64,000 nt of DNA from Leptolyngbyaceae cyanobacterium (GTDB lineage Bacteria; Cyanobacteriota; Cyanobacteriia; Phormidesmidales; Phormidesmidaceae), in assembly GCA_965263355.1 (NCBI GenBank), contig CBDHHL010000032.1, positions 1,536,001 through 1,600,000 of the forward strand, written 5' to 3'. The notes under the pieces were generated by a model. That model did not search any database, had not been told where the DNA came from, and saw only the letters and a program-made list of their open reading frames with translations. The number at the start of each line of letters is the position of its first letter. The stretch's first letter is position 1. Below, piece by piece: positions 1-64,000 of the stretch. The translations under genes were made by a program, and so were the position numbers.

Positions 1-22
1 CCACAGTGGAACAAATCAAGGA

Positions 23-1945
23 CTATGAACCAACAACGCCACCATTTTTCCGCGTGATCACGATGGTGCTATCGCGAGGGATAGTCACACCATCGGTGGA
101 AGCGGGGAAGTTGGTAAGTGTGGGATCACCGTTACCGGGGTGCTGGGTGTTAGTGAACAGGTTCTTGCGGTTAGGAGTCACTGCGATACCAGTGATCTCG
201 TCACCAGCAACACCTGTAAACAAACGGCGAATCTCACCAGTGGCAGGGTCAGCTACCAACAGCTGGTTGTTTAGACCCTTCTTCTGGCCACCGTCAGTAC
301 CGATGAACAGACGACCATCGGAGTCTGCCCACAGTGCATCAGGATCGCTGAATGTGGTCTCATCACCCTCTTCGTGAGTCTCTTCAGCAATGAACGGAAT
401 AGTCCAAGTGAAGGTGGTACCCACATGGTTGTCGCCATCTACCATACGTAGAATGTGACCATCGGGATTAGGCGCTAGAGGACTACCAGGACCAACTTCC
501 TCACGACGACTGTTGTTAGTAAGTGCCCAGAAGATAGAACCGTCAGGAGCAACGGTAGTCCACTCGGGACGATCCATGGGAGTTGCACCTAAAATGTCAG
601 CTGCAACACGAGCGAAGACAAGAATTTCACCCTGATCCTTGAAGTGGGCCTTCAGAGCAGGGTTTTTGATGGTCAGCTCAAGCCACTCGCCAGTGCCATC
701 TTCGTTGAACTTAGCAACGTAGAGCTTACCAAAGTCAAAGGGACTAATGCCACGGGCACGCATGGAGCGCCAGCTAGCCTGGGAAACAAACTTGTAGCAG
801 TAGTCAAAGCGCTGGTCATCACCCATGTAACCAACAGCACGACCGCCAGCACCAGTAGCAAATGCAAAGCCCTCATGCTTAAAGCGACCTAAAGCAGTAC
901 GCTTAACAGCTTTCTTGGAGCCATCGTAGGGATCGATTTCAACAATCCAGCCAAAGCGGTGCTGCTCGTTTGCATACTGGGAACTGGACAGGTCAAAGCG
1001 AGGATCATACTTTTCCCAACCGTAGCCAAAACCAGTAGGGCCGAAACCATAGCGCTCCTGCTCTTCAGTGGGTACCCAAGTACCCACTTCAGTGTCGGGG
1101 TTAAAGGTGCTGTCACCAAAGTAACCGTTGAAGTTCTCTTCGCAAGTTAGGTAAGTACCCCAAGGAGTGTAACCGTTACCGCAGTTGTTTACAGTACCTT
1201 GGAAAGCGTTGTTAGCAGCGTTCTTAAGCAAAGGATGATTCGCTGCAGGCCCGCTGAACTCAACCTCAGTGTTGACGTGGATGCGACGAGCGTTGGCGCT
1301 AGCAATACGTTCCCACTTGCCAGTATCACGCTTTGTGATTTCAACAACAGAAACACCGTGGGCATGCTGGGAAAGACGAACATCTTCCAAGCTCTCAGGT
1401 GCGTCCTTACCCAATACATGGCTGTTGCGACCAAATTCGTGGTTTACGCACAGCATACCTCGAGTATTGCTGGTGCCATTCTTGCCGAAGAACCAGATAC
1501 CGTCGTGACCGATACCGACCATCTCAGCTTGCTCAGCAGCAGTAGGACGAGTATTGGGGTTACCAGTGTACTCAGGACCACCAGGCTGAATGGACGTACC
1601 CCAAGGAATTAGGGCCTGATATTCATACTCTGGAGAGATTCTGGGTTCAGCTAGATTGGTATCGTCGGGAGTTGCTGTAATCGCATCGGCAATTTTTACC
1701 GCTGTGAAACCTAGCAAACCGCTAGTTTGAGCTAGCAGAGTACCACCAATACCGCCAGTTACTTGGCTAGTGGCAGCAGCAACACCTTTCGCCAACAAAC
1801 TTTCACCAATGAATGCGCCCATAAAGCCAGTGGCTGACAACACAGCACTGCGCTTAAGCAAATTGCGGCGAGACAGACTAGCTTTCATAACGTCCTCAAA
1901 GGGACGATTATTAGATCGATTACAAACTTCGTTGTCGTGAGACAT
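23..1945 (-). CDS. phoX: PhoX-family alkaline phosphatase, Tat-exported
   Basis: Twin-arginine leader (SRRNLLK); motifs GHDG, NHE, NCGNGYTPWGTYLTCEEN, LGRFKHE, MDRPEW, QHPG; ATG at 1945 preceded by GAGGAG (ORF track starts at 1987). Confidence 0.93.
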   Translation of the reverse strand: MSHDNEVCNRSNNRPFEDVMKASLSRRNLLKRSAVLSATGFMGAFIGESLLAKGVAAATSQVTGGIGGTLLAQTSGLLGFTAVKIADAITATPDDTNLAEPRISPEYEYQALIPWGTSIQPGGPEYTGNPNTRPTAAEQAEMVGIGHDGIWFFGKNGTSNTRGMLCVNHEFGRNSHVLGKDAPESLEDVRLSQHAHGVSVVEITKRDTGKWERIASANARRIHVNTEVEFSGPAANHPLLKNAANNAFQGTVNNCGNGYTPWGTYLTCEENFNGYFGDSTFNPDTEVGTWVPTEEQERYGFGPTGFGYGWEKYDPRFDLSSSQYANEQHRFGWIVEIDPYDGSKKAVKRTALGRFKHEGFAFATGAGGRAVGYMGDDQRFDYCYKFVSQASWRSMRARGISPFDFGKLYVAKFNEDGTGEWLELTIKNPALKAHFKDQGEILVFARVAADILGATPMDRPEWTTVAPDGSIFWALTNNSRREEVGPGSPLAPNPDGHILRMVDGDNHVGTTFTWTIPFIAEETHEEGDETTFSDPDALWADSDGRLFIGTDGGQKKGLNNQLLVADPATGEIRRLFTGVAGDEITGIAVTPNRKNLFTNTQHPGNGDPTLTNFPASTDGVTIPRDSTIVITRKNGGVVGS

Positions 1946-2105
1946 TGGGATAAGATCTCCTCTCTTAGATCGTAGTTGCACTATCAACGAGCGTGAGCCG
2001 TCAACTCCTTGAAGGCTTAACCTTCAAAGCTGGCCCTCCAAAACTGGTAAGTGGCAGTTTCCTAATAAGAAGCCTTTTCTGTTAAAGACACCTTGTTGCG
2101 AAATG

Positions 2106-2654
2106 CTAATCCACAAAATCCACGTAGGACTGCGTAGTTCGACCGTCCAGTCGACCTGAGTCGAACTGCCGATCAAACTGGGCAGATATTCCTCGTGAAG
2201 CAACAGCCGTAGAGCGACGAGATGGACTGGTAGCTACCTGAGTTGGCTGCGAAGTATCGTGTCTCCGAATCAAAGCGTGCGCTCTGTAATACTTTGTCCA
2301 GGCGCTCACTTGTGAATTTTCCTGCCATTGCGTTCGAGAAACAGTGGTGGTCAAAATTGGGACAATGTCACCATTGCGACTCCCAAGCACAACAACCTCA
2401 ATCTCAGCAAGGTCAGGGTTGCTATCAAAGTAACGGTTAATCTCTTGGCTAACCATAGACTCAGCTTGACCAAATAAGTCATCACTAGAAGTCCGGCTGT
2501 AGACGGGCATTTCCAAAAGAACAGGCCCATTAGAACTAGCTACAGCTGCCTTTGAAAAACCGACCAAGGAAACGGTACCAACAAAACATGCAGCCACAGG
2601 CAAAAAGCCCAGCAGAAATCTGCTAGAGCACATAAAAAGACGATTGACCAACAT
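2106..2654 (-). CDS. Hypothetical protein with N-terminal signal-like hydrophobic segment
   Basis: 182-aa ORF co-oriented with and just upstream of phoX; hydrophobic leader ending in AVA-like site. Confidence 0.7.
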   Translation of the reverse strand: MLVNRLFMCSSRFLLGFLPVAACFVGTVSLVGFSKAAVASSNGPVLLEMPVYSRTSSDDLFGQAESMVSQEINRYFDSNPDLAEIEVVVLGSRNGDIVPILTTTVSRTQWQENSQVSAWTKYYRAHALIRRHDTSQPTQVATSPSRRSTAVASRGISAQFDRQFDSGRLDGRTTQSYVDFVD

Positions 2655-2757
2655 ATATGCTTGGCAATACTTATGTGATTAAAAATTCAGGTAGCGTCGG
2701 TTGTTGACCTAGCCCACTCATCCCCACGTCATATAGTTCCATAAACTAACTTTTTGC

Positions 2758-2797
2758 AGGTTAATGGAAGGTTAATGATAGTTTTTATGTAGTTAAA
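2758..2797 (-). promoter_or_regulatory. Candidate Pho box (SphR/PhoB-type)
   Basis: Minus strand reads TTTAACTA..TAAAAACT..ATTAACCT..ATTAACCT at 10-11 bp spacing, resembling the cyanobacterial PyTTAAPyPy(T/A) repeat, upstream of the hypothetical-phoX pair. Confidence 0.65.
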
Positions 2798-2981
2798 GAT
2801 AACCTTGTGCTCTGACTACAAAAAGGTCACAAAACGCCTTCTCTAGAGGATTTAATCCTTTAATCAAACGGATAACTTTTATGTATGATTTCTAGGTGCT
2901 TTAATGTTGTTTTTAGATTTATGCGTAAACATACGTAAATCCTAATGGCAACCGCTGCGTTTCATTACCTATGACGGCTCA

Positions 2982-4721
2982 CTAAGATTTGCGATTTTCT
3001 GAAGACGGGTGTTTGGTAAGTTTGCTGAGGCTATCGTCTGACAGCGTCACTGGTAATGGTCCCTGGGGTAGATGGATATCTCTCTGGGGAAAGGGAATTT
3101 CGATGCCGACTTTACGAAAGGCGGTGGCGATCGCAAAATTTAAATCGCTACGAATCTTGGGATACAGCTTAGGTTCACGAATCCACACCAGCAGTTCAAA
3201 CTCCATGGAGTTTTCACCAAAGCGCATCAAAAATACTTCCGGGGCCGGCGCTGCCATGACCTCGGAATGCTCACGACCCACTTCCAACAAAACCGCTTTT
3301 ACGATGTCTGGGTTGCTACTGTAAGCCACTCCTATGGGAATATGGATGCGTGAAAGGGGATTGCGATGGCTCCAGTTAATCACATCCTGCTCTAGAAACC
3401 GTGAGTTAGGCACAATAATCGAAACCTGATCCAGGGTACGAATGTCGGTGCTACGGGGACCAATGCGATCAACCTGCCCCATTTTTCCATCAAGTTCAAT
3501 AAAATCGCCTACCTGGATGGGGCGCTCAAACACTAGTACCAGACCACTACTAATATCTTTCGCAATATTCTGTAGCCCTAAACCAAGTCCTACACCCAGG
3601 GCACTGGCAATGAGAGTTAGGGAACTAAGGTCAATGCCCCAAAGCTGCAAAACAGCAATTATTCCGACAAACAAAATGGCATAGCGCATCAGGATGGCAA
3701 TAGCCGCTTGCATACCCAGGCTGAGGCCAGAGGCTTGTAGGAGACGCGATCGCAACACATTTGTGGAAATTTTTGCTAGCAGGATCAACGCCCCCAGCCA
3801 GCCAAGTAAAGCCAAAATGTCAGCGATGGAGAGGTTAGTTTCCCCCAGCGGTAAGGATTGCCCCACAAAAATGGACACGAGCCCGTCCTGTACTCGATTG
3901 GCCCAGGTGCGGGTGATTCGAAACTGTTTGACTACAAACAGTAAGGCCCACACCCAGAGAATTAGACGGAGCACCAGGAGTAACAACTGGGCACTAAACC
4001 GAGCCAAGGAAAATTCAGGACGGCTAAGGCCAGTATTACCGGGCTGGGGTTGCGTAACGGGGACGGGCAGGAGGGGCAAAAGGTAGCGTCGCCAAAGATT
4101 CCCTAGTAAATAGTGAAGGCCAACGGCCCCTAACAGGACGGCCAGGGAAATAACTATGGCCTGCAGTAGATAATCGCCACTGCGCTCCCGTCTCGCTTGA
4201 GCAACACCATCCTGAATCTTCTCTGCCCAATCGCTGGCCAGCTCGTCTAGCGTTTCTTCTTTAACGTTGATTGGCGGATCCATTGCCCGCAAATCATTGG
4301 CCGTAACCGACAAAAGCTGACGCCCTGTTGAGCGTGACCAGCCGTTATAAATAATCGGTGTATAGCCAGACGTATCAACTCGCAAGGATAGCGAATCTTT
4401 GGATTTTGATAGCTGCGCAATCTCCCAGTTGATGCCCTGGGCCCTTTGGGTAACCGTTAGCTCTTCGGTCTCTGCCACCTCAAATAGGCGTTGACTATCG
4501 ACCACAATCCAGGCCGTAGCAATATCCTCTTCCTGGACAATACTCTCTTGGTTCTTGCTACCCTGGGCTAGCGGCTCGGGAGAACTCAAGCAAGTCAGGC
4601 CCAGCAGCCCACTAAGCAACATGCCAATCACAAATCTACGGGCAATTTGCCAGTTTAGTTGAGACTTCCTACGATACACAATAGGATCAAAAAATCGCCT
4701 TAACACTGTCCGCCATTCCAT
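2982..4721 (-). CDS. MscS-family mechanosensitive channel with N-terminal periplasmic domain
   Basis: GLGLQNIAKDISSGLVLVFERPIQVGDFI, IIVPNS, GVAYSS, EIPFPQRD motifs; several TM helices. Confidence 0.92.
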   Translation of the reverse strand: MEWRTVLRRFFDPIVYRRKSQLNWQIARRFVIGMLLSGLLGLTCLSSPEPLAQGSKNQESIVQEEDIATAWIVVDSQRLFEVAETEELTVTQRAQGINWEIAQLSKSKDSLSLRVDTSGYTPIIYNGWSRSTGRQLLSVTANDLRAMDPPINVKEETLDELASDWAEKIQDGVAQARRERSGDYLLQAIVISLAVLLGAVGLHYLLGNLWRRYLLPLLPVPVTQPQPGNTGLSRPEFSLARFSAQLLLLVLRLILWVWALLFVVKQFRITRTWANRVQDGLVSIFVGQSLPLGETNLSIADILALLGWLGALILLAKISTNVLRSRLLQASGLSLGMQAAIAILMRYAILFVGIIAVLQLWGIDLSSLTLIASALGVGLGLGLQNIAKDISSGLVLVFERPIQVGDFIELDGKMGQVDRIGPRSTDIRTLDQVSIIVPNSRFLEQDVINWSHRNPLSRIHIPIGVAYSSNPDIVKAVLLEVGREHSEVMAAPAPEVFLMRFGENSMEFELLVWIREPKLYPKIRSDLNFAIATAFRKVGIEIPFPQRDIHLPQGPLPVTLSDDSLSKLTKHPSSENRKS

Positions 4722-4767
4722 TGAGCTTGGCCTATCCTACAGTGTTTTAACAAGACCTGTCAGACAA

Positions 4768-5442
4768 TTAGCGGAGTTTGCTCTGGCGATACTTTTGGGC
4801 AAAAAATGGCATCAGGGATAGCCCCATGAGTAGGCTTAAGCAAATGGCAACGGGCCACCATTGACCGCCTTGCAAGGCGTCTACACCGGTCACTCCTAAC
4901 CATGTGTAAGCCATGGTGCCTGGAATAATGCCAATCAGGGTACCAATGGCATAGGGGGTGACTGAAATGTTGGTCAGACCAAATAAAAAGTTCACTACAT
5001 TAAACGGTGAAATGGGCGCAAATCGTACCGCTAAAACACAGGTCAATGCCTGGTTTTCCATGGTGTGATCCAACCGTTTGAAGACACCTTGGAATCGGGG
5101 GTGCCGACAAAACCGACGCTCAAACCATTCGTGGAGTAAATAGCGAGCCAGCCAAAAGGCAACTACTGCACCAGCTGTTGCACCAATAATTGACCACAGA
5201 GTGCCCCAAAGTAATCCAAACAAAGCACCCCCTAGAACAACGAGTACAGTGCCTGGTACCCCCAGAGCGGCAGCCAACGTATGGGCACCCAAAAAAACAG
5301 GAACTTGCCAATGGCCTGCATTTTGAAGTATTTCTGTCAGTGCCTGATGATCAAATAAAAAACAAACCAATTGCCAACAACAAACCATCATTAAGGCTGC
5401 TATCAGCCACCCTAAGAATTGATGTTTCTTAAGCATGGGCAC
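4768..5442 (-). CDS. TVP38/TMEM64 (DedA/SNARE-associated) membrane protein
   Basis: GGALFGLLWGT..GATAGA, RFAPISPFNVVNFLFGLT, GIIPGT motifs. Confidence 0.9.
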   Translation of the reverse strand: MPMLKKHQFLGWLIAALMMVCCWQLVCFLFDHQALTEILQNAGHWQVPVFLGAHTLAAALGVPGTVLVVLGGALFGLLWGTLWSIIGATAGAVVAFWLARYLLHEWFERRFCRHPRFQGVFKRLDHTMENQALTCVLAVRFAPISPFNVVNFLFGLTNISVTPYAIGTLIGIIPGTMAYTWLGVTGVDALQGGQWWPVAICLSLLMGLSLMPFFAQKYRQSKLR

Positions 5443-5480
5443 TCGAAAAGGGGAAACCTCAAACAGACAGATGACAATAA

Positions 5481-5561
5481 CCTAACTTAAACCACGTCCA
5501 AGTTGAAGTCGATAGTGTCCTCTAGGTCAAAACTTCAATTCTGGGAGTGGTTTAAGTTAGG
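5481..5561. repeat. Imperfect ~30-bp inverted repeat, MITE/REP-like
   Basis: CCTAACTTAAACCAC... / ...GTGGTTTAAGTTAGG; 20 bp of the left arm recur exactly in inverted orientation at 35845-35864. Confidence 0.7.
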
Positions 5562-5566
5562 CTGAT

Positions 5567-6376
5567 TTAAGATTGAGAGGGCACACTCTCCTCAGATACG
5601 CCCTGTAGAGCATTACGGGCAATCCGAGTAATGTATACCGTGATCGCAACAACGGTGACGAAAATCAAAATCTTAATTGTCCAGTCGATAATTGGATTAG
5701 ACGGAACGTCGCCAGTGCCCAAGGTAGCCAGGTCTTTAACAAGAGAACCTAGGTACACATACATGATAGTTCCTGGAAGAATGCCTGTTGTTCCCAGAAC
5801 ATAGTCAGTTAGGGAAACTTGCGTTAAGCCTAACGCGTAATTCAATAGATTAAAGGGAAAAGCAGGGGATAAGCGAATTAAAAAGACAAGTTTTCTACCC
5901 TCTTTTGCGATCGCATCATCAATAGCTGCAAACTTTTTGTTACCTGCAATCTTGTTGGCAATCCAATCACGAGCCACATAACGTCCAATCAAAAATGCAG
6001 CCGTTGCCCCCAACATTGCCGCAACAAAAACCAGGAATGACCCCTGCACAACGCCAAAAATAAAACCCGCTCCCAGGGTGACAATTGATGCGGGTAAAAA
6101 CGCTACTGTGATGATGATATACAGAAGAATAAAGACCAGAGGAGCCCACCAGCCCAACGATTGGATCCACTCTAGGGTGTTGACCAACTGATTTTGTAAC
6201 CCTTGAAAGAAGCCGACAGAGTCACCCGTACCTTGGGCCATAGCTGGAGCCGCCGCCAGAAATAGCATACCGATAAAAGCGAATGACATAAATTTGGTCA
6301 GTAACTGGGTCAGTTTTGACAGATGCTTTGATTGATAATTTGTCAGTGAGCCAAGTATATTTCCAGAACGTTTCAT
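5567..6376 (-). CDS. TVP38/TMEM64 (DedA/SNARE-associated) membrane protein
   Basis: LGAGFIFG, GATAAFLIGRY, RLSPAFPFNLLNYALGLT, PGTIMYVYLG motifs. Confidence 0.92.
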   Translation of the reverse strand: MKRSGNILGSLTNYQSKHLSKLTQLLTKFMSFAFIGMLFLAAAPAMAQGTGDSVGFFQGLQNQLVNTLEWIQSLGWWAPLVFILLYIIITVAFLPASIVTLGAGFIFGVVQGSFLVFVAAMLGATAAFLIGRYVARDWIANKIAGNKKFAAIDDAIAKEGRKLVFLIRLSPAFPFNLLNYALGLTQVSLTDYVLGTTGILPGTIMYVYLGSLVKDLATLGTGDVPSNPIIDWTIKILIFVTVVAITVYITRIARNALQGVSEESVPSQS

Positions 6377-6445
6377 TACAGATACTCCTATGAAGTTTAC
6401 CTTGGCAAGGCATAGTTTCAGGGAGGCCCCAAACCATGCCTCGCT

Positions 6446-7447
6446 TTAGACTAACGAACCACCACAGCTAGAACCGCTGCCAGCAGTACAGCCAAAACAA
6501 TAGGGCCGGGTTTGAACTAGAGCAATCACATCCAACGTGCCCTGCTCAAGCAATGACTTGATCGTTATAGGCTGTCCTTGACCATCTAAAGCAGGTAGCC
6601 CCTCCATTTGATTAAAGTCGCAGTCATAGACCTGTCCCAGATAATCCACAGACAGTTCATTGCGACACATCAAACGCTCTACTGTGCCAGCATTGTGGTG
6701 CTGAGCTAAAAAGTTTAGATAGGGCTGATGGAGCTGACGATGAGACAGGTGAAATTTGGTGCGGCCAATGGGCAGATTTGTAATGGTAAACAGATGATTA
6801 AACTGAATCCCAAAATGCTCATTCAGGTAGGCCTTATAATCCTTCTCTAGCCCGACTTGCCCCGGGGTGAGGGAAAAGTTGTCGGAGGTGGGTACGGGGG
6901 GGTTATAAACCAGGTCAATTAACAGATGTGGATCCGTTCCATACCCTTTTTGATTCAGCAGTTGCAGGGCCTGAATAGAGTCTTGATAGACGCCCTGACC
7001 CCGCATTTTGTCGACGTTATCTTCTAAATAGCAGGGAAGTGATGCCACCACCCTGAGCTGATGTTGAGCAAAATAATCAGGTAGATCCTCATAGCCTGGT
7101 TCAAAAAAGATGGTCAAATTTGAGCGGACGATGACTTCCTTACCTTGACTGCGAGCCGCTTCCACAATGGGGCGAAACCCGTAGTTCATCTCCGGTGCCC
7201 CCCCGGTTAAGTCCACCGTTTGAAGTTGTGGAAAGCGATGAATCATCTCTACCAGCTGATCGCACACCTCGGGGGATAACTCCTCAGTGCGCTGAGGTCC
7301 AGCTTCCACATGACAGTGACTGCAGCTGAGATTGCACTTACGGCCTAAATTGATTTGTAAAACGCTGATGGTCGTTTTGGTCAATGGTTGACCTAAAGTA
7401 GCCTCAAAACTGGGTAATGTCTGTGGAACGGGAATTGACTGGACCAT
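6446..7447 (-). CDS. arsS: Arsenosugar-biosynthesis radical SAM protein ArsS
   Basis: LQINLGRKCNLSCSHCHVEAGP (CxxxCxxC), DLTGGAPE, ASLPCY, YDCDFNQM, C-terminal CFGCTAGSGSSCGG. Confidence 0.88.
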   Translation of the reverse strand: MVQSIPVPQTLPSFEATLGQPLTKTTISVLQINLGRKCNLSCSHCHVEAGPQRTEELSPEVCDQLVEMIHRFPQLQTVDLTGGAPEMNYGFRPIVEAARSQGKEVIVRSNLTIFFEPGYEDLPDYFAQHQLRVVASLPCYLEDNVDKMRGQGVYQDSIQALQLLNQKGYGTDPHLLIDLVYNPPVPTSDNFSLTPGQVGLEKDYKAYLNEHFGIQFNHLFTITNLPIGRTKFHLSHRQLHQPYLNFLAQHHNAGTVERLMCRNELSVDYLGQVYDCDFNQMEGLPALDGQGQPITIKSLLEQGTLDVIALVQTRPYCFGCTAGSGSSCGGSLV

Positions 7448-7978
7448 AGTCTAGGAAATAGATGATTTACAGAATGCAGCCGGGAAGGTTGACTTCCACG
7501 ACTGTCATTGAACGATACCTTACTGAATTTTTCCTTAGAAACTTACATATAATCGCTGAAACAGCTGATTCATTACAGGGAGGCCTAGATACCCGTTGGG
7601 TTCCTCAAAGCAACAATTCAACAACCGATGGAGATTGGACAGGGCTATTGATCCCATCCAGAAGAAACGAGTTGCAACTGAGTTGGATGATCCAGGGTTG
7701 TTATTCCAACTGTAGGAAGCTGGCATTGGATTTGTGGTTTAGGAGAATGCGTTGGGATCTACTCGCGTGATTAAGGTGCTGAACGACGGTCTCTCTAAGG
7801 CTGTAGTACTTAGGCGCAATATCTATTGCCCAGGGTTATGAGCTACTGAGTTGCAGAGAGACTAGCGGTAGAGTTCGGAGACTGTTGCAGAGTTTAGGAA
7901 ATTAAGATGACGCTGAGAGTTATCGAAGGTTATCCATAGGCCCAATGGTCTCAAGTAGGATTCTGTATCGATGAAGGG

Positions 7979-8038
7979 TACTAGCGTCAGCCATGCTTCC
8001 AGGGTTACAGGGTAAAGAGTCACTCTTCATTTTTAGGC
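7979..8038. repeat. Dispersed 60-nt non-coding element, copy 1 (possible ncRNA or cis element)
   Basis: 51/60 ungapped identity to 60967-61026 by manual alignment. Confidence 0.8.
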
Positions 8039-8341
8039 TACAGAAGCTTGATGTTGCAAAAAACGCTAATTTCCGAATGTTACTGTGTAAAAATACTGAG
8101 GCTCTTTACGTAAAATCACTGAACGTTAATAGTGGTTGGTCACCGGATGCGTAGAATCTCTAAGAATCTGATATACCCCGGTCCAATAGCTTTTAATAAG
8201 GCTTATGTTTGTCATTGAGGATAGATGCTTTTGGATTGCTCCCATTGGCTGTGCAGTGCTTCACCCTCAACTAAATCAAAGATTATGGTTGGAGTACTGC
8301 ACAGTTTTCAGATAGCAAAATCATGGTTGAAGGTAGAGATA

Positions 8342-8629
8342 ATGGTCATTAACTATTCGACTTACAACCGGGTAAAAACTGAGGTGTTTGATTCTGCTTA
8401 TTGTGGTTTCGGGGGGGCTCAGTATTTAATTCTTGGATGCCATACTTACTATCGACTGCAATTAGAGTGTGAGGCGATGGCAACTCAATCGAGTCTGCAA
8501 GAGCCTTTAATCGAGTTTCTGGGGCTTCCTATCGTTGTAGATCCTGAATCAGCGGTTCGTATAACGGTCGTTAAAGAACCCTTGCAGGCTATGAAGCAAG
8601 GGTTCCGACGTTTTGGAACCCCCGCTTAA
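8342..8629 (+). CDS. Small hypothetical protein (~95 aa)
   Basis: ATG at 8342 after AAGGTAGAG; ORF track extends it upstream to 8225; protein-like composition. Confidence 0.55.
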   Translation: MVINYSTYNRVKTEVFDSAYCGFGGAQYLILGCHTYYRLQLECEAMATQSSLQEPLIEFLGLPIVVDPESAVRITVVKEPLQAMKQGFRRFGTPA

Positions 8630-8697
8630 CGTCGCCGTATGGGAAACTCCACTTTATGGGTATCAATGCAAAGCAGGACGATTTCCTCAGTGACATA

Positions 8698-8763
8698 GAA
8701 TTCGGAGTTCGGAGTTCAGAATGCGGTCCCTTGCCGAATTCCGACTTTCAAATTCCGAATTCT
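8698..8763. repeat. STRR-like heptamer repeats arranged as an inverted repeat between convergent genes
   Basis: GAATTCGGAGTTCGGAGTTCAGAAT ... ATTCCGACTTTCAAATTCCGAATTC. Confidence 0.6.
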
Positions 8764-8769
8764 GATCCA

Positions 8770-10562
8770 TCACACATACATAAACTGATTTGAATTAGTC
8801 AGGTCCAGACTGGCAGAATTTATCCCTTGAACAATACCAATCAGGTCACCGGCATAGTGGATACCAGCACCCGCAATACCATTCACTGACACATTGCTTA
8901 GAGAATAGGACACCGCACTGCCCAACAGCTGAATTCTGTCGGCAATGTCTCCTAAAAAGTCATATACATCAAAGTCTTTAATCACCGCAAAGTCAGCATT
9001 GCCATAATCGTTGTAATATACGCCTTTATTGTCACCGAGAATAAAGGTATCGCGATCGCTAAGGCTGCCGCTGATCAGAATGTCGCGTTCGCCAGTTCCC
9101 TGAAATGCATGTGCAGTGCCATTGATACGGTCGTTGCCAAGGCCACCAACAATGACATCATGGCCACTACCGCCAAGGAGATAATCGTGGCCACCACTGC
9201 CCCAAAGACGATCATTACCGCCAAAACCATGCAACACATCATTACCTGCATGACCCACCAGGGAATTTTTAGCCCCGTTACCGTAGATGCGGTCATGGCC
9301 AGAGCCACAGGCATTTTCAATTAGCGATCGCACATCGCCCTTAAACTGTAAGGCATTAAACACATGCCCCCGAGCATAGTGACCACCGCCTAGATAGGCC
9401 CGTTGGGCATTGTCACCCACATCCAAATCACTCCAATGCCCAGGTAAAAGGCTAATACTGAGATTAGTTTTGTAATTAGCAAAATTATAAGTATCAATGC
9501 CATTGCCATCCCAAATGGTACGAAAAATGCGATTCGCTCCGGGGTTACCCTGCCCCACACCATTGATCTGCCACCATAGGCATTTTCAATTAGCGATCGC
9601 ACATCGCCCTTAAACTGTAAGGCATTAAACACATGCCCCCGAGCATAGTGACCACCGCCTAGATAGGCCCGTTGGGCATTGTCACCCACATCCAAATCAC
9701 TCCAATGCCCAGGTAAAAGGCTAATACTGAGATTAGTTTTGTAATTAGCAAAATTATAAGTATCAATGCCATTGCCATCCCAAATGGTACGAAAAATGCG
9801 ATTCGCTCCGGGGTTACCCTGCCCCACACCATTGACAAACATCTGGCCGGTTGTGGGTGAAAACGTGTAGTTCGTATTGGTGGCATTGTAGTTGAAATTC
9901 GCGCCATACATTTCCTGGATAGCCCTGATGTCATACATCATCAGAGATTGAGCAAATCCATAGGTTTCATTGCCATAGCCGCCGCCATTGTCGCCAATGT
10001 AGGAGTTGTACGTCATAATTGAGAATTCCATCGAATCTCGATTGGCATTCGTGGAAACATTGCGAATGCTACCAATCCCTTCATGACCATGGGTGAGGCC
10101 AAGGGCATGGCCAATTTCGTGACCAAAGGTGTGATAAGCATAGTTACCCTTGATAGGAGTGTTATAGTTTGTTTTGTTAAACCAGATATCACCCCCTGCA
10201 ACATGGGTATGAGGCAGATAGGCATAGGCTGTGCTGGGATGGCTGGATTCTGCCATACGGATGGTTGCATGTCGGTCATTAGCGCCCGTCAGCTCAATTA
10301 GATTCAGCCCTGAAACGCTTTCATACATAGCCATCCATTCACGGGTAGCGGCTCGCTGGATGGCATTGAGACTGGAAAACGTTGCATTATGGAGGCCATT
10401 ATCGGGATAACCAGACTCGTCCTCGTAGTCATTGCGGAAGTTATTGGTAAAACTAAAGGTGATATTTTTGGATGCCCAACGTTTGTAACCGACCAAACTA
10501 TCAATGTTATTGTTGCCAGTTGCAATGTTGTTCACTGTACTCACACCGATGCCGTAAGCCAT
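8770..10562 (-). pseudogene. Serralysin-like M10 zinc metalloprotease with RTX C-terminus, frameshifted by an internal duplication (or misassembly)
   Basis: HEIGHALGLTH zinc motif, SIMTY Met-turn, TIWDGNGIDT, GGxGxD nonamers; split into ORFs 9390-10652 and 8770-9558; ATG at 10562 with GGAG upstream. Confidence 0.85.
9309..9835. repeat. 258-bp direct duplication (9309-9566 and 9578-9835, period 269)
   Basis: Copies read identical; 269 is not a multiple of 3. Confidence 0.92.
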
Positions 10563-10898
10563 TATTCGATCTCCAATCGCAGAAATAGTGGGCTTTTTCA
10601 CAAAAGAGAATGGCGATAATGGAAAATGGATATGAGAAACTAAAACACTCAAAACAGTGTTTTTCGCCTAATAAAATATCAGGCAGAAAAAATCTTAAAC
10701 CCATAGAAGTCAGCCACTATCAGCTTATGCAGAGTGATTTGACTTCCATAACCGTCTCAATATTGTGAATCTTCAAACCATGTTTTGAAGACATCTCAAG
10801 TGTGTCAAATAAAAAAACAATTTGGCAGGCTTAAAAGTCTATAAATTAGCAACAAAATTGTCAGCAAAAACATTTGTCGCCAGGGCAATAGATCATAA

Positions 10899-11008
10899 AA
10901 AGTCATACCTGACAGATGACTTTGCAGAATCTATCTAAAGCTTGGCCAACGTTATACTCAAAAAGTCAGTTCGTAAAGTCATACGGCGCTTTAAAGTCAT
11001 ATGACTTT
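10899..11008. promoter_or_regulatory. Cluster of AAAGTCAT half-sites including the perfect palindrome AAAGTCATATGACTTT
   Basis: Half-sites at 10899, 10916 (inverted), 10962, 10975 and the palindrome at 10993-11008, upstream of the M10 protease. Confidence 0.45.
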
Positions 11009-11047
11009 GCATGCAAATCATATGGGACTGGTGCAAGATTATAAACT

Positions 11048-11081
11048 AAAAAAACGCCGCTCGATTCAATCGAGCGGCGTT
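11048..11081 (-). terminator. Intrinsic terminator of the RTX gene
   Basis: AACGCCGCTCGATT-C-AATCGAGCGGCGTT inverted repeat followed by a T-run on the minus strand. Confidence 0.85.
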
Positions 11082-11158
11082 CGAAGTCAACGCTTTATCA
11101 TGTCACGACGATGCTGTAGTGGTTAAATACTGGGACATTGCCCCAAACAAGATATTGC

Positions 11159-13093
11159 CTAAGCAACAAAATTGAAGTCTGCTCCCAGCACAACATTAGT
11201 CGTGTCTTGAACAACACCAACGAGATCACCCTTGTAATAGATTGCAGTATCTTTCGCCGCTGTTCCACCAAAGTTAAAGGTCTTGTTAAGAGAATAGTCG
11301 CCAATGCCGCCGTGGGCCTGGATTTTATCCCCTTCAAGATGGTAGAAGTCCTTAATGGTGGCGTATCCAGCACCCAGGTAAAAGGCTTTTGCCGTATCAC
11401 CCAGCATAAACACATCAGCTCCATCAAGCAGGCCTTTAACCCCTGGAGTAGACCCACTGAAGTCACCGGAGAGAACATCGTACTCACCTGTGGTACCGCC
11501 ATAGCCGTTCAACTGATCATTGCCAGAACCACCGACCAGGGTATCCGAACCAGTACCTCCCAGGAGATAATCGTTACCGGCGTCACCGTTAAGGAGATCA
11601 TTGCCAGCAGCACCAAATACGGTATCGTTGCCGGACCCAGCAAATACCTGGTCATTACCCGCGCCTGTATTGATGTAGTTAACACCAGCGGTACCCGTAA
11701 TCTTGTCAGCGCCAGCCCCGGTGTAGACGTACTCAAAGTTGACGGCGGTCTCTCCAGTGAAGTTAGTCACACCTGTGACCATGTTCAGGTGATAGGCCCC
11801 ACTAAAGAAACGAACATCCAGGGTATCAATACCGGCCCCCCCGTCCATTTTGTCGACGCCCCAGCCACCATCAATATAGTCATTGCCGTCTTGACCATAG
11901 ATAGAGTCGTTGCCATTTTGACCACGTAGAACATCATTGCCAGCACCGCCTACCACGATGTCGTTGCCGGACCCAGCAAATACCTGGTCATTACCCGCGC
12001 CTGTATTGATGTAGTTAACACCAGCGGTACCCGTAATCTTGTCAGCGCCAGCCCCGGTGTAGACGTACTCAAAGTTGACGGCGGTCTCTCCAGTGAAGTT
12101 AGTCACACCTGTGACCATGTTCAGGTGATAGGCCCCACTAAAGAAACGAACATCCAGGGTATCAATACCGGCCCCCCCGTCCATTTTGTCAACGCCCCAG
12201 CCACCATCAATATAGTCATTGCCGTCTTGACCATAGATAGAGTCGTTGCCATTTTGACCACGTAGAACATCATTGCCAGCACCGCCTACCACGATGTCGT
12301 TGCCAGACCCAGCAAATACCTGGTCATTACCTGCCCCTGTATTAATGTAGTTAACACCAGCGGTGCCCGTAATCTTGTCAGCCCCCGCCCCTGTGTACAC
12401 GTACTCAAAGTTGGTAGCAGTTTCTCCAGTGAAGTTGGTCACCCCTGTAACCATGTTCAGGTGATAGGCCCCACTAAAGAAACGAACATCCAGGGTGTCA
12501 ATACCGGCCCCCCCGTCCATTTTGTCAACGCCCCAGCCACCATCAATATAGTCATTGCCGTCTTGACCATAGATAGAGTCGTTGCCGTTTTGACCGCGCA
12601 GAATATCGTTACCCGCACCCCCAAGTACTATGTCATTGCCAGACCCAGCAAATACCTGGTCGTTACCAGCCCCTGTACTGATGTAGTTAGCAGCAGCGGT
12701 GCCCGTAATCTTGTCAGCCCCCGCCCCTGTGTAAACGTTTTCAAAGTTAATGGCAGTCTCTCCTGGGTAGTTGGTCACCCCTGTAACCATGTTCAGGTGA
12801 TAGGCATTACTCCAGAAACGGACATCCAGGGTGTCAATACCGGCACCCCCGTCCATAGCATCAAGGCCAAGACCACCGTCAACATAATCATTGCCGTCGC
12901 CACCAAAAATTTTGTCGTTGCCAGTGCCACCTAAAAGGACGTCGTTACCGCCTAGGCCATATAGATTGTCATTACCGGCAAGACCTTTGATAGTATCGCT
13001 TAAGTTAGTGCCTACGAGTGACTTCCGAAAGATAAAAGGAATGCCGTTAACAGTATTGTTATCGTTGTAGTTGGTGCCGTTGATTAAAGCCAT
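11159..13093 (-). CDS. RTX / haemolysin-type Ca2+-binding repeat protein (probable type I secretion substrate)
   Basis: Many GGxGxDxL nonamers, no signal peptide, AGGAG RBS, C-terminal GADVFMLG...ATIKDF...DLVGVVQ tail. Confidence 0.92.
   Translation of the reverse strand: MALINGTNYNDNNTVNGIPFIFRKSLVGTNLSDTIKGLAGNDNLYGLGGNDVLLGGTGNDKIFGGDGNDYVDGGLGLDAMDGGAGIDTLDVRFWSNAYHLNMVTGVTNYPGETAINFENVYTGAGADKITGTAAANYISTGAGNDQVFAGSGNDIVLGGAGNDILRGQNGNDSIYGQDGNDYIDGGWGVDKMDGGAGIDTLDVRFFSGAYHLNMVTGVTNFTGETATNFEYVYTGAGADKITGTAGVNYINTGAGNDQVFAGSGNDIVVGGAGNDVLRGQNGNDSIYGQDGNDYIDGGWGVDKMDGGAGIDTLDVRFFSGAYHLNMVTGVTNFTGETAVNFEYVYTGAGADKITGTAGVNYINTGAGNDQVFAGSGNDIVVGGAGNDVLRGQNGNDSIYGQDGNDYIDGGWGVDKMDGGAGIDTLDVRFFSGAYHLNMVTGVTNFTGETAVNFEYVYTGAGADKITGTAGVNYINTGAGNDQVFAGSGNDTVFGAAGNDLLNGDAGNDYLLGGTGSDTLVGGSGNDQLNGYGGTTGEYDVLSGDFSGSTPGVKGLLDGADVFMLGDTAKAFYLGAGYATIKDFYHLEGDKIQAHGGIGDYSLNKTFNFGGTAAKDTAIYYKGDLVGVVQDTTNVVLGADFNFVA
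11624..12900 (-). repeat. About four tandem 336-bp (112-aa) units inside the RTX gene (ends approximate)
   Basis: IDTLDVRF anchor recurs at 11821, 12157, 12493, 12829. Confidence 0.9.
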
Positions 13094-13519
13094 GAGGATT
13101 CTCCTGAACTGTATAGACTTATAAGATTTGGAAAGAGAGTGTTAGCTCTGTGTGAATGCTGTTTTCTTTCCGTTCAGTGGTCACTCATGGAGTCAAACTG
13201 GGTTTTATGCAAAAAGAATGGTTTTTTTGAAAATAGTTTTTTCGTGAATGGGTAGATTCTTTATGTAATAGGCTTTTGAAGCAGTTTGAATTGGATTTGA
13301 ATTAATTATTTTTGGTGAGTGGTGAGTACGGACATAAAGAGTCAGCCACCGGGGTTTAAAGCCCAGACCCTTGCTGACGACTGATTTCTGACCTCTGACT
13401 GCGGAAAAATATTGCAGTTTGCATAAAAATTGATCGAATTTTACGAGTTATCGGGAAACGGGCTGATAATTTTGAGAGGGTTGCATGGATACCGTTATTG
13501 CATTTCACCAAAATCGCTT

Positions 13520-14413
13520 ATGGAATCACAGTTTGGGCAACTTATTCTGGTTCTCCAGAGACAATCAACAGGGACGGACGAGGAGGCATTTTCTAAACTG
13601 GTTGATATGATGATGCGATCGCGAAAAGTGGGGCGTCCTCCCCGAGGCCAACCGCTGACGGGTATCTATAAGGAAATTTGCGATCATATCCGACAACAAT
13701 TGATCCAGTTGCTACAGGACTGTCTGGATAAAGGGCTGCTACAGTCCGACCTCAGCTGGGGGTATCAACTCCGGGCCCAGGCCACCCAGAATGCCTTAAC
13801 TGATTCTCTACTTAAGGGATTAGCCCTTGAAGCCCAACGTCAGCCCCACCCTAGTCGTTTGCGACAGCATGCCCTAATGCAGTTGGTAGAGGCGATTCGC
13901 GCCTGTGGTCGTCTGGCTCGACCCCATCGGGGTAAGTTTACACCGTCGTTTTATACTTTCCTGTATGAGGAGGCCGTTAATCGTACCCTGGTGTACGTTT
14001 GCCAAAAGATCGATACCTATGACCCCAACCGGGGACAGTCTCAAAAGTTTATGAACTGGGTGAATTTTCGTCTGGACCGGATGGTGATTGAATGTCGTCG
14101 TCAGTTTAGCGATCGCGATACCCAGGAACTACCCAACCTCAACGATTTGGAACGGTTGTCCCAGCCAGAACCCCAATCGTCCCTGGCCAATGATGTCCGG
14201 GATTATATTATCGCTGACCCCGATGATGTATTTAAGTCTACCCATATTCGTAAGCGTCCCGATGCCAGCTTTCAAGCGATTGCCCTCGCTCGATTTGCTG
14301 ACCAAAGTTGGGAAGAGATTTCGGCTCAGTTTGATATTAAAATTCCCACACTAAGTAGTTTCTTTCAGCGTTGTTGCGATAAGTTCTCGGATCGGTTTCA
14401 AAATCTTCTTTAA
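13520..14413 (+). CDS. Sigma-70-family (ECF-like) factor with extended N-terminus
   Basis: Region-2-like YEEAVNRTLVYVCQKIDTYDP..FMNWVNFRL; region-4-like HTH SWEEISAQFDIKIPTLSSFFQRC; first ATG at 13520. Confidence 0.8.
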   Translation: MESQFGQLILVLQRQSTGTDEEAFSKLVDMMMRSRKVGRPPRGQPLTGIYKEICDHIRQQLIQLLQDCLDKGLLQSDLSWGYQLRAQATQNALTDSLLKGLALEAQRQPHPSRLRQHALMQLVEAIRACGRLARPHRGKFTPSFYTFLYEEAVNRTLVYVCQKIDTYDPNRGQSQKFMNWVNFRLDRMVIECRRQFSDRDTQELPNLNDLERLSQPEPQSSLANDVRDYIIADPDDVFKSTHIRKRPDASFQAIALARFADQSWEEISAQFDIKIPTLSSFFQRCCDKFSDRFQNLL

Positions 14414-14415
14414 GG

Positions 14416-14438
14416 TTGGTGGGCACTGCCCACCTTAC
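14416..14438. repeat. REP-like palindrome GGTGGGCA-C-TGCCCACC
   Basis: Just after the sigma stop codon; same family as 28651-28703. Confidence 0.6.
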
Positions 14439-14548
14439 GGTTTTTCCGTTCTGCCCATTGATCGTTGGGTTTTGTGCCTCTACCCAACTTACAGCCTATT
14501 CCCCATTCCCTAGTCTTATTCCCACTGTTTAGCCAGAGAGAGATAGCC

Positions 14549-15472
14549 ATGAACACCACTCTTTCAGACGTTACAATTCCCCTTACCTTAGAACCTCACC
14601 ACCAAGCGGAACAATTTCGGAAACATCAGACATCATCGCAAAAAGCAAAACAGGTTTATCTGAATACCCTCGCGATCTATGCCACTCGATTTTATCTGGA
14701 GTGTCTGGGGTATGAGGTGGATCTAACCGCTAGCGATGGTCTGAAGCCAGTGCAACAAATGCTACTGGGAACAGCGGCTCTGGCGGTGAAAGGCTATGGT
14801 CAACTGGAATGTTGTCCTGTGGTGCAGGGGGAGACGGAGTTTGCGATCGCACCCGAACTCCACCAGGACCGGCTTGGGTATATTGCGGTTCACCTGGATG
14901 ATAGCCTGCGTACAGCAACGGTCTTAGGATTTGTTACGACAGCCGCCGATCGAGTAGCCCTAACCCAGCTACAACCTATTGAAGAGCTTTCTAGTCTCCT
15001 TAGCCCCACCCTGCTTCAACAGGCAGACGAACAGATTACCCAGCTGAGCCGCTGGTTACAAAATCTGGCGGATGAGGGATGGCAGACCTTAGATAATGTT
15101 ATCAATCCACCCAGTTTTGCCTTTAGAACCCAACCTAGTCCATCAACTGAAAATGCCTTTGAGTCAACTGTTGTTGGTCGAAGCAAACAGATTAGCTTAA
15201 ACGACTGTGATATTACCCTGGCCGTAGGTCTATTACCATTATCAGAAACCCAAACTGAAATTCACGTGCGAGTTTATGCCAGTCCAGACCAATCCTATCT
15301 GCCTCCCCAGTTAACACTCAGTGTTTTAGATGCTGACAATCGATCAGTGATGCAGGCGGAAGCCAGAGCGACAGAAGCCATCCAGCTAAAATTTGCCGGT
15401 ACCGCTGACGAGCAGTTCAGCCTCAAGCTAGCCCTGCAAAATGCCAGTGTCACCGAGAGATTTGTGATTTGA
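14549..15472 (+). CDS. DUF1822-family protein
   Basis: KAKQVYLNTLAIYA, GQLECCPV, DRLGYIAV.LD...ATVLGF, LSRWLQN...GWQTL, FAFR, YLPPQLTLSVLD, FSLKL...VTERFVI. Confidence 0.8.
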   Translation: MNTTLSDVTIPLTLEPHHQAEQFRKHQTSSQKAKQVYLNTLAIYATRFYLECLGYEVDLTASDGLKPVQQMLLGTAALAVKGYGQLECCPVVQGETEFAIAPELHQDRLGYIAVHLDDSLRTATVLGFVTTAADRVALTQLQPIEELSSLLSPTLLQQADEQITQLSRWLQNLADEGWQTLDNVINPPSFAFRTQPSPSTENAFESTVVGRSKQISLNDCDITLAVGLLPLSETQTEIHVRVYASPDQSYLPPQLTLSVLDADNRSVMQAEARATEAIQLKFAGTADEQFSLKLALQNASVTERFVI

Positions 15473-15480
15473 TCAAAGCC

Positions 15481-17853
15481 ATGGCTGAAAAACTCGTCAC
15501 ATTAAAACTGGAGGGAGAGTTAGAAACCAACGGGTTTCATGTGCTCCTGGAGATTGGTGAAGATGGCTCCCGCCCCGATGTTGAGGCGATTGGGACGCTG
15601 CCCGCCAATCCTGATCTGCGACAACAGCTGCACCAGTGGCAAGAGAGCTATCGTTTGCTCAATGTCCCCTCCCGGATTCAACCCCTGGAAATTACCTATG
15701 TGGGCTCATTGCACACCGTTAACACCTGTCAACAGGCGGCGAACACCTTAGGGGAACAATTCAAAGCGTGGCTGTTGTCGTCTACATTTACAACCATTGA
15801 TCAGCCCCTACGGGAGGAGCTGAGGGCAACAGACACTGTGCGTCTGGTAATTCGGACGACCAATACTGATTTACACCATCTGCCCTGGCACCTGTGGGAT
15901 ATGGTGGATCGCTACCCCCAGATTGAAATTGCCCTGGGTACACCCACCCTTAAACGGTTGGCAAAATCTGAAACCCAGCATTCAACCGTCAAAATTTTAG
16001 CGATTTTAGGCGATAGTAGCGGCATTGATGTTGCTGCTGACCGTCAGCTGCTAGCAGCCATTCCCGGTGCTGATGTCACCTTTTTGGTAGAGCCTCAACG
16101 GCAACAGATTACCGAGCAGCTCTGGGAGCAACCCTGGGATATCCTCTTTTTTGCCGGTCATGGCCGTACGGAACTAGGGGCGGGTAAGATCTTTATCAAC
16201 CCGCAGGAAAGCCTTACCCTAGAAGAACTTAAGTATGGTCTGCGAGAGGCTGTGAGGCAGGGGTTACAGCTAGCCATTTTCAATGCCTGTGACGGTCTGG
16301 GCTTGGCATCGGCTTTAGCTCCCCTGGGGCTACCACAAATGATATTAATGCGAGAGCCAGTTCCTGACCAGGTGGCCCAAACATTTCTCAAATATTTTTT
16401 GGATGCCTATGTGACTGGTGCCTCCCTCTACCTGGCGGCTCGACAGGCAAGAGAGCGACTCCAGGGATTAGAAGATCGATTTCCCTGTGCCAGTTGGTTA
16501 CCGATTATCTATCAGGTCAATCCGACCTTACCCAAACGCTGGCCCCAGTTGACCATAGCCGCTGATACATTGCCCTCATATCGATCTGCGCCAGGGCCAA
16601 TGGTGGGTGGTCTTTCCTTGATGTCTTGGTTGGCGATTAGTGCAGTTGTCACCGCCAGTCTCGGCATCCTCCGCTGGACCGGGTTTTTACAACGTTCAGA
16701 ATTAGCCGCCTACGATCGGCTGATGCGCCAACGGCCTGCCCAAGTGGTCGATCAGGGAGACCAACGTCTGTTGATTGTGGAGGCGACGGAAGAGGATATT
16801 AATACCTATGGCTATCCCTTGCCCGACAATGTGTTGGCCCAGGCCATCGACCAGCTGGTGCCCTACAATCCTAGAATCATTGGTCTAGATATCTTTCGGC
16901 CTCAGATGGCTCCATCTACACCCCTAGGACAACGTCTGCAGCAAAACCCGGTGGTGGCGCTTTGTAGCTTTGGCCAGTCGGGTAATGCTAATCAGCCAGG
17001 GATTGCCCCCCCCTCAGAGTTACCTGAAGACCAGGTGGGGTTTAGCAATGTGGTTATCGATGCTGATGGTGTGCTGCGACGACAGCTTTTGTTTGCTCAA
17101 CCTGCTAGCGCTAGTCCCTGTACCAGCCATACATCCCTGGGGATGCTGATGGCGCTGCATTATCTAGAGGCCGATGGCATCCAGCTCGAAACCATTAATG
17201 ATCAGCGTTTGCGTCTGGGGGCGACCACCCTGGTACCCCTGGCCTCTGACAGCGGTGGCTACCAGGGTATTGATGACCGTGGGTTTCAAATGTTGCTTAG
17301 ATATGCACCCACTGAGCAAATTGCCCAGCGGATAACTCTCTCGCAGTTGCTCTCAGGGGAGACTGTTCTGGATAGTTTAGAGACCCAGGCCGTGCTGATT
17401 GGCATGAGTGCCCCCACGTCAAATCCCACGGATTATTTTGTGACTCCCGTCAACTCTGGAAATCCAAAGGGATTGCCGGGAGTTGATATTCATGCCCAAA
17501 CTATTCACTATTTGTTGGCCGCTGCCCTGGATCGTCACCCTGTGCTCACCAGTGTGCCTGCCTGGGGCGGCTGGCTGTGGATTGTCACCTGGGCTTTGAT
17601 TGGCTCTGGGCTAACGGTTAAACGCTGTCCATGGATGATTTGGTTATTGGGCCTGGGGCTGGCCACACTGGTGCTGTATGGTGTCGGCTGGCTGCTATTT
17701 GGTATGGGGCTGTGGGTGCCTTTGGTGCCGGGGGCCTTAGCCTTAGCCGGGGGCAGTGGTGGTGGTGCGATCGCACAAGCCCTGACCAATCAATTCACAT
17801 ACGTGTCTAAATCTAAACAACTCCTGAAAGATCAGGCCATTAACCGTAGTTAA
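15481..17853 (+). CDS. Membrane protein with cytoplasmic CHAT (caspase-like) protease domain and extracytoplasmic CHASE2 sensor domain
   Basis: LPWHLW, LFFAGHG (His), IFNACDG (Cys), MREPVPD; TM helix; then AYDRLMR, IGLDIFR, DADGVLRR, PGVDIHAQ and three C-terminal TM helices. Confidence 0.88.
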   Translation: MAEKLVTLKLEGELETNGFHVLLEIGEDGSRPDVEAIGTLPANPDLRQQLHQWQESYRLLNVPSRIQPLEITYVGSLHTVNTCQQAANTLGEQFKAWLLSSTFTTIDQPLREELRATDTVRLVIRTTNTDLHHLPWHLWDMVDRYPQIEIALGTPTLKRLAKSETQHSTVKILAILGDSSGIDVAADRQLLAAIPGADVTFLVEPQRQQITEQLWEQPWDILFFAGHGRTELGAGKIFINPQESLTLEELKYGLREAVRQGLQLAIFNACDGLGLASALAPLGLPQMILMREPVPDQVAQTFLKYFLDAYVTGASLYLAARQARERLQGLEDRFPCASWLPIIYQVNPTLPKRWPQLTIAADTLPSYRSAPGPMVGGLSLMSWLAISAVVTASLGILRWTGFLQRSELAAYDRLMRQRPAQVVDQGDQRLLIVEATEEDINTYGYPLPDNVLAQAIDQLVPYNPRIIGLDIFRPQMAPSTPLGQRLQQNPVVALCSFGQSGNANQPGIAPPSELPEDQVGFSNVVIDADGVLRRQLLFAQPASASPCTSHTSLGMLMALHYLEADGIQLETINDQRLRLGATTLVPLASDSGGYQGIDDRGFQMLLRYAPTEQIAQRITLSQLLSGETVLDSLETQAVLIGMSAPTSNPTDYFVTPVNSGNPKGLPGVDIHAQTIHYLLAAALDRHPVLTSVPAWGGWLWIVTWALIGSGLTVKRCPWMIWLLGLGLATLVLYGVGWLLFGMGLWVPLVPGALALAGGSGGGAIAQALTNQFTYVSKSKQLLKDQAINRS

Positions 17854-17880
17854 AACCTATACACACAGGGAATCAATCCG

Positions 17881-18714
17881 ATGTCGCGACTATCGTATCT
17901 AATGAGCGCCCTATTCATCAGTCCCCTGACCGTACTGGGTATGGGCCAGCCGGGATTGACCCAAGCGTTGGCGCAGTCTCAGCTATTGGTGGCCCTCCAG
18001 TACAATCCGCCCAATCGAGGTGCACCGGGCAGTACCTGGAATGCTGGCAGTCGTACGGGTCCCTGTGGTGACCTAACAGCGGTACAGCCGACAAAAACCA
18101 ATTGGGGAGAAACCCTCAAGTCACACCCCACCTTTGGTATCTATGTGGCTGAACCAGCAACAAATCTTATCTTTGAGCTGAGGAATGAGCGATCGCAAGA
18201 GATCGTTCACAGCGTCACCTTTGCACAAGTAACAGGACCAGGCATTAGTCTCTATACCCTGCCAGACTCAGTGCCAGCACTAGAACCCAACCAATATTAC
18301 CGCTGGCAGGTCAGCCTCGACTGTGAACAATTTAATACAGCCAATATCCAATACGACGGTGACAAACAAGTCGGCGGCATGGTGATGCGTCAGCTGGCCA
18401 ACGATGAACTACAGGCCCAACTGGCAACGGTTCCAGACACAGACAAACCAGCACTGCTGGCTGCCCATGGGCTATGGTACGACATGGTTCATGTCTTAAT
18501 GGTGCAACACCTGGAACAATCCACCACCGAAACGGAGACTGTAGAGCCATGGATGGAGACATGGAAAAACAACTGGCAAGCTATTGTGAGCCACCCCATG
18601 GTGCAGCTTACCAATTTGATGGATGCGGTGCCGATTGATTGTTGTCTGGCCGCTGACTGTCCTAGCGCCACGTCAAGTGATACCCGCCGTATTGAATTAT
18701 TGAATTCTCTCTAA
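17881..18714 (+). CDS. DUF928-family exported protein
   Basis: Signal-like N-terminus; PPNRGAPG...AGSR.GPC, GETLKSHPTF.IYV, LEPNQYYRW, AAHGLWYD. Confidence 0.82.
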   Translation: MSRLSYLMSALFISPLTVLGMGQPGLTQALAQSQLLVALQYNPPNRGAPGSTWNAGSRTGPCGDLTAVQPTKTNWGETLKSHPTFGIYVAEPATNLIFELRNERSQEIVHSVTFAQVTGPGISLYTLPDSVPALEPNQYYRWQVSLDCEQFNTANIQYDGDKQVGGMVMRQLANDELQAQLATVPDTDKPALLAAHGLWYDMVHVLMVQHLEQSTTETETVEPWMETWKNNWQAIVSHPMVQLTNLMDAVPIDCCLAADCPSATSSDTRRIELLNSL

Positions 18715-18747
18715 GCCCCCTCGCCATTGTTAATGGAGTTCCTTCCC

Positions 18748-21700
18748 ATGTTGTCAGCTGCCCTCCTGGCCATTAGTCTCCCTCAGTCCCCCTTGCCTGC
18801 TCAGATATCTGCTCAACCACTCCCGGCTATTGCCATGTCTCCATCCGAGCAACCGGTGTTTAGCAATGGGGCTCAACCAGAGGTCTTGCTGGCACAGTCA
18901 ATTACACCGGCAGATGCAGGCACCGTTGTTACCCCTACGGACAATCAAATCGAGATTACTGGGGGACAGTTTTCAGGGGATGGCGCTAATCTATTCCATA
19001 GTTTTGAACAGTTTGGATTGAGCCAGCAGCAAACGGCTAATTTTATCGCTAATCCCCAAGTACACAATGTACTAGGTCGAGTGCAGGGGGGAGATGCGTC
19101 CTATATCGATGGCCGCTTGCAGGTAACTAACAGCGATGCCAATCTGTTTTTGATTAATCCAGCTGGGATTCTCTTTGGGGAAAACGCCAGTCTAGATTTA
19201 AATGGAAGTTTTACCGCTGCTACGGCAGATCGGCTGGGCTTTGATGGTGGCTGGTTGGATGTGTTTGACTCCATTGACTATGGACAGCTAGGGGGAGACC
19301 CCAGTCAGTTTTCATTTAGTGCAGCCCAACCTGGCAGTGTGGTGAATCTAGGGGATTTAGCCGTTGATGCAAACCAAAATTTGACCCTCCTCGGGGGGAC
19401 TGTGGTGAATGTAGGCAGTGTATCGGCGGCGAGTGGACGCATCACCCTGGCTGCGGTAAATGGCCAGCAGACAGTCACCCTGGGCTCAACGGATGGTCTA
19501 CTGACCATGGAGTTAGCGCCCCTAGCCATTGATCGAGACCTTTCTATTTTATCGTTGCCAGACCTCCTCACAGGGGGCAGTGTCAGCAACAGTAGTGCGT
19601 TAGCAGTAGCGGCTGATGGCACCGTGCTGCTACAGGGTGTGACCATTCCAGAGAATAGTGGAACAACTGCTGTTGCCGGTACCCTTGATGTGACAGGGCA
19701 GGTGGGGGGAGACATTAATCTGCTAGGTGATCGCGTTGCCCTGCTTGGGGCTGATCTGGCTGCGTCTGGCCTAGCAGGTGGGGGCACAACCCGCATTGGT
19801 GGAGGCTATCAGGGCAATGACCCTATCCCTAACGCGGATCTCACCTATGTCGATGCAGATACTACTCTAGATATCAGCGGTGGAGACACTGGTGATGGTG
19901 GTCTTGCCGTCGTGTGGGCCGATGGTCTGACTAGTTTTTATGGCGATGTTGATGCTAGCGGCGGTAGCCAATTTGGAGACGGTGGATTTGTGGAAATCTC
20001 TGGAAAAGACAGTTTAGTCTTTGATGGCACGATTGATTTGCAGTCAGCGTCTGGTGAAATGGGGCAATTGTTGCTAGATCCAAATAGTGTTGTGATTGGG
20101 GATGTTGGTACCGATGACAGCCAGCTTGACAACAACGTTATTGACTTGCTAGAAGGAGGCGTTACATCATTTATATCCGCTGGTAAAGTAGCTGAGATTT
20201 TGAATGGTGGGGGAGGCGTCACCATCAATGCCACTAATGATATTCGTATTGATTCGTTTATCAACGGGTTGAGCAATGACAATGTTTCTGACTTGAGATT
20301 TAGCGCTGGACAAATTGAACTGAACAATTCAATTTCCCTGAGGGGAGGCGACGTAGTTTTTAGTGGTCCTGTGCTCCTTAATAAGACCAGCGGTAGTGTC
20401 AGTGTCTCCACAGCTGGCGATGTTATTTTCGAAAATACTCTGGACTCCAATAACGATGGGACGTCTAGAAATCTTGAGATAAATGCAGAAGAAAATGTGG
20501 TGTTTGGTGGTGCAATTGGCAGTTTAGAAGCACCAAATTTCCTGCGGGTTAGAGCCACAAATGTCTCGTTGTTAGATTATTTAGGCGATGACCTGGACAT
20601 AAGGGCCAGGGGAGATTTAACCTTCGAACCCCAACAAAATGTCGTGTTGGGGGGGACTATTCGGCTTGAGGCCGACAACAACTTGAACATTTCGACATCG
20701 AATACCTTAGATCTCTCGGGTGTGGAACTTACCGCTAGTCCATTTCAAAGTGATGGTAGCCTCACTATTCAGGCCCCATCCTTAACAATTACCAATTCCA
20801 GTGAGATTAATTCCGGTGGTACATTGACATTAGAGTCGCAAAGCCTCAGCAGCGCTGACAGTCAAATCGAGTCTAGAGGTGATTTGATTTTACAAGGGGT
20901 AAACGGCATGGGTTTTCCAACTATTATGCTCTCTAATAGTTCGTTAACGACTGACGAAACCTTAAGAGTGCATGGGTCTGCAACGTCTGCGGCTGGAAAT
21001 ATAGACGTGATAGGTAGTCTGCTGAGAACCGGTGGCGACTTAGAGCTACTGGGGCAGTCTGTTTCGGTAACCCCTGGTAGTGAGATTAAGGCGGATGCTA
21101 ATGTTGCCATCGTGGCGGCGTCCGGAATCGTGACAATAGCAGATGCAGCGATGCAACCAACTGTGGTAGAAGCTGGCAGTGAATTGAATCTGGAAGGCGA
21201 CACCCAGATCATTATTCAGGCTCTTAGTGCACCTCAATCGGTATTGCGTAGCGGTAGCAATTTAAGTCTGTTGAGTTCGGGTAATATTACCGCCAATGGC
21301 CGATTTGCCAGTGGTGGTGATTTTACGGCGGGTCCGGGCAGTTTGTTGTTTATGCCCATTGACGATGGAGGAATTATTAGCTCCGTTGGCGATGTTAGCT
21401 TCGATGAGTATATGGGAGCATCCCTAAAAATAGAAGCGGGAGGAAATATTACAGGGGGCAATGTTACTATTATTGATCCAGATACGTCTTTATCGGGTAC
21501 AGATCCAGACATTGCTTTGTTAAGTAACGGGCCTGCTGTGGTGTTAAGGGCTGGAATAATACCCCAGGAGAATTTACCCCCCAGCGCTAGCGAATTTCAG
21601 AATACACCCACACTTAACCCTGGAGATACTGTTAATAAAGCAGGAACGGTTTTCGCCACATCAGCGCCTACCACCGGCAATATTTCAGTAGGAACAATTG

Positions 21701-22698
21701 TGACAGATGCTGAAACCGATGAAGTGGGCACCGTTCTTTTAGCGGCGACTGGCGAGATTACAACAGGCGACATCACTACCGATGGCGAAGGTGGATCTGT
21801 AATTGTTATCGCCAACGATTCTGTGCAAACAGGAGATATCTCAGTTGCAGGGCGCGATAGCTCGGTGAACCTCGTATCTGAAACTGGCAATGTGGACGTG
21901 AATACGATTTTAAGTAGCGGTCGTGATATTCGCATTACAGCAGCGGGCACATTTCGTGCCAATGGCACGTTTGAGGTGGGCACCCTGGTAGAAAATAAAA
22001 TTGAAACCAACGATCTACCCGTTAGCCTAGCGCTTACCCGATTTGACTCCGATGGTGTGACTATTTTACACAACGGAGCTACTGAGGCTGACCCGGCTTT
22101 CAGTAATGATCGCATTCGCATTGGTGGTAATGGCGAACAGTTTGTGGTTGGACCGGAGGTGATTGGCAAGATTGATCCTAATGCCGGGGAGTTTATTGAT
22201 CCAATTCAGGGTGGGGCTGATTTACGTAGAAATGAAACCTATGCCCCTAGAACACTTCCTGATGAGACCAGTGGAACAGCAGGTGGCATTACCATTGGTG
22301 GATTTGGCACCAATGGGTTTTTGTCTGTCAGTGTGCAAGACATCCCATTTGTGGATGCGGTTGAGCCGTCTGAGCCGTCCGAGCCTGTTGTGGAGACTCC
22401 TTTAACACCCACCGACAATGACCCAATTGTGATGGGTGGAGAAGTGGAAGTTCAGGCCAATGAAGAACAAGTGGATCGTCAAGCCAACACCTCTGTTTGT
22501 AATTTTGCTGATGAAACGTTGATTGCTCAGGGGTCTTTGCGTGGCGATGGCGATGAATCACCTGAAGATTCCGTAAATCCTGATGTTGAACAAATTACTC
22601 AACGTGATGCCTGTGGACAACCTGATATTGGTGACAACATTCTGGTTGTTGAGGATGCCATTGAGCCATTAGATGATGGTGCAGACTCTGAGCAATAG
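18748..22698 (+). CDS. Filamentous-haemagglutinin N-terminal (TPS) domain exoprotein, TpsA-like beta-helix
   Basis: NLFHSFEQFGL, NVLGRVQGG..SYIDG.L, NLFLINPAGILFG..ASLDLNGSF.A.TA, GGFVEISG, GQLLLDP; GGAG upstream of ATG 18748 (other starts 18727/18733). Confidence 0.88.
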   Translation: MLSAALLAISLPQSPLPAQISAQPLPAIAMSPSEQPVFSNGAQPEVLLAQSITPADAGTVVTPTDNQIEITGGQFSGDGANLFHSFEQFGLSQQQTANFIANPQVHNVLGRVQGGDASYIDGRLQVTNSDANLFLINPAGILFGENASLDLNGSFTAATADRLGFDGGWLDVFDSIDYGQLGGDPSQFSFSAAQPGSVVNLGDLAVDANQNLTLLGGTVVNVGSVSAASGRITLAAVNGQQTVTLGSTDGLLTMELAPLAIDRDLSILSLPDLLTGGSVSNSSALAVAADGTVLLQGVTIPENSGTTAVAGTLDVTGQVGGDINLLGDRVALLGADLAASGLAGGGTTRIGGGYQGNDPIPNADLTYVDADTTLDISGGDTGDGGLAVVWADGLTSFYGDVDASGGSQFGDGGFVEISGKDSLVFDGTIDLQSASGEMGQLLLDPNSVVIGDVGTDDSQLDNNVIDLLEGGVTSFISAGKVAEILNGGGGVTINATNDIRIDSFINGLSNDNVSDLRFSAGQIELNNSISLRGGDVVFSGPVLLNKTSGSVSVSTAGDVIFENTLDSNNDGTSRNLEINAEENVVFGGAIGSLEAPNFLRVRATNVSLLDYLGDDLDIRARGDLTFEPQQNVVLGGTIRLEADNNLNISTSNTLDLSGVELTASPFQSDGSLTIQAPSLTITNSSEINSGGTLTLESQSLSSADSQIESRGDLILQGVNGMGFPTIMLSNSSLTTDETLRVHGSATSAAGNIDVIGSLLRTGGDLELLGQSVSVTPGSEIKADANVAIVAASGIVTIADAAMQPTVVEAGSELNLEGDTQIIIQALSAPQSVLRSGSNLSLLSSGNITANGRFASGGDFTAGPGSLLFMPIDDGGIISSVGDVSFDEYMGASLKIEAGGNITGGNVTIIDPDTSLSGTDPDIALLSNGPAVVLRAGIIPQENLPPSASEFQNTPTLNPGDTVNKAGTVFATSAPTTGNISVGTIVTDAETDEVGTVLLAATGEITTGDITTDGEGGSVIVIANDSVQTGDISVAGRDSSVNLVSETGNVDVNTILSSGRDIRITAAGTFRANGTFEVGTLVENKIETNDLPVSLALTRFDSDGVTILHNGATEADPAFSNDRIRIGGNGEQFVVGPEVIGKIDPNAGEFIDPIQGGADLRRNETYAPRTLPDETSGTAGGITIGGFGTNGFLSVSVQDIPFVDAVEPSEPSEPVVETPLTPTDNDPIVMGGEVEVQANEEQVDRQANTSVCNFADETLIAQGSLRGDGDESPEDSVNPDVEQITQRDACGQPDIGDNILVVEDAIEPLDDGADSEQ

Positions 22699-22708
22699 GA
22701 GAAGGACT

Positions 22709-25279
22709 ATGCTGCGATCGCAACGTGCCATCTTTCAATTTCTCATTGCATTTGTGCTCGGTGTTGTCATCATTGGGGTCTCACCGACCTTAGCTGCAGA
22801 CTCAGTATCGGGACAATCGGTATCTGGGCAAGGGGTATCTCAGCAAGGGGAGCAATTTTTTCAACAAGGGATGCAACAATATCAGGCTAACCAATTGGAG
22901 GCTGCGATCGCGACGTGGCAACAAGCCCTAACCCACTATCAACGATCAGGCAATCAATCCCGTGAACTAGCCGTCTACATTCGCATCAGCGCAGCTTACC
23001 TGCGATTAGGTCGTCCGCAGCAGGCTAAAGAACAAGCCCAATGGGCACTGTCGTTAGCCAGACAATTAGAGAATATCAGGGCAGAAATTTCTGCCCTTGG
23101 TAACCTGGCCATTGCCTATAAAAACCTGGGCAACTATCCCCAATCTATCGATACCTATGAACAAGCCCTAACCCTGCTAGAACCGTTACCTGATAATGAG
23201 TCACAGCTGTTGCGACTATGGTTAAACTTGGGAAACGTCTATGAATCCTTAGGGGAATATACATCAGCCATTGATGCCTATCGTAAAAGTTTGACCATCG
23301 CCCATAGCAGTAACAGTCAAGTTAACGAAGCGACTATCTTGAACAATCTGGGAGCGGTGTATGCTCAGCTCGGTAGTACGGAAGAGGCGATTGACTATTA
23401 CAACCGAAGCCTGAGATTTACCCAACAGTTAGGGGATGCCGTTGGTTCTGGCTACATTTTAAATAACCTGGGTAACATTTACCATCAGCAAAATTTAGCT
23501 CAAGCCACTGACTACTATGAGCAAAGTTTAGCCCTCGCCCAAGAATTGGCAAACCCTGGACTGGAGGCAATTTCTCTGGGTAGCCTAGGCATGGCCTATG
23601 AAGATCGAGGAGATTACGAAGGTGCCGTAGAGCTACAGCAACGTGCGTTAGCGTTAGCCGATAGTTTAGATAATCCCGTCATTAGCGCCAGAACCTTGAA
23701 CAATTTGGGGCACACCCTGTTGAGGTCAGGACAACTACAATCAGCAGAAACGCAGCTCAGAAAGGCATTAGATGAGTTAGAGTCTCTACGACCTGGGTTA
23801 AACGATCAATATAATGTATCCCTATTCGATACTCAAATACTCACCTATAACCTGTTACAGCAAATTCTAGTAGCCCGTGGCAACATCGAAGCAGCTTTGG
23901 AAATTGCTGAACGGGGAAGGGCCAGAGCATTTGTAGAGTTGATGGCAAATCGAGCTAACAATGCTCAACTGGAGTCAGTTAGTCAGGCCCCAAGCATTAC
24001 AGAGATTCGACAAATCGCTAAGGAGCAACAGACTACCCTAGTAGAATATACCCTAGTGCCTGACGACAGTTTTAAGTTTCAAGGTAAACAACGAGGCCAG
24101 GCAGAGCGTCTATACATCTGGGTGGTACAGCCCACCGGAAAAGTTGACTTTCGAGACGTGGATCTCAAGCCACTGCAGCAGGAAAAGGGAGCGTCTATCG
24201 CGAAGTTAATTAGGACTAGTCGCGAACTCAGCGGTTTACGAGGGACCCGAGGCGATACTCGTAGTGCCCTGCGTCCAGGGGACCAGGTACGTCGCGAGGG
24301 AGAGCCCTTAGACTGGGCACCCTACGAAGTCACAGCGATTGACCCACGGGCTCAAACCGTAACCCTGAGCCATCCAGATTTTGTTTTACCCAACCCAGTT
24401 GTCCCCATCCGTGACGTTTACAAAATCAACGCGTCTGGGTTTGCCACGACCCTAAGACGCCCTCAACACTGGCAAGATTTACATCAGCTATTGATTGAAC
24501 CAATTGCAGATCTGTTACCTACAGATCCCGAAGAGCGGGTGGTGTTTATTCCCCAAGAACAGCTTTTTCTAGTACCTTTTCCAGCCCTCCAGGCCCAGGA
24601 TGACAGTTATCTAATCGACCATCACACCATTCTCACGGCCCCGGCGATTCAGATTCTAGGGTTTAGAAATCGCACTGCTCCTGACTCGTCAGCCACAGCG
24701 CCCCTGATCGTTGGCAATCCCAGTCCCATGCCCGATAAGCTACAGTCGCTACCCCATGCCGGTACAGAGGCCAGGGGGATTGCCAATATCCTAGCGACCC
24801 AACCGTTAATGGGTGAGGCAGCAACAGAAACCGCTGTCAAACAACAGCTCGCCAACGCCTCGTTGATCCATCTAGCGACCCATGGCTTTTTTAACGAAGC
24901 CAACCCGCTGCAAGGCTCCCTTGCCTTTGCCCCGACTGAGGAGCAAGATGGTTTTTTGACCGCAGCCGACATCCTTACCCAGTCGCTACAGGCCAATTTG
25001 GTGGTGCTCAGTGCCTGCGACACTGGACGGGGACAAATTACCGGCGATGGCGTAATTGGTCTATCCCGATCATTTTTAGCTGCCGGAGCCAATAATGTCA
25101 TGGTTTCTCTATGGCAGGTCCCCGACGATGCCACGGCTCAGCTCATGATCGAGTTCTATCGTCAAAGGCAGCATCTAGATAATGCTCAAGCCCTAAGGCA
25201 GGCCATGTTAACCACCCGTCAGGTACACGAAGACCCAGTAGCCTGGGCCGCCTTTACCTTAATTGGAGCCATTGAGTAA
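22709..25279 (+). CDS. Signal-peptide TPR-CHAT caspase-like protease
   Basis: Hydrophobic leader ending TLAA; about 8 TPRs (LGNLA, LNNLG); ERGRARAF; LVPFPAL; IHLATHG (His), VVLSACDTG (Cys), SLWQVPD, WAAFTLIG; AGGAGAAGGA RBS. Confidence 0.92.
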   Translation: MLRSQRAIFQFLIAFVLGVVIIGVSPTLAADSVSGQSVSGQGVSQQGEQFFQQGMQQYQANQLEAAIATWQQALTHYQRSGNQSRELAVYIRISAAYLRLGRPQQAKEQAQWALSLARQLENIRAEISALGNLAIAYKNLGNYPQSIDTYEQALTLLEPLPDNESQLLRLWLNLGNVYESLGEYTSAIDAYRKSLTIAHSSNSQVNEATILNNLGAVYAQLGSTEEAIDYYNRSLRFTQQLGDAVGSGYILNNLGNIYHQQNLAQATDYYEQSLALAQELANPGLEAISLGSLGMAYEDRGDYEGAVELQQRALALADSLDNPVISARTLNNLGHTLLRSGQLQSAETQLRKALDELESLRPGLNDQYNVSLFDTQILTYNLLQQILVARGNIEAALEIAERGRARAFVELMANRANNAQLESVSQAPSITEIRQIAKEQQTTLVEYTLVPDDSFKFQGKQRGQAERLYIWVVQPTGKVDFRDVDLKPLQQEKGASIAKLIRTSRELSGLRGTRGDTRSALRPGDQVRREGEPLDWAPYEVTAIDPRAQTVTLSHPDFVLPNPVVPIRDVYKINASGFATTLRRPQHWQDLHQLLIEPIADLLPTDPEERVVFIPQEQLFLVPFPALQAQDDSYLIDHHTILTAPAIQILGFRNRTAPDSSATAPLIVGNPSPMPDKLQSLPHAGTEARGIANILATQPLMGEAATETAVKQQLANASLIHLATHGFFNEANPLQGSLAFAPTEEQDGFLTAADILTQSLQANLVVLSACDTGRGQITGDGVIGLSRSFLAAGANNVMVSLWQVPDDATAQLMIEFYRQRQHLDNAQALRQAMLTTRQVHEDPVAWAAFTLIGAIE

Positions 25280-25557
25280 GACAACTGTTTCAATTTAAAT
25301 AATCTTGAACTGTGATTTTGAAATCAAATTGTATTAATGTGCCATTTTCTTAGGCCCATGAAGTGATACAACTGTTGCAATTCAGGTAAGCTTGGGCCAA
25401 ACTTCACTCAAGATTTGGTACCACCAAATAACGGGTTATTTCAGCCATTTCTATTAGGTTCATCTGGGGGATTTATCAGGATTATCTCAGTTTGTCTGGA
25501 TAAAGTTGTCACAGATGAAAAAATTATCTGTGCTGTTACATCTTGTGCGTTGTTCTA

Positions 25558-26952
25558 ATGAAATTTGATCCAGGTTGTATTCAATTTCGCCTTACTGCTG
25601 GCATGGTTCTAGCATCTATTCTTGGCTTTGGTGGCATGACTGCCTGGAGCAACTTTAGAATGCAGCAGATTTTAATTAAGGGTCATAAAGATAATGCTCT
25701 AGAAATTGCTGAACGCTTTGACCAGGACGTTGAATGGATGGATGAAACAATGCCGTCCACCATGGCTCTGGAGAAAGTGATCAACTACCGCTCAACGGCG
25801 GATACGGCTATCTGGATTCGTTCCCCAGAGGGAGGGCTTATTGCTCAGTCAGATACCCTCGAAATGGGTTCCTGGCAGAAGGATGGTCTGGCAGAGACTG
25901 TATTAGAGCTACCGGCAAAGACACGACTGGAAAGTATAAACATCCAGGGTCGCCAGTTAATTGTTTGCATTAGTCCCCTGGAAGTGGGTGGCAATGTTTT
26001 GGGAGATCTGTTTATCATTGATGATATTACCCAAAACCAGCGTAGTTTTGCTGCCGTTAATCGTGACCTGACGCTGGCTAGCATTTTTGTAATTGGTTTA
26101 TCTGCCATTGTGATTGCGATCTATGTACGGCAGTCCATCAAGCCAGTTTGTAAGATGAATGAACTGGCCGCTAATATATCTCCCGATAATCTGGCAGATG
26201 CCCATCTGGAGTTTGATCGTGCGCCTACGGAGGTGAGGGATTTAGCCCAGGCCTTTAATATGATGCTGAGTCGATTATCAGCGGCCTGGGAGCAACAGCG
26301 GCGCTTTGTTAGCGATGTGTCCCACGAGTTGCGTACACCGCTGACGTTGGTGCATGGGTATTTACAAAGCACCCTACGACGTTGTAATACCCTGACTGAG
26401 CCTCAGCGGGAGGGGTTAGAAATTGCAGCAGCCGAGGCGGATCGTACCATTCGTTTACTGCAAGACTTACTTGACCTGGCCCGTGCTGACGGGGGGCACA
26501 TGCGGTTTCACATTGAGCGCGTGCCTTTAAAGGAAATGGTTTTAGACACAGTTGAGTCTGGTTATCCGAGTAGTCGGGTGAAAGTAGATGTTGAGAGTTC
26601 GGGGATTGATGCTCGGGCGGATCGTAATCGTCTGAAACAGGTGCTGATTAATTTAATTGACAATGCGATCAAATATTCTGAAGACAATACGGTTGTTACC
26701 GTTCGTCTGAAGCAGGTCGGTGAATGGGCTATTATTCAGATTTGCGATCGCGGTCGTGGTATCCCCATGGCAGACATCACCCAGATTTTTGAACCCTTCT
26801 ACCGTGTGGATGAAGATCGCTCACGGGTGACGGGGGGAACAGGTCTGGGGTTATCCATCGTCAAAACCTTAGTTGAGGGGATGCGGGGAAAAATAAAAGT
26901 ACAGTCCAATCCAGGTGAAGGTAGTATATTCACCGTTAGCTTGCCTTCCTAA
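25558..26952 (+). CDS. HAMP-containing membrane sensor histidine kinase
   Basis: Two TM helices, HAMP, DVSHELRTPL H-box, NLIDNAIKY, DRGRGI, GTGLGL. Confidence 0.93.
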   Translation: MKFDPGCIQFRLTAGMVLASILGFGGMTAWSNFRMQQILIKGHKDNALEIAERFDQDVEWMDETMPSTMALEKVINYRSTADTAIWIRSPEGGLIAQSDTLEMGSWQKDGLAETVLELPAKTRLESINIQGRQLIVCISPLEVGGNVLGDLFIIDDITQNQRSFAAVNRDLTLASIFVIGLSAIVIAIYVRQSIKPVCKMNELAANISPDNLADAHLEFDRAPTEVRDLAQAFNMMLSRLSAAWEQQRRFVSDVSHELRTPLTLVHGYLQSTLRRCNTLTEPQREGLEIAAAEADRTIRLLQDLLDLARADGGHMRFHIERVPLKEMVLDTVESGYPSSRVKVDVESSGIDARADRNRLKQVLINLIDNAIKYSEDNTVVTVRLKQVGEWAIIQICDRGRGIPMADITQIFEPFYRVDEDRSRVTGGTGLGLSIVKTLVEGMRGKIKVQSNPGEGSIFTVSLPS

Positions 26953-26991
26953 GTTTGCTTTGTAATCGGGTTATTGCCGGAGCCAATCACT

Positions 26992-27675
26992 ATGCCAGAG
27001 ACCTCTGCCAAAATTTTAGTCATTGAAGACGAGACCCAGCTTGCTAAGTTTGTGCAAATGGAACTCTCCTACGAGGGCTACGATGTTGCCATTGCCAACG
27101 ATGGCCTATCTGGGCTAATGGCCGCTCGCGACAATGTGCCTGATCTGATTTTGCTCGATTGGATGATGCCAGGTCTGGCAGGAGTAGAAGTGTGCCGCCG
27201 GTTGCGCAGTACTGGTGCGCAAATGCCAATTATTTTTTTGACGGCTAAGGATGATGTAGCTGACCGCGTTGCTGGGTTAGATGCCGGAGCCGATGACTAT
27301 GTCGTCAAGCCCTTTAGCATTGAGGAATTGTTAGCCCGTGTACGGGCCAACCTACGGCGTAATGATCCCCAAGAGGCAGAGACATTACAGTTTGAAACCC
27401 TCACACTGAACCGTAAAACCCGCGAAGTGTTTCGTGGTGACCGGGGGATTGAACTAACGGCTAAAGAATTTGACCTGTTGGACTATCTGATTGCCCATCC
27501 TCGGCAGGTGCTGACCCGCGACCAGATTTTAGAAAAAGTCTGGGGCTATGACTTTATGGGGGATTCCAACATTATTGAGGTATACATTCGCTATCTGCGC
27601 TTAAAACTAGAGGCAGAAGGCGAAAAGCGTTTAATCCAGACCGTACGTGGCGTAGGTTACGTGTTGCGAGAGTGA
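26992..27675 (+). CDS. OmpR-family response regulator
   Basis: IEDE, LDWMMPG, GADDYVVKPF, winged-helix VWGYDFMGDSNIIEVYIRYLR, TVRGVGY. Confidence 0.94.
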   Translation: MPETSAKILVIEDETQLAKFVQMELSYEGYDVAIANDGLSGLMAARDNVPDLILLDWMMPGLAGVEVCRRLRSTGAQMPIIFLTAKDDVADRVAGLDAGADDYVVKPFSIEELLARVRANLRRNDPQEAETLQFETLTLNRKTREVFRGDRGIELTAKEFDLLDYLIAHPRQVLTRDQILEKVWGYDFMGDSNIIEVYIRYLRLKLEAEGEKRLIQTVRGVGYVLRE

Positions 27676-27687
27676 TTGATACGGTCC

Positions 27688-27811
27688 AAAATCCCCTCCT
27701 GGGAGGGGTGCCGATCAGGCGGGGTGGGTTGACCGCTAGCGCTAATTGCCGAGACCCCCTACGGTTTTTCCTGGTAGGGGCATTGTATGCAATGTCCCTA
27801 CCAGGAGGGGA
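27688..27811. repeat. Composite REP-like palindromes
   Basis: CCCCTCC-TG-GGAGGGG followed by TCCTGGTAGGGGCATTG-TATG-CAATGTCCCTACCAGGA (GTAG-type stem). Confidence 0.7.
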
Positions 27812-27859
27812 GAAGGTGTTGGTCTACACAGTCAGTATTTAGTGGAGTAGAGAATCTGA

Positions 27860-28654
27860 GTGACCTCAACCACCATTGAGCTAAATCTTATCCGTATTGC
27901 CTGGGCCTTAGGTCTGGCTGCCGTTGCCATTGGCTTATCCCTCTGGCAACAGCTTGGTCTTGCCGGCACTCTTGCCCTGGCCACCCTCCGCACGGTGGTT
28001 CAGCTGTTTGCGGTGGGCATTTTTCTCTCCATTATTTTTGAGCTGAGCAATCCGGTACTCATTATTCTGGCACTGCTGGTAATGACAACGGTGGCAGCAC
28101 TTACGGCCCGTAACCGCATTGGTAAAGACATTCCGCATCTGGTGCTATGGCTATGGGGAGCTATTCTGACCAGCACCACCCTGACAATTACCTATACGAT
28201 GACGGTGGTTGTAAGACCTGAACTATGGTACGAACCCCGCTATTTAATTCCTTTGACGGGGATGATGTTGGGAAATGCGCTGACCGCAGCCTCGTTGACC
28301 GGTGAACGGTTAGTCAGTGCGCTGCGGAATTATCGTACTGAAATAGAGACGCACCTTAGTTTGGGGGCGACTCCGGGGCAAGCGATCGCAACCTATCGTC
28401 GAGACGCCATTAAAGCAGGTCTCATTCCCACTGTTAATTCCATGATGGTAGTCGGATTAGTCACATTACCGGGCATGATCACAGGGCAAATTTTAGGTGG
28501 AGCTGATCCGTTGAATGCAGCCCTATACCAAATGTTGATTATGTTTATGATAGCGTTTGCCACCCTAACAACCGCAATTTTAGTCAGCTACGCCATTAAA
28601 CAACAGTTTTTTAATCAGGCAATGCAGCTAATTGACCCAAAACAATCATCGTAG
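27860..28654 (+). CDS. FetB/YbbM (UPF0014) ABC-transporter permease
   Basis: RTVVQL, YLIPLTGMMLGN, LSLGATP, GLVTLPGMITGQILGG..PL.A..YQ. Confidence 0.88.
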   Translation: MTSTTIELNLIRIAWALGLAAVAIGLSLWQQLGLAGTLALATLRTVVQLFAVGIFLSIIFELSNPVLIILALLVMTTVAALTARNRIGKDIPHLVLWLWGAILTSTTLTITYTMTVVVRPELWYEPRYLIPLTGMMLGNALTAASLTGERLVSALRNYRTEIETHLSLGATPGQAIATYRRDAIKAGLIPTVNSMMVVGLVTLPGMITGQILGGADPLNAALYQMLIMFMIAFATLTTAILVSYAIKQQFFNQAMQLIDPKQSS

Positions 28655-28703
28655 GGTGGGCACACCCTTGGATTATGCACAATGGATAACCGCCTGTGCC
28701 CAC
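28651..28703. repeat. GTAG-type REP inverted repeat between convergent genes
   Basis: GTAGGGTGGGCACA ... TGTGCCCACC. Confidence 0.6.
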
Positions 28704-28731
28704 CGGTAATAGGCAATGGGTATGAAGAGAG

Positions 28732-30235
28732 TTATCCAACAACAAACATATTAGCTGTCAGGTCAGCATACATCACATTATTGACCTCAGCAAGAATCTC
28801 ACTGCCAACAGAAATTATGGCCGTGTTACCCTGTTGACCTAAAGACAGATCTGCATACGTCAATCCATCCCCTAAGCCAATAAAATCAATCCCAATTTCA
28901 AAATCTGTTATCACATCCGTCCCCTCTCCAGTTGCCAGGAGAAAAGTATCAGCTCCACTGCCACCGGACTGATCATCGCCAGTCAGAATATCATCGCCAA
29001 GACCGCCGTGTAGCAGATCATCACCATCGTCCCCCCAAAGAGAGTCATTACCTGCACCACCTAGGAGAGTATCATTACCTCCTTTACCACCAATGCGGTC
29101 ATCACCACCGTAGCCGTAGATCATGTCATTACCACCGATACTACCGCCAGGAGCCCGTGAATTCAGGTCTCCTCGCAATATATTGTTATTATTGTTGCCA
29201 AAAAGCTGATCATTACCGAGATCACCAGCTACTAGTTCAGCATTTGCACTCATTTCGATAATGTCATCCCCAGGCGTGCCAACTTCTGGGTCAGGATTGT
29301 CAGATTCATCGGGTTCGGGAATTGGCTCAGGTTCAGGTATCGGTTCAGGCTCGGGAATTGGCTCAGGCTCGGGTATCGGTTCGGGTTCGGGAATTGGTTC
29401 AGGCTCGGGAATTGGCTCAGGCTCGGGAATTGGTTCAGGCTCGGGAATTGGCTCGGGAATTGGCTCAGGTTCAGGTATCGGTTCAGGCTCGGGAATTGGT
29501 TCAGGCTCGGGAATTGGTTCAGGCTCGGGAATTGGCTCGGGAATTGGCTCAGGCTCGGGTATCGGTTCGGGTTCGGAGTTGGAATTGGAACCGGAGTTGG
29601 TGTTGGTTCAGGTTGGTGTTGGAACCGGAGTTGGTGTTGGAATCGGAACCGGAAGTTGGAGTTGGAACCGGAGTTGGTGTTGGAACCGGAGTTGGTGTTG
29701 GAACCGGAGTTGGTGTTGGAACCGGAGTTGGTGTTGGAACCGGAGTTGGTGTTGGAACCGGAGTTGGTGTTGGAACCGGAGTTGGTGTTGGAACCGGAGT
29801 TGGTGTTGGTGCCGGGGCCGCTAAAACAATGGTCCAGTAGTCATAGAAGTTGTTCTTGCCAGTATCATTAAGAAGAAAAATATGGCCTACACCCATTTCT
29901 TTAACATGGGGATTTAAAATATTATTTAGATGCCCTGGGCTATGTTTCCAATCCGTGAATACCTCTGCTGCTGTATATTGCCCTGCACCGATATTTTCAA
30001 CAGCTGTTGTGTATGCATAGCCCTCATCCGTCAGTCTCTCACCCAAAGTAGACCCATCGGACCCGATGTGATCAACAGATTTATCACTATGGGCGATGTC
30101 ATTAGTATGTTTCTGGGCTGCTTGATCTAACTCTGCATCAAGAATAACTGTTGGTAATCCATATAAATTGCGTTCTGCGTTAACAAGTGCAAGAAACTGT
30201 TGATCAAACTGTTGTTGTTGAGCTGGTGTATCCAT
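28732..30235 (-). pseudogene. CAP/SCP domain + Pro-rich linker + RTX C-terminus protein, frameshifted in the linker
   Basis: LVNAER, AAQKH, HIGSDGS, ENIGAG, WKHSPGH..NILNP (CAP); (TPTPVP)n and (PEPEPI)n; GGxGxD repeats and GADTF..DVITDF tail in a different frame. Confidence 0.82.
29311..29810. repeat. Two abutting 18-bp-period tandem arrays encoding PEPEPI and TPTPVP on the minus strand
   Basis: GGCTCAGGCTCGGGAATT-like units about 29311-29575; GGAACCGGAGTTGGTGTT units about 29587-29810. Confidence 0.92.
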
Positions 30236-30914
30236 TTTTATAGGTATTTCGGATCGGCGCATGACCTACTGTTCTTTTTTATCCGTTGATCTATGGCTAA
30301 ACCCATGGTGTGAACACTCAACTTCAAAGAGATTTTTTGAAGAAAATCTAAATTGTTGGTAAATGCACTAAGAGTGATTTGGTGAGTTCTCAATAGAACT
30401 ACAGGTAAACGTAATATTGGTCGGTTAATAAAGCTTGTGTATTTACTGAGTTCATGAAAGAACTATGAGCTTTGGGTAAGACGGTGAATGGTGAGTATGA
30501 ATGGTGCTGTAGCTTTAGCAGCCATTTTGCAAATCGCCTTTCCAAAACAACTTGACAAACTGCTAGAAATGCCCTTAGTCAAGACTTTGCTTCTTTCTCT
30601 CAATCGACTATCAGCACTACAGCGTTATGAAGCTATCTTGAAATCCTATGGTTAGATGACAATTCTAGAGCTAACGTTATAAGATGATTAGCTTTAAAGC
30701 CTATCATTTTAGACAATCCAGAACTTTATTCTGTATCTAAATAGACCAATATCACTGCTTACTGCCCATTCCCCACCGTCTGTAATCACCTGTGACTCTA
30801 TTTTTGTGCAGCCCCATTAAGGTAAAACAGTTCAGTAACTTAGTTCAAACCTGCCTATACTGACTAAATGACTTAACTTCAACTAACTTATCTTTTGTAG
30901 AAAGGTCAACCAGG

Positions 30915-31358
30915 ATGACATCCAACCTATTAGGAATAATCATCGGGGGACTTCTCCCGGCTCTGTTTTACGGTGTTTCCAGCGTATTTGCTAAAAGCAG
31001 CACCAATGCTGGCATGTCAATAGGTGGCCATTTATTTTTTATCGGCATCGCTATTAGTATTACCGGGATGCTGTTTCACTTTTTCTGGCCCGGTGATAAC
31101 ACGCCATCATTGTTTGCGGTTATATCGTCTTCTATGCAAGGCATTTTTTGGGGATTGGGAACCGGCTGTGTGGTCCTAGGATTATTGGAATATAAGGCAC
31201 CCCTGGCTAAGCTAGTTCCCCTCTACAATATGAACACACTGATAACATCAGGGCTCGCCCTGATTATCTTCGCAGAATGGCGTGAGGTGAGTCCTGTAAC
31301 GCTATTTGCAGGGACTTGTTTGATCATTGCCGGTGGCGTTTTGGTATCCCGTGCTTAG
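30915..31358 (+). CDS. Small multi-TM membrane protein, DMT/EamA-like
   Basis: 147 aa, about five hydrophobic Gly-rich helices, LVPLYNMNTL..LALIIFAE pattern. Confidence 0.7.
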   Translation: MTSNLLGIIIGGLLPALFYGVSSVFAKSSTNAGMSIGGHLFFIGIAISITGMLFHFFWPGDNTPSLFAVISSSMQGIFWGLGTGCVVLGLLEYKAPLAKLVPLYNMNTLITSGLALIIFAEWREVSPVTLFAGTCLIIAGGVLVSRA

Positions 31359-31440
31359 CATTGAGTGGTAAAACAATGGCGTTTGATGGGCATGGGGTTT
31401 GTATTGCGGGATGTTAGTAATGGGGGGAACGAATTTTGCC

Positions 31441-33172
31441 TCAAGCCCTAAAGACTACTGATACTATTGTTCCTGTCTCCACCGCCGACTCAATCGTAAA
31501 ACTCCCCCCATGGGCTTCTACAATCCGCTTTACAATCGCCAATCCCAACCCTGTCCCCGTCGATTTTGTCGTAAAAAACGGCTTAGTCAACTTTGGTAAC
31601 ACATCCGACGGAATCGGTTTGCCACCATTGTGAATTTTCAAACACACCTGATCCGACTCTGGTTCCAAATAACAAGTCACCGCATTACCCGGTTCAATTG
31701 CCTCACAGGCATTACTCACCAGGTTGATCAACACCTGTTTTAACTTGTCCGCATCGCCCTGGATGGTTACTTGATTAGCCGAGTTCTTAAACACAATTAG
31801 TCGCTCAGCAGCAACGGGTTGTACCCTCAGAGTATCTAATACGTCAGTGGTTAGCCGAGTTCTTAAACACAATTAGTCGCTCAGCAGCAACGGGTTGTAC
31901 CCTCAGAGTATCTAATACGTCAGTGGTTAACTCAGTGAGATTTAAATTTTGTGGTTTGGCATAGAGTAAAATCTCATTGAGAAGAGACTCCAACCGCTCG
32001 GCTTCCGATGCGGCCATATCCAGACGCAGGGCATTTCTCTCGGAGAGGTCAGAATTGCGCAGGGCACCTAAACCCATTTTGACCGTAGTGAGGGGGTTAC
32101 GTACCTCATGGACAATCATGGAGGCCAATTCACCCACTTCGGCTAGGGCAGCCAGGGCCTGTTCGGCCCGTTTGCGATCGCGAATATCCCGTACCACCGC
32201 CACCACACATAGCCGCTCCGCATATTCCAATGTCGCGGCAGAAATTTCTGCAGGTACTGTTTTGCCCGACTTTGTCAAACAGGTTAGCTGGTCCGTCCAG
32301 CCCTGTCCTTCTTTCAAAACAGATTCAGCAAAGGCCATAAATTGCGGCATTTCGTCGGGATGAACGCTGGAAATACGAACGCTTTCCAATAGTTCATCGC
32401 GGCTGTAACCAAGCAGTTGTGTGGATTGGGGGTTGGCTTCTAGAATGCGATCGCTACTGGGATCAATCACAAAAATGGCATCGTTAGACGCATTAAAAAT
32501 CCGCCGCAGACGTTCTTCACTTTCTTGTAGTTGGGCATTTAGGGCCGTTAACTCAGCCGTGCGCTGGGCCACCCGCTGCTCCAGTTCAGCATTCACCGTC
32601 ATCAGCTCAGACTGGGCCGCCCGTAGTTCTTGGGTGCGCTTAATCACTTCGGCTTCCAGAGCTTCGTTAAATTTTTGTTGTTGTTGCCATAGTTGATGGT
32701 TATCAATGGCCGTTGCTGCCCGTTCGGCAAAAAGCTCTGCCATATTAATTAGCTCAGGGGCAAACCGTCGAGGCTGTTGACTAAAACTGCAAATGGTACC
32801 AATGGTACGACCGGCAGCTGTCTGTAAGGGGACACCCAAATAGGCCCGGTACCCCTCTGGACCTTCCCCATGGCTAGGATCGTCGACAAAATTTTCTACT
32901 GTCAAGGGACAACCCGTTTTGACAACTTTGTCGGTCACGGTGCCGTGCAACTCATAAACTTCTTCTGGGTCGTCGTCCAGGTCAATGGTACTGGCCAAGA
33001 TCCGTTCTGAATTGCCCCAACATAAGGTAACGACAGCCCAATCTGTCCCTAAAATGCTCTGAACGCCCTGGGCTAAGCTTTCTAGATAGTTGGTGAGATT
33101 ACGATCTCGATAGCTTAAGTTTGCCAGTACGTTAAGCGTTTGCTGAGCCAGAACGGATTCGGACTTAGACAT
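31441..33172 (-). pseudogene. GAF-PAS cytoplasmic sensor histidine kinase split by a 76-bp duplication
   Basis: YLGVPL..GTICSF (GAF), NASNDAIF..VHPDE (PAS), VHEVRNPL H-box in 31844-33172; NLVSNACEA, PFFTTK..GTGLGL in 31441-31872. Confidence 0.88.
31775..31929. repeat. Exact 76-bp tandem duplication with TTA microhomology
   Basis: 31775-31850 equals 31851-31926, followed by TTA. Confidence 0.93.
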
Positions 33173-33384
33173 AGCAGATTAAGTAAGACCTTTAAATGGA
33201 AATAACGCGCCATTTATTCAATCATATCTCACCCGTTCTACCTTGTTAGCCATAACACTATCTCTGCAAAAGCTGTATGGATAGGATTAAAACAACATTG
33301 TGACCAGTGCATTAGCATTGGTCACAGTATACAGTAGGCAATTTTACAGAATCCTTGAACCTCGCAAGCAACAAAACAAAAGTT

Positions 33385-33867
33385 CTAGCGATTTGTTGCC
33401 CGTTTAAAGTCGGGCAACATCTGTTTATTGGTTAGATACTTATGTAAATCATGGGCACTTAAGCGACAGAGGTCCTTGGCGAGTTCGCTAACCGCCATGG
33501 TTGACGGAATATGATTGGGGACAGACTCCCGTAAACTGCCTAAGAGATGGGGCTCTGCCACTAATATCAGATGATGGTTAGGGTAGTTTTGGGTAATGGC
33601 ATGAAGATGTTGCAATATCTTGCTGGCAAATCTTCGGTTAATTTCCGTAAACTGGGTTGTCTTTTCGTGACGGTTGCCGTGGTGTTTGCGCCCAATTAAA
33701 TTGTTACTAGCTCCTTTTTTTGTGGCTAGGGGCTTGTCGGCATTGTTCAGGCTACTGTGCTCGATTAAATGAGGTCCTGATTGTTCTTGATCAGAGAACT
33801 CAACAGCTGCAAGGGTGAAAAAACGAGCCTGGGCACCATCAACAACTGCAACAAGATATGAGCGCAT
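33385..33867 (-). CDS. Host-attachment-family (AtsE / release-factor-like) protein
   Basis: YLVAVVDGAQARFF, RRFA, LILVAEPHLLGSLR, ELAKDL. Confidence 0.8.
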   Translation of the reverse strand: MRSYLVAVVDGAQARFFTLAAVEFSDQEQSGPHLIEHSSLNNADKPLATKKGASNNLIGRKHHGNRHEKTTQFTEINRRFASKILQHLHAITQNYPNHHLILVAEPHLLGSLRESVPNHIPSTMAVSELAKDLCRLSAHDLHKYLTNKQMLPDFKRATNR

Positions 33868-34085
33868 ACCTAGATCCTAACTATTTGTATTGGACATCAC
33901 ATTGATTCTAGCAGTGGACTCTTCTGGGCTTGCACCCTCTGACTACAGCCTTAATAGCGTGTCTTATTTGTTAATACTTTAGAAAAATATGTATTACTTA
34001 CTTCATTATTGTGGCTTGAAATTTTTCGATTAAAATTAAATAAAGGAGAGCCGCTGTGAAATAACCGTGACGGCTTTGTCGGCAT

Positions 34086-34406
34086 ATGATTACAGATTCA
34101 GGGATGCAACTCTCTCAGACCTTAGCGTCTAGAAAAAAACTACATTGGAGTGGATTTATCCTTATTCCCATCGCCTCGTTTATGCTAGCAAGTCGGGTTG
34201 AGGCCCAGCAGACGCGGGTGATTCAAGCCCCGGCCCCCTATAATGCCTGTAATGTACGTAGTCAGGCTGGCATTCAATACAGCATTTTGGGGACATTTCG
34301 TAACGGTCAATCTGTTACCCTGCTGGGTCAATCTGGTCGTGGTTGGCACCGCGTACAGGTGGGCCAGACTATTGGCTGGATGGCACGACAATGCCTGGGG
34401 CTTTAG
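34086..34406 (+). CDS. Small exported SH3b-domain protein
   Basis: Signal-like segment ending VEA; CNVRSQAG...LG...G..VTLLG...GWHRV....IGWMARQCL. Confidence 0.78.
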   Translation: MITDSGMQLSQTLASRKKLHWSGFILIPIASFMLASRVEAQQTRVIQAPAPYNACNVRSQAGIQYSILGTFRNGQSVTLLGQSGRGWHRVQVGQTIGWMARQCLGL

Positions 34407-34513
34407 GGCATCAGCTGCAGATATCTTAGGCATAAGATTAGACACCGCGAGACGTTTAAGCAGTGTTTATAATGTATGCTCGCGATCATTAGGTGTTTAG
34501 ATCGGCTTTAGTC

Positions 34514-34906
34514 ATGAACTTTGATACCTTTACTGAATTTATTCAAAAAAGTTTTCGGGTCTCTTTGGGAGCAGCTGCGTCTGCAGTTGAGGCTATTCAA
34601 GATCCACAGGCCTCTGCTACTAAATTTTCTGACATTGGTTCAGATTTCAATCGTTTAACCGATGAATTGGAGGTTAAAGGTGAGCTAACTGAGAAAGAAG
34701 CGCGTGAGTTTGTCGATAATCTTAGTAGCAACTTTGATGGGCAATTTCCTAATCCCTTTGAGCCTTCTTCAGCTAGTAATACCACTGTAAATACGGTCGC
34801 TAAGCCAGTTACCGATAGTGGTATTCAGGCTGAAATCAAAGCGCTGACTGAACAGCTATCGGCAATTCGTCAGGAAATTGAACAGCTTAAGGCGCAAGGG
34901 TCTTAG
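34514..34906 (+). CDS. Hypothetical coiled-coil protein (phasin-like)
   Basis: QKSFRVSLGA, LEVKGELTEKEAREFVD, C-terminal heptads. Confidence 0.75.
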   Translation: MNFDTFTEFIQKSFRVSLGAAASAVEAIQDPQASATKFSDIGSDFNRLTDELEVKGELTEKEAREFVDNLSSNFDGQFPNPFEPSSASNTTVNTVAKPVTDSGIQAEIKALTEQLSAIRQEIEQLKAQGS

Positions 34907-35102
34907 GGTGTAGTTGCTGCCTTTGCCATAGTTGCAAAGTGCCATAGTTCAAAGATTTAAATGTATAGAATCATACGGCGTCCCGAGGTGTTACTTGTTC
35001 TCATCTCGGGACACTTTTATTTTTTGGCTGTTCGAAATTATGGGGTGCGGCAATGTAGCTACGGTTAGGAGCATTCCTGACGTTATTCCGGTAGACATCG
35101 TA

Positions 35103-35786
35103 ATGAAGCATTTTCCTGTTTTAATTCAGTTACTGCGCGATCGCAATCAATTTCTTGAGGATATTCGCCATGATGTCAAACTAGAGCGCAAAATCTTTTC
35201 GTTATTGATAGTTAGCTGTATATTCTTTGGTATCTACGGGGCGATCATTGGCTCATCAAGTAGTGTGCTGCAGATGCTAGCCTCAGCAATTAAACTTCCC
35301 GCCTTATATTTGATTACCCTAGGTATTTGTCTACCAACACTTTATTTTTTTGATATTCTCTTTGGCTCTAAGCTAAATTTCCGTCAATATAGCGCCATGC
35401 TAATGACCACCGTAGCGGTAATCAGCGTATTGCTGTTTAGCTTTGCCCCCGTAGTGTTGTTCTTTTTAATTTCAATCCAGGGATATAATTTCTTCTTACT
35501 GCTAAATGTGGCAGTGATGGGGCTAACGGGTGTGATTGGTGTGCGTATGTTTTATCAGGGAATGCGTCAAGTGGTCGGCCCTGATGCAGCGGGTAGTCGG
35601 CTGCGCAATCGTTTATTACTGGGTTGGTTAGGACTGTATGCTCTGGTAGGCTCTCAACTGGGTTGGACACTGCGTCCCTTCTTCGGTGCCCCGAATGAAC
35701 CGTTCCAGGTATTTCGACCAGAGATTGACGGAAATTTCTATGCTCAGATTTTTAGGAGTCTGGCGTCCCTGTTAGGGTTGCAGTAA
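35103..35786 (+). CDS. Conserved multi-TM hypothetical protein
   Basis: AIKLPALYLITLGICLPTLY, VGSQLGWTLRPFFG; ATG at 35103. Confidence 0.8.
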   Translation: MKHFPVLIQLLRDRNQFLEDIRHDVKLERKIFSLLIVSCIFFGIYGAIIGSSSSVLQMLASAIKLPALYLITLGICLPTLYFFDILFGSKLNFRQYSAMLMTTVAVISVLLFSFAPVVLFFLISIQGYNFFLLLNVAVMGLTGVIGVRMFYQGMRQVVGPDAAGSRLRNRLLLGWLGLYALVGSQLGWTLRPFFGAPNEPFQVFRPEIDGNFYAQIFRSLASLLGLQ

Positions 35787-35844
35787 GGAAATAAACCTGG
35801 TCCACGTCCAGGACGATCGTTTTTCCGGTGAAGAATCTACAGGT

Positions 35845-35864
35845 TTCAACTTGGACGTGGTTTA
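35845..35864. repeat. Second copy of the 5481-5561 element arm
   Basis: TTCAACTTGGACGTGGTTTA is the exact reverse complement of 5488-5507; partial partner CCACGTCCA at 35802. Confidence 0.7.
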
Positions 35865-35874
35865 GGCCATAGAT

Positions 35875-36579
35875 TTGGAGAGTGGAGTGAATCTTGATAA
35901 TCTGCGCATTACAAATCGGGATTTAGATGAGCTGACAGGTTTGGACATTAGTGATTTATCTATGGGTTGGGGTACCCGCCTATCGGTATTTCAGCGGCCT
36001 CGGTTGTTTTGGGCCTGGTTGATAAATCAGGGGCTGGTATTGGCGGTAACGCTGGTGTTATGGTTACCAGCCAGCCTGGTTCTGGGACGCAATTTAGCAG
36101 GGCCAATGGTGTTTATTGGTGTGGGTATAGTCGGTGCGTTCTCTACCACCATTGCCCATGGCTTCTACAGTATCCGCAAAGGCCAGCAACTCAAGGTACT
36201 TAGCCATTTATTGGATGAGGTGGATCGATTTAACGAAATGATTAAAGCTGTCGAAATTTTAGAGGAACTGCGACAGACAGACAACACATCTAGACATCTG
36301 AAGTTAGACAATCCAGAGGCTGTTAAGGAAGCCCTGCACCTGACCCGTGAAAGTTTAGTATGTGGGCTGATGAGCGATAAAATCATGCGTAAACATCAGC
36401 GATTTATCACTCGACGTCACGAACTATTTGCCAGTATTGAAACGAATTTATCTAATTTGCAGACATTACAGGCTATAGAGATGGCAGGGGACTATGGACA
36501 ACTGCTGAATGAAGCCCTGCAGGTGGGCACCAGTGTTCATCAAGAACTTAGACAAGCGAAGCTAATTAGGGAAACTTAG
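35875..36579 (+). CDS. Hypothetical 2-TM protein with helical C-terminus
   Basis: 234-aa ORF, LLDEVDRFN..IKA, ALHLTRESLV, YGQLLNEALQ. Confidence 0.75.
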   Translation: MESGVNLDNLRITNRDLDELTGLDISDLSMGWGTRLSVFQRPRLFWAWLINQGLVLAVTLVLWLPASLVLGRNLAGPMVFIGVGIVGAFSTTIAHGFYSIRKGQQLKVLSHLLDEVDRFNEMIKAVEILEELRQTDNTSRHLKLDNPEAVKEALHLTRESLVCGLMSDKIMRKHQRFITRRHELFASIETNLSNLQTLQAIEMAGDYGQLLNEALQVGTSVHQELRQAKLIRET

Positions 36580-36757
36580 AACTGTCACTCCTTAAACAGT
36601 CAAATATGAGGTAAACATTAAAGTCGTTTTATCGTAGTCTGCTACGCATATCTATAGAGTTTAATAGATAATAGTACACATATTTCTGCTGTCATAATAG
36701 TTGTAAAGAAGTTCCTGCCTATTTAGGTTTCAAGGACTTCAAGGGTGATTTGTATTT

Positions 36758-38083
36758 ATGAAAAAGACGTTTGTCCTCGACACCAATGTGCTTCTGCACG
36801 ACCCTAAAGCCATATATCGCTTCGAGGAAAATGACGTCATCTTACCCATTGCCATCGTTGAAGAACTGGACCGGTTTAAAAAATCATTGGATGAAACCGG
36901 ACGTAATGCCCGTCAAGTGTCTCGTACTTTGGACAAGCTACGTGGTCAAGGTAGCTTAACTGAAGGGATTGTTCTGGGAGGAGATGGTACCCTTAAAGTC
37001 TCTTTATGTCATCAAGAGACCCTGGCATCATTGCCCTTAGAATTAGAAGGGGATAAGGCTGACAACGAAATCTTAGCGGTTGCCCTAGAGCATAAACAGA
37101 CATGCCAGTGTCCTGTGATTTTAATTAGCAAAGACGCCAATCTTCGGATCAAAGCAGATACATTAGGTCTAGCCGCAGAAGACTATGAAACAGATAAGAT
37201 CGACATTGATGATCTGTATGCTGGCACAGGGGAACTGCTAGTTGACGCAGAACAACTGAGTGAATTGTTTCGGGGTGGCACATTAGAATTTGACGGTAAG
37301 TTCTACCCTAATCAGTCACTTACTCTGATTGATGTTAATAACCCGGCCCACACGGCACTGGCTATGGTGGATGGCGAATCGGGGCGGGTTGTTCCTCTAC
37401 CGAAAGTACCCTACGCTGGAATTTCTCAAATATATCCCCGTAACCGAGAACAGAAGTTTGCCCTAAATCTGTTGTTGAATGACAACATTCCCTTAGTCAC
37501 CCTGGTTGGTAAGGCCGGTACAGGGAAGACCCTGCTAGCCATCGCGGCAGGGGTGCAAAAAGTTTCTGAAGAACGGGTATACAGTCGCTTGTTGATATCT
37601 CGTCCAGTAGTGCCTATGGGGCGGGATATTGGTTATTTGCCAGGGGATATTAGCGAGAAGCTCACACCTTGGATGCAGCCCTTGTATGATAATTTTGATT
37701 TGATTTTTGGGACTCAGGATCCAACGGGTAAACCTGCCCACTGGCGACGGGGCCATGAGGAACTGATGGAAATGGGACTATTGCAGATTGAGGCACTGAC
37801 CTATATTCGAGGCCGCACATTACCCAAGCAATTTTTGATTGTTGATGAAGCTCAAAATCTCACCCCCCATGAGGTAAAAACTATTTTGACTCGAGCAGGA
37901 GAGGGAACCAAAATTGTCCTGACGGGTGACACGGCTCAGATTGATAATCCTTATGTGGATGCTGCAAGCAATGGTTTGACCTATGTGGTGGAACGCTTTA
38001 AGCATGAGCCTTTAGCGGGTCATATTTTGCTGACACGGGGTGAACGCTCAGCCCTGGCGGAACGGTCTACAGAATTACTGTAA
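36758..38083 (+). CDS. PIN-domain + PhoH-family ATPase (PhoH2/YlaK-like)
   Basis: FVLDTNVLLHDP (PIN); GKAGTGKT Walker A; RGRT, IVDEAQN, LTGD..QID. Confidence 0.93.
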   Translation: MKKTFVLDTNVLLHDPKAIYRFEENDVILPIAIVEELDRFKKSLDETGRNARQVSRTLDKLRGQGSLTEGIVLGGDGTLKVSLCHQETLASLPLELEGDKADNEILAVALEHKQTCQCPVILISKDANLRIKADTLGLAAEDYETDKIDIDDLYAGTGELLVDAEQLSELFRGGTLEFDGKFYPNQSLTLIDVNNPAHTALAMVDGESGRVVPLPKVPYAGISQIYPRNREQKFALNLLLNDNIPLVTLVGKAGTGKTLLAIAAGVQKVSEERVYSRLLISRPVVPMGRDIGYLPGDISEKLTPWMQPLYDNFDLIFGTQDPTGKPAHWRRGHEELMEMGLLQIEALTYIRGRTLPKQFLIVDEAQNLTPHEVKTILTRAGEGTKIVLTGDTAQIDNPYVDAASNGLTYVVERFKHEPLAGHILLTRGERSALAERSTELL

Positions 38084-38093
38084 GGGGTACGGG

Positions 38094-38762
38094 ATGGCTA
38101 TTCATCAGGGCGACTATGAAAATTTGCTTGCCAGGTGCAGTGACTACCGAGGGGCATTGGCCCTGCTCAAGCAGCATCGCCCCTATCTGGAAATGCTGCC
38201 AAGCATACGGCGACCCCAGGATAGTATTGTGACGATTCCGTTACCTAATATCAATGTTCGTCGCGTCAACGATGGTACCTTTGGTCCGGTGAGTAACCGT
38301 CGAGAAATGGTAGTCCTACCCTGCGATTTGGTTATCCTCATGTGTGACCCTGAATGGAAAATCAAAACTGGGGTAGATGTTGTTCTATTTATTCATCGTC
38401 CGGATGAAGATTTTTCAGAACTGTTGTCTCGGTGGCGGCAGACTCAAATATTGCTGTCAGAAAATTATGAGTGGCAAATGCCCATGCAATATCAGCATTT
38501 GCTAAACGAAGGATCTGAGCGTCCTTATCCTTTGTTTGTGACATTTCCTCAGACACCTGAACGGATCATTCGTGGCTTAAATGGAGCCAAGTTACCCGTT
38601 ATTTTGTATACCCCTACCCTCTGGAGTGATCCAGACGAACGGGCAGATTTAGTAGAGACACCTCAGTTTGAGTCTGAGGAGCTAATCGATGATGGAGATG
38701 AGGCCTTGCGGGAATGGGGAATTGATATTGAAGCGTCTGAGGAGGGGGAGGGTAGCCACTAA
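38094..38762 (+). CDS. Conserved hypothetical protein
   Basis: LLKQHRPYLEMLPS.RRP, LMCDPEWKIKTG, FIHRP; closely follows phoH. Confidence 0.8.
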   Translation: MAIHQGDYENLLARCSDYRGALALLKQHRPYLEMLPSIRRPQDSIVTIPLPNINVRRVNDGTFGPVSNRREMVVLPCDLVILMCDPEWKIKTGVDVVLFIHRPDEDFSELLSRWRQTQILLSENYEWQMPMQYQHLLNEGSERPYPLFVTFPQTPERIIRGLNGAKLPVILYTPTLWSDPDERADLVETPQFESEELIDDGDEALREWGIDIEASEEGEGSH

Positions 38763-39469
38763 CTGCCCTCAATTCCTGCTTGATGCTCACACTTAAACCC
38801 CTGCTGTCGCCATTGTTCTAGGTCAACAGTATCGAGGGCTATAATTTGATTGCAAGTCGGTTTATAAACCTGGGCAACGATGGCCCAAATTAAGCTGCGG
38901 CTGACATCCAGAGTGGTTTTCAGCCCTGTTTCCTGATTGCCCGGTATGCCGATTTCATCAACGATTAGAGGTTCTACCCAAATGCCGCGAGCACCAAACA
39001 AAATCCGAGCCAGGGTAACGGCTCGCCGGGTGTGGCTACCAGATGTGACCAGTGTGACATGATGCACACCCCAGCGTTCTAAGATGGGTACAGAATAAAC
39101 AAAGTTGTCAAATGTAGACTGGGCGCAATGTTCTAACCAAACCTGGTCCAAAGTCGCTCCTGCTTGCTCGAATAGTAAACGAATACAAGGATCAACAGAC
39201 CCCGCAGATACTAATATGGGCTGTGGGGTGGAGAAGGTGCTAGCCAATTGGGCCATGTGCATTTCTCGGCGAATGCTACCCCCGAGCACCAGATAGGCAT
39301 CTGTAGGCCCTTTACTAAAGCGCCATAGGTTAATAAATGTAACCAAAGTAGCAATTACTACTGCTAACAATAGTCCCAGGCAGACGTACTTGATCCATCG
39401 AAATGCTGATTTAGCCTGAGGCATTTTGAGTATGGCGTGAACTGAGCTTCCGTAAATGTACTCCTGCAA
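38759..39469 (-). CDS. YdcF (DUF218) family protein
   Basis: N-terminal TM; YLVLGG, AQSTFDN, LVTSGSH.RRA. Confidence 0.82.
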   Translation of the reverse strand: MQEYIYGSSVHAILKMPQAKSAFRWIKYVCLGLLLAVVIATLVTFINLWRFSKGPTDAYLVLGGSIRREMHMAQLASTFSTPQPILVSAGSVDPCIRLLFEQAGATLDQVWLEHCAQSTFDNFVYSVPILERWGVHHVTLVTSGSHTRRAVTLARILFGARGIWVEPLIVDEIGIPGNQETGLKTTLDVSRSLIWAIVAQVYKPTCNQIIALDTVDLEQWRQQGFKCEHQAGIEGS

Positions 39470-39878
39470 TTATCTAGTCTAAAGAATAATCTATGTATGA
39501 ATATATATGGACTCTGGAGCTTGGGAGATCGTAGTATTTATATGCTTGATTATTTATTTAAGCTTTTTTCTAGAGGTTAATGGACGTTTTCCGTTATACC
39601 TGTGTCTAAAGATAAGGTTTGAATAAAGTTCCTGGGGTTTTCCGCAATTAATCTGTTTCATGCGCTAGATTTAAGTCCAGTATTTATGCTGAAAAATCTA
39701 GAAAGGGAAATTTGGTTCTAAGCGGTCTGTTCATCGAGATTTACAGCTATACGCACTAAAAGGTTTCTTTTTTGCGTTTATTTTTTATTTTTTTCAGGTA
39801 GATCTACTTCTTCTTAGTTCTAATTAGACTCCTAAATTGTTTTTCAACGTTCCGTCAACCTCTGCCGCAACCGTTTCA

Positions 39879-41210
39879 ATGAAAACTACTCTAGGGTTAC
39901 TTAGGTCAACTGGCGCGATCGCAACGGCTATTTTAGCTCCTACACTTTTCACTTCATTTTCCGCTGAGGCGGCGTTTACAGACGGACCAAAGGCAATTCT
40001 CGACGAAGCTTGGCAGATTGTTTATCGCGAATATGTTGATGAATCCTTTAATCGCACAGATTGGGTTGAAGTGCGCCAAGACTTACTGGGCCAAACCTAC
40101 ACATCGCGTCAGGCTGCCTATACAGAACTGCGTCGTGCGCTGCGTCGCCTTAATGATCCCTACACACGTTTTCTTAGTCCTGACCAATACGCGAATCTAA
40201 CCGATCAAACATCGGGTGAGGTATCTGGCATTGGTTTAAAATTAAGTCGCGATCGCAATGCTGGAACGATCATTGTTAGTGAGGTGATCCCAGACTCTCC
40301 CGCTGATGCTGCTGGTGTGCTTGTCGGTGATCGAATTTTAGTAGTCAATGGGCGCTCCACTGACCTACTCAGCCCAGAGCGTGCGTCTCAGCTGATGCGT
40401 GGAGATGCCGATACTCAGGTTACCCTTACCCTTGAACGTGATGGTAAATCTGAAACAGTAATTCTATCACGGGCTCGGTTGGAAGTTCAAACAGTCAATG
40501 CCAAGCTCGAAGTTCAGGATGGCATTCAGGTGGGCTATATTCGCCTTGACGAATTTAACGCCCATGCAGCTGAACAAATGGAAGTGGCCATTGCTGATTT
40601 AAGTGAGCAAGGCGCTGAGGCGTTTGTTTTAGACCTGCGCAATAACCCCGGTGGCCTTTTGCAGGCCAGCATTGATATTTCTCGGATGTGGCTACGCCGT
40701 GGCCCGATCGTGCGCACAGTCGACCGCAGTGGTGATAGCGAGCAAATTTCTGCCAATCGTACCCATTTGACTGAACTACCCATGGCTGTTTTAGTCAATG
40801 GAGAATCCGCCAGTTCTAGTGAAATCGTTACTGGAGCCCTCGGGGATAATGACCGCGCCGTTGTAGTCGGTAGTCCTACGTTTGGTAAGGCGCTGGTTCA
40901 ATCGCTTCATGGCCTTTCGGATGGGTCTGGAATTGCAGTTACGGTTGCCCATTACTACACTCCCAACGGTACGGATATTAGTAGTAAAGGCATTACTCCC
41001 GACATTCAGGTAGAGCTTTCTTCTGATCAACGCAGTGTTTTAACCAACAACCCTAATCTGATGGGGACTGCTCAAGATCCCCAATTTATTGAAGCGGTCT
41101 CAGCGTTGGAGACCCAAGTGATTGCCGCCAGACGACGCCAACAGCTATCTACAGTGAGAAACCCTGTAGTACCTACACCGCAGTTAGGCAGATTATTAGA
41201 AAGGCAATAA
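39879..41210 (+). CDS. C-terminal processing protease (S41A, Ctp family)
   Basis: LNDPYTRF, SGIG + PDZ, GYIRL, LDLRNNPGG, SASSSEI, TFGK, YYTPNG; start uncertain (39837-39879). Confidence 0.92.
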   Translation: MKTTLGLLRSTGAIATAILAPTLFTSFSAEAAFTDGPKAILDEAWQIVYREYVDESFNRTDWVEVRQDLLGQTYTSRQAAYTELRRALRRLNDPYTRFLSPDQYANLTDQTSGEVSGIGLKLSRDRNAGTIIVSEVIPDSPADAAGVLVGDRILVVNGRSTDLLSPERASQLMRGDADTQVTLTLERDGKSETVILSRARLEVQTVNAKLEVQDGIQVGYIRLDEFNAHAAEQMEVAIADLSEQGAEAFVLDLRNNPGGLLQASIDISRMWLRRGPIVRTVDRSGDSEQISANRTHLTELPMAVLVNGESASSSEIVTGALGDNDRAVVVGSPTFGKALVQSLHGLSDGSGIAVTVAHYYTPNGTDISSKGITPDIQVELSSDQRSVLTNNPNLMGTAQDPQFIEAVSALETQVIAARRRQQLSTVRNPVVPTPQLGRLLERQ

Positions 41211-41217
41211 TCTAGTA

Positions 41218-42996
41218 TTAGTCATTTAAACGATGGCGGGAAAAGCTGTAAATACGTTGGGTACTTAGCTGTTCTTTAATAATGGTGGGTGATTGCCAGC
41301 TAAAAGTCTGACGATTTAACCCAACCTGTAGGGTGGTAAACGGATCACTGCCGTTGGCAATTAGCAAATCTAGCTCTTGTAGCTCGGGCCATTGGATAAG
41401 TTGTTCTAGCAGGTTTGCGATCGCTTGCCGATAGGCGTTATTAGGCTGCTGATACCAATTACTAGCAATGGGTTTTGCCAGACCCAGGTTCACAATCAAG
41501 GCCTGGGGACTAAACAGCGAGACAGCGATGGAGCGAGCTTCTTCCTGAAGTAAAAACCCCTGATCGTGGGCTAACTGGCGCAGATGATTCACCTTTTCGT
41601 AGCGTTGAGCTGAGGGCAGGGGATCCGCCCAAAGCAGAGCCATAGTGCCAAGATACGATTGCAGTAGCAAATGACCTAGCTTTTGAGCTTTTGTAGACAG
41701 ATAGTCCGAATTGTAAGTATTGGCCTCGATTAATAAGGGCATCCGATCTACCATTTCGAGACCATACCCCTTAAGTCCCGCAATCTTACGGGGATTATTG
41801 GTAATCAACTTGAACTGATTTACCCCCAAATCGTTCAAAATTTGGGCTCCAATACCATAGTTGCGCTGGTCCGCAGGTAGCCCCAGCTTTTCATTAGCTT
41901 CGACAGTGTCAAACCCCAAATCCTGTAGCGAGTAGGCTTTGAGTTTGTTCACTAGACCGATGCCACGCCCTTCCTGACGGAGATAAACCACCACCCCTGA
42001 GCCGACATTTTCAATCATCTTTAAAGCCGTTTGCAACTGCAGACGACAATCACACCGCAGAGACCCCAGGGCATCGCCAGTTAAACATTCTGAGTGGACC
42101 CGCACCGTCACTGGTTTAGTCCCAAAGGTGTCTGGGTTACCTTTAACAATGGCCACATGTTCAGAATTATCTAGCAGGTTGCGATAAGCGTAGATTTGAA
42201 ATTTACCAAACTGAGTGGGTAAGTCAGCTACCGCCTCCCGCTTAACCAGGCGCTCATGACGCAGGCGATAGCTGATCAAATCAGCAATGCTAATTAGCTT
42301 GAGGCCGTGGATTTTAGAATAGTCAATCAGCTCTGGCAAACGGGCCATAGACCCATCAGCATTCTGAATTTCACAGATGACACTAGCAGGATAGAGTCTG
42401 GCCAGTTTTGATAAATCCACGCCTGCTTCCGTATGGCCGGCCCGCTTTAGTACACCTCCTTCCTTAGCCCGTAGGGGAAAAATATGTCCCGGTCGTCGTA
42501 AATCCTGGGGTTTAGCATCGGGATTGATGGCCACCTGAATAGTGCGGGCGCGATCTTCTGCTGAAATGCCTGTGGTCACACCCCAGCTAAGGTTAGCGTC
42601 AATACTAATGGTGAAAGCAGTCTGTTCGTTTTCATCCTCAAATCCATTACCACTGACCATTAAAGGAAGGTCCAATTCATCGAGGCGATCGCCCGTCATG
42701 GCCAAACAAATCAACCCTCGGGCCTCAACAGCCATAAAGTTGATCATATCTGGGGTAGCAAATTGAGCAGCACAAACTACATCCCCTTCATTTTCACGAT
42801 TTTCGTCATCCACAACGACGATTGCTTTGCCTGCAGCCAGGTCTGTTAAAGCCGAATCGACGCTGTCAAACTGAAATTCTGCTAGTTTCTGCTCTATCGT
42901 CTGACTAGTCTCTGCACTGGATGATAAACCTGAACTGGATGATAAAGATGATGGATTAACGTTGGCAACCACGGAACCCTGCCTACTGACTGTCAA
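41218..42996 (-). CDS. ribBA: Bifunctional DHBP synthase / GTP cyclohydrolase II with cyanobacterial C-terminal extension
   Basis: DDENRENEGD, RPGHIFPL, GHTEA, RVHSECLTGD, RCDC, QEGRGIGL, TNNPRK. Confidence 0.95.
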   Translation of the reverse strand: MTVSRQGSVVANVNPSSLSSSSGLSSSAETSQTIEQKLAEFQFDSVDSALTDLAAGKAIVVVDDENRENEGDVVCAAQFATPDMINFMAVEARGLICLAMTGDRLDELDLPLMVSGNGFEDENEQTAFTISIDANLSWGVTTGISAEDRARTIQVAINPDAKPQDLRRPGHIFPLRAKEGGVLKRAGHTEAGVDLSKLARLYPASVICEIQNADGSMARLPELIDYSKIHGLKLISIADLISYRLRHERLVKREAVADLPTQFGKFQIYAYRNLLDNSEHVAIVKGNPDTFGTKPVTVRVHSECLTGDALGSLRCDCRLQLQTALKMIENVGSGVVVYLRQEGRGIGLVNKLKAYSLQDLGFDTVEANEKLGLPADQRNYGIGAQILNDLGVNQFKLITNNPRKIAGLKGYGLEMVDRMPLLIEANTYNSDYLSTKAQKLGHLLLQSYLGTMALLWADPLPSAQRYEKVNHLRQLAHDQGFLLQEEARSIAVSLFSPQALIVNLGLAKPIASNWYQQPNNAYRQAIANLLEQLIQWPELQELDLLIANGSDPFTTLQVGLNRQTFSWQSPTIIKEQLSTQRIYSFSRHRLND

Positions 42997-43049
42997 TTGA
43001 CTGCCAATAGATTGTAATGTGTTATTCCTTAGATTGTGGTATCTCCTCT

Positions 43050-43400
43050 TCAGGGAGAGGATTGCTGTGAGCTTTGTAGAGGATCAATCAGGACAATGGG
43101 ATGACGTGTCGGATCTTCTTGACCGCTTTGTTCACGCATAATTCGCCCAGATTGCTCTGGATCAAAATTGTGACTAAAGTCCTGCCACACACCATCGTGC
43201 TCCTTTTCTAAAGAGAGAATAGAGTGGTTTAGCTGGTTTAGGTCTGCTTTCTGTTGGCGATAATAGGGAAACAATTTAGCGATGGTGGAGGTGGCTACAA
43301 CCGCCAGTAAAACATTGACGGTGAGCTTTACCGTAGACTCCAAAACCAATGATTGGCGAGCTTTACCCCGAATGACCATAGGTGTCCTTCGTCGAGTCAT
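43050..43400 (-). CDS. Small TM + coiled-coil hypothetical protein
   Basis: Basic N-terminus, KLTVNVLL TM, heptad segment, FDP...MREQ. Confidence 0.65.
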   Translation of the reverse strand: MTRRRTPMVIRGKARQSLVLESTVKLTVNVLLAVVATSTIAKLFPYYRQQKADLNQLNHSILSLEKEHDGVWQDFSHNFDPEQSGRIMREQSGQEDPTRHPIVLIDPLQSSQQSSP

Positions 43401-43537
43401 TAACGTCTATCCCTAACATGTTGTCAAGCTGCTGCTTAGCTTGCCATATTATGGGCCTTAATGCTGTATTCGAACCACAAATTTGCTCTTTTGCCAAAAA
43501 ATAACGCAGCTTTGCTGAACACTGGGCACTGAGCCAT

Positions 43538-43564
43538 AAAAAAGCCTTGAGCATTGCTCAAGGC
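43538..43564 (-). terminator. Probable intrinsic terminator downstream of psaM
   Basis: GCCTTGAGCA-T-TGCTCAAGGC with a T-run on the minus strand. Confidence 0.6.
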
Positions 43565-43731
43565 CGCTATAAATATTGCTCGAAAATATTGCTCGAAATT
43601 GCTCAAAAGTAACTATTTTGCTAAAGACGCTAGAGCAGAGCCTAAAACATGAGGGCTGTTGCTTAATAAAGCCTGCTAAATCAGGTGTCGCTTCAGATGT
43701 GAGTTAGATAGTGGGGTCTAACTGACTCTGC

Positions 43732-43827
43732 CTACTTATAAAGCTCAGTACCAAGACGAAGAGCCAAAACACCAGGAATTAAAGCAATAAGAAGAGCGAG
43801 GATGATTTGAGTGTCAGATAAAGCCAT
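43732..43827 (-). CDS. psaM: Photosystem I reaction centre subunit XII (not in ORF track)
   Basis: Manual translation: [31 protein letters not shown]. Confidence 0.96.
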
Positions 43828-43919
43828 GGAGCACTAAGTTCCTTACTAAATAATGACTACTATGTTCTTAGAGAATTGTTGACTAAAACTGCCACAATCA
43901 GACGCTTTGCAAACAATCT

Positions 43920-43937
43920 GTTACAGACTTTAACAAC
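43920..43937. promoter_or_regulatory. Candidate HLR1 (RpaB) site upstream of psaM
   Basis: GTTACAGA-CT-TTAACAAC resembles the (G/T)TTACA(T/A)(T/A) direct repeat with 2-nt spacer. Confidence 0.45.
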
Positions 43938-44337
43938 AGGGCTATGGGGCGTCTTGATTACATGCTTGTTGGAGGGGCATCTAAAGCGATAGTTCCCTTG
44001 ATATATAAACCTTCACAAGGGTTTCATTATTGAGATCTTTTTAAGACTAAGAAGAGCTAGAAATGTTGCTATTCTGTCGGTGTATTCCCAAAAACCATGA
44101 TAGCTTGAGCAAATTGGTGGGATTCCTACTAGTGGTATTCAGCTAGTGGTATTCAGAGATTGCCATGGATAGGGCTCAAATTATTTATCTGAGGAAAGTT
44201 ATAAACCTGAATTAGAATGTAACTTTAATAACACTCATAATTGTAGTGAATGCGTTATCACTACCTAAACGAAACTTTGCTCTAAAATTAGCGGTTTAAA
44301 AGCTGCCTGGTGGGTATTTTATATTCCTGGTTAAACA

Positions 44338-45057
44338 ATGAACTCAGCTTCCTCTGGTATCGATAGCCGCAGCACCACTGTATCAAGCAGTTTAAGGCAG
44401 TCTCCGGGTGTACCCTCAACATTTCGCTCGGCCTTAGAGCTAAAGCTAACACGATTACAAAGGGATGTGCTGCGGATGGGAGCATTGGTAGAGAGTTCCT
44501 GTCTGTTGGCCAGGGAAGCATTGTGCGATCGCAATATTGATGCCGCCAAAAACCTAAAGAAACACGATAAACAAGTTGATCAGCTCTACCGACAAATTGA
44601 AGTAGATTGCATCAATTTAATTACGTTAGAAGCCCCCGTTACTCAGGACCTACGTTTAGTCAGTGCTTTAATGCAAATGATTCGCGATCTAGAGCGGATC
44701 GGTGACTATGCCAAAGATATTGGTGAGGTATCGTTAAGGCTATTTCCATATCCTGCCCATGGGGCGATGGATCAGATTCAGGTCATGCTTGACCGCTGTC
44801 GATCTATGGTGGCCTTGAGTTTACTTTCCCTATCAGAACTGGATGTGGAAGCTGGTCGAGAAATCAAAGAAAAAGATGACGTTGTCGATGACGATTACGA
44901 ACGTCTCTATGAGCTTTTGGTCCAGGGTCCTGTTTCTAGAAGTGTTGAACCTACGGTTTTGTTAGTACTGGTTATTCGTTATTTAGAACGTATTGCGGAT
45001 CATGCCACAAATATTGGTCGACGTGTAGTCTTTGTGGTCACCGGAGAGCGGCATTAA
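44338..45057 (+). CDS. phoU: Phosphate signalling regulator PhoU
   Basis: LRMGALVE, PVTQDLR, DLERIGDYA, DDVVD, YLERIADHATNI. Confidence 0.95.
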   Translation: MNSASSGIDSRSTTVSSSLRQSPGVPSTFRSALELKLTRLQRDVLRMGALVESSCLLAREALCDRNIDAAKNLKKHDKQVDQLYRQIEVDCINLITLEAPVTQDLRLVSALMQMIRDLERIGDYAKDIGEVSLRLFPYPAHGAMDQIQVMLDRCRSMVALSLLSLSELDVEAGREIKEKDDVVDDDYERLYELLVQGPVSRSVEPTVLLVLVIRYLERIADHATNIGRRVVFVVTGERH

Positions 45058-45375
45058 GATAAATTATTTGAAACATATTTGACATAACGACCACTTTAAG
45101 GAACACTTATACCGTTCATATGCTAATTTTCTTGAGCATGCTCATATAAGGGCAGTTTGAAAGGCATGCCATACTGTGCAGCGGTAGTTTAGAGTAATTT
45201 TTCAGGGATGCGTCTTGGGGGATTGCCCTCGTACCTTGTAAATTTACTGGTTGCTAAGTGGTATGGCAGTCGTGCTTGCAGTCCGCAGAGCAGCGTTTGT
45301 CATTGCATTCTATTCCCAGTCTCTGACCAAGAAACCAGTGGCATGTTTCACTAACCACATAGGATTCATCGCTAC

Positions 45376-47814
45376 ATGAATTTTTCAATCGCTTCCCTGC
45401 TATCTAATTTTTCAAACGACAAGCTCGTTACGACCAAAGCCCTAGAAAAAAAACTCAATTGCTCCGATGATAATCAGATCAGTGATCTAAATATTGCTCT
45501 GGATGCCCTAGAGCGTATTGGTGTGCTGGAGAAGGATCGGGGTCGATATCGGCGTATTTATGAAGAAGGCGTCATTGAAGGTAAGCTACGATGCTCCAGT
45601 AAAGGGTTTTGTTTTGCCATTCAAGATGAAGAAGACGCTGACGATATCTATGTCAGAGAGGCCCATCTTAACCATGCTTGGAATGGCGACCGAGTATTGG
45701 TGAAGGTGACCAAAGAGGGGAACCGACGTCGTAGCCCGGAAGGTGAAGTACAGCTTATCTTAGAGCGGGCAAACTCCTCCGTTTTAGCACGCATTAGGGA
45801 AGCTGAAGCAGGGGATCGCTTACAGGCGGTCCCCCTTGATGATCGATTGTTATTTCAGCTGGATTTACAAAATCAAGAGGAAGATGAACTAAGTCAGGCC
45901 GACTTGCAGGCAGCTATTGATCATCTGGTTCATGTGGAAATTCTGCGCTATCCCATTGGACAACATTTGCCTCAGGGGAAAGTGGCCCAAATTTTGGGCA
46001 GTGATGCAGAGGCAGCGGCTGACATTGACATTGTTTACTGCAAGCATGACTTACCCCGAGCGTTTCCTGAAGAAGTGATGATGGCCGCTAAAGCATTACC
46101 TAATCGTGTGCGCAAGGCTGATATCAAAAAGCGAATTGATTTGAGAGACCAATCCACCATTAGTATTGACGCTGATGGTGCTCAAGTGATTGACGATGCC
46201 CTTACCTTAGAGCAGCTGGATGATGGCAATTGGCTACTGGGAATTCATGTGGCAGATGTTTCATACTACGTACCTGCCAATAATCCTATTGACCAAGAAG
46301 CTTGTCGTCGAGGAACATCAGTTTATTTAGCGGATTCACCAGTACCTCTGCTGCCGCCACCGCTGTCCACTTCATTGTGTGCCCTGCTGGCAGATAAGGA
46401 GCGGTTGACAATTTCCGTGATGGTGATTCTCTCTTCAGACGGGGAGGTGTTAGCCTATGAAGTCCAGCCATCGGTAATCTACAATGATCACCAGCTGAAT
46501 TATCATGAGGCCCAGGCTATTTTGGAGCGGGACGACAGTGATGCTCTAGATGCGCTGTCGTTTAATCAAAGTGATCTAACGCAATACGAAGATAGCTTTG
46601 AGCTTGTTGATCAGCTGTTTGAAGTGAGTAAACTTCTACAACAACAGCGTAATCAGCGTGGTTCGTTCGATCTTAATCTTCCAGATCATGTTTTTCCAGA
46701 AGAAGCAGGGGAAGAGTTATCCCATTATCTCTCTCCTAAGTTTCAACATGATGACGAGGGTGGTCTTGGTGTGATGGTGGTTTCAGACTTGCTTCCAGCC
46801 CGACGGATTGTAACTGAATGCATGTTGTTAGCCAATCAGCTAGTGGCTAAACATCTCAAAGAGCTAGGTGTACCAGCTATCTATCGTCTCCATGGCACTC
46901 CCGATCCGGGGGATGTGCAAGAACTGATCAAGTTAGCCAATAATATGGGGCTAAATTTACATCTGGAAAATGAAGAATCTGTTGCCCCTAAGGACTATCT
47001 TGGATTTGTTCAACAGTTTAGCCAGTCCAAAGCTGAAAAAGTACTGACCTATCTGTTGTTGTCTACGTTAAAACCAGCTTCCTATGGTAGTCATCCCGAT
47101 GGTCATTTTGGTCTAGCGTTAGAAGATGGGTATACCCACTTTGCTTCTCCCGTAAGACGTTATCCTGATTTGCTGGTACATCGATTACTCCATGCGGTGT
47201 TTGATGAGGGGCGAGATCGCAAAACTACTCGCTCCAAAGATAGGGTTGACTTGCGTAGCAGCAGTAGCCATGGCAATGTTAACTGGAGTGTCCTACCCCC
47301 AGATATACACAGCGAATTTGAAGAACAGTTTAGTCACATAACCACCCATCTGACAGAGCGGGAGCGTTTAGCCCAAGAAGCTGAGTCTGATTTAGAAGGC
47401 TTGAAAAAAGCCGCATTTATGCAGGCCCATACGGGGGAAGTGTTCCATGGACTGATTACAGGCGTACAGTCCTATGGTTTCTTTGTGGAACTGGAAGAAT
47501 TGCTGGTTGAAGGGTTGGTACACGTTAGTTCCCTTAAGGATGACTGGTATGAGTATCGTTCTCGACAGCAAAAATTGATGGGACGTAAGAATCGGCAACA
47601 ATATCGTCTCGGTGACCGAGTAGAAGTCCAGGTGAAGAGCGTGGACTATTACCGTCAACAGATTGACCTAGTGGCGGTCGGTGGCGGTAGTGAAGCCATC
47701 GATGACGATGACGATGACGATGACGATATGACTAACGGCGATATGACTAACGACGATATGACTGATAACGACGATATGACTGATGACGATGTCTACGACG
47801 ATGGCGAAGAGTAG
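45376..47814 (+). CDS. rnr: Ribonuclease R (RNB family) with acidic tail
   Basis: Cold-shock domain KGFCFA, IDDAL, GIHVADVS, RGTSVY, HFGLA..YTHFASPVRRYPDL, S1 domain. Confidence 0.9.
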   Translation: MNFSIASLLSNFSNDKLVTTKALEKKLNCSDDNQISDLNIALDALERIGVLEKDRGRYRRIYEEGVIEGKLRCSSKGFCFAIQDEEDADDIYVREAHLNHAWNGDRVLVKVTKEGNRRRSPEGEVQLILERANSSVLARIREAEAGDRLQAVPLDDRLLFQLDLQNQEEDELSQADLQAAIDHLVHVEILRYPIGQHLPQGKVAQILGSDAEAAADIDIVYCKHDLPRAFPEEVMMAAKALPNRVRKADIKKRIDLRDQSTISIDADGAQVIDDALTLEQLDDGNWLLGIHVADVSYYVPANNPIDQEACRRGTSVYLADSPVPLLPPPLSTSLCALLADKERLTISVMVILSSDGEVLAYEVQPSVIYNDHQLNYHEAQAILERDDSDALDALSFNQSDLTQYEDSFELVDQLFEVSKLLQQQRNQRGSFDLNLPDHVFPEEAGEELSHYLSPKFQHDDEGGLGVMVVSDLLPARRIVTECMLLANQLVAKHLKELGVPAIYRLHGTPDPGDVQELIKLANNMGLNLHLENEESVAPKDYLGFVQQFSQSKAEKVLTYLLLSTLKPASYGSHPDGHFGLALEDGYTHFASPVRRYPDLLVHRLLHAVFDEGRDRKTTRSKDRVDLRSSSSHGNVNWSVLPPDIHSEFEEQFSHITTHLTERERLAQEAESDLEGLKKAAFMQAHTGEVFHGLITGVQSYGFFVELEELLVEGLVHVSSLKDDWYEYRSRQQKLMGRKNRQQYRLGDRVEVQVKSVDYYRQQIDLVAVGGGSEAIDDDDDDDDDMTNGDMTNDDMTDNDDMTDDDVYDDGEE

Positions 47815-47817
47815 ACT

Positions 47818-48459
47818 ATGTCAAACGATGCACAAGCAGCATCCCGTCCTCTGGTTTTAGGCATTACTGGAGCGTCTGGTTTAATCTACGCCGTACGAGC
47901 CCTTAAACATCTGCTAACAGCAGGCTATGAGGTTGACCTAGTCGCGTCTAAGGCGGTGTATATGGTTTGGCAAGCTGAGCAACAGGTACGATTGCCTGGA
48001 GATCTAGGCCAGCAAACCTTGTTTTGGCGAGAGCAGGCTGGGGTGCCAGCAGCTGGTGACCTACGTTGTCATGCCTGGAGCAATGTGGGGGCCACTATTG
48101 CCAGTGGTTCGTTTAAGACTCTGGGTATGGTGGTGATGCCCTGTAGTATGAGTACGGTGGGGAAATTGGCAGCTGGCTTAAGTTCGGACCTGTTAGAGCG
48201 GGCTGCCGATGTGCAGCTTAAGGAGGGGAAGCCGTTAGTTTTAGTGCCCCGTGAAACGCCTTTGAGCTTAATTCACCTGCGTAATTTAACGACTCTGGCC
48301 GAAGCAGGCGCTAAAATTGTGCCAGCAATTCCAGCCTGGTACCATCAGCCCCAAACTATTGATGATCTAGTGGATTTTGTAGTTGCCAGGGCGCTAGACC
48401 AGTTGGATATTAACTGTGTACCGCTAAATCGTTGGCAGGGACATGGTCAAAAGCGGTAG
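47818..48459 (+). CDS. ubiX: Flavin prenyltransferase
   Basis: LGITGASG, IASGSF, PCSMST, RAADV.LKE, PRETPL. Confidence 0.94.
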   Translation: MSNDAQAASRPLVLGITGASGLIYAVRALKHLLTAGYEVDLVASKAVYMVWQAEQQVRLPGDLGQQTLFWREQAGVPAAGDLRCHAWSNVGATIASGSFKTLGMVVMPCSMSTVGKLAAGLSSDLLERAADVQLKEGKPLVLVPRETPLSLIHLRNLTTLAEAGAKIVPAIPAWYHQPQTIDDLVDFVVARALDQLDINCVPLNRWQGHGQKR

Positions 48460-48505
48460 GGTGGATCATGGCCCACCGAATTTTGGGCAACAGGAGAAGA
48501 TTGGA

Positions 48506-49294
48506 ATGGTTCAGCTGATTGCATTGCTATTGCTCGTGGCCGCTCTGGTCATTCTGGTGCTGCAAAATCTGACTCCTGTGGTGGGGCTGGTGGTGTTGGG
48601 TGTATCGGTGGGGGCGTTGCCGGTGTCGGTGTGGCTGCTGGGTGCGATCGCAACCGGTGTCCTGTGTACCCTAATCATCTATCAGCTAGTGCCTCAAAAA
48701 CGAGCCTATCGCCCCATTGGTAAGCGGTTGAGTGATCCGGCCCCTGAACCCACGCGATTTGTTAATCCGCCAGTGGATACCCCCATGGGTATGCCAGATG
48801 CTCGTTCTAGTAATGCCCCATCCGGTCGCTTTCAGCAGTCAGACCGTCAAAATCCCTACGACAGTGACTGGGAAAATTTTAGAGCGCCAGAACAGTGGGA
48901 TGACTGGGGGCAAAAGCAGCCTTCGGAGTATGTGGCTAGTAATCGACCGAGGCCATCTGTAGGTGATGCGGTTGATGATACGTTTAAGGATATTGAATCG
49001 GGCTGGGGTGATGACGACTATGAAACGTCGGCACGATACGCATCACGACAGGAGACTAGTCCAGATATTGGCTGGGATGATAGCAGTGCCTACGATTCGA
49101 GTAGAGTGGAGCGGCTCAACTATGAGCCCCGCACCTATGAAGAAGGCTGGCTCTACGGTAATGACGCGCCTGAAGAACCGTTAGGGATAGCTGAACCTGG
49201 TGAGCCGAGGCCAGATGATCCAGATGAGAGCGTATACGATGCAAACTATCGGGTAATCATTCCGCCCTACGATGTTCAAGATAAAGATAGTTGA
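48506..49294 (+). CDS. Hypothetical protein: LapA-like TM hairpin plus acidic disordered tail
   Basis: LVLQNL.PV..LV.LG..LPVSVW; D/W-rich tail ending VYDANYRVIIPPY. Confidence 0.72.
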   Translation: MVQLIALLLLVAALVILVLQNLTPVVGLVVLGVSVGALPVSVWLLGAIATGVLCTLIIYQLVPQKRAYRPIGKRLSDPAPEPTRFVNPPVDTPMGMPDARSSNAPSGRFQQSDRQNPYDSDWENFRAPEQWDDWGQKQPSEYVASNRPRPSVGDAVDDTFKDIESGWGDDDYETSARYASRQETSPDIGWDDSSAYDSSRVERLNYEPRTYEEGWLYGNDAPEEPLGIAEPGEPRPDDPDESVYDANYRVIIPPYDVQDKDS

Positions 49295-49500
49295 ACACTA
49301 GGAGCATTGCACTATGGTTCAAGCGCCATCATACTTACCGGCCTAGCCAATGAACGCATGTCTGCCATCTGCCGATCTCATCAACACAGGCTTGAAAGCT
49401 TCTTTCAATGGCAAGCGCATGCACAGTTAGTACCACAACGGTGCATGCGATAATGATGAATCGCGTCTCGATTTGGTTCACTTGTATTTTCCCCAATGTC

Positions 49501-49530
49501 TTAAACAAAGGAGCAGCCTCCTTTGTTTAA
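49501..49530. repeat. Short inverted repeat
   Basis: TTAAACAAAGGAG-CAGC-CTCCTTTGTTTAA. Confidence 0.6.
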
Positions 49531-49675
49531 TAATTCATGTTGTCTGGCCCACTGATCCGGATCTCTAGCTTTTTGGAAACTCTTAGCCGCTCAGATCTGG
49601 CCATAACGGCTAATCAGAAAACCAGATTTAATCTGAAGGCATCATGTCCCCTACAACTAGAAAGACGTTAACGTT

Positions 49676-49846
49676 GTAAACACTTCTGTCTTTGAAAAAA
49701 TTCTGTTTGACCTTTTGCATTTCGACAATAAAGCGTTCTCCTGTGGCGGTCTGGCAGTAGATGTCGAAAATAGCTTTACGATCTGCCCAGGTATTGCCGA
49801 AAAATTCGGGATTTTTGAAGTTCAGGTCCTGGATATGGTGATAGTT
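49676..49846 (-). pseudogene. Internal fragment of an Rpn / PD-(D/E)XK nuclease-family (putative transposase) gene
   Basis: Manual translation NYHHIQDLNFKNPEFFGNTWADRKAIFDIYCQTATGERFIVEMQKVKQNFFKDRSVY; no start codon and no C-terminal part. Confidence 0.8.
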
Positions 49847-49969
49847 GTGCTGCGGTGCCCTCGTTTCTCTAATGGTAACCGCCTAGTCGTTATGGGTGAG
49901 TGCTAGTAAGCTAAAGCAGTAGAGCGCCCAGTCTGTTCAGGTGCTATTCACCTAACCTGATAACCAGAG

Positions 49970-51259
49970 ATGTCCCCGGTTTTACCTATTGATACCCAGC
50001 GCTATCAGTCTGGTGACTATACCTTGGAGGTGACTGCCCGACCATCGCCGCTATCGCAGTGGAGCGCTCGGCCAGTGGTGCGTCAGCTGCGCTTTAATCT
50101 GTGGTCAGAGCAACCAGAACGTCAGCGGCTGGCGGCTGGCGATCAACATCAGTTAGTCACCCTTAGCGATGCGGTTGAAACCTATGTGCAGAGACATCTT
50201 ACCCAGCAGGCCTGGCCCCAAACCCATCGCTTAACATTGCTTGAGCAGGAAATAGAATTTAGCACCCTGCAGCTGTTTAATTTAGCAGAGGTGCTAAGTG
50301 CCTATGGCCAGGGGCAAATTACTTTGCCAGCTTTCCCACGTCAGAGTCAATTACGTCGTCGTCGTCCGCGTTGGCGGACAGGGTCAGCTGCGGCCTCTCT
50401 GCTGGTAGCTGTCGGTGTCACTACAGCCTATCTTTACTACCGACCAGCGGTCTTTAATGAAGTGGCTACTACTCAAGCTCCAGCTGACGTCCTTGAAGAT
50501 AAAGTCGTTGTCTTGCCGGAAGCTAATACCCCATCGGAAGGTGGTTCTGCTGCTCCATCAGCCCCATCATTAGAACGGGCTCCCGCTGAAGACAGGGATG
50601 TATCCGGTAGTCCTGAACGTAAGGCAAGCGAAGATCTGGCCCAGCAACCCTTAGAGTCAACAGAGCTTGATTCAGTTAGAGCTATACCAGTGCCAACTGA
50701 ATCACAGTCTGCAGCGTCAACAAATACAGAGTCTAGTTTTGATGTGCCTGCTGCTGAGGCTTTAGATCCAGAAGAAATCATGCCAGAGGCGGAACGGCTT
50801 GAGTTGAATGGTGCTATGCCTGAAATAGCCAAAATACCGGAATCACCTGAGCCAGCAGCAGCTCCAAGGGAACCAATGGCTACGGTTGCTGTTGGTGAGT
50901 CTGAACAGGCAGAACGCTTAGGAGAGGCAGCAGGTGGAGGTATGGCGGATACTGCTGCCGGTGGTGATTTACAGCGATCGCGAATAGCTACTGAAGAAAC
51001 AGCCAGTGGCTTTGGGGTATTGGATGCGATCGCAACCCAACTTGCGCCCTACCAACCTACGGAAGCCAATTACCCGCTGATGTATCACCTACAAATTGCG
51101 TCAAACGGTACGATTATTGCCATTGAACCCATTGGGGAAAATGTGCCTGCGATTATGGTGTCTAACGAGGTTATTAACCCAGCCCCTGGACGGTCTTTAA
51201 AGGTTGAGGTGATTTACACGGGGGATAATCGGCCTGTGGTTAATGAATTGTTTGAATAA
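49970..51259 (+). CDS. DUF4335-like membrane-anchored hypothetical protein
   Basis: TLEV....SPLSQW..RPV...LRF, L..L..AV..YVQ, STLQLF.LA, single TM, low-complexity tail. Confidence 0.7.
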   Translation: MSPVLPIDTQRYQSGDYTLEVTARPSPLSQWSARPVVRQLRFNLWSEQPERQRLAAGDQHQLVTLSDAVETYVQRHLTQQAWPQTHRLTLLEQEIEFSTLQLFNLAEVLSAYGQGQITLPAFPRQSQLRRRRPRWRTGSAAASLLVAVGVTTAYLYYRPAVFNEVATTQAPADVLEDKVVVLPEANTPSEGGSAAPSAPSLERAPAEDRDVSGSPERKASEDLAQQPLESTELDSVRAIPVPTESQSAASTNTESSFDVPAAEALDPEEIMPEAERLELNGAMPEIAKIPESPEPAAAPREPMATVAVGESEQAERLGEAAGGGMADTAAGGDLQRSRIATEETASGFGVLDAIATQLAPYQPTEANYPLMYHLQIASNGTIIAIEPIGENVPAIMVSNEVINPAPGRSLKVEVIYTGDNRPVVNELFE

Positions 51260-51260
51260 T

Positions 51261-51324
51261 TTGGGTTGCGTGCTGTTGCCTATTGTCTGATGACCATTTC
51301 CCAATAAACGCAACCCAATCTACG
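51261..51324. repeat. GTAG-type REP inverted repeat between convergent genes
   Basis: TTGGGTTGCGT ... ACGCAACCCAATCTAC. Confidence 0.6.
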
Positions 51325-51772
51325 ATTTGTTTTTCTTCGGTTCTTCTTTTTTCTGTTTTGCGCGGCTTTTGCGTCGGGCCAATCCCTGGTTGATGGGAAA
51401 GCCTGCCACTGGAATCACCTGATAACGACGTTCCTCTTCCAGCTTTTTGAGCTTTGTGTAGTCAACCCACTGAATACAGTCAACCGGGCAAGTATCAATG
51501 GCTTCCTGAATTAGCGCTTCCTGGTCACCATCCTGACGCACCACCCGCGCTCGACCGTGGAGAGGCTCTATATAGAAGGTATTGCAGGCAACGTGGGCAC
51601 AGTTTTTGCAGCCAATACAGGTCATCTCATCCACATAGACGCCCTTTTGCCGCACAGCCCCCCCGAGTTCAGGCTCAAAGCCAGTACGGTTGTCGGCATC
51701 CCTGAGTAATCCACCGAGTTCAGGTTCTAGACCCGATCGCTCGTCGCTAAGAGGAACGTTTTGCAAAGTCAT
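51320..51772 (-). CDS. Bacterial-type 4Fe-4S ferredoxin
   Basis: VYVDEMTCIGCKNCAHVA, AIDTCPVDCI, duplicated N-terminal GxEPELGG. Confidence 0.9.
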   Translation of the reverse strand: MTLQNVPLSDERSGLEPELGGLLRDADNRTGFEPELGGAVRQKGVYVDEMTCIGCKNCAHVACNTFYIEPLHGRARVVRQDGDQEALIQEAIDTCPVDCIQWVDYTKLKKLEEERRYQVIPVAGFPINQGLARRKSRAKQKKEEPKKNKS

Positions 51773-51878
51773 TGATATTACTCCAATTGCATAGGGGTAA
51801 CCCCCAAAAGCAACAAGGACGACGTTGAAAGTCCCAACGCCGCCCCTATCTAATCAGCTAGCTTGAAAGCTGAGAATC

Positions 51879-52274
51879 TTAGTTTTGAGCCCAGCGCTGT
51901 AAAACCAATCGAATGGAACCGTCCTTAGCCGTTGTTTGCTCAGCTACCTGAAACCCCTGTCGAGAAGTCTCATCCATAACTGTGTGGTAAGCATAGCGCT
52001 GAGTTACCTGGTTCAAAAAGCCATCCACTGAGAGAGGTTGCTGCCAATACTGTATATCAGCCACTAGCTCATAGTCTCCAGTATCTGCATTGCGCTTAAA
52101 GCCAAGATCGTAGCCATTACCTTGCTCGATGACTACTTCAGCGGTTTCAGTCTTTCCCTGATAGCCGCGCACAGTTTGTGGGCCTGCTTTCCAGTCGGTC
52201 CCCATGTCGGTGAGTGCAGCCTGCAGGGCGGGCAGATTACGGATTTTGGTTTTGATCTGGCTAAAGTGCGACAT
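51879..52274 (-). CDS. ycf35: Ycf35 / DUF1257 protein
   Basis: MSHFSQIKT, VRGYQG, YELVAD.QYW, TQRYAY, LQRW. Confidence 0.88.
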   Translation of the reverse strand: MSHFSQIKTKIRNLPALQAALTDMGTDWKAGPQTVRGYQGKTETAEVVIEQGNGYDLGFKRNADTGDYELVADIQYWQQPLSVDGFLNQVTQRYAYHTVMDETSRQGFQVAEQTTAKDGSIRLVLQRWAQN

Positions 52275-52344
52275 CTTAAAACTTGTATGTTTTTGAAGTT
52301 GACAAAATGGCCATCGGGCCAAAGCAGCGGCGAAGCGATAGCTT

Positions 52345-52557
52345 CTACCAGCTGCGGTAATTAGCCTGGGAATCAGTCTGTTCAGACGTTAATTGATTAC
52401 CCTGGGCATAGAACTCAGACGTCTTTTCCTGAGATACAACCTGGCCTAACTGAGCCTCAATAGCAGCAGTCACTTCAGCGCAAGAGCGACCGACAATACC
52501 AGTCACCAGCTCCTTAACTCGGCCATCGGGATAAATAACAAATTCCAATGTTTCCAA
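52345..52557 (-). CDS. DUF2997-family protein
   Basis: FVIYPDGRV.E.V.GIVG.SC.EVT..IEA.LG, TSEFY; typical neighbour of ycf35. Confidence 0.85.
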   Translation of the reverse strand: METLEFVIYPDGRVKELVTGIVGRSCAEVTAAIEAQLGQVVSQEKTSEFYAQGNQLTSEQTDSQANYRSW

Positions 52558-52897
52558 AGGGACTCACCTCTTGGAGCAATTGCCTTACCAAATAAGACGA
52601 ACGTAGACAAACAATAACTAAATATTAGTTCAAACTCCATACAAAAAGTTAATACAGAGTATTGATTTTGAGAGTGTCTACGTTAGCTGTTTGAATTAGT
52701 GTCGCGCAACTTTCTAGAGCCGTCAAGCAGAGGGCTTGGAGAGATCAATCGCCACCGTAAATCTTTTACAAAAGTCAATATTTTGAGATGTTTCTTGGTT
52801 TTGTTGCGTCTTAATTTGGGCGATGATACTACCTGCGAAATGTGTTGAAGATGCCATTATTCAATGGTTTGGTAGTGATCAAGCGAGGTGGATTGGT

Positions 52898-53353
52898 ATG
52901 GAAGCTGGGGGATTTAAATTTGAGCAGGATTTTATTGATTCGCTGCGCTGTATTCCTATGATTGTGCGGCTCAAGTTAGATACCTGTGGGGTCAAGCTCA
53001 CACTGAATCACTGGCATCAGTTCACCCAGGCTGAGCGGCAAGCATTGATGAGTATGTCGTGTGATTCTCAAGAAACCATCAGGGCTTATCAACAGTATCT
53101 ACAGGGACTGGTTACTCATTACACAGGACAGCCTGCTAAAGAGATAGAGGTGCCGACTCAGCTGCCTTGGGTAGAGTTGGCTGTTCCTGAGCAAGTACGG
53201 GTAAAGGCGGCAACCCATAATTTAGAAATTAGTCCCGATGCCTGGGGCTTGTTAACTCCAGCCCAGCGGTTTGCCTTGATTAAGCTCAGTCGGCCAAGCC
53301 ATGAAAATCGAAACTTTATGCCGGCGATGCAAGAATTTGGTCTTGCGGATTGA
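52898..53353 (+). CDS. narM: Nitrate reductase-associated protein
   Basis: FEQDFIDSLRCIPMIVRLKLDTCGVKL, W..LTPAQRFALIKLSRPSHENRNF. Confidence 0.85.
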   Translation: MEAGGFKFEQDFIDSLRCIPMIVRLKLDTCGVKLTLNHWHQFTQAERQALMSMSCDSQETIRAYQQYLQGLVTHYTGQPAKEIEVPTQLPWVELAVPEQVRVKAATHNLEISPDAWGLLTPAQRFALIKLSRPSHENRNFMPAMQEFGLAD

Positions 53354-53448
53354 AGGTTAGGGTTGAGTTTTAAAGTATCCGTGCTGCTAGTATCAATACC
53401 AGCGCAATCAATACCAGCGCAAACGTTGGTTTAGCTGTTTTGCTCCCT

Positions 53449-53997
53449 ATGAATAACCATTCACTCAACAACCAAGGTTATCAGGTCCCTAAACGAGTGG
53501 GGAAAGCCCGGCCAGCTAGGTTCCCATGGCTATTGTTGGTATCAGTACTAATGGCACATATCGGGGTTGGTCTGTTGCTATCGATATTTTCGCCCCCATT
53601 CTGGGTATGGCCGTTAGCCCTTGGGGGGACCTTTATCCAGACCCTGGCGTTAGCTGGTCCTACGGCCCTCTCGTCTTTTAAGGGGCTGCAAATTTTATTC
53701 TCTCGATTTTTGACCTGTTTAGGGGTGGGACTTTCAGTTGTAGCGTTGGCGATTGCGGTTGGGTTTGGGGGAACGGCTGATATTGATCAAATTCGCTTTA
53801 CTCAAACTGGCTCCGCTCTATTTTTTGTCAATCTAGGGGTTTTGCTGCTGACAGCGTTCTGTAGTTTGCTGATTGCTTATTTTGGTGACCATCTATTGGT
53901 TCGCATTGGACGGGCCCGCTGTAGTTTATCGGTTTTAAGTATTTGTTTTTTAGGTTTACTGGTTGGGGGCGCATTGGGGCTTGCGATCGCAAGCTAA
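53449..53997 (+). CDS. Hypothetical multi-TM protein
   Basis: About five hydrophobic helices. Confidence 0.7.
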   Translation: MNNHSLNNQGYQVPKRVGKARPARFPWLLLVSVLMAHIGVGLLLSIFSPPFWVWPLALGGTFIQTLALAGPTALSSFKGLQILFSRFLTCLGVGLSVVALAIAVGFGGTADIDQIRFTQTGSALFFVNLGVLLLTAFCSLLIAYFGDHLLVRIGRARCSLSVLSICFLGLLVGGALGLAIAS

Positions 53998-54054
53998 TAT
54001 CCCTAACCTGATTGTTCAGCTCAAAATGTTATTCGTTTCAGACAGACATTTTTG

Positions 54055-55623
54055 ATGGTATTAGCGATTGACTTTGGCACTAGTAATACAGTGCTCTGCC
54101 GGTGGAATGTGGCTACCCAGTCTGCTGAAGTTTTAGCATTGGATGCTATTGCCCAACGAGTTTCGGGACAAGCTTTGGTTCCTAGTCTGCTCTATGTGGA
54201 AGACGCCCAACAAGCTAACGTACTGATTGGTCAGCCTGTACGCGATCAGGGCTTAGATCGATCTGAACGATGCTTCAAAAATTTTAAGCGTGGTATTGGT
54301 ACTTCCATACAAGGGTTTATGCCGGATTTGGATGGTCGCACCCTCTCATTTGAGCAAGTGGGAGAATGGTTTTTAACCCAGGTAATTGAGCAGCTGAGAC
54401 AGCAGGAAGACCCCCTGGATGAGGTGGTTCTGACAGTTCCTGTTGATAGCTTTGAAACCTATCGTAACTGGTTAGGCCGTCTCTGTCAGAGTTGGCATGT
54501 TAACCGTGTGCGGATGATTGATGAACCCACGGCGGCGGCCTTAGGCTATGGCCTAACTGATAATCAAACGGTGCTGGTGATTGACTTTGGCGGTGGCACG
54601 TTAGATTTAGCCATTGTCCAACTGCGGGGGGGGCGTTCCCAAGGGTTGGGTTACATTCTCAAGTGGGGGCAGAAGGCCATGGGAGCGTCAGCTCAGAAGG
54701 TCTCGACGGCAAAGGTTTTGGCTAAAGCGGGGGAGAATCTAGGGGGCGCTGATATCGATCAATGGGTGGCTCAGTATCTGTGTGATCACTATGGAATTTC
54801 AGTATCACCGTTGACGCTTCGACTGGCAGAACAGCTTAAAATTCAGCTATCAACAGCGCTGAGTGCAAATGAAAGTTATTTTGACGATGAAACCTTTGAT
54901 AGCTACGACCTGACCTTAGAACGCGAGCAGTTTGAAACGGTGTTGCAAGAGCAGGGATTTTTTGAGCGTTTGGATAAACGGGTTACCGAGGTTTTGCAAC
55001 AGGGTCGTCGGCAGGGGATAGATATTGAAGATATCGATGCCGTATTGCTGGTGGGAGGAACGACTCAAATTCCTGCCATTCAAACCTGGGCCAAACGCCG
55101 ATTTGAGCAAACAAATTTATATTGCGATCGCCCCTTTACAGCCGTGTCAGCTGGAGCCCTCCAGCTCCAGCAGGTAAAACTGACAGATTTTCTGTATCAC
55201 GGTTATGGCATTCGATTTTGGGACAGACGCAATAATTGCCACGGTTGGCATCCCATTATTCCTCAAGGGCAACCCTATCCCATGACCCAACCGGTAGAAC
55301 TGGTCCTGGGAGCTTCCAGTGACAAACAGCCAAGCATTGAACTGATTATTGGTGAATTGGGTCAGCAGCAGGGGAGCACTGAGGTTTACTTTGAAGCGAA
55401 TCGTCTCGTTACTCGACAGACCCAAGCAGGCCAATCTATCGCTCAGCCATTAAATGATAAAGCCCCTAAAATTGCCAGCTTAAATCCTCCTGGAATGCCC
55501 GGTGAAGACCGGGTGAAGCTGAGTTTTACAGTTGATCAAAACCGATTGTTGAGAGTCACCGTAGAAGACATGCTCACCGCAGAAGTTCTAGCCACAAATC
55601 AGGCAGTGGTAGAACTTTCATAA
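54055..55623 (+). CDS. Hsp70-family (DnaK-like) protein
   Basis: AIDFGTSNT, EPTAAALGYG, IDFGGGTLD, LGGADID, LLVGG. Confidence 0.9.
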   Translation: MVLAIDFGTSNTVLCRWNVATQSAEVLALDAIAQRVSGQALVPSLLYVEDAQQANVLIGQPVRDQGLDRSERCFKNFKRGIGTSIQGFMPDLDGRTLSFEQVGEWFLTQVIEQLRQQEDPLDEVVLTVPVDSFETYRNWLGRLCQSWHVNRVRMIDEPTAAALGYGLTDNQTVLVIDFGGGTLDLAIVQLRGGRSQGLGYILKWGQKAMGASAQKVSTAKVLAKAGENLGGADIDQWVAQYLCDHYGISVSPLTLRLAEQLKIQLSTALSANESYFDDETFDSYDLTLEREQFETVLQEQGFFERLDKRVTEVLQQGRRQGIDIEDIDAVLLVGGTTQIPAIQTWAKRRFEQTNLYCDRPFTAVSAGALQLQQVKLTDFLYHGYGIRFWDRRNNCHGWHPIIPQGQPYPMTQPVELVLGASSDKQPSIELIIGELGQQQGSTEVYFEANRLVTRQTQAGQSIAQPLNDKAPKIASLNPPGMPGEDRVKLSFTVDQNRLLRVTVEDMLTAEVLATNQAVVELS

Positions 55624-55644
55624 GTGCTGCTTTTATTGGCGCTC

Positions 55645-56241
55645 TTATTGGCCTTCTGCAGGAGCCCCCCCCTCCAGCCGCTGTCTTAATTCTTGACCAG
55701 CCTGTTCGGCTTCTGACTGGGTCTTGGTAATAATAAATGTTTGAGTGGCTAGCAGCACAATAATGAACAGAATTCCCGATAGGGTAAAGCTGAGCTTGGT
55801 GGATGGAATGCTCTGGCCCAGGGCATAGATTGCGATCGCAAATACAGCAGCCAAATAAATCTTTGACATCACTGGCATAGCCGATGCCGACCAACACAGA
55901 GCTACTAAAATCGCATTGAAATACAAGGTCAAAAGCCCCAGGTGAATCCGCCTGGCATAAATTTGTTGAGCCCGTTTACGGCTGCCAGCAGAGGGGAGTT
56001 TGAGCCGATTACTAACGGCATTGAGCCCATCAATCACTGTGTAAAATACAGGAATAATCAAGCTTGTCACCATTATCAGCTCTGGGGACGGAGCCTGCAG
56101 AGTTTGATTAATAGATTCTGACGATAATGCTAAAGTAACGGCCTGGTTAAATAAGAATGCCGCTGCTGCTGCTACCAGCACAATTAGCAGATCAACGCCT
56201 AAAACAGGGACAACCGGTATAGGGGCTGTGCGTGTCTTCAT
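55645..56241 (-). CDS. Hypothetical membrane protein
   Basis: 198-aa ORF with about five TM segments. Confidence 0.7.
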   Translation of the reverse strand: MKTRTAPIPVVPVLGVDLLIVLVAAAAAFLFNQAVTLALSSESINQTLQAPSPELIMVTSLIIPVFYTVIDGLNAVSNRLKLPSAGSRKRAQQIYARRIHLGLLTLYFNAILVALCWSASAMPVMSKIYLAAVFAIAIYALGQSIPSTKLSFTLSGILFIIVLLATQTFIITKTQSEAEQAGQELRQRLEGGAPAEGQ

Positions 56242-56409
56242 AGAGCAAATGTATTTCCTTGTGAAAAGCCTGTAAATTTGTACACCAAGTATATCTACGT
56301 ACAGCTACCGTGCCTCAGTGTCTAAATTATTCAGACCAACCGAGACCTAACAGATAGGTTAGGGATAAATTTAAACTAACATTACACCTTTTTTAAAGGA
56401 AATACTTTG

Positions 56410-58392
56410 ATGAGTCCAACTCCAGTTTCGAGTAATCAACAGCCGATTAATGTCACTGCTGACTCTAATATCCTGCCCGCCAAAAGACTCTCTTCGGCAG
56501 ATTCATCATCATGGACAATCGAAGATAGTGAAGAACTCTATCGAGTTAATGGTTGGGGAGAGCCGTATTTTTCCATAAATGCAGCGGGACATATGACGGT
56601 GTCACCTCGAGGCGATCGTGGAGGATCCTTGGACCTATACGAGTTGATTCAGTCGCTGCAGGCCCGCAACTTGTCTTTACCGATTCTTGTTCGTTTCTCC
56701 GACATTCTCGAAGATCGTCTCGAACGCCTGACGTCTTGCTTTGCTAAAGCCATTACGAAGTATGGTTATGACGGATGTTATCGTGGTGTTTTTCCGATCA
56801 AATCTAACCAGCAGCGTCATCTTGTAGAAGACTTGGTTAGATTTGGAGAACGTTATCAGTTTGGTTTAGAGGCTGGGAGCAAACCTGAATTGATGATCGC
56901 TCTAGCCATGTTGAAGACACCTGGAGCTTTGCTAGTCTGTAATGGGTATAAAGATCGGGCCTACCTTGAAACAGCCATGCTAGGGCAAAAGCTAGGTCAA
57001 CATCCCATCATTGTCTTGGAACAGTTGGATGAACTGCCTTTAGTGCTTGAAGTCAGTCAGTCATTGAATATTCAGCCCCGGTTAGGGGTGCGAGCTAAAC
57101 TTTGCACCAAAGGGATTGGTCGCTGGGCCGGCTCGGCAGGAGACCGAGCTAAATTTGGCCTAACAATTCCTGAGATTTTGACGGTGGTCGAACAGCTACG
57201 GACGGCTGGTATGTTGTCATGTTTGCAGCTGCTTCATTTTCACATTGGGTCTCAAGCATCATCCATTAGCATCATCAAAGATGCGCTGCGAGAGGCCTGC
57301 CAAATCTATGTAGAACTGGCTAAACTAGGGGCCAATATGCAGTATTTGGATGTAGGTGGTGGCTTAGGAGTGGACTACAACGGGTCTAAAACCAATGTAC
57401 CAGCCTCAAAAAATTACAGCATTCAAAATTACGCCAATGATGTTGTTGCAGAAGTCAAAGAAGCGTGTTCTGCAAGAAATTTGCCAATGCCGACCTTGGT
57501 TAGTGAAAGCGGTCGGGCTATTGCCTCTCATCAATCTGTATTAGTGTTTGATGTGCTGGGCAGTAGTGAGGTACGTCCCCAAGAGCCCTTTCAACCATCC
57601 GAGGCGGATCATGCCATTCTAAAAGAACTCTATGAGGCCTATCAAAGTATTAACCCTAAAAACTATCAAGAAGTTTTCCATGATGCCGAACAGTTTAAAG
57701 GGGAGGCCGTTAGTCTATTTAACTTTGGCTATCTGAGCTTAACTGAGCGAGCCCGTGTGGAGAATCTTTTTTGGGCCTGCTGCCAAAAGATCATTCAGGT
57801 ACTACATCAGGAAACCTATGTGCCCGATGACCTAGCTGAGTTAGAAAAGATGATGGCATCCATTTACTACATCAACCTATCGATTTTTCAATCGGCACCG
57901 GATAGCTGGGCGATTGGTCAGCTGTTTCCCATCATGCCCATTCACCGTCTGGAGAAAGAACCTACCTGTCGTGTTACCCTGGCGGACCTGACTTGTGACA
58001 GTGATGGCAAAATTGATCAATTTATTGATCGCCATGATGTCAAATCAGTGTTAGAACTCCATGATCTGAAAGCGGGAGATCGGTATTATCTAGGCATGTT
58101 CCTAACTGGTGCATATCAGGAAGTGATGGGAAATCTTCATAATCTCTTTGGCGATACCAATATGGTTCATATTCATCTCACTCCCCAGGGCTACACCATT
58201 GAACATGTGGTCAAAGGAGATACCATGAAAGAAGTCCTTAGTTACGTGCAGTATGACTCTGAGGATTTGGTCGAACAAATTCGGCGACGTTCGGAAGTGT
58301 CTTTGCGGGAAAAGCAGATTACCTTGTCTGAGGCTCAATTATTGTTGCAAAACTACGAAGAGAGCCTTAGCCGATACACCTATTTGTCCTAA
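56410..58392 (+). CDS. speA: Biosynthetic arginine decarboxylase
   Basis: WGEPYF, FPIKSNQ (PLP Lys), GLEAGSKPE, HFHIGSQ, DVGGGLG, TCDSDG, GAYQE. Confidence 0.95.
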   Translation: MSPTPVSSNQQPINVTADSNILPAKRLSSADSSSWTIEDSEELYRVNGWGEPYFSINAAGHMTVSPRGDRGGSLDLYELIQSLQARNLSLPILVRFSDILEDRLERLTSCFAKAITKYGYDGCYRGVFPIKSNQQRHLVEDLVRFGERYQFGLEAGSKPELMIALAMLKTPGALLVCNGYKDRAYLETAMLGQKLGQHPIIVLEQLDELPLVLEVSQSLNIQPRLGVRAKLCTKGIGRWAGSAGDRAKFGLTIPEILTVVEQLRTAGMLSCLQLLHFHIGSQASSISIIKDALREACQIYVELAKLGANMQYLDVGGGLGVDYNGSKTNVPASKNYSIQNYANDVVAEVKEACSARNLPMPTLVSESGRAIASHQSVLVFDVLGSSEVRPQEPFQPSEADHAILKELYEAYQSINPKNYQEVFHDAEQFKGEAVSLFNFGYLSLTERARVENLFWACCQKIIQVLHQETYVPDDLAELEKMMASIYYINLSIFQSAPDSWAIGQLFPIMPIHRLEKEPTCRVTLADLTCDSDGKIDQFIDRHDVKSVLELHDLKAGDRYYLGMFLTGAYQEVMGNLHNLFGDTNMVHIHLTPQGYTIEHVVKGDTMKEVLSYVQYDSEDLVEQIRRRSEVSLREKQITLSEAQLLLQNYEESLSRYTYLS

Positions 58393-58393
58393 A

Positions 58394-58434
58394 AATTTTG
58401 TAGGGACGTTCCATGGAACGTCCCTACAAAATTT
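58394..58434. repeat. Perfect GTAG-type REP palindrome between convergent speA and PP2C
   Basis: AAATTTTGTAGGGACGTTCCATGGAACGTCCCTACAAAATTT. Confidence 0.85.
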
Positions 58435-58436
58435 CT

Positions 58437-60368
58437 TTAAACCGATTGCAACTTGGAAAGATCCGGTTTAACCTTCAGTTTCACTACCAGGGCTGTAATA
58501 TTATCATGGCCATTTTGTTCGTTGGCCAGTTCAATTAAGTCGGCCACCCCCTCTTCGATCCCTTTATGTCCCCTAAGAATGGGCTCAATGTGGGTAGAGC
58601 AATGGGTTTCTAGCAATCTGTCATCACTCAGACCGTCGGAACACAGCAATAACAGCGTGTCTTCTGTAAGGTTTAGATAGTTAAAGCTAGGATCTAAAAC
58701 ATCTTCACCACAGGGACCAAGGGCCTGGGTAAGCTGGTAGGCATCTGGTCTAGCATAGGCAATGGCAGGTTCCACACCCCGTTTAATTTCTCTCTGGCCC
58801 ACTTCATGGTCAACGGTAATTTGTTGCAAACCCAATCGCTTAGTGTAGCGATATAGACGGCTATCGCCGACGTGGGCCGCCACGGCGTGAGTCCCTTTAA
58901 CCAGTAACATAACCAGCGTGGTACCCATGCGGGCACTACCGGTACGTTCCTCTAACTGATTTTTTTCATAGATAACTTGATTTGCTCGACTGATGGCCTG
59001 GCGTAGTTCTATTTCACTAGGGATATCTGTATGCCAATGACCATCGAGATAGTCCCGTAGGGTATCAACCGCTAGCTGACTGGCAACTTCACCACCAGAG
59101 TGGCCGCCCATGCCATCACACAGAATGTAGGCACACTTTGCATCTAAGGTCTGACTAGATAGGGTTTCCTGACGACTCAAAGCAGACTGAATAAAGTAGT
59201 TATCTTCATTGTGGTCCCGCTGTTGACCCACATGGGACTGGCCAGCGTCTTCCAGGCCCGTTAGCTTCATCGGTAACACCATGGTGGGTGAATCGATGCT
59301 ATCCATACCTGCATCGTCAGTCAGGTCGAGGTTTTCTAACCCTGGAATATCTAAATCTGCCAGGACATTGGCATCAGGAGAGGTTTCTGAGATGGCGAGG
59401 GCAATGTCTGTACCCAATTGGTATTTATCTGCGATCGCAACCAGAGCTTCCTTTAAATCGTCAATAACATCAAATTGCCCCTCAGTTACCTGGGCCGCAA
59501 GCTCTACAAGTTCACGTAAAGACTGCTTATTAGATTGGAGCAAAGACTGCCACAATAGCCCCATATCGGCCAAGCGATAGTCATTACGGTAGGGACCCAT
59601 CTCAATACATCTCAAACAGACGATTTGGTCCTCATCCATACATAGATTGCTAATGTTTAGCAAACTGCCCTGACCCTTAAAGACAGCCATGGCATCCCAA
59701 AGTTCAACCATGACATAAAAGCTATGCACCTGCTGTAATGGGTCTAACGTGGCCTGTTGCCAAACGCTAAGTAAATCTGGTAACTGTCGACGATCTTCAA
59801 TAATCAAGACACTATAGTCAGACTCAATCCAGGCCTGCTGCAGTTCTGGAATCGATGGGAAAAAACGACTATGGAGTGCTATGTAGGGATAGGCTATTAA
59901 AGGAAGGAGCTGCTTATCATCAGCTTTTCCAAGCGCAGTTAAGGCAAAATTATGACGCTGCTCTACCAAAGAGGACGCCATATCATTGGGCTTTGTATCT
60001 GTTACTTGAGCGTCCAATGGCTTTAGGCCGTCGGCACTCGGGGACAACTGATCAATCAACCGATACCGTTGCTGAGTACCCAACCAATCACCAGCTGCTC
60101 GAGAACCGAGCGTAGATGAAGCTATCGGAGTTACTGTATGGGCCGCTACCTGTTCCCAAATTTGTGGATCGCCGATGACGGACTGACTCATTTCAGGCAC
60201 TGGTGCTTCATCAACGACCAAAGCAACTGAGGGTTGTCCTGGAATAATCAGGGCTCTCCATACCTGTAGTGGTGACCCGCATGACTGGCAAAACTTATGC
60301 TCAGTAGGGTTATTAAATTGGCAATATGGGCAAATGATCATCAGTGGATGTAAGGGGGTCGTTGACAA
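58437..60368 (-). CDS. PP2C-family Ser/Thr phosphatase with N-terminal zinc ribbon
   Basis: CPYC...FCQSCG; HNEDNY, LCDGMGGH, MGTT, HVGDSR, CSDGL, GHDNIT. Confidence 0.92.
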   Translation of the reverse strand: MSTTPLHPLMIICPYCQFNNPTEHKFCQSCGSPLQVWRALIIPGQPSVALVVDEAPVPEMSQSVIGDPQIWEQVAAHTVTPIASSTLGSRAAGDWLGTQQRYRLIDQLSPSADGLKPLDAQVTDTKPNDMASSLVEQRHNFALTALGKADDKQLLPLIAYPYIALHSRFFPSIPELQQAWIESDYSVLIIEDRRQLPDLLSVWQQATLDPLQQVHSFYVMVELWDAMAVFKGQGSLLNISNLCMDEDQIVCLRCIEMGPYRNDYRLADMGLLWQSLLQSNKQSLRELVELAAQVTEGQFDVIDDLKEALVAIADKYQLGTDIALAISETSPDANVLADLDIPGLENLDLTDDAGMDSIDSPTMVLPMKLTGLEDAGQSHVGQQRDHNEDNYFIQSALSRQETLSSQTLDAKCAYILCDGMGGHSGGEVASQLAVDTLRDYLDGHWHTDIPSEIELRQAISRANQVIYEKNQLEERTGSARMGTTLVMLLVKGTHAVAAHVGDSRLYRYTKRLGLQQITVDHEVGQREIKRGVEPAIAYARPDAYQLTQALGPCGEDVLDPSFNYLNLTEDTLLLLCSDGLSDDRLLETHCSTHIEPILRGHKGIEEGVADLIELANEQNGHDNITALVVKLKVKPDLSKLQSV

Positions 60369-60966
60369 TGACCGCAGCTGAATAAAATTAAAGCGCTACT
60401 ATTGCTTGAATAAATCAACCCGCAAGCTGATAGATAAATCTCGTCTACATTCAGAACTTTAGTTTTTCTGTATGGTAAATTCAAGATTTTACTCTAAATC
60501 TAGTTGAATACATTTGCTTAAGAACATCTGATAAACAGCCCTAGACTTGTATAAACAACCTTAGACCCGTAATTAGTAACAGTGACATTGCCATAATCAA
60601 CTATTCCCAAAGTTAAAAATAGTCTTAGCGCCTAAAACCATTAAGTAGGGAACTTATAGTAGCTAAATACAGTTCAGCATAGCCGATAAGCAATCGGGGT
60701 ATTGATATAAACGTCATTAAAATTAAATTAATTGTAACGTCGTCTAGATTGAGGGCGAGAATGGTTCCTATGACGCCAGGAAAGTCTGTCATTGTGTTAA
60801 CTGACCTAACCTTCGCTGTTCATCATCGACTAGATAGCGTTACTGCCTAAGTTGTAGATTTCCAAATGTAGATCACAAATACTGACGTTTACAAGGCGCA
60901 GTTTAGGAAATTCAATAGATAGTGCAGCGTCAAAGCTAAAAATTCGGGTTAGATGTTAATAAAGAA

Positions 60967-61026
60967 TACTAGCGTCAGCCATATTTCCAGGGCTACGGGG
61001 TAAAGAGTGGCCCTTCATTGTGAGGC
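60967..61026. repeat. Dispersed 60-nt non-coding element, copy 2
   Basis: 51/60 ungapped identity to 7979-8038, same orientation. Confidence 0.8.
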
Positions 61027-61131
61027 CTGTAGACGAGCAATTAGCAGTGGAGCGCAGATATTTCTTGAAGCTGTATTGAGAAATAGTGAATTAAGTTAAG
61101 TCCCTAGATATGCTGAATAGATTCGATCAAC

Positions 61132-61467
61132 ATGAGTATTGGCAATATGATGAACAACGCCTCTAAGTATCGGTTTGTTTGCACGTTGACCTTTGGTGAC
61201 ATCTATGGCCAGATTATTGTCTGGCTAATTGTTCTATTTTTGAGTCTTGCATCTGCCCTCGCTCTTATGGGAGCTAGTCGTCCTATTTACGCGTTAGTTT
61301 GCGTAGGGCTGATTTTAGTGCTCTCACTTCCATTTCTACTTTTCGCTTTTGTGACGACGCTGATCAACCATATTGAATTTAGTGAAATAGAGGCTACTAC
61401 AGCGGCAGACAGCAAAAATCGATCGTTTAGCACTAGTCAACAAATGTCGAGTCAAACTGCATCCTAA
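61132..61467 (+). CDS. Small conserved 2-TM hypothetical protein
   Basis: CTLTFGDIYGQIIVWLIV...SLPFLLFAFVTTL.NHI. Confidence 0.8.
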   Translation: MSIGNMMNNASKYRFVCTLTFGDIYGQIIVWLIVLFLSLASALALMGASRPIYALVCVGLILVLSLPFLLFAFVTTLINHIEFSEIEATTAADSKNRSFSTSQQMSSQTAS

Positions 61468-61490
61468 ATTCCAAGAGTTAAGGCCTTGGT

Positions 61491-62468
61491 TTAATTAGCC
61501 TCTGACTCAACTGGATTAGGAGCATCAGTTGGGTCAGGGGTCGGTACTTCAGGAATTGCTGGTATATCCGGTATGTCTGCAGGAACGTCAGTCGGAGCCT
61601 CGACCGGAGCAGTCTCGCTGGCTGCTGGCGGATTGGTAGGTGTCTGATTAATTAGTTGCTGGATACGATCCTTAAATTGTACTGGAGCTAAGGATAAAGC
61701 GCTTTCAAATAAGGGTTGGGCCTCATCCTGTTTGCCAATTTCTCGTAGAATCAGGCCTTTGGCCAATATTGGACGAAAATCGACCGTGCCGCCCAATGCC
61801 TGGGCATCTTGTATGGCGATATCGTAGGTTGCGATCGCATCATCATAGCGAGATTGCTCAGCATAAACCTGCCCTAGCAGGAGTTTGACCGCAATTACAT
61901 CGATAGTGCCCGGTTGAATTTTATTTGACTGCTCGGCTGTTTCAAGTGTGTCCTGCAGTAGACCAATAGCAGCTTGAGGTCGTTCTTGCTCCACTAGTAA
62001 CGCCACTAGCCCTTGCAATGCTGCCATATTGCCAGGGTTGGCTGTCAATATGCTGCGATAGGTTTGAGCAGCCCCTTCCAAATCATTGAGTTCTTGCTTT
62101 GTTTGGGCTAATAACACAGAATATCGTGGCTCTTGGGGGTTTAGCTCGGCCAGTCTGGATAGGGGTTCGGCAGCACCCGCTAAATCGCCCAACCCGATGC
62201 GAGCTTCCACTAACCCCTCAAGGGCGGCCTGGTTATCAGGCTCGCGTTCCAGCACTAGCTCATAACCGTTGGCACGACCTTCTAGTTCAGCTTGACGATC
62301 CGTACTCGTGGCCGTTGGCACACTGTCGTCATAACCAGGGTTTTGATCTAATGCTGCTTGAATAAGAGGACCAATTGAGACCGCTATTAGTGCAGCAACA
62401 GCTATGAATAAAATACCGCCAACTAACCAGCGATTGCGTTTGACAGCCACAGGACTCCCCTCCTTCAA
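61491..62468 (-). CDS. Membrane-anchored TPR protein
   Basis: N-terminal TM, GYELVLEREPDN..AL.GL, DFRPILAK, Pro-rich tail. Confidence 0.85.
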   Translation of the reverse strand: MKEGSPVAVKRNRWLVGGILFIAVAALIAVSIGPLIQAALDQNPGYDDSVPTATSTDRQAELEGRANGYELVLEREPDNQAALEGLVEARIGLGDLAGAAEPLSRLAELNPQEPRYSVLLAQTKQELNDLEGAAQTYRSILTANPGNMAALQGLVALLVEQERPQAAIGLLQDTLETAEQSNKIQPGTIDVIAVKLLLGQVYAEQSRYDDAIATYDIAIQDAQALGGTVDFRPILAKGLILREIGKQDEAQPLFESALSLAPVQFKDRIQQLINQTPTNPPAASETAPVEAPTDVPADIPDIPAIPEVPTPDPTDAPNPVESEAN

Positions 62469-63000
62469 AGCAACTTGCCCATCTTAAACCCAAATGAGTC
62501 AGTACTGCTTAGCCATGGGCCTAACCTATGGGGATTGTTCGTACAGACATCTATTGACACTAAAATGCTTTAATCTAAGTCGAATAAAAATAGTAAATAT
62601 TTTCTTATGAACCACACTCATTAGCGCTACGCTGCGTCAAAGCATCGGTAACAAGTTCCCAACATTTGATTAGACAGAATATCCTTAAATTAAGCTGACA
62701 TCTGTCAAAATCTATGAATGGTAACGTAAAGCAACTATGGATTTACTTGGCCCAATTACCATTCAACCTATTTTTTTCAGATAGGCTTGGTTTATTAATC
62801 TAAAAACTGTTAGGTTCAACCAAACAGCAACCCGATTTCATTTTTATGACTTTTAGATAGATACAGATATAGCCCGATATAAGTAGTAGGTCAGCTATGG
62901 GTTTGCACATTCAAACCCATTAGCCCACCTCTAAATTAATTTAAACTGTTCAAACATTTTAAGTAAGCCGGTTTTCCTGATTGAGGAGGTTTCGAGATTG

Positions 63001-64000
63001 ATGAGTTCTGCAGACAGTCGCCCCCCTGAAATGCCCAATACTGCATCCGAGAACAAGCTGGATGTAAGCGCAGCTGCTGACTCGAATCGTCCTGCTCTCA
63101 AAAAACCACCTAGACGTCCTGTTAAGCCTGTTGCGCCTGTTGAAGAGAGCACATCGGTTAAGAATCCAGTTGCAGAGCAATTGGTGGCATTGAAGAAAGC
63201 CAACGCTCCTAAGCCTGAACCAGCGCCAGTCGAGAGCGTCGAGCCGGTTGCAATAGTCAGTGATGATGAACCCGAGTCTACTGAGCCTGAAGCCCCCCAA
63301 CCTAGGTTACAGCCTATTGCACCACCGAGTGAGCCCATGCAGTACAGGGCTATTGGTTTGCTAAAGGGGCGTTATGAACCCTCAGAAGAAACCTTTAATC
63401 GGGGCAGCATCATTAATCACGATGGCACTACCACTGCTGCTGTGCTTTTGGGCCGTACAACCAGTCTGGTTAAGAAGCACTTAGACCTGGAAAAGGAGCA
63501 CCTCTGGGTAGTTTATCCTCGGACTATTTTTCAAGACGATATTGGTATTGCTGTGCAAATCGTCGGTGTGTGGGAACCAGAAACCCTAGGCGATGATGAT
63601 GACGAGACCATCGAAGCGCCTGCGGGTGCAATTCAACCCGATTATTTCTCTATTCGTGGTGAGGTTGTGAAATATGATGAGCGGAAACAGGAAATCACGG
63701 TTAGCATTGTTCAGAAAATGCGTACTGGCAAGCAGCCTAAGCGCCCCTTTAAGCTATTAATTAATGGCAGCATTGCGGTTAAGACCATCGGCTATTTCTG
63801 GGATATGCATGTCAATCGGGAAGGAAACCAGTTTGTGTTGACGGATGGTAGCTATGTAGCGGCTGTTCCACCTAAGAAACGTTCCAAGAAAAAAATGGCT
63901 GGTGGTGGCCCTGGTAAACGGAAGCCAGCAAAGCGGTCTTCCCGTCCGAAGCCTAATTTAAATAATGATGATGGTATAAAAGCAGAAAAGCCAGCAGAAA
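63001..64000 (+). CDS. Hypothetical protein, runs off the window end (not in ORF track)
   Basis: GAGGAGG RBS then MSSADSRPP...QPIAPPSEPMQYRAIGLLKGRY...AVLLGR..SLVKKHLDL...LWVVYPRT; no stop seen before 64000. Confidence 0.8.
   Translation, partial: MSSADSRPPEMPNTASENKLDVSAAADSNRPALKKPPRRPVKPVAPVEESTSVKNPVAEQLVALKKANAPKPEPAPVESVEPVAIVSDDEPESTEPEAPQPRLQPIAPPSEPMQYRAIGLLKGRYEPSEETFNRGSIINHDGTTTAAVLLGRTTSLVKKHLDLEKEHLWVVYPRTIFQDDIGIAVQIVGVWEPETLGDDDDETIEAPAGAIQPDYFSIRGEVVKYDERKQEITVSIVQKMRTGKQPKRPFKLLINGSIAVKTIGYFWDMHVNREGNQFVLTDGSYVAAVPPKKRSKKKMAGGGPGKRKPAKRSSRPKPNLNNDDGIKAEKPAE

Follow-up and report, generated by a model that had tools for sequence, protein, structure and literature searches.

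A predicted caspase-like protease-gated sigma factor switch in a cyanobacterial gene cluster with divergent RTX genes

Can a caspase-like (CHAT) membrane protease control a sigma factor, and through it divergent genes for secreted proteins, by cutting an anti-sigma protein? The original prediction for this locus described such a cascade, fed by a signal module outside the membrane. Its inside half gained computational support, while the M10 gene as a target and the outside arm proved weaker or wrong. The cluster probably encodes a one-step proteolytic sigma switch, in which the inhibitor would bind, be cut, and leave the freed sigma factor to transcribe.

Gene layout and conservation of the locus

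All eight predicted open reading frames (ORFs) were confirmed at 8770..25279 of the window (the whole 64-kb stretch of DNA analysed), as six co-oriented forward-strand genes and two divergent RTX genes (Table 1). The forward-strand gaps were, in order, 135, 8, 27 and 12 nt, followed by a 26-nt overlap. Pfam searches matched each of the expected domains: DUF1822, CHAT with CHASE2, DUF928, TPS, TPR with CHAT, RTX repeats and M10.

Table 1. Features of the locus, in window coordinates
Feature	Position	Strand	Details
Serralysin-like M10 zinc metalloprotease with RTX tail	8770..10562	-	Pfam Peptidase_M10/M10_C/RTX, NF035945
Exact 262-nt tandem duplication, frameshifts M10 gene	9305..9835		copies 9305-9566 = 9574-9835
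Intrinsic-terminator-like hairpin	11052..11082	-	14 pairs and T run; between RTX and M10 genes
644-aa RTX-repeat protein	11159..13093	-	four 112-aa repeats; Pfam PF00353, E 1e-102
Predicted sigma promoter facing RTX gene	13180..13214	-	-35 TGCATAA (13211-13205), -10 GAGT (13186-13183)
Predicted autoregulatory promoter of sigma operon	13417..13451	+	-35 TGCATAA (13420-13426), -10 GAGT (13445-13448)
297-aa ECF-like sigma factor	13520..14413	+	duplicated sigma2-like N-terminal 90 aa, then sigma2, sigma4
DUF1822 protein, predicted anti-sigma	14549..15472	+	Pfam E 7e-52
CHAT-CHASE2 protein	15481..17853	+	EACC2-like N-domain, CHAT, TM, CHASE2, C-terminal hydrophobic helices
DUF928 exported protein	17881..18714	+	Pfam E 3e-28
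TpsA/FHA-type exoprotein, 1323 aa	18727..22698	+	PF05860, TIGR01901; TPS E 3e-35
Signal-peptide TPR-CHAT protease	22673..25279	+	His737, Cys782; Pfam E 3e-68

Synteny was assessed in 80 loci, the best 80 of 332 hits. Within these best 80, the gene neighbourhood was conserved far beyond chance: DUF1822 lay downstream of the sigma gene in 69/71 loci, CHAT was present in 55/60 and CHAT with CHASE2 in 53/60, and DUF928 was found in 45/58 loci overall and in 0/5 of those without CHASE2. Sampling of 201 cyanobacterial genomes turned up the cluster's sigma family in 45, often as multiple copies.

The M10 gene was split in the assembly into ORFs 9390-10652 and 8770-9558, with a likely start at ATG 10562. 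Its zinc motif (HEIGHALGLTH) was present, as was the RTX region, on split ORFs in this assembly. Contigs of all three public runs examined (two samples, one study) skipped the duplication, and the duplicated form was found in none. Since the run contigs skip it and the joined form has an intact reading frame by frame arithmetic, the frameshift is likely an assembly artefact.

Sigma factor, promoter motif and predicted output

The sigma-like gene had no Pfam or NCBIfam match at E 0.01, and 50 of its 67 homologues matched an NCBIfam ECF SigK model with E no higher than 1 (the best being 2e-9). In VIA-align comparisons of its AlphaFold2 model (pLDDT 89), nearly all of the 50 matches shown were sigma factors or HTH domains. 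Residues 90-200 aligned to region 2 of SigC, SigW and SigE (Z 8.7-9.2; for SigC Z 9.2, rmsd 2.6, 85 aligned residues) and residues 215-297 to region 4 (Z 5.5-6.8). This sigma2-sigma4 arrangement without sigma3 is the layout of ECF (group 4) sigma-70 factors, here with an extra N-terminal sigma2-like copy; the internal repeat had a median z of 8.0 among 45 homologues. Judged by modelled fold and family-level NCBIfam matches, the gene encodes a sigma factor of the ECF type, which bears out its proposed sigma-70-like identity. Translation likely starts at ATG 13520, because TTG 13430 sits within a promoter motif.

This motif, TGCATAA-N18-GAGT, occurred twice in the window at fixed spacing, before the sigma operon (position weight matrix (PWM) score 27.5) and before the RTX gene (28.4, ending approximately 87 nt upstream of the gene). 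Only these two sites scored above 10 across the 64 kb. Among 76 T[GA]CATAA sites, GAGT followed at offset 25 in 46 and at offset 26 in 6 more, and cross-validation recovered 16/16 and 18/50 sites, compared with 4-7/16 and 1-3/50 at wrong spacing. Held-out sites were intergenic in 59/60 cases, while 76% of bases were coding. In the best 80 of 332 hits, PWM sites faced toward in 56/80 and away in 37/80, as scored on training regions. Where the neighbour was divergent, 34/51 loci had an outward site, against 0/23 where it was co-oriented; by neighbour type, 24/26 secreted-type and 10/25 other divergent neighbours had such a site (11 'secreted' labels were assigned by hand, and the Fisher tests ignore relatedness). 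The same genomes carry paralogous short sigma factors, which could read the motif.

Elsewhere the motif preceded RTX, PPC, signal-peptide, C39-ABC exporter (type I secretion), ComFB and HetP genes, the latter in three loci (L051, L057 and L065). Exact matches numbered 27 in 10 genomes versus 8 for reversed-pattern controls; of the 18 off-locus matches, only 4 were clearly upstream of exported proteins and 3 lay within ORFs. Upstream of the -35 elements lies an AT-rich pseudo-palindrome, and many promoter sites have a conserved TTACAnAAnTTAATnTTT box upstream. The box was degenerate in the window, and back-to-back promoter overlap accounts for part of its symmetry.

The RTX gene, which carries 336-nt repeats and in whose product a catalytic domain was not found, is predicted to be a direct sigma target. 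The sigma factor had been proposed to drive both divergent genes; the motif faces the RTX gene, as this predicts, and not the M10 gene, which had no private promoter upstream in this genome (best PWM score 6.8) and lies behind the terminator-like hairpin. That hairpin was the strongest of 14 sites, a number not above that in shuffled sequences. In the relatives L005, L007 and L008, the M10 gene is a direct promoter-motif target.

Receptor protease, outer arm and DUF1822

The CHAT-CHASE2 protein combines CHAT (PF12770, E 3e-18) and CHASE2 (PF05226, E 1e-52) with a conserved N-terminal domain of approximately 95 aa; the TM and C-terminal hydrophobic helices were assigned from hydropathy. The His227-Cys270 dyad was kept in 58/58 homologues, and other C-termini replaced CHASE2 in L062 and L064. 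DUF928 proteins had an N-terminal hydrophobic segment in 43/45 cases and an invariant (G/A)(G/A)(S/T)R58 motif (Arg in 45/45). Of 30 DUF928 loci sampled independently, 23 had a CHASE2 gene no more than 1.5 kb away, and DUF928 is likely the CHASE2 partner. TpsA has the signal peptide and TPS domain of two-partner secretion, and only two Cys (1258 and 1296), flanking an Arg in its acidic tail. TpsB was not found among the 34 window ORFs scanned; five of five close relatives encode ShlB-family genes elsewhere. The outer TPR-CHAT protein has a hydrophobic segment at 19-37 and is fused to TpsA in 9 related loci, and dyad motifs were intact in 24/24 outer CHATs.

TpsA and TPR-CHAT, with DUF928, had been cast as the signal source. 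This claim lost ground: among the best 80 of 332 hits, TpsA and/or the outer TPR-CHAT were nearby in only 33/52 loci and not seen within 10 kb in 19/52, including the close relatives L004, L009 and L012, and the arm may be output. It is quite possible, if short of probable, that the inside switch is right, the signal comes to DUF928/CHASE2 from another source, and TpsA is cargo with TPR-CHAT as its maturation protease, both being output co-transcribed from the sigma promoter. Their position in a predicted autoregulated operon without internal promoter suggests this, as do the varying orientation and fusion of an arm often not seen nearby, and the independent DUF928 loci, which had a CHAT gene within 1.5 kb in only 4/30 and a TPS gene in 2/30 (a short window). 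Against this reading, 33/52 loci retain one or both genes nearby, often convergent and thus not co-transcribed, 0/60 held-out promoter sites were attributed to TPS or outer-CHAT genes, and the invariant DUF928 Arg motif is a type of site that a clan-CD protease could cleave.

The DUF1822 model comprised a PD-(D/E)XK-like N-domain, a disordered linker with F-x-F-R193 (R193 codon at 15125) and an Ig-like C-domain; TPR was not found in it, and just 2/72 DUF1822 proteins had a TM-like segment. The literature found assigned no function to DUF1822 or DUF928. When co-folded with the sigma factor, DUF1822 scored 0.86, versus 0.00 for the best of three controls, with at least 85% of contacts agreeing between runs and partner pLDDT of at least 78. 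The co-fold mark was reached by 116/157 solved complexes and 2/215 mismatched pairs, a rough guide given the use of own alignments. The predicted interface placed DUF1822 residues 5-153 on sigma 110-226 and 255-297, so that the N-domain would cover sigma2 and a sigma4 helix, in line with the anti-sigma role first proposed.

Kaur, Iyer, Burroughs and Aravind, in section 9 of PMC8195603, proposed a counter-invader system whose EACC2-caspase becomes active by cutting itself, DUF1822 being an uncut adaptor that links the protease to the sigma factor, or a sigma chaperone. The predicted cut at R193 falls outside the sigma-binding domain and leaves it unsplit, which favours this proposal. We nevertheless regard it as improbable here, since an aromatic-x-aromatic-Arg motif is conserved (Arg in 71/72) inside the otherwise unconserved disordered linker (residues 187-204, pLDDT<50), and the interface over sigma2 and the sigma4 helix is expected to block activity. 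A mainly DNA-directed role for DUF1822, with the nuclease-like N-domain (similar to I-Ssp6803I, Z 9.0, rmsd 3.0, 114 aligned, and to Hjc, Z 7.8) binding the pseudo-palindrome and being inactivated by LexA-like cleavage, is very improbable, because that domain is the predicted sigma-binding surface and the box has the degeneracy and partial explanation given above.

Proposed switch and comparison with known systems

In the one-step switch that we favour, DUF1822 would bind and mask the sigma factor until cleaved at Arg193 by the CHAT-CHASE2 protease of the membrane, perhaps with the Ig-like domain docking DUF1822 on the protease. Since this predicted cut falls beyond the sigma interface, release requires a second step, presumably degradation of the N-fragment, a fate proposed for Csx30 and demonstrated for RseA. 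Once free, the sigma factor would use TGCATAA-N18-GAGT to express both its own operon and the divergent RTX gene. The output would be a small swappable set, mostly of exported proteins, that would suit surface remodelling or inter-microbial conflict.

On the input side, DUF928 may be the periplasmic input of CHASE2, whose ligands were called unknown in PMC10581220. Weakest is a tentative further step, in which the exported TPR-CHAT, alongside TpsA or joined to it, would act upstream and cleave either DUF928 or the tail of TpsA. A full two-protease relay across the envelope seems unlikely: the TpsA fibre would trigger the exported TPR-CHAT, to which it is often fused, to cut DUF928 at its invariant Arg, and the new N-terminus would be the long-sought CHASE2 ligand, activating the cytoplasmic caspase-like domain and so destroying the anti-sigma. 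If true, such a relay would be the bacterial counterpart of a tethered-ligand or Spaetzle-Toll cascade, with two caspase-like proteases and a double-sigma2 sigma factor as its components, and would form a sister circuit to the HetF/PatU/HetZ/HetP differentiation switch.

What was a catalogue entry becomes a pathway open to test, defined by an anti-sigma interface, the single residue R193, a pair of catalytic cysteines, a promoter and a candidate partner for CHASE2. If the switch is real, secreted proteins of filamentous cyanobacteria are under the control of a family of kinase-free, caspase-gated sigma switches, with HetF/PatU3/HetZ as a parallel case, and the receptor-protease/anti-sigma/sigma/promoter set would give synthetic biology a compact orthogonal module.

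In DegS/RseP-RseA-sigmaE and PrsW/RasP-RsiW-sigmaW, an envelope signal reaches an ECF sigma factor and the residual anti-sigma fragment is degraded afterwards. Both are among the routes of regulated proteolysis to an ECF sigma factor summarised in PMC10028731. In contrast, the predicted anti-sigma here is soluble, and a cytoplasmic cysteine protease of clan CD is part of the receptor itself.

The sigma/DUF1822/EACC2-caspase-CHASE2 core was described computationally in eLife in 2021 (PMC8195603), with a matching operon ending in a TPR-caspase in the supplement. The claim that the module was uncharacterised therefore stands for experiments, as no laboratory test of the gene set was found in the literature searched, and fails for in silico description. 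As in that account, an N-domain, caspase, TM and CHASE2 protein is encoded beside an ECF sigma factor and DUF1822, and the CHAT His-Cys dyad, the variable TM-CHASE2 C-terminus and the adjacent genes were all found here. Kaur et al. invoked autopeptidase activation and called DUF1822 a TPR protein, unlike our TPR-free model; the parts of PMC8195603 covered here do not mention an anti-sigma role, a cut site, a promoter or a regulon, nor the TpsA arm or a duplicated sigma2.

In Anabaena, HetZ is likewise an atypical ECF sigma factor with its inhibitor gene directly downstream (PMC13342950, PMC9457339). The membrane CHAT-TM-TPR protease HetF cuts PatU3 after R117 (PMC9457339), and the DUF1822 linker Arg is similarly placed; PatU resembles DUF1822 in length and has a beta-rich C-terminus, with the cut Arg at approximately position 190 kept in 15/16 PatU proteins. 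The systems differ in promoter (TCCGGA-N16-17-TGNA for HetZ), in the CHASE2 sensor and in the protease gene lying within the same operon here. With shallow alignments, which could miss remote homology, hhalign gave E 0.29-0.37 for DUF1822 against 16 PatU proteins (its C-domain scoring no better than reversed or unrelated controls) and E 0.17 for the sigma factor against 21 HetZ proteins. NF037963 matched neither the sigma factor nor its homologues, the sigma-family profile found no HetZ, and the HetF model NF045509 gave 20 bits against a cut-off of 1200. Because the PatU comparison was not significant and the sigma factor is not HetZ-like in sequence, the likeness to HetF is an analogy only.

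The type III-E CASP system (Csx29/Csx30/CASP-sigma, PMC10028731) also pairs a CHAT protease with an autoregulated ECF sigma factor, and the N-domain of its anti-sigma Csx30 binds sigma and is followed by the cut, as predicted for DUF1822. Its trigger is Cas7-11 with RNA, whereas a membrane CHASE2 sensor is encoded here; the Csx29 model scored 37.5 against a cut-off of 300, and no Cas family was found among the 34 window ORFs scanned. By analogy, the cluster would work in the manner of HetZ/PatU3/HetF and of Csx29/Csx30/CASP-sigma, yet it is a member of neither system.

Gene content and conservation of the cluster

The six co-oriented genes and two divergent RTX-bearing genes of the original prediction were present in the window, and Pfam matched DUF1822, CHAT plus CHASE2, DUF928, TPS, TPR plus CHAT, RTX and M10 domains at the cluster.

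Coordinates of the cluster and of neighbouring features in the window
Feature	Position	Strand	Remarks
M10 RTX protease gene	8770–10562	−	Interrupted reading frame
RTX gene	11159–13093	−	644 aa
Both RTX-bearing genes	8770–13093	−	Divergent from the sigma operon
Six-gene cluster	13520–25279	+	Sigma, DUF1822, inner CHAT-CHASE2, DUF928, TpsA, outer (exported) TPR-CHAT
TpsA tail	22498–22614	+	Sole two TpsA cysteines flank an Arg in an acidic stretch
Kinase/regulator pair	25543–27675		Downstream of the cluster
CAP-domain protein with PTPV-repeat tail, and short RTX ORF	28732–30262	−	Possibly a single frameshifted gene
ORF	31441–31872		Overlaps the next feature; possibly another frameshift
GAF-PAS-HisKA protein	31844–33172	−	No HATPase match at E 1e-8

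The M10 gene was interrupted by an exact tandem duplication of 262 nt and was in frame without it. The extra copy was missing from the contigs of all three public runs searched (two samples from a single study, from which the assembly may derive); contigs can drop rare variants, which bears on this absence. The duplication is likely an assembly artefact. The kinase/regulator pair was weighed as a cluster member and treated as lineage context, since it was not seen at that place in distant loci and had no site of the promoter motif described below. In the close relatives L004, L009 and L012 it followed DUF928, as judged from length and cluster. No promoter motif was found at the CAP and RTX ORFs, and the GSGIG-repeat ORFs opposite them were regarded as shadows.

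Synteny was surveyed around homologues of the window's sigma factor in 80 genome loci (L-numbers), the best of 332, a sample that favours close, long-form relatives; counts were restricted to loci with sufficient downstream DNA. The order sigma, DUF1822 and CHAT-CHASE2 was kept, with DUF1822 downstream of sigma in 69/71 loci, a CHAT gene in 55/60 and CHAT with CHASE2 in 53/60. Synteny extended to DUF928 (45/58 loci), but TpsA or the outer CHAT was nearby in only 33/52 loci (23/52 and 26/52, respectively; counts limited by the 10-kb flank). All 45 loci with DUF928 also had CHASE2, and none of the five loci without CHASE2 had DUF928. In an independent sample of DUF928 loci, a CHASE2 gene lay within 1.5 kb of DUF928 in 23/30. 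TpsA was fused to TPR(-CHAT) in nine loci. The upstream neighbour of sigma was divergent in 51/74 loci and varied in identity (15 RTX proteins, plus PPC, laminin-B, CBM, S74, PrsW and housekeeping genes). Atlas searches with the cluster proteins returned same-family clusters alone. In L062 (12534–14306) and L064 (12015–14210), the inner CHAT carried other sensors in place of CHASE2, by eye TPR-like and phosphate-binding-protein-like; DUF928 was absent from both.

The sigma factor and its predicted complex with DUF1822

Among named proteins, those nearest to the sigma factor came from Leptothoe and Adonisia (83–87% identity), which places the window in a filamentous cyanobacterium of this group. 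The sigma factor had no Pfam or NCBIfam match at E 0.01, but an ECF SigK model matched 50 of its 67 homologues at E ≤ 1 (lowest value 2e-9). A sequence-profile search of the PDB gave no relevant match, with no HetZ structure among the matches listed, and Foldseek against the PDB with the sigma model gave nothing at E ≤ 0.001. When the AF2 model (pLDDT 89) was aligned with known structures, residues 90–200 superposed on region 2 of SigC (Z 9.2, rmsd 2.6, 85 aligned), SigW (Z 9.1) and SigE (Z 8.7), and residues 215–297 on region 4. Sigma factors or HTH domains made up nearly all of the 50 structural matches listed, with single Z values that are middling for a helical protein. Residues 1–90 corresponded to a second sigma2 copy (among the 45 of 67 homologues that could be split, z had a median of 8.0 and exceeded 3 in 80%). 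Short forms without this copy were commoner than the long form; in a sample of 201 cyanobacterial genomes the sigma profile matched 45, and most matches began at about profile position 99. Since a DUF928 gene lay about 4.3 kb from short-sigma paralogues in many genomes (for example G089:C16, G104:C4, G020:C8 and G017:C1), the short form probably shares the cluster architecture.

The original prediction treated DUF1822 as an anti-sigma, and co-folding supported binding: the sigma–DUF1822 pair had a score of 0.86, whereas the best of three controls had 0.00. Of 157 solved complexes 116 reached the mark, as did 2 of 215 mismatched pairs, rates that are only rough with our own alignments. The runs agreed in at least 85% of contacts, with a partner pLDDT of at least 78. 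In the model, sigma2 and the sigma4 helices (255–297) were covered by DUF1822 residues 5–153 in anti-sigma fashion. The DUF1822 model has a PD-(D/E)XK-like N-domain (Z 9.0 with I-Ssp6803I), which a disordered linker (187–204) joins to an Ig-like C-domain, and does not support a reading of DUF1822 as a TPR protein. The source data of Kaur et al. contain DUF1822-labelled proteins with varied N-termini adjoining EACC2-caspase genes (PMC8195603), which suggests that the constant part of DUF1822 docks onto the protease.

A conserved, predicted promoter motif and its putative regulon

TGCATAA was enriched upstream of sigma (36/80 regions, compared to 7.5 in shuffles). GAGT started 25 nt downstream in 46 of 76 exact T[GA]CATAA sites and 26 nt downstream in six, giving a −35/−10-like pair, TGCATAA-N18-GAGTnA. 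A first reading, with TGCATAA as the −10 and TTACA as the −35 element, was dropped because its spacing was not constant (about 16 to 22 nt), whereas the TGCATAA–GAGT spacing was fixed; search patterns derived from it found little outside the locus. A sigma-70 consensus scan stayed at chance level (21 vs 23.7). Scored, circularly, on its training regions, a two-block matrix exceeded the 99th percentile of 800 shuffles in 56/80 regions toward sigma and 37/80 away from it. Three tests were held out from training. Cross-validation between taxa recovered 16/16 and 18/50 sites, compared to 4–7/16 and 1–3/50 at the wrong spacing. Where the neighbour was divergent, 34 of 51 loci had an outward site, and where it was co-oriented none of 23 did; three co-oriented RTX genes had their own site instead.

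Beyond the training windows, 59 of 60 held-out sites were intergenic, compared to 76% of bases being coding. They preceded RTX, signal-peptide, PPC, C39-ABC exporter, ComFB, HetP-family, DUF1822 and CHAT-CHASE2 genes, as well as ORFs without a Pfam match that we take to be lantipeptide-precursor-like. The regulon, together with TpsB, was also sought in the relatives' genomes, where the motif signal was weaker. Of 27 exact matches in 10 genomes (8 in controls), nine fell at the locus, and 4 of the other 18 preceded clearly exported proteins. Position and predicted autoregulation point to the cluster's sigma, not a paralogue, as the reader of the motif.

The window held exactly two sites, one facing the sigma operon and one the RTX gene. 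The proposal that sigma drives the divergent genes gained a predicted promoter at the RTX gene but none at the M10 gene, which sits behind a 14-bp hairpin. M10-type genes bore a site in L005, L007 and L008.

Several loci carried further motif-bearing genes. Between DUF1822 and CHAT-CHASE2, L051, L057 and L065 contained arrays of small inserted genes with one motif copy each, including PPC-domain, RTX and HetP-family genes (the one scored against NF037966 exceeded its cut-off), the last echoing the HetZ–HetP link of Anabaena. A small ComFB-like gene with its own site lay between sigma and DUF1822 in L044, L047, L049, L058, L066 and L078 (Pfam-confirmed in L058). ComFB has been reported as a c-di-NMP receptor, and these inserts suggest cross-talk with cyclic dinucleotide signalling. 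The divergent motif-bearing gene encoded a protein of approximately 380–400 aa with a Peptidase_S74 (tail-fibre chaperone) domain in L047, L066, L075 and L078, and a PrsW-family intramembrane protease in L048 and L079; the PrsW family acts in anti-sigma cleavage. In L053, sites upstream of sigma, at about 6.4 and 7.4 kb, preceded ORFs, presumably lantipeptide-precursor-like (no Pfam match), that adjoined an HlyD-like gene and one for a C39-ABC exporter.

Candidate cleavage sites, proposed switch and known systems

The catalytic His and Cys of the inner CHAT were kept in 58/58 aligned sequences, including that of the window. Outer CHATs had both dyad motifs in 24/24 and an N-terminal hydrophobic segment in 20/24. 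The DUF1822 linker carried an aromatic-x-aromatic-Arg motif whose Arg (R193) was kept in 71 of 72 sequences, the lone exception being half of a split gene. HetF cleaves PatU3 between R117 and S118 (PMC9457339). This Arg was kept in 15 of 16 PatU proteins fetched, at position 117 in both forms of 258 aa and around position 190 where the protein is full-length. Profile alignment placed R193 opposite it with a non-significant match (E 0.29–0.37), leaving homology of DUF1822 to PatU unsupported; profile comparisons likewise did not support sigma as a HetZ homologue.

In the switch that we consider most likely, and to which we lean with some confidence, sigma would be masked by DUF1822, and a signal passing via DUF928 and CHASE2 would activate the cytoplasmic CHAT. 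The protease would cut DUF1822 at R193, the N-fragment would be degraded, and the freed sigma would amplify its own operon and activate a small set of exported proteins that can be swapped. R193 lies outside the modelled sigma interface. Csx30 of the CASP system poses the same puzzle: its N-domain binds sigma, its cut site is C-terminal, and fragment instability has been proposed (PMC10028731).

That TpsA and TPR-CHAT generate the signal is a tentative extension of this switch; they may instead be its cargo. By eye, several unfused TpsA relatives had Cys…Arg…Cys tails similar to that in the window; such a tail could serve TPR-CHAT as a bait loop or for docking. A relay of two caspases in which cleaved DUF928 is the CHASE2 ligand seems rather unlikely. 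DUF928 carried an Arg after (G/A)(G/A)(S/T) in 45/45 sequences, and a looser pattern occurred in 23/30 of the independent sample, three of these elsewhere in the protein. CHASE2 ligands have been termed unknown (PMC10581220).

Overall, the original interpretation was partly supported. We found no experimental study of the cluster in the open-access literature, in keeping with the view that it was uncharacterised, but its core had been described computationally. Kaur et al. (2021) reported EACC2-caspase genes with TM plus CHASE2, an ECF sigma and DUF1822, and proposed activation as an autopeptidase; their source data include a matching five-gene operon ending in a TPR-caspase (PMC8195603). The cluster matched three of the four features of this class, its EACC2 domain being unscored. 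In Anabaena, HetZ has been described as an ECF sigma, PatU3 as a potential anti-sigma and HetP as an enhancer (PMC13342950). Although the cluster fails the sequence tests for both HetZ/PatU3/HetF and CASP, it is predicted to work in the same manner as each of them.
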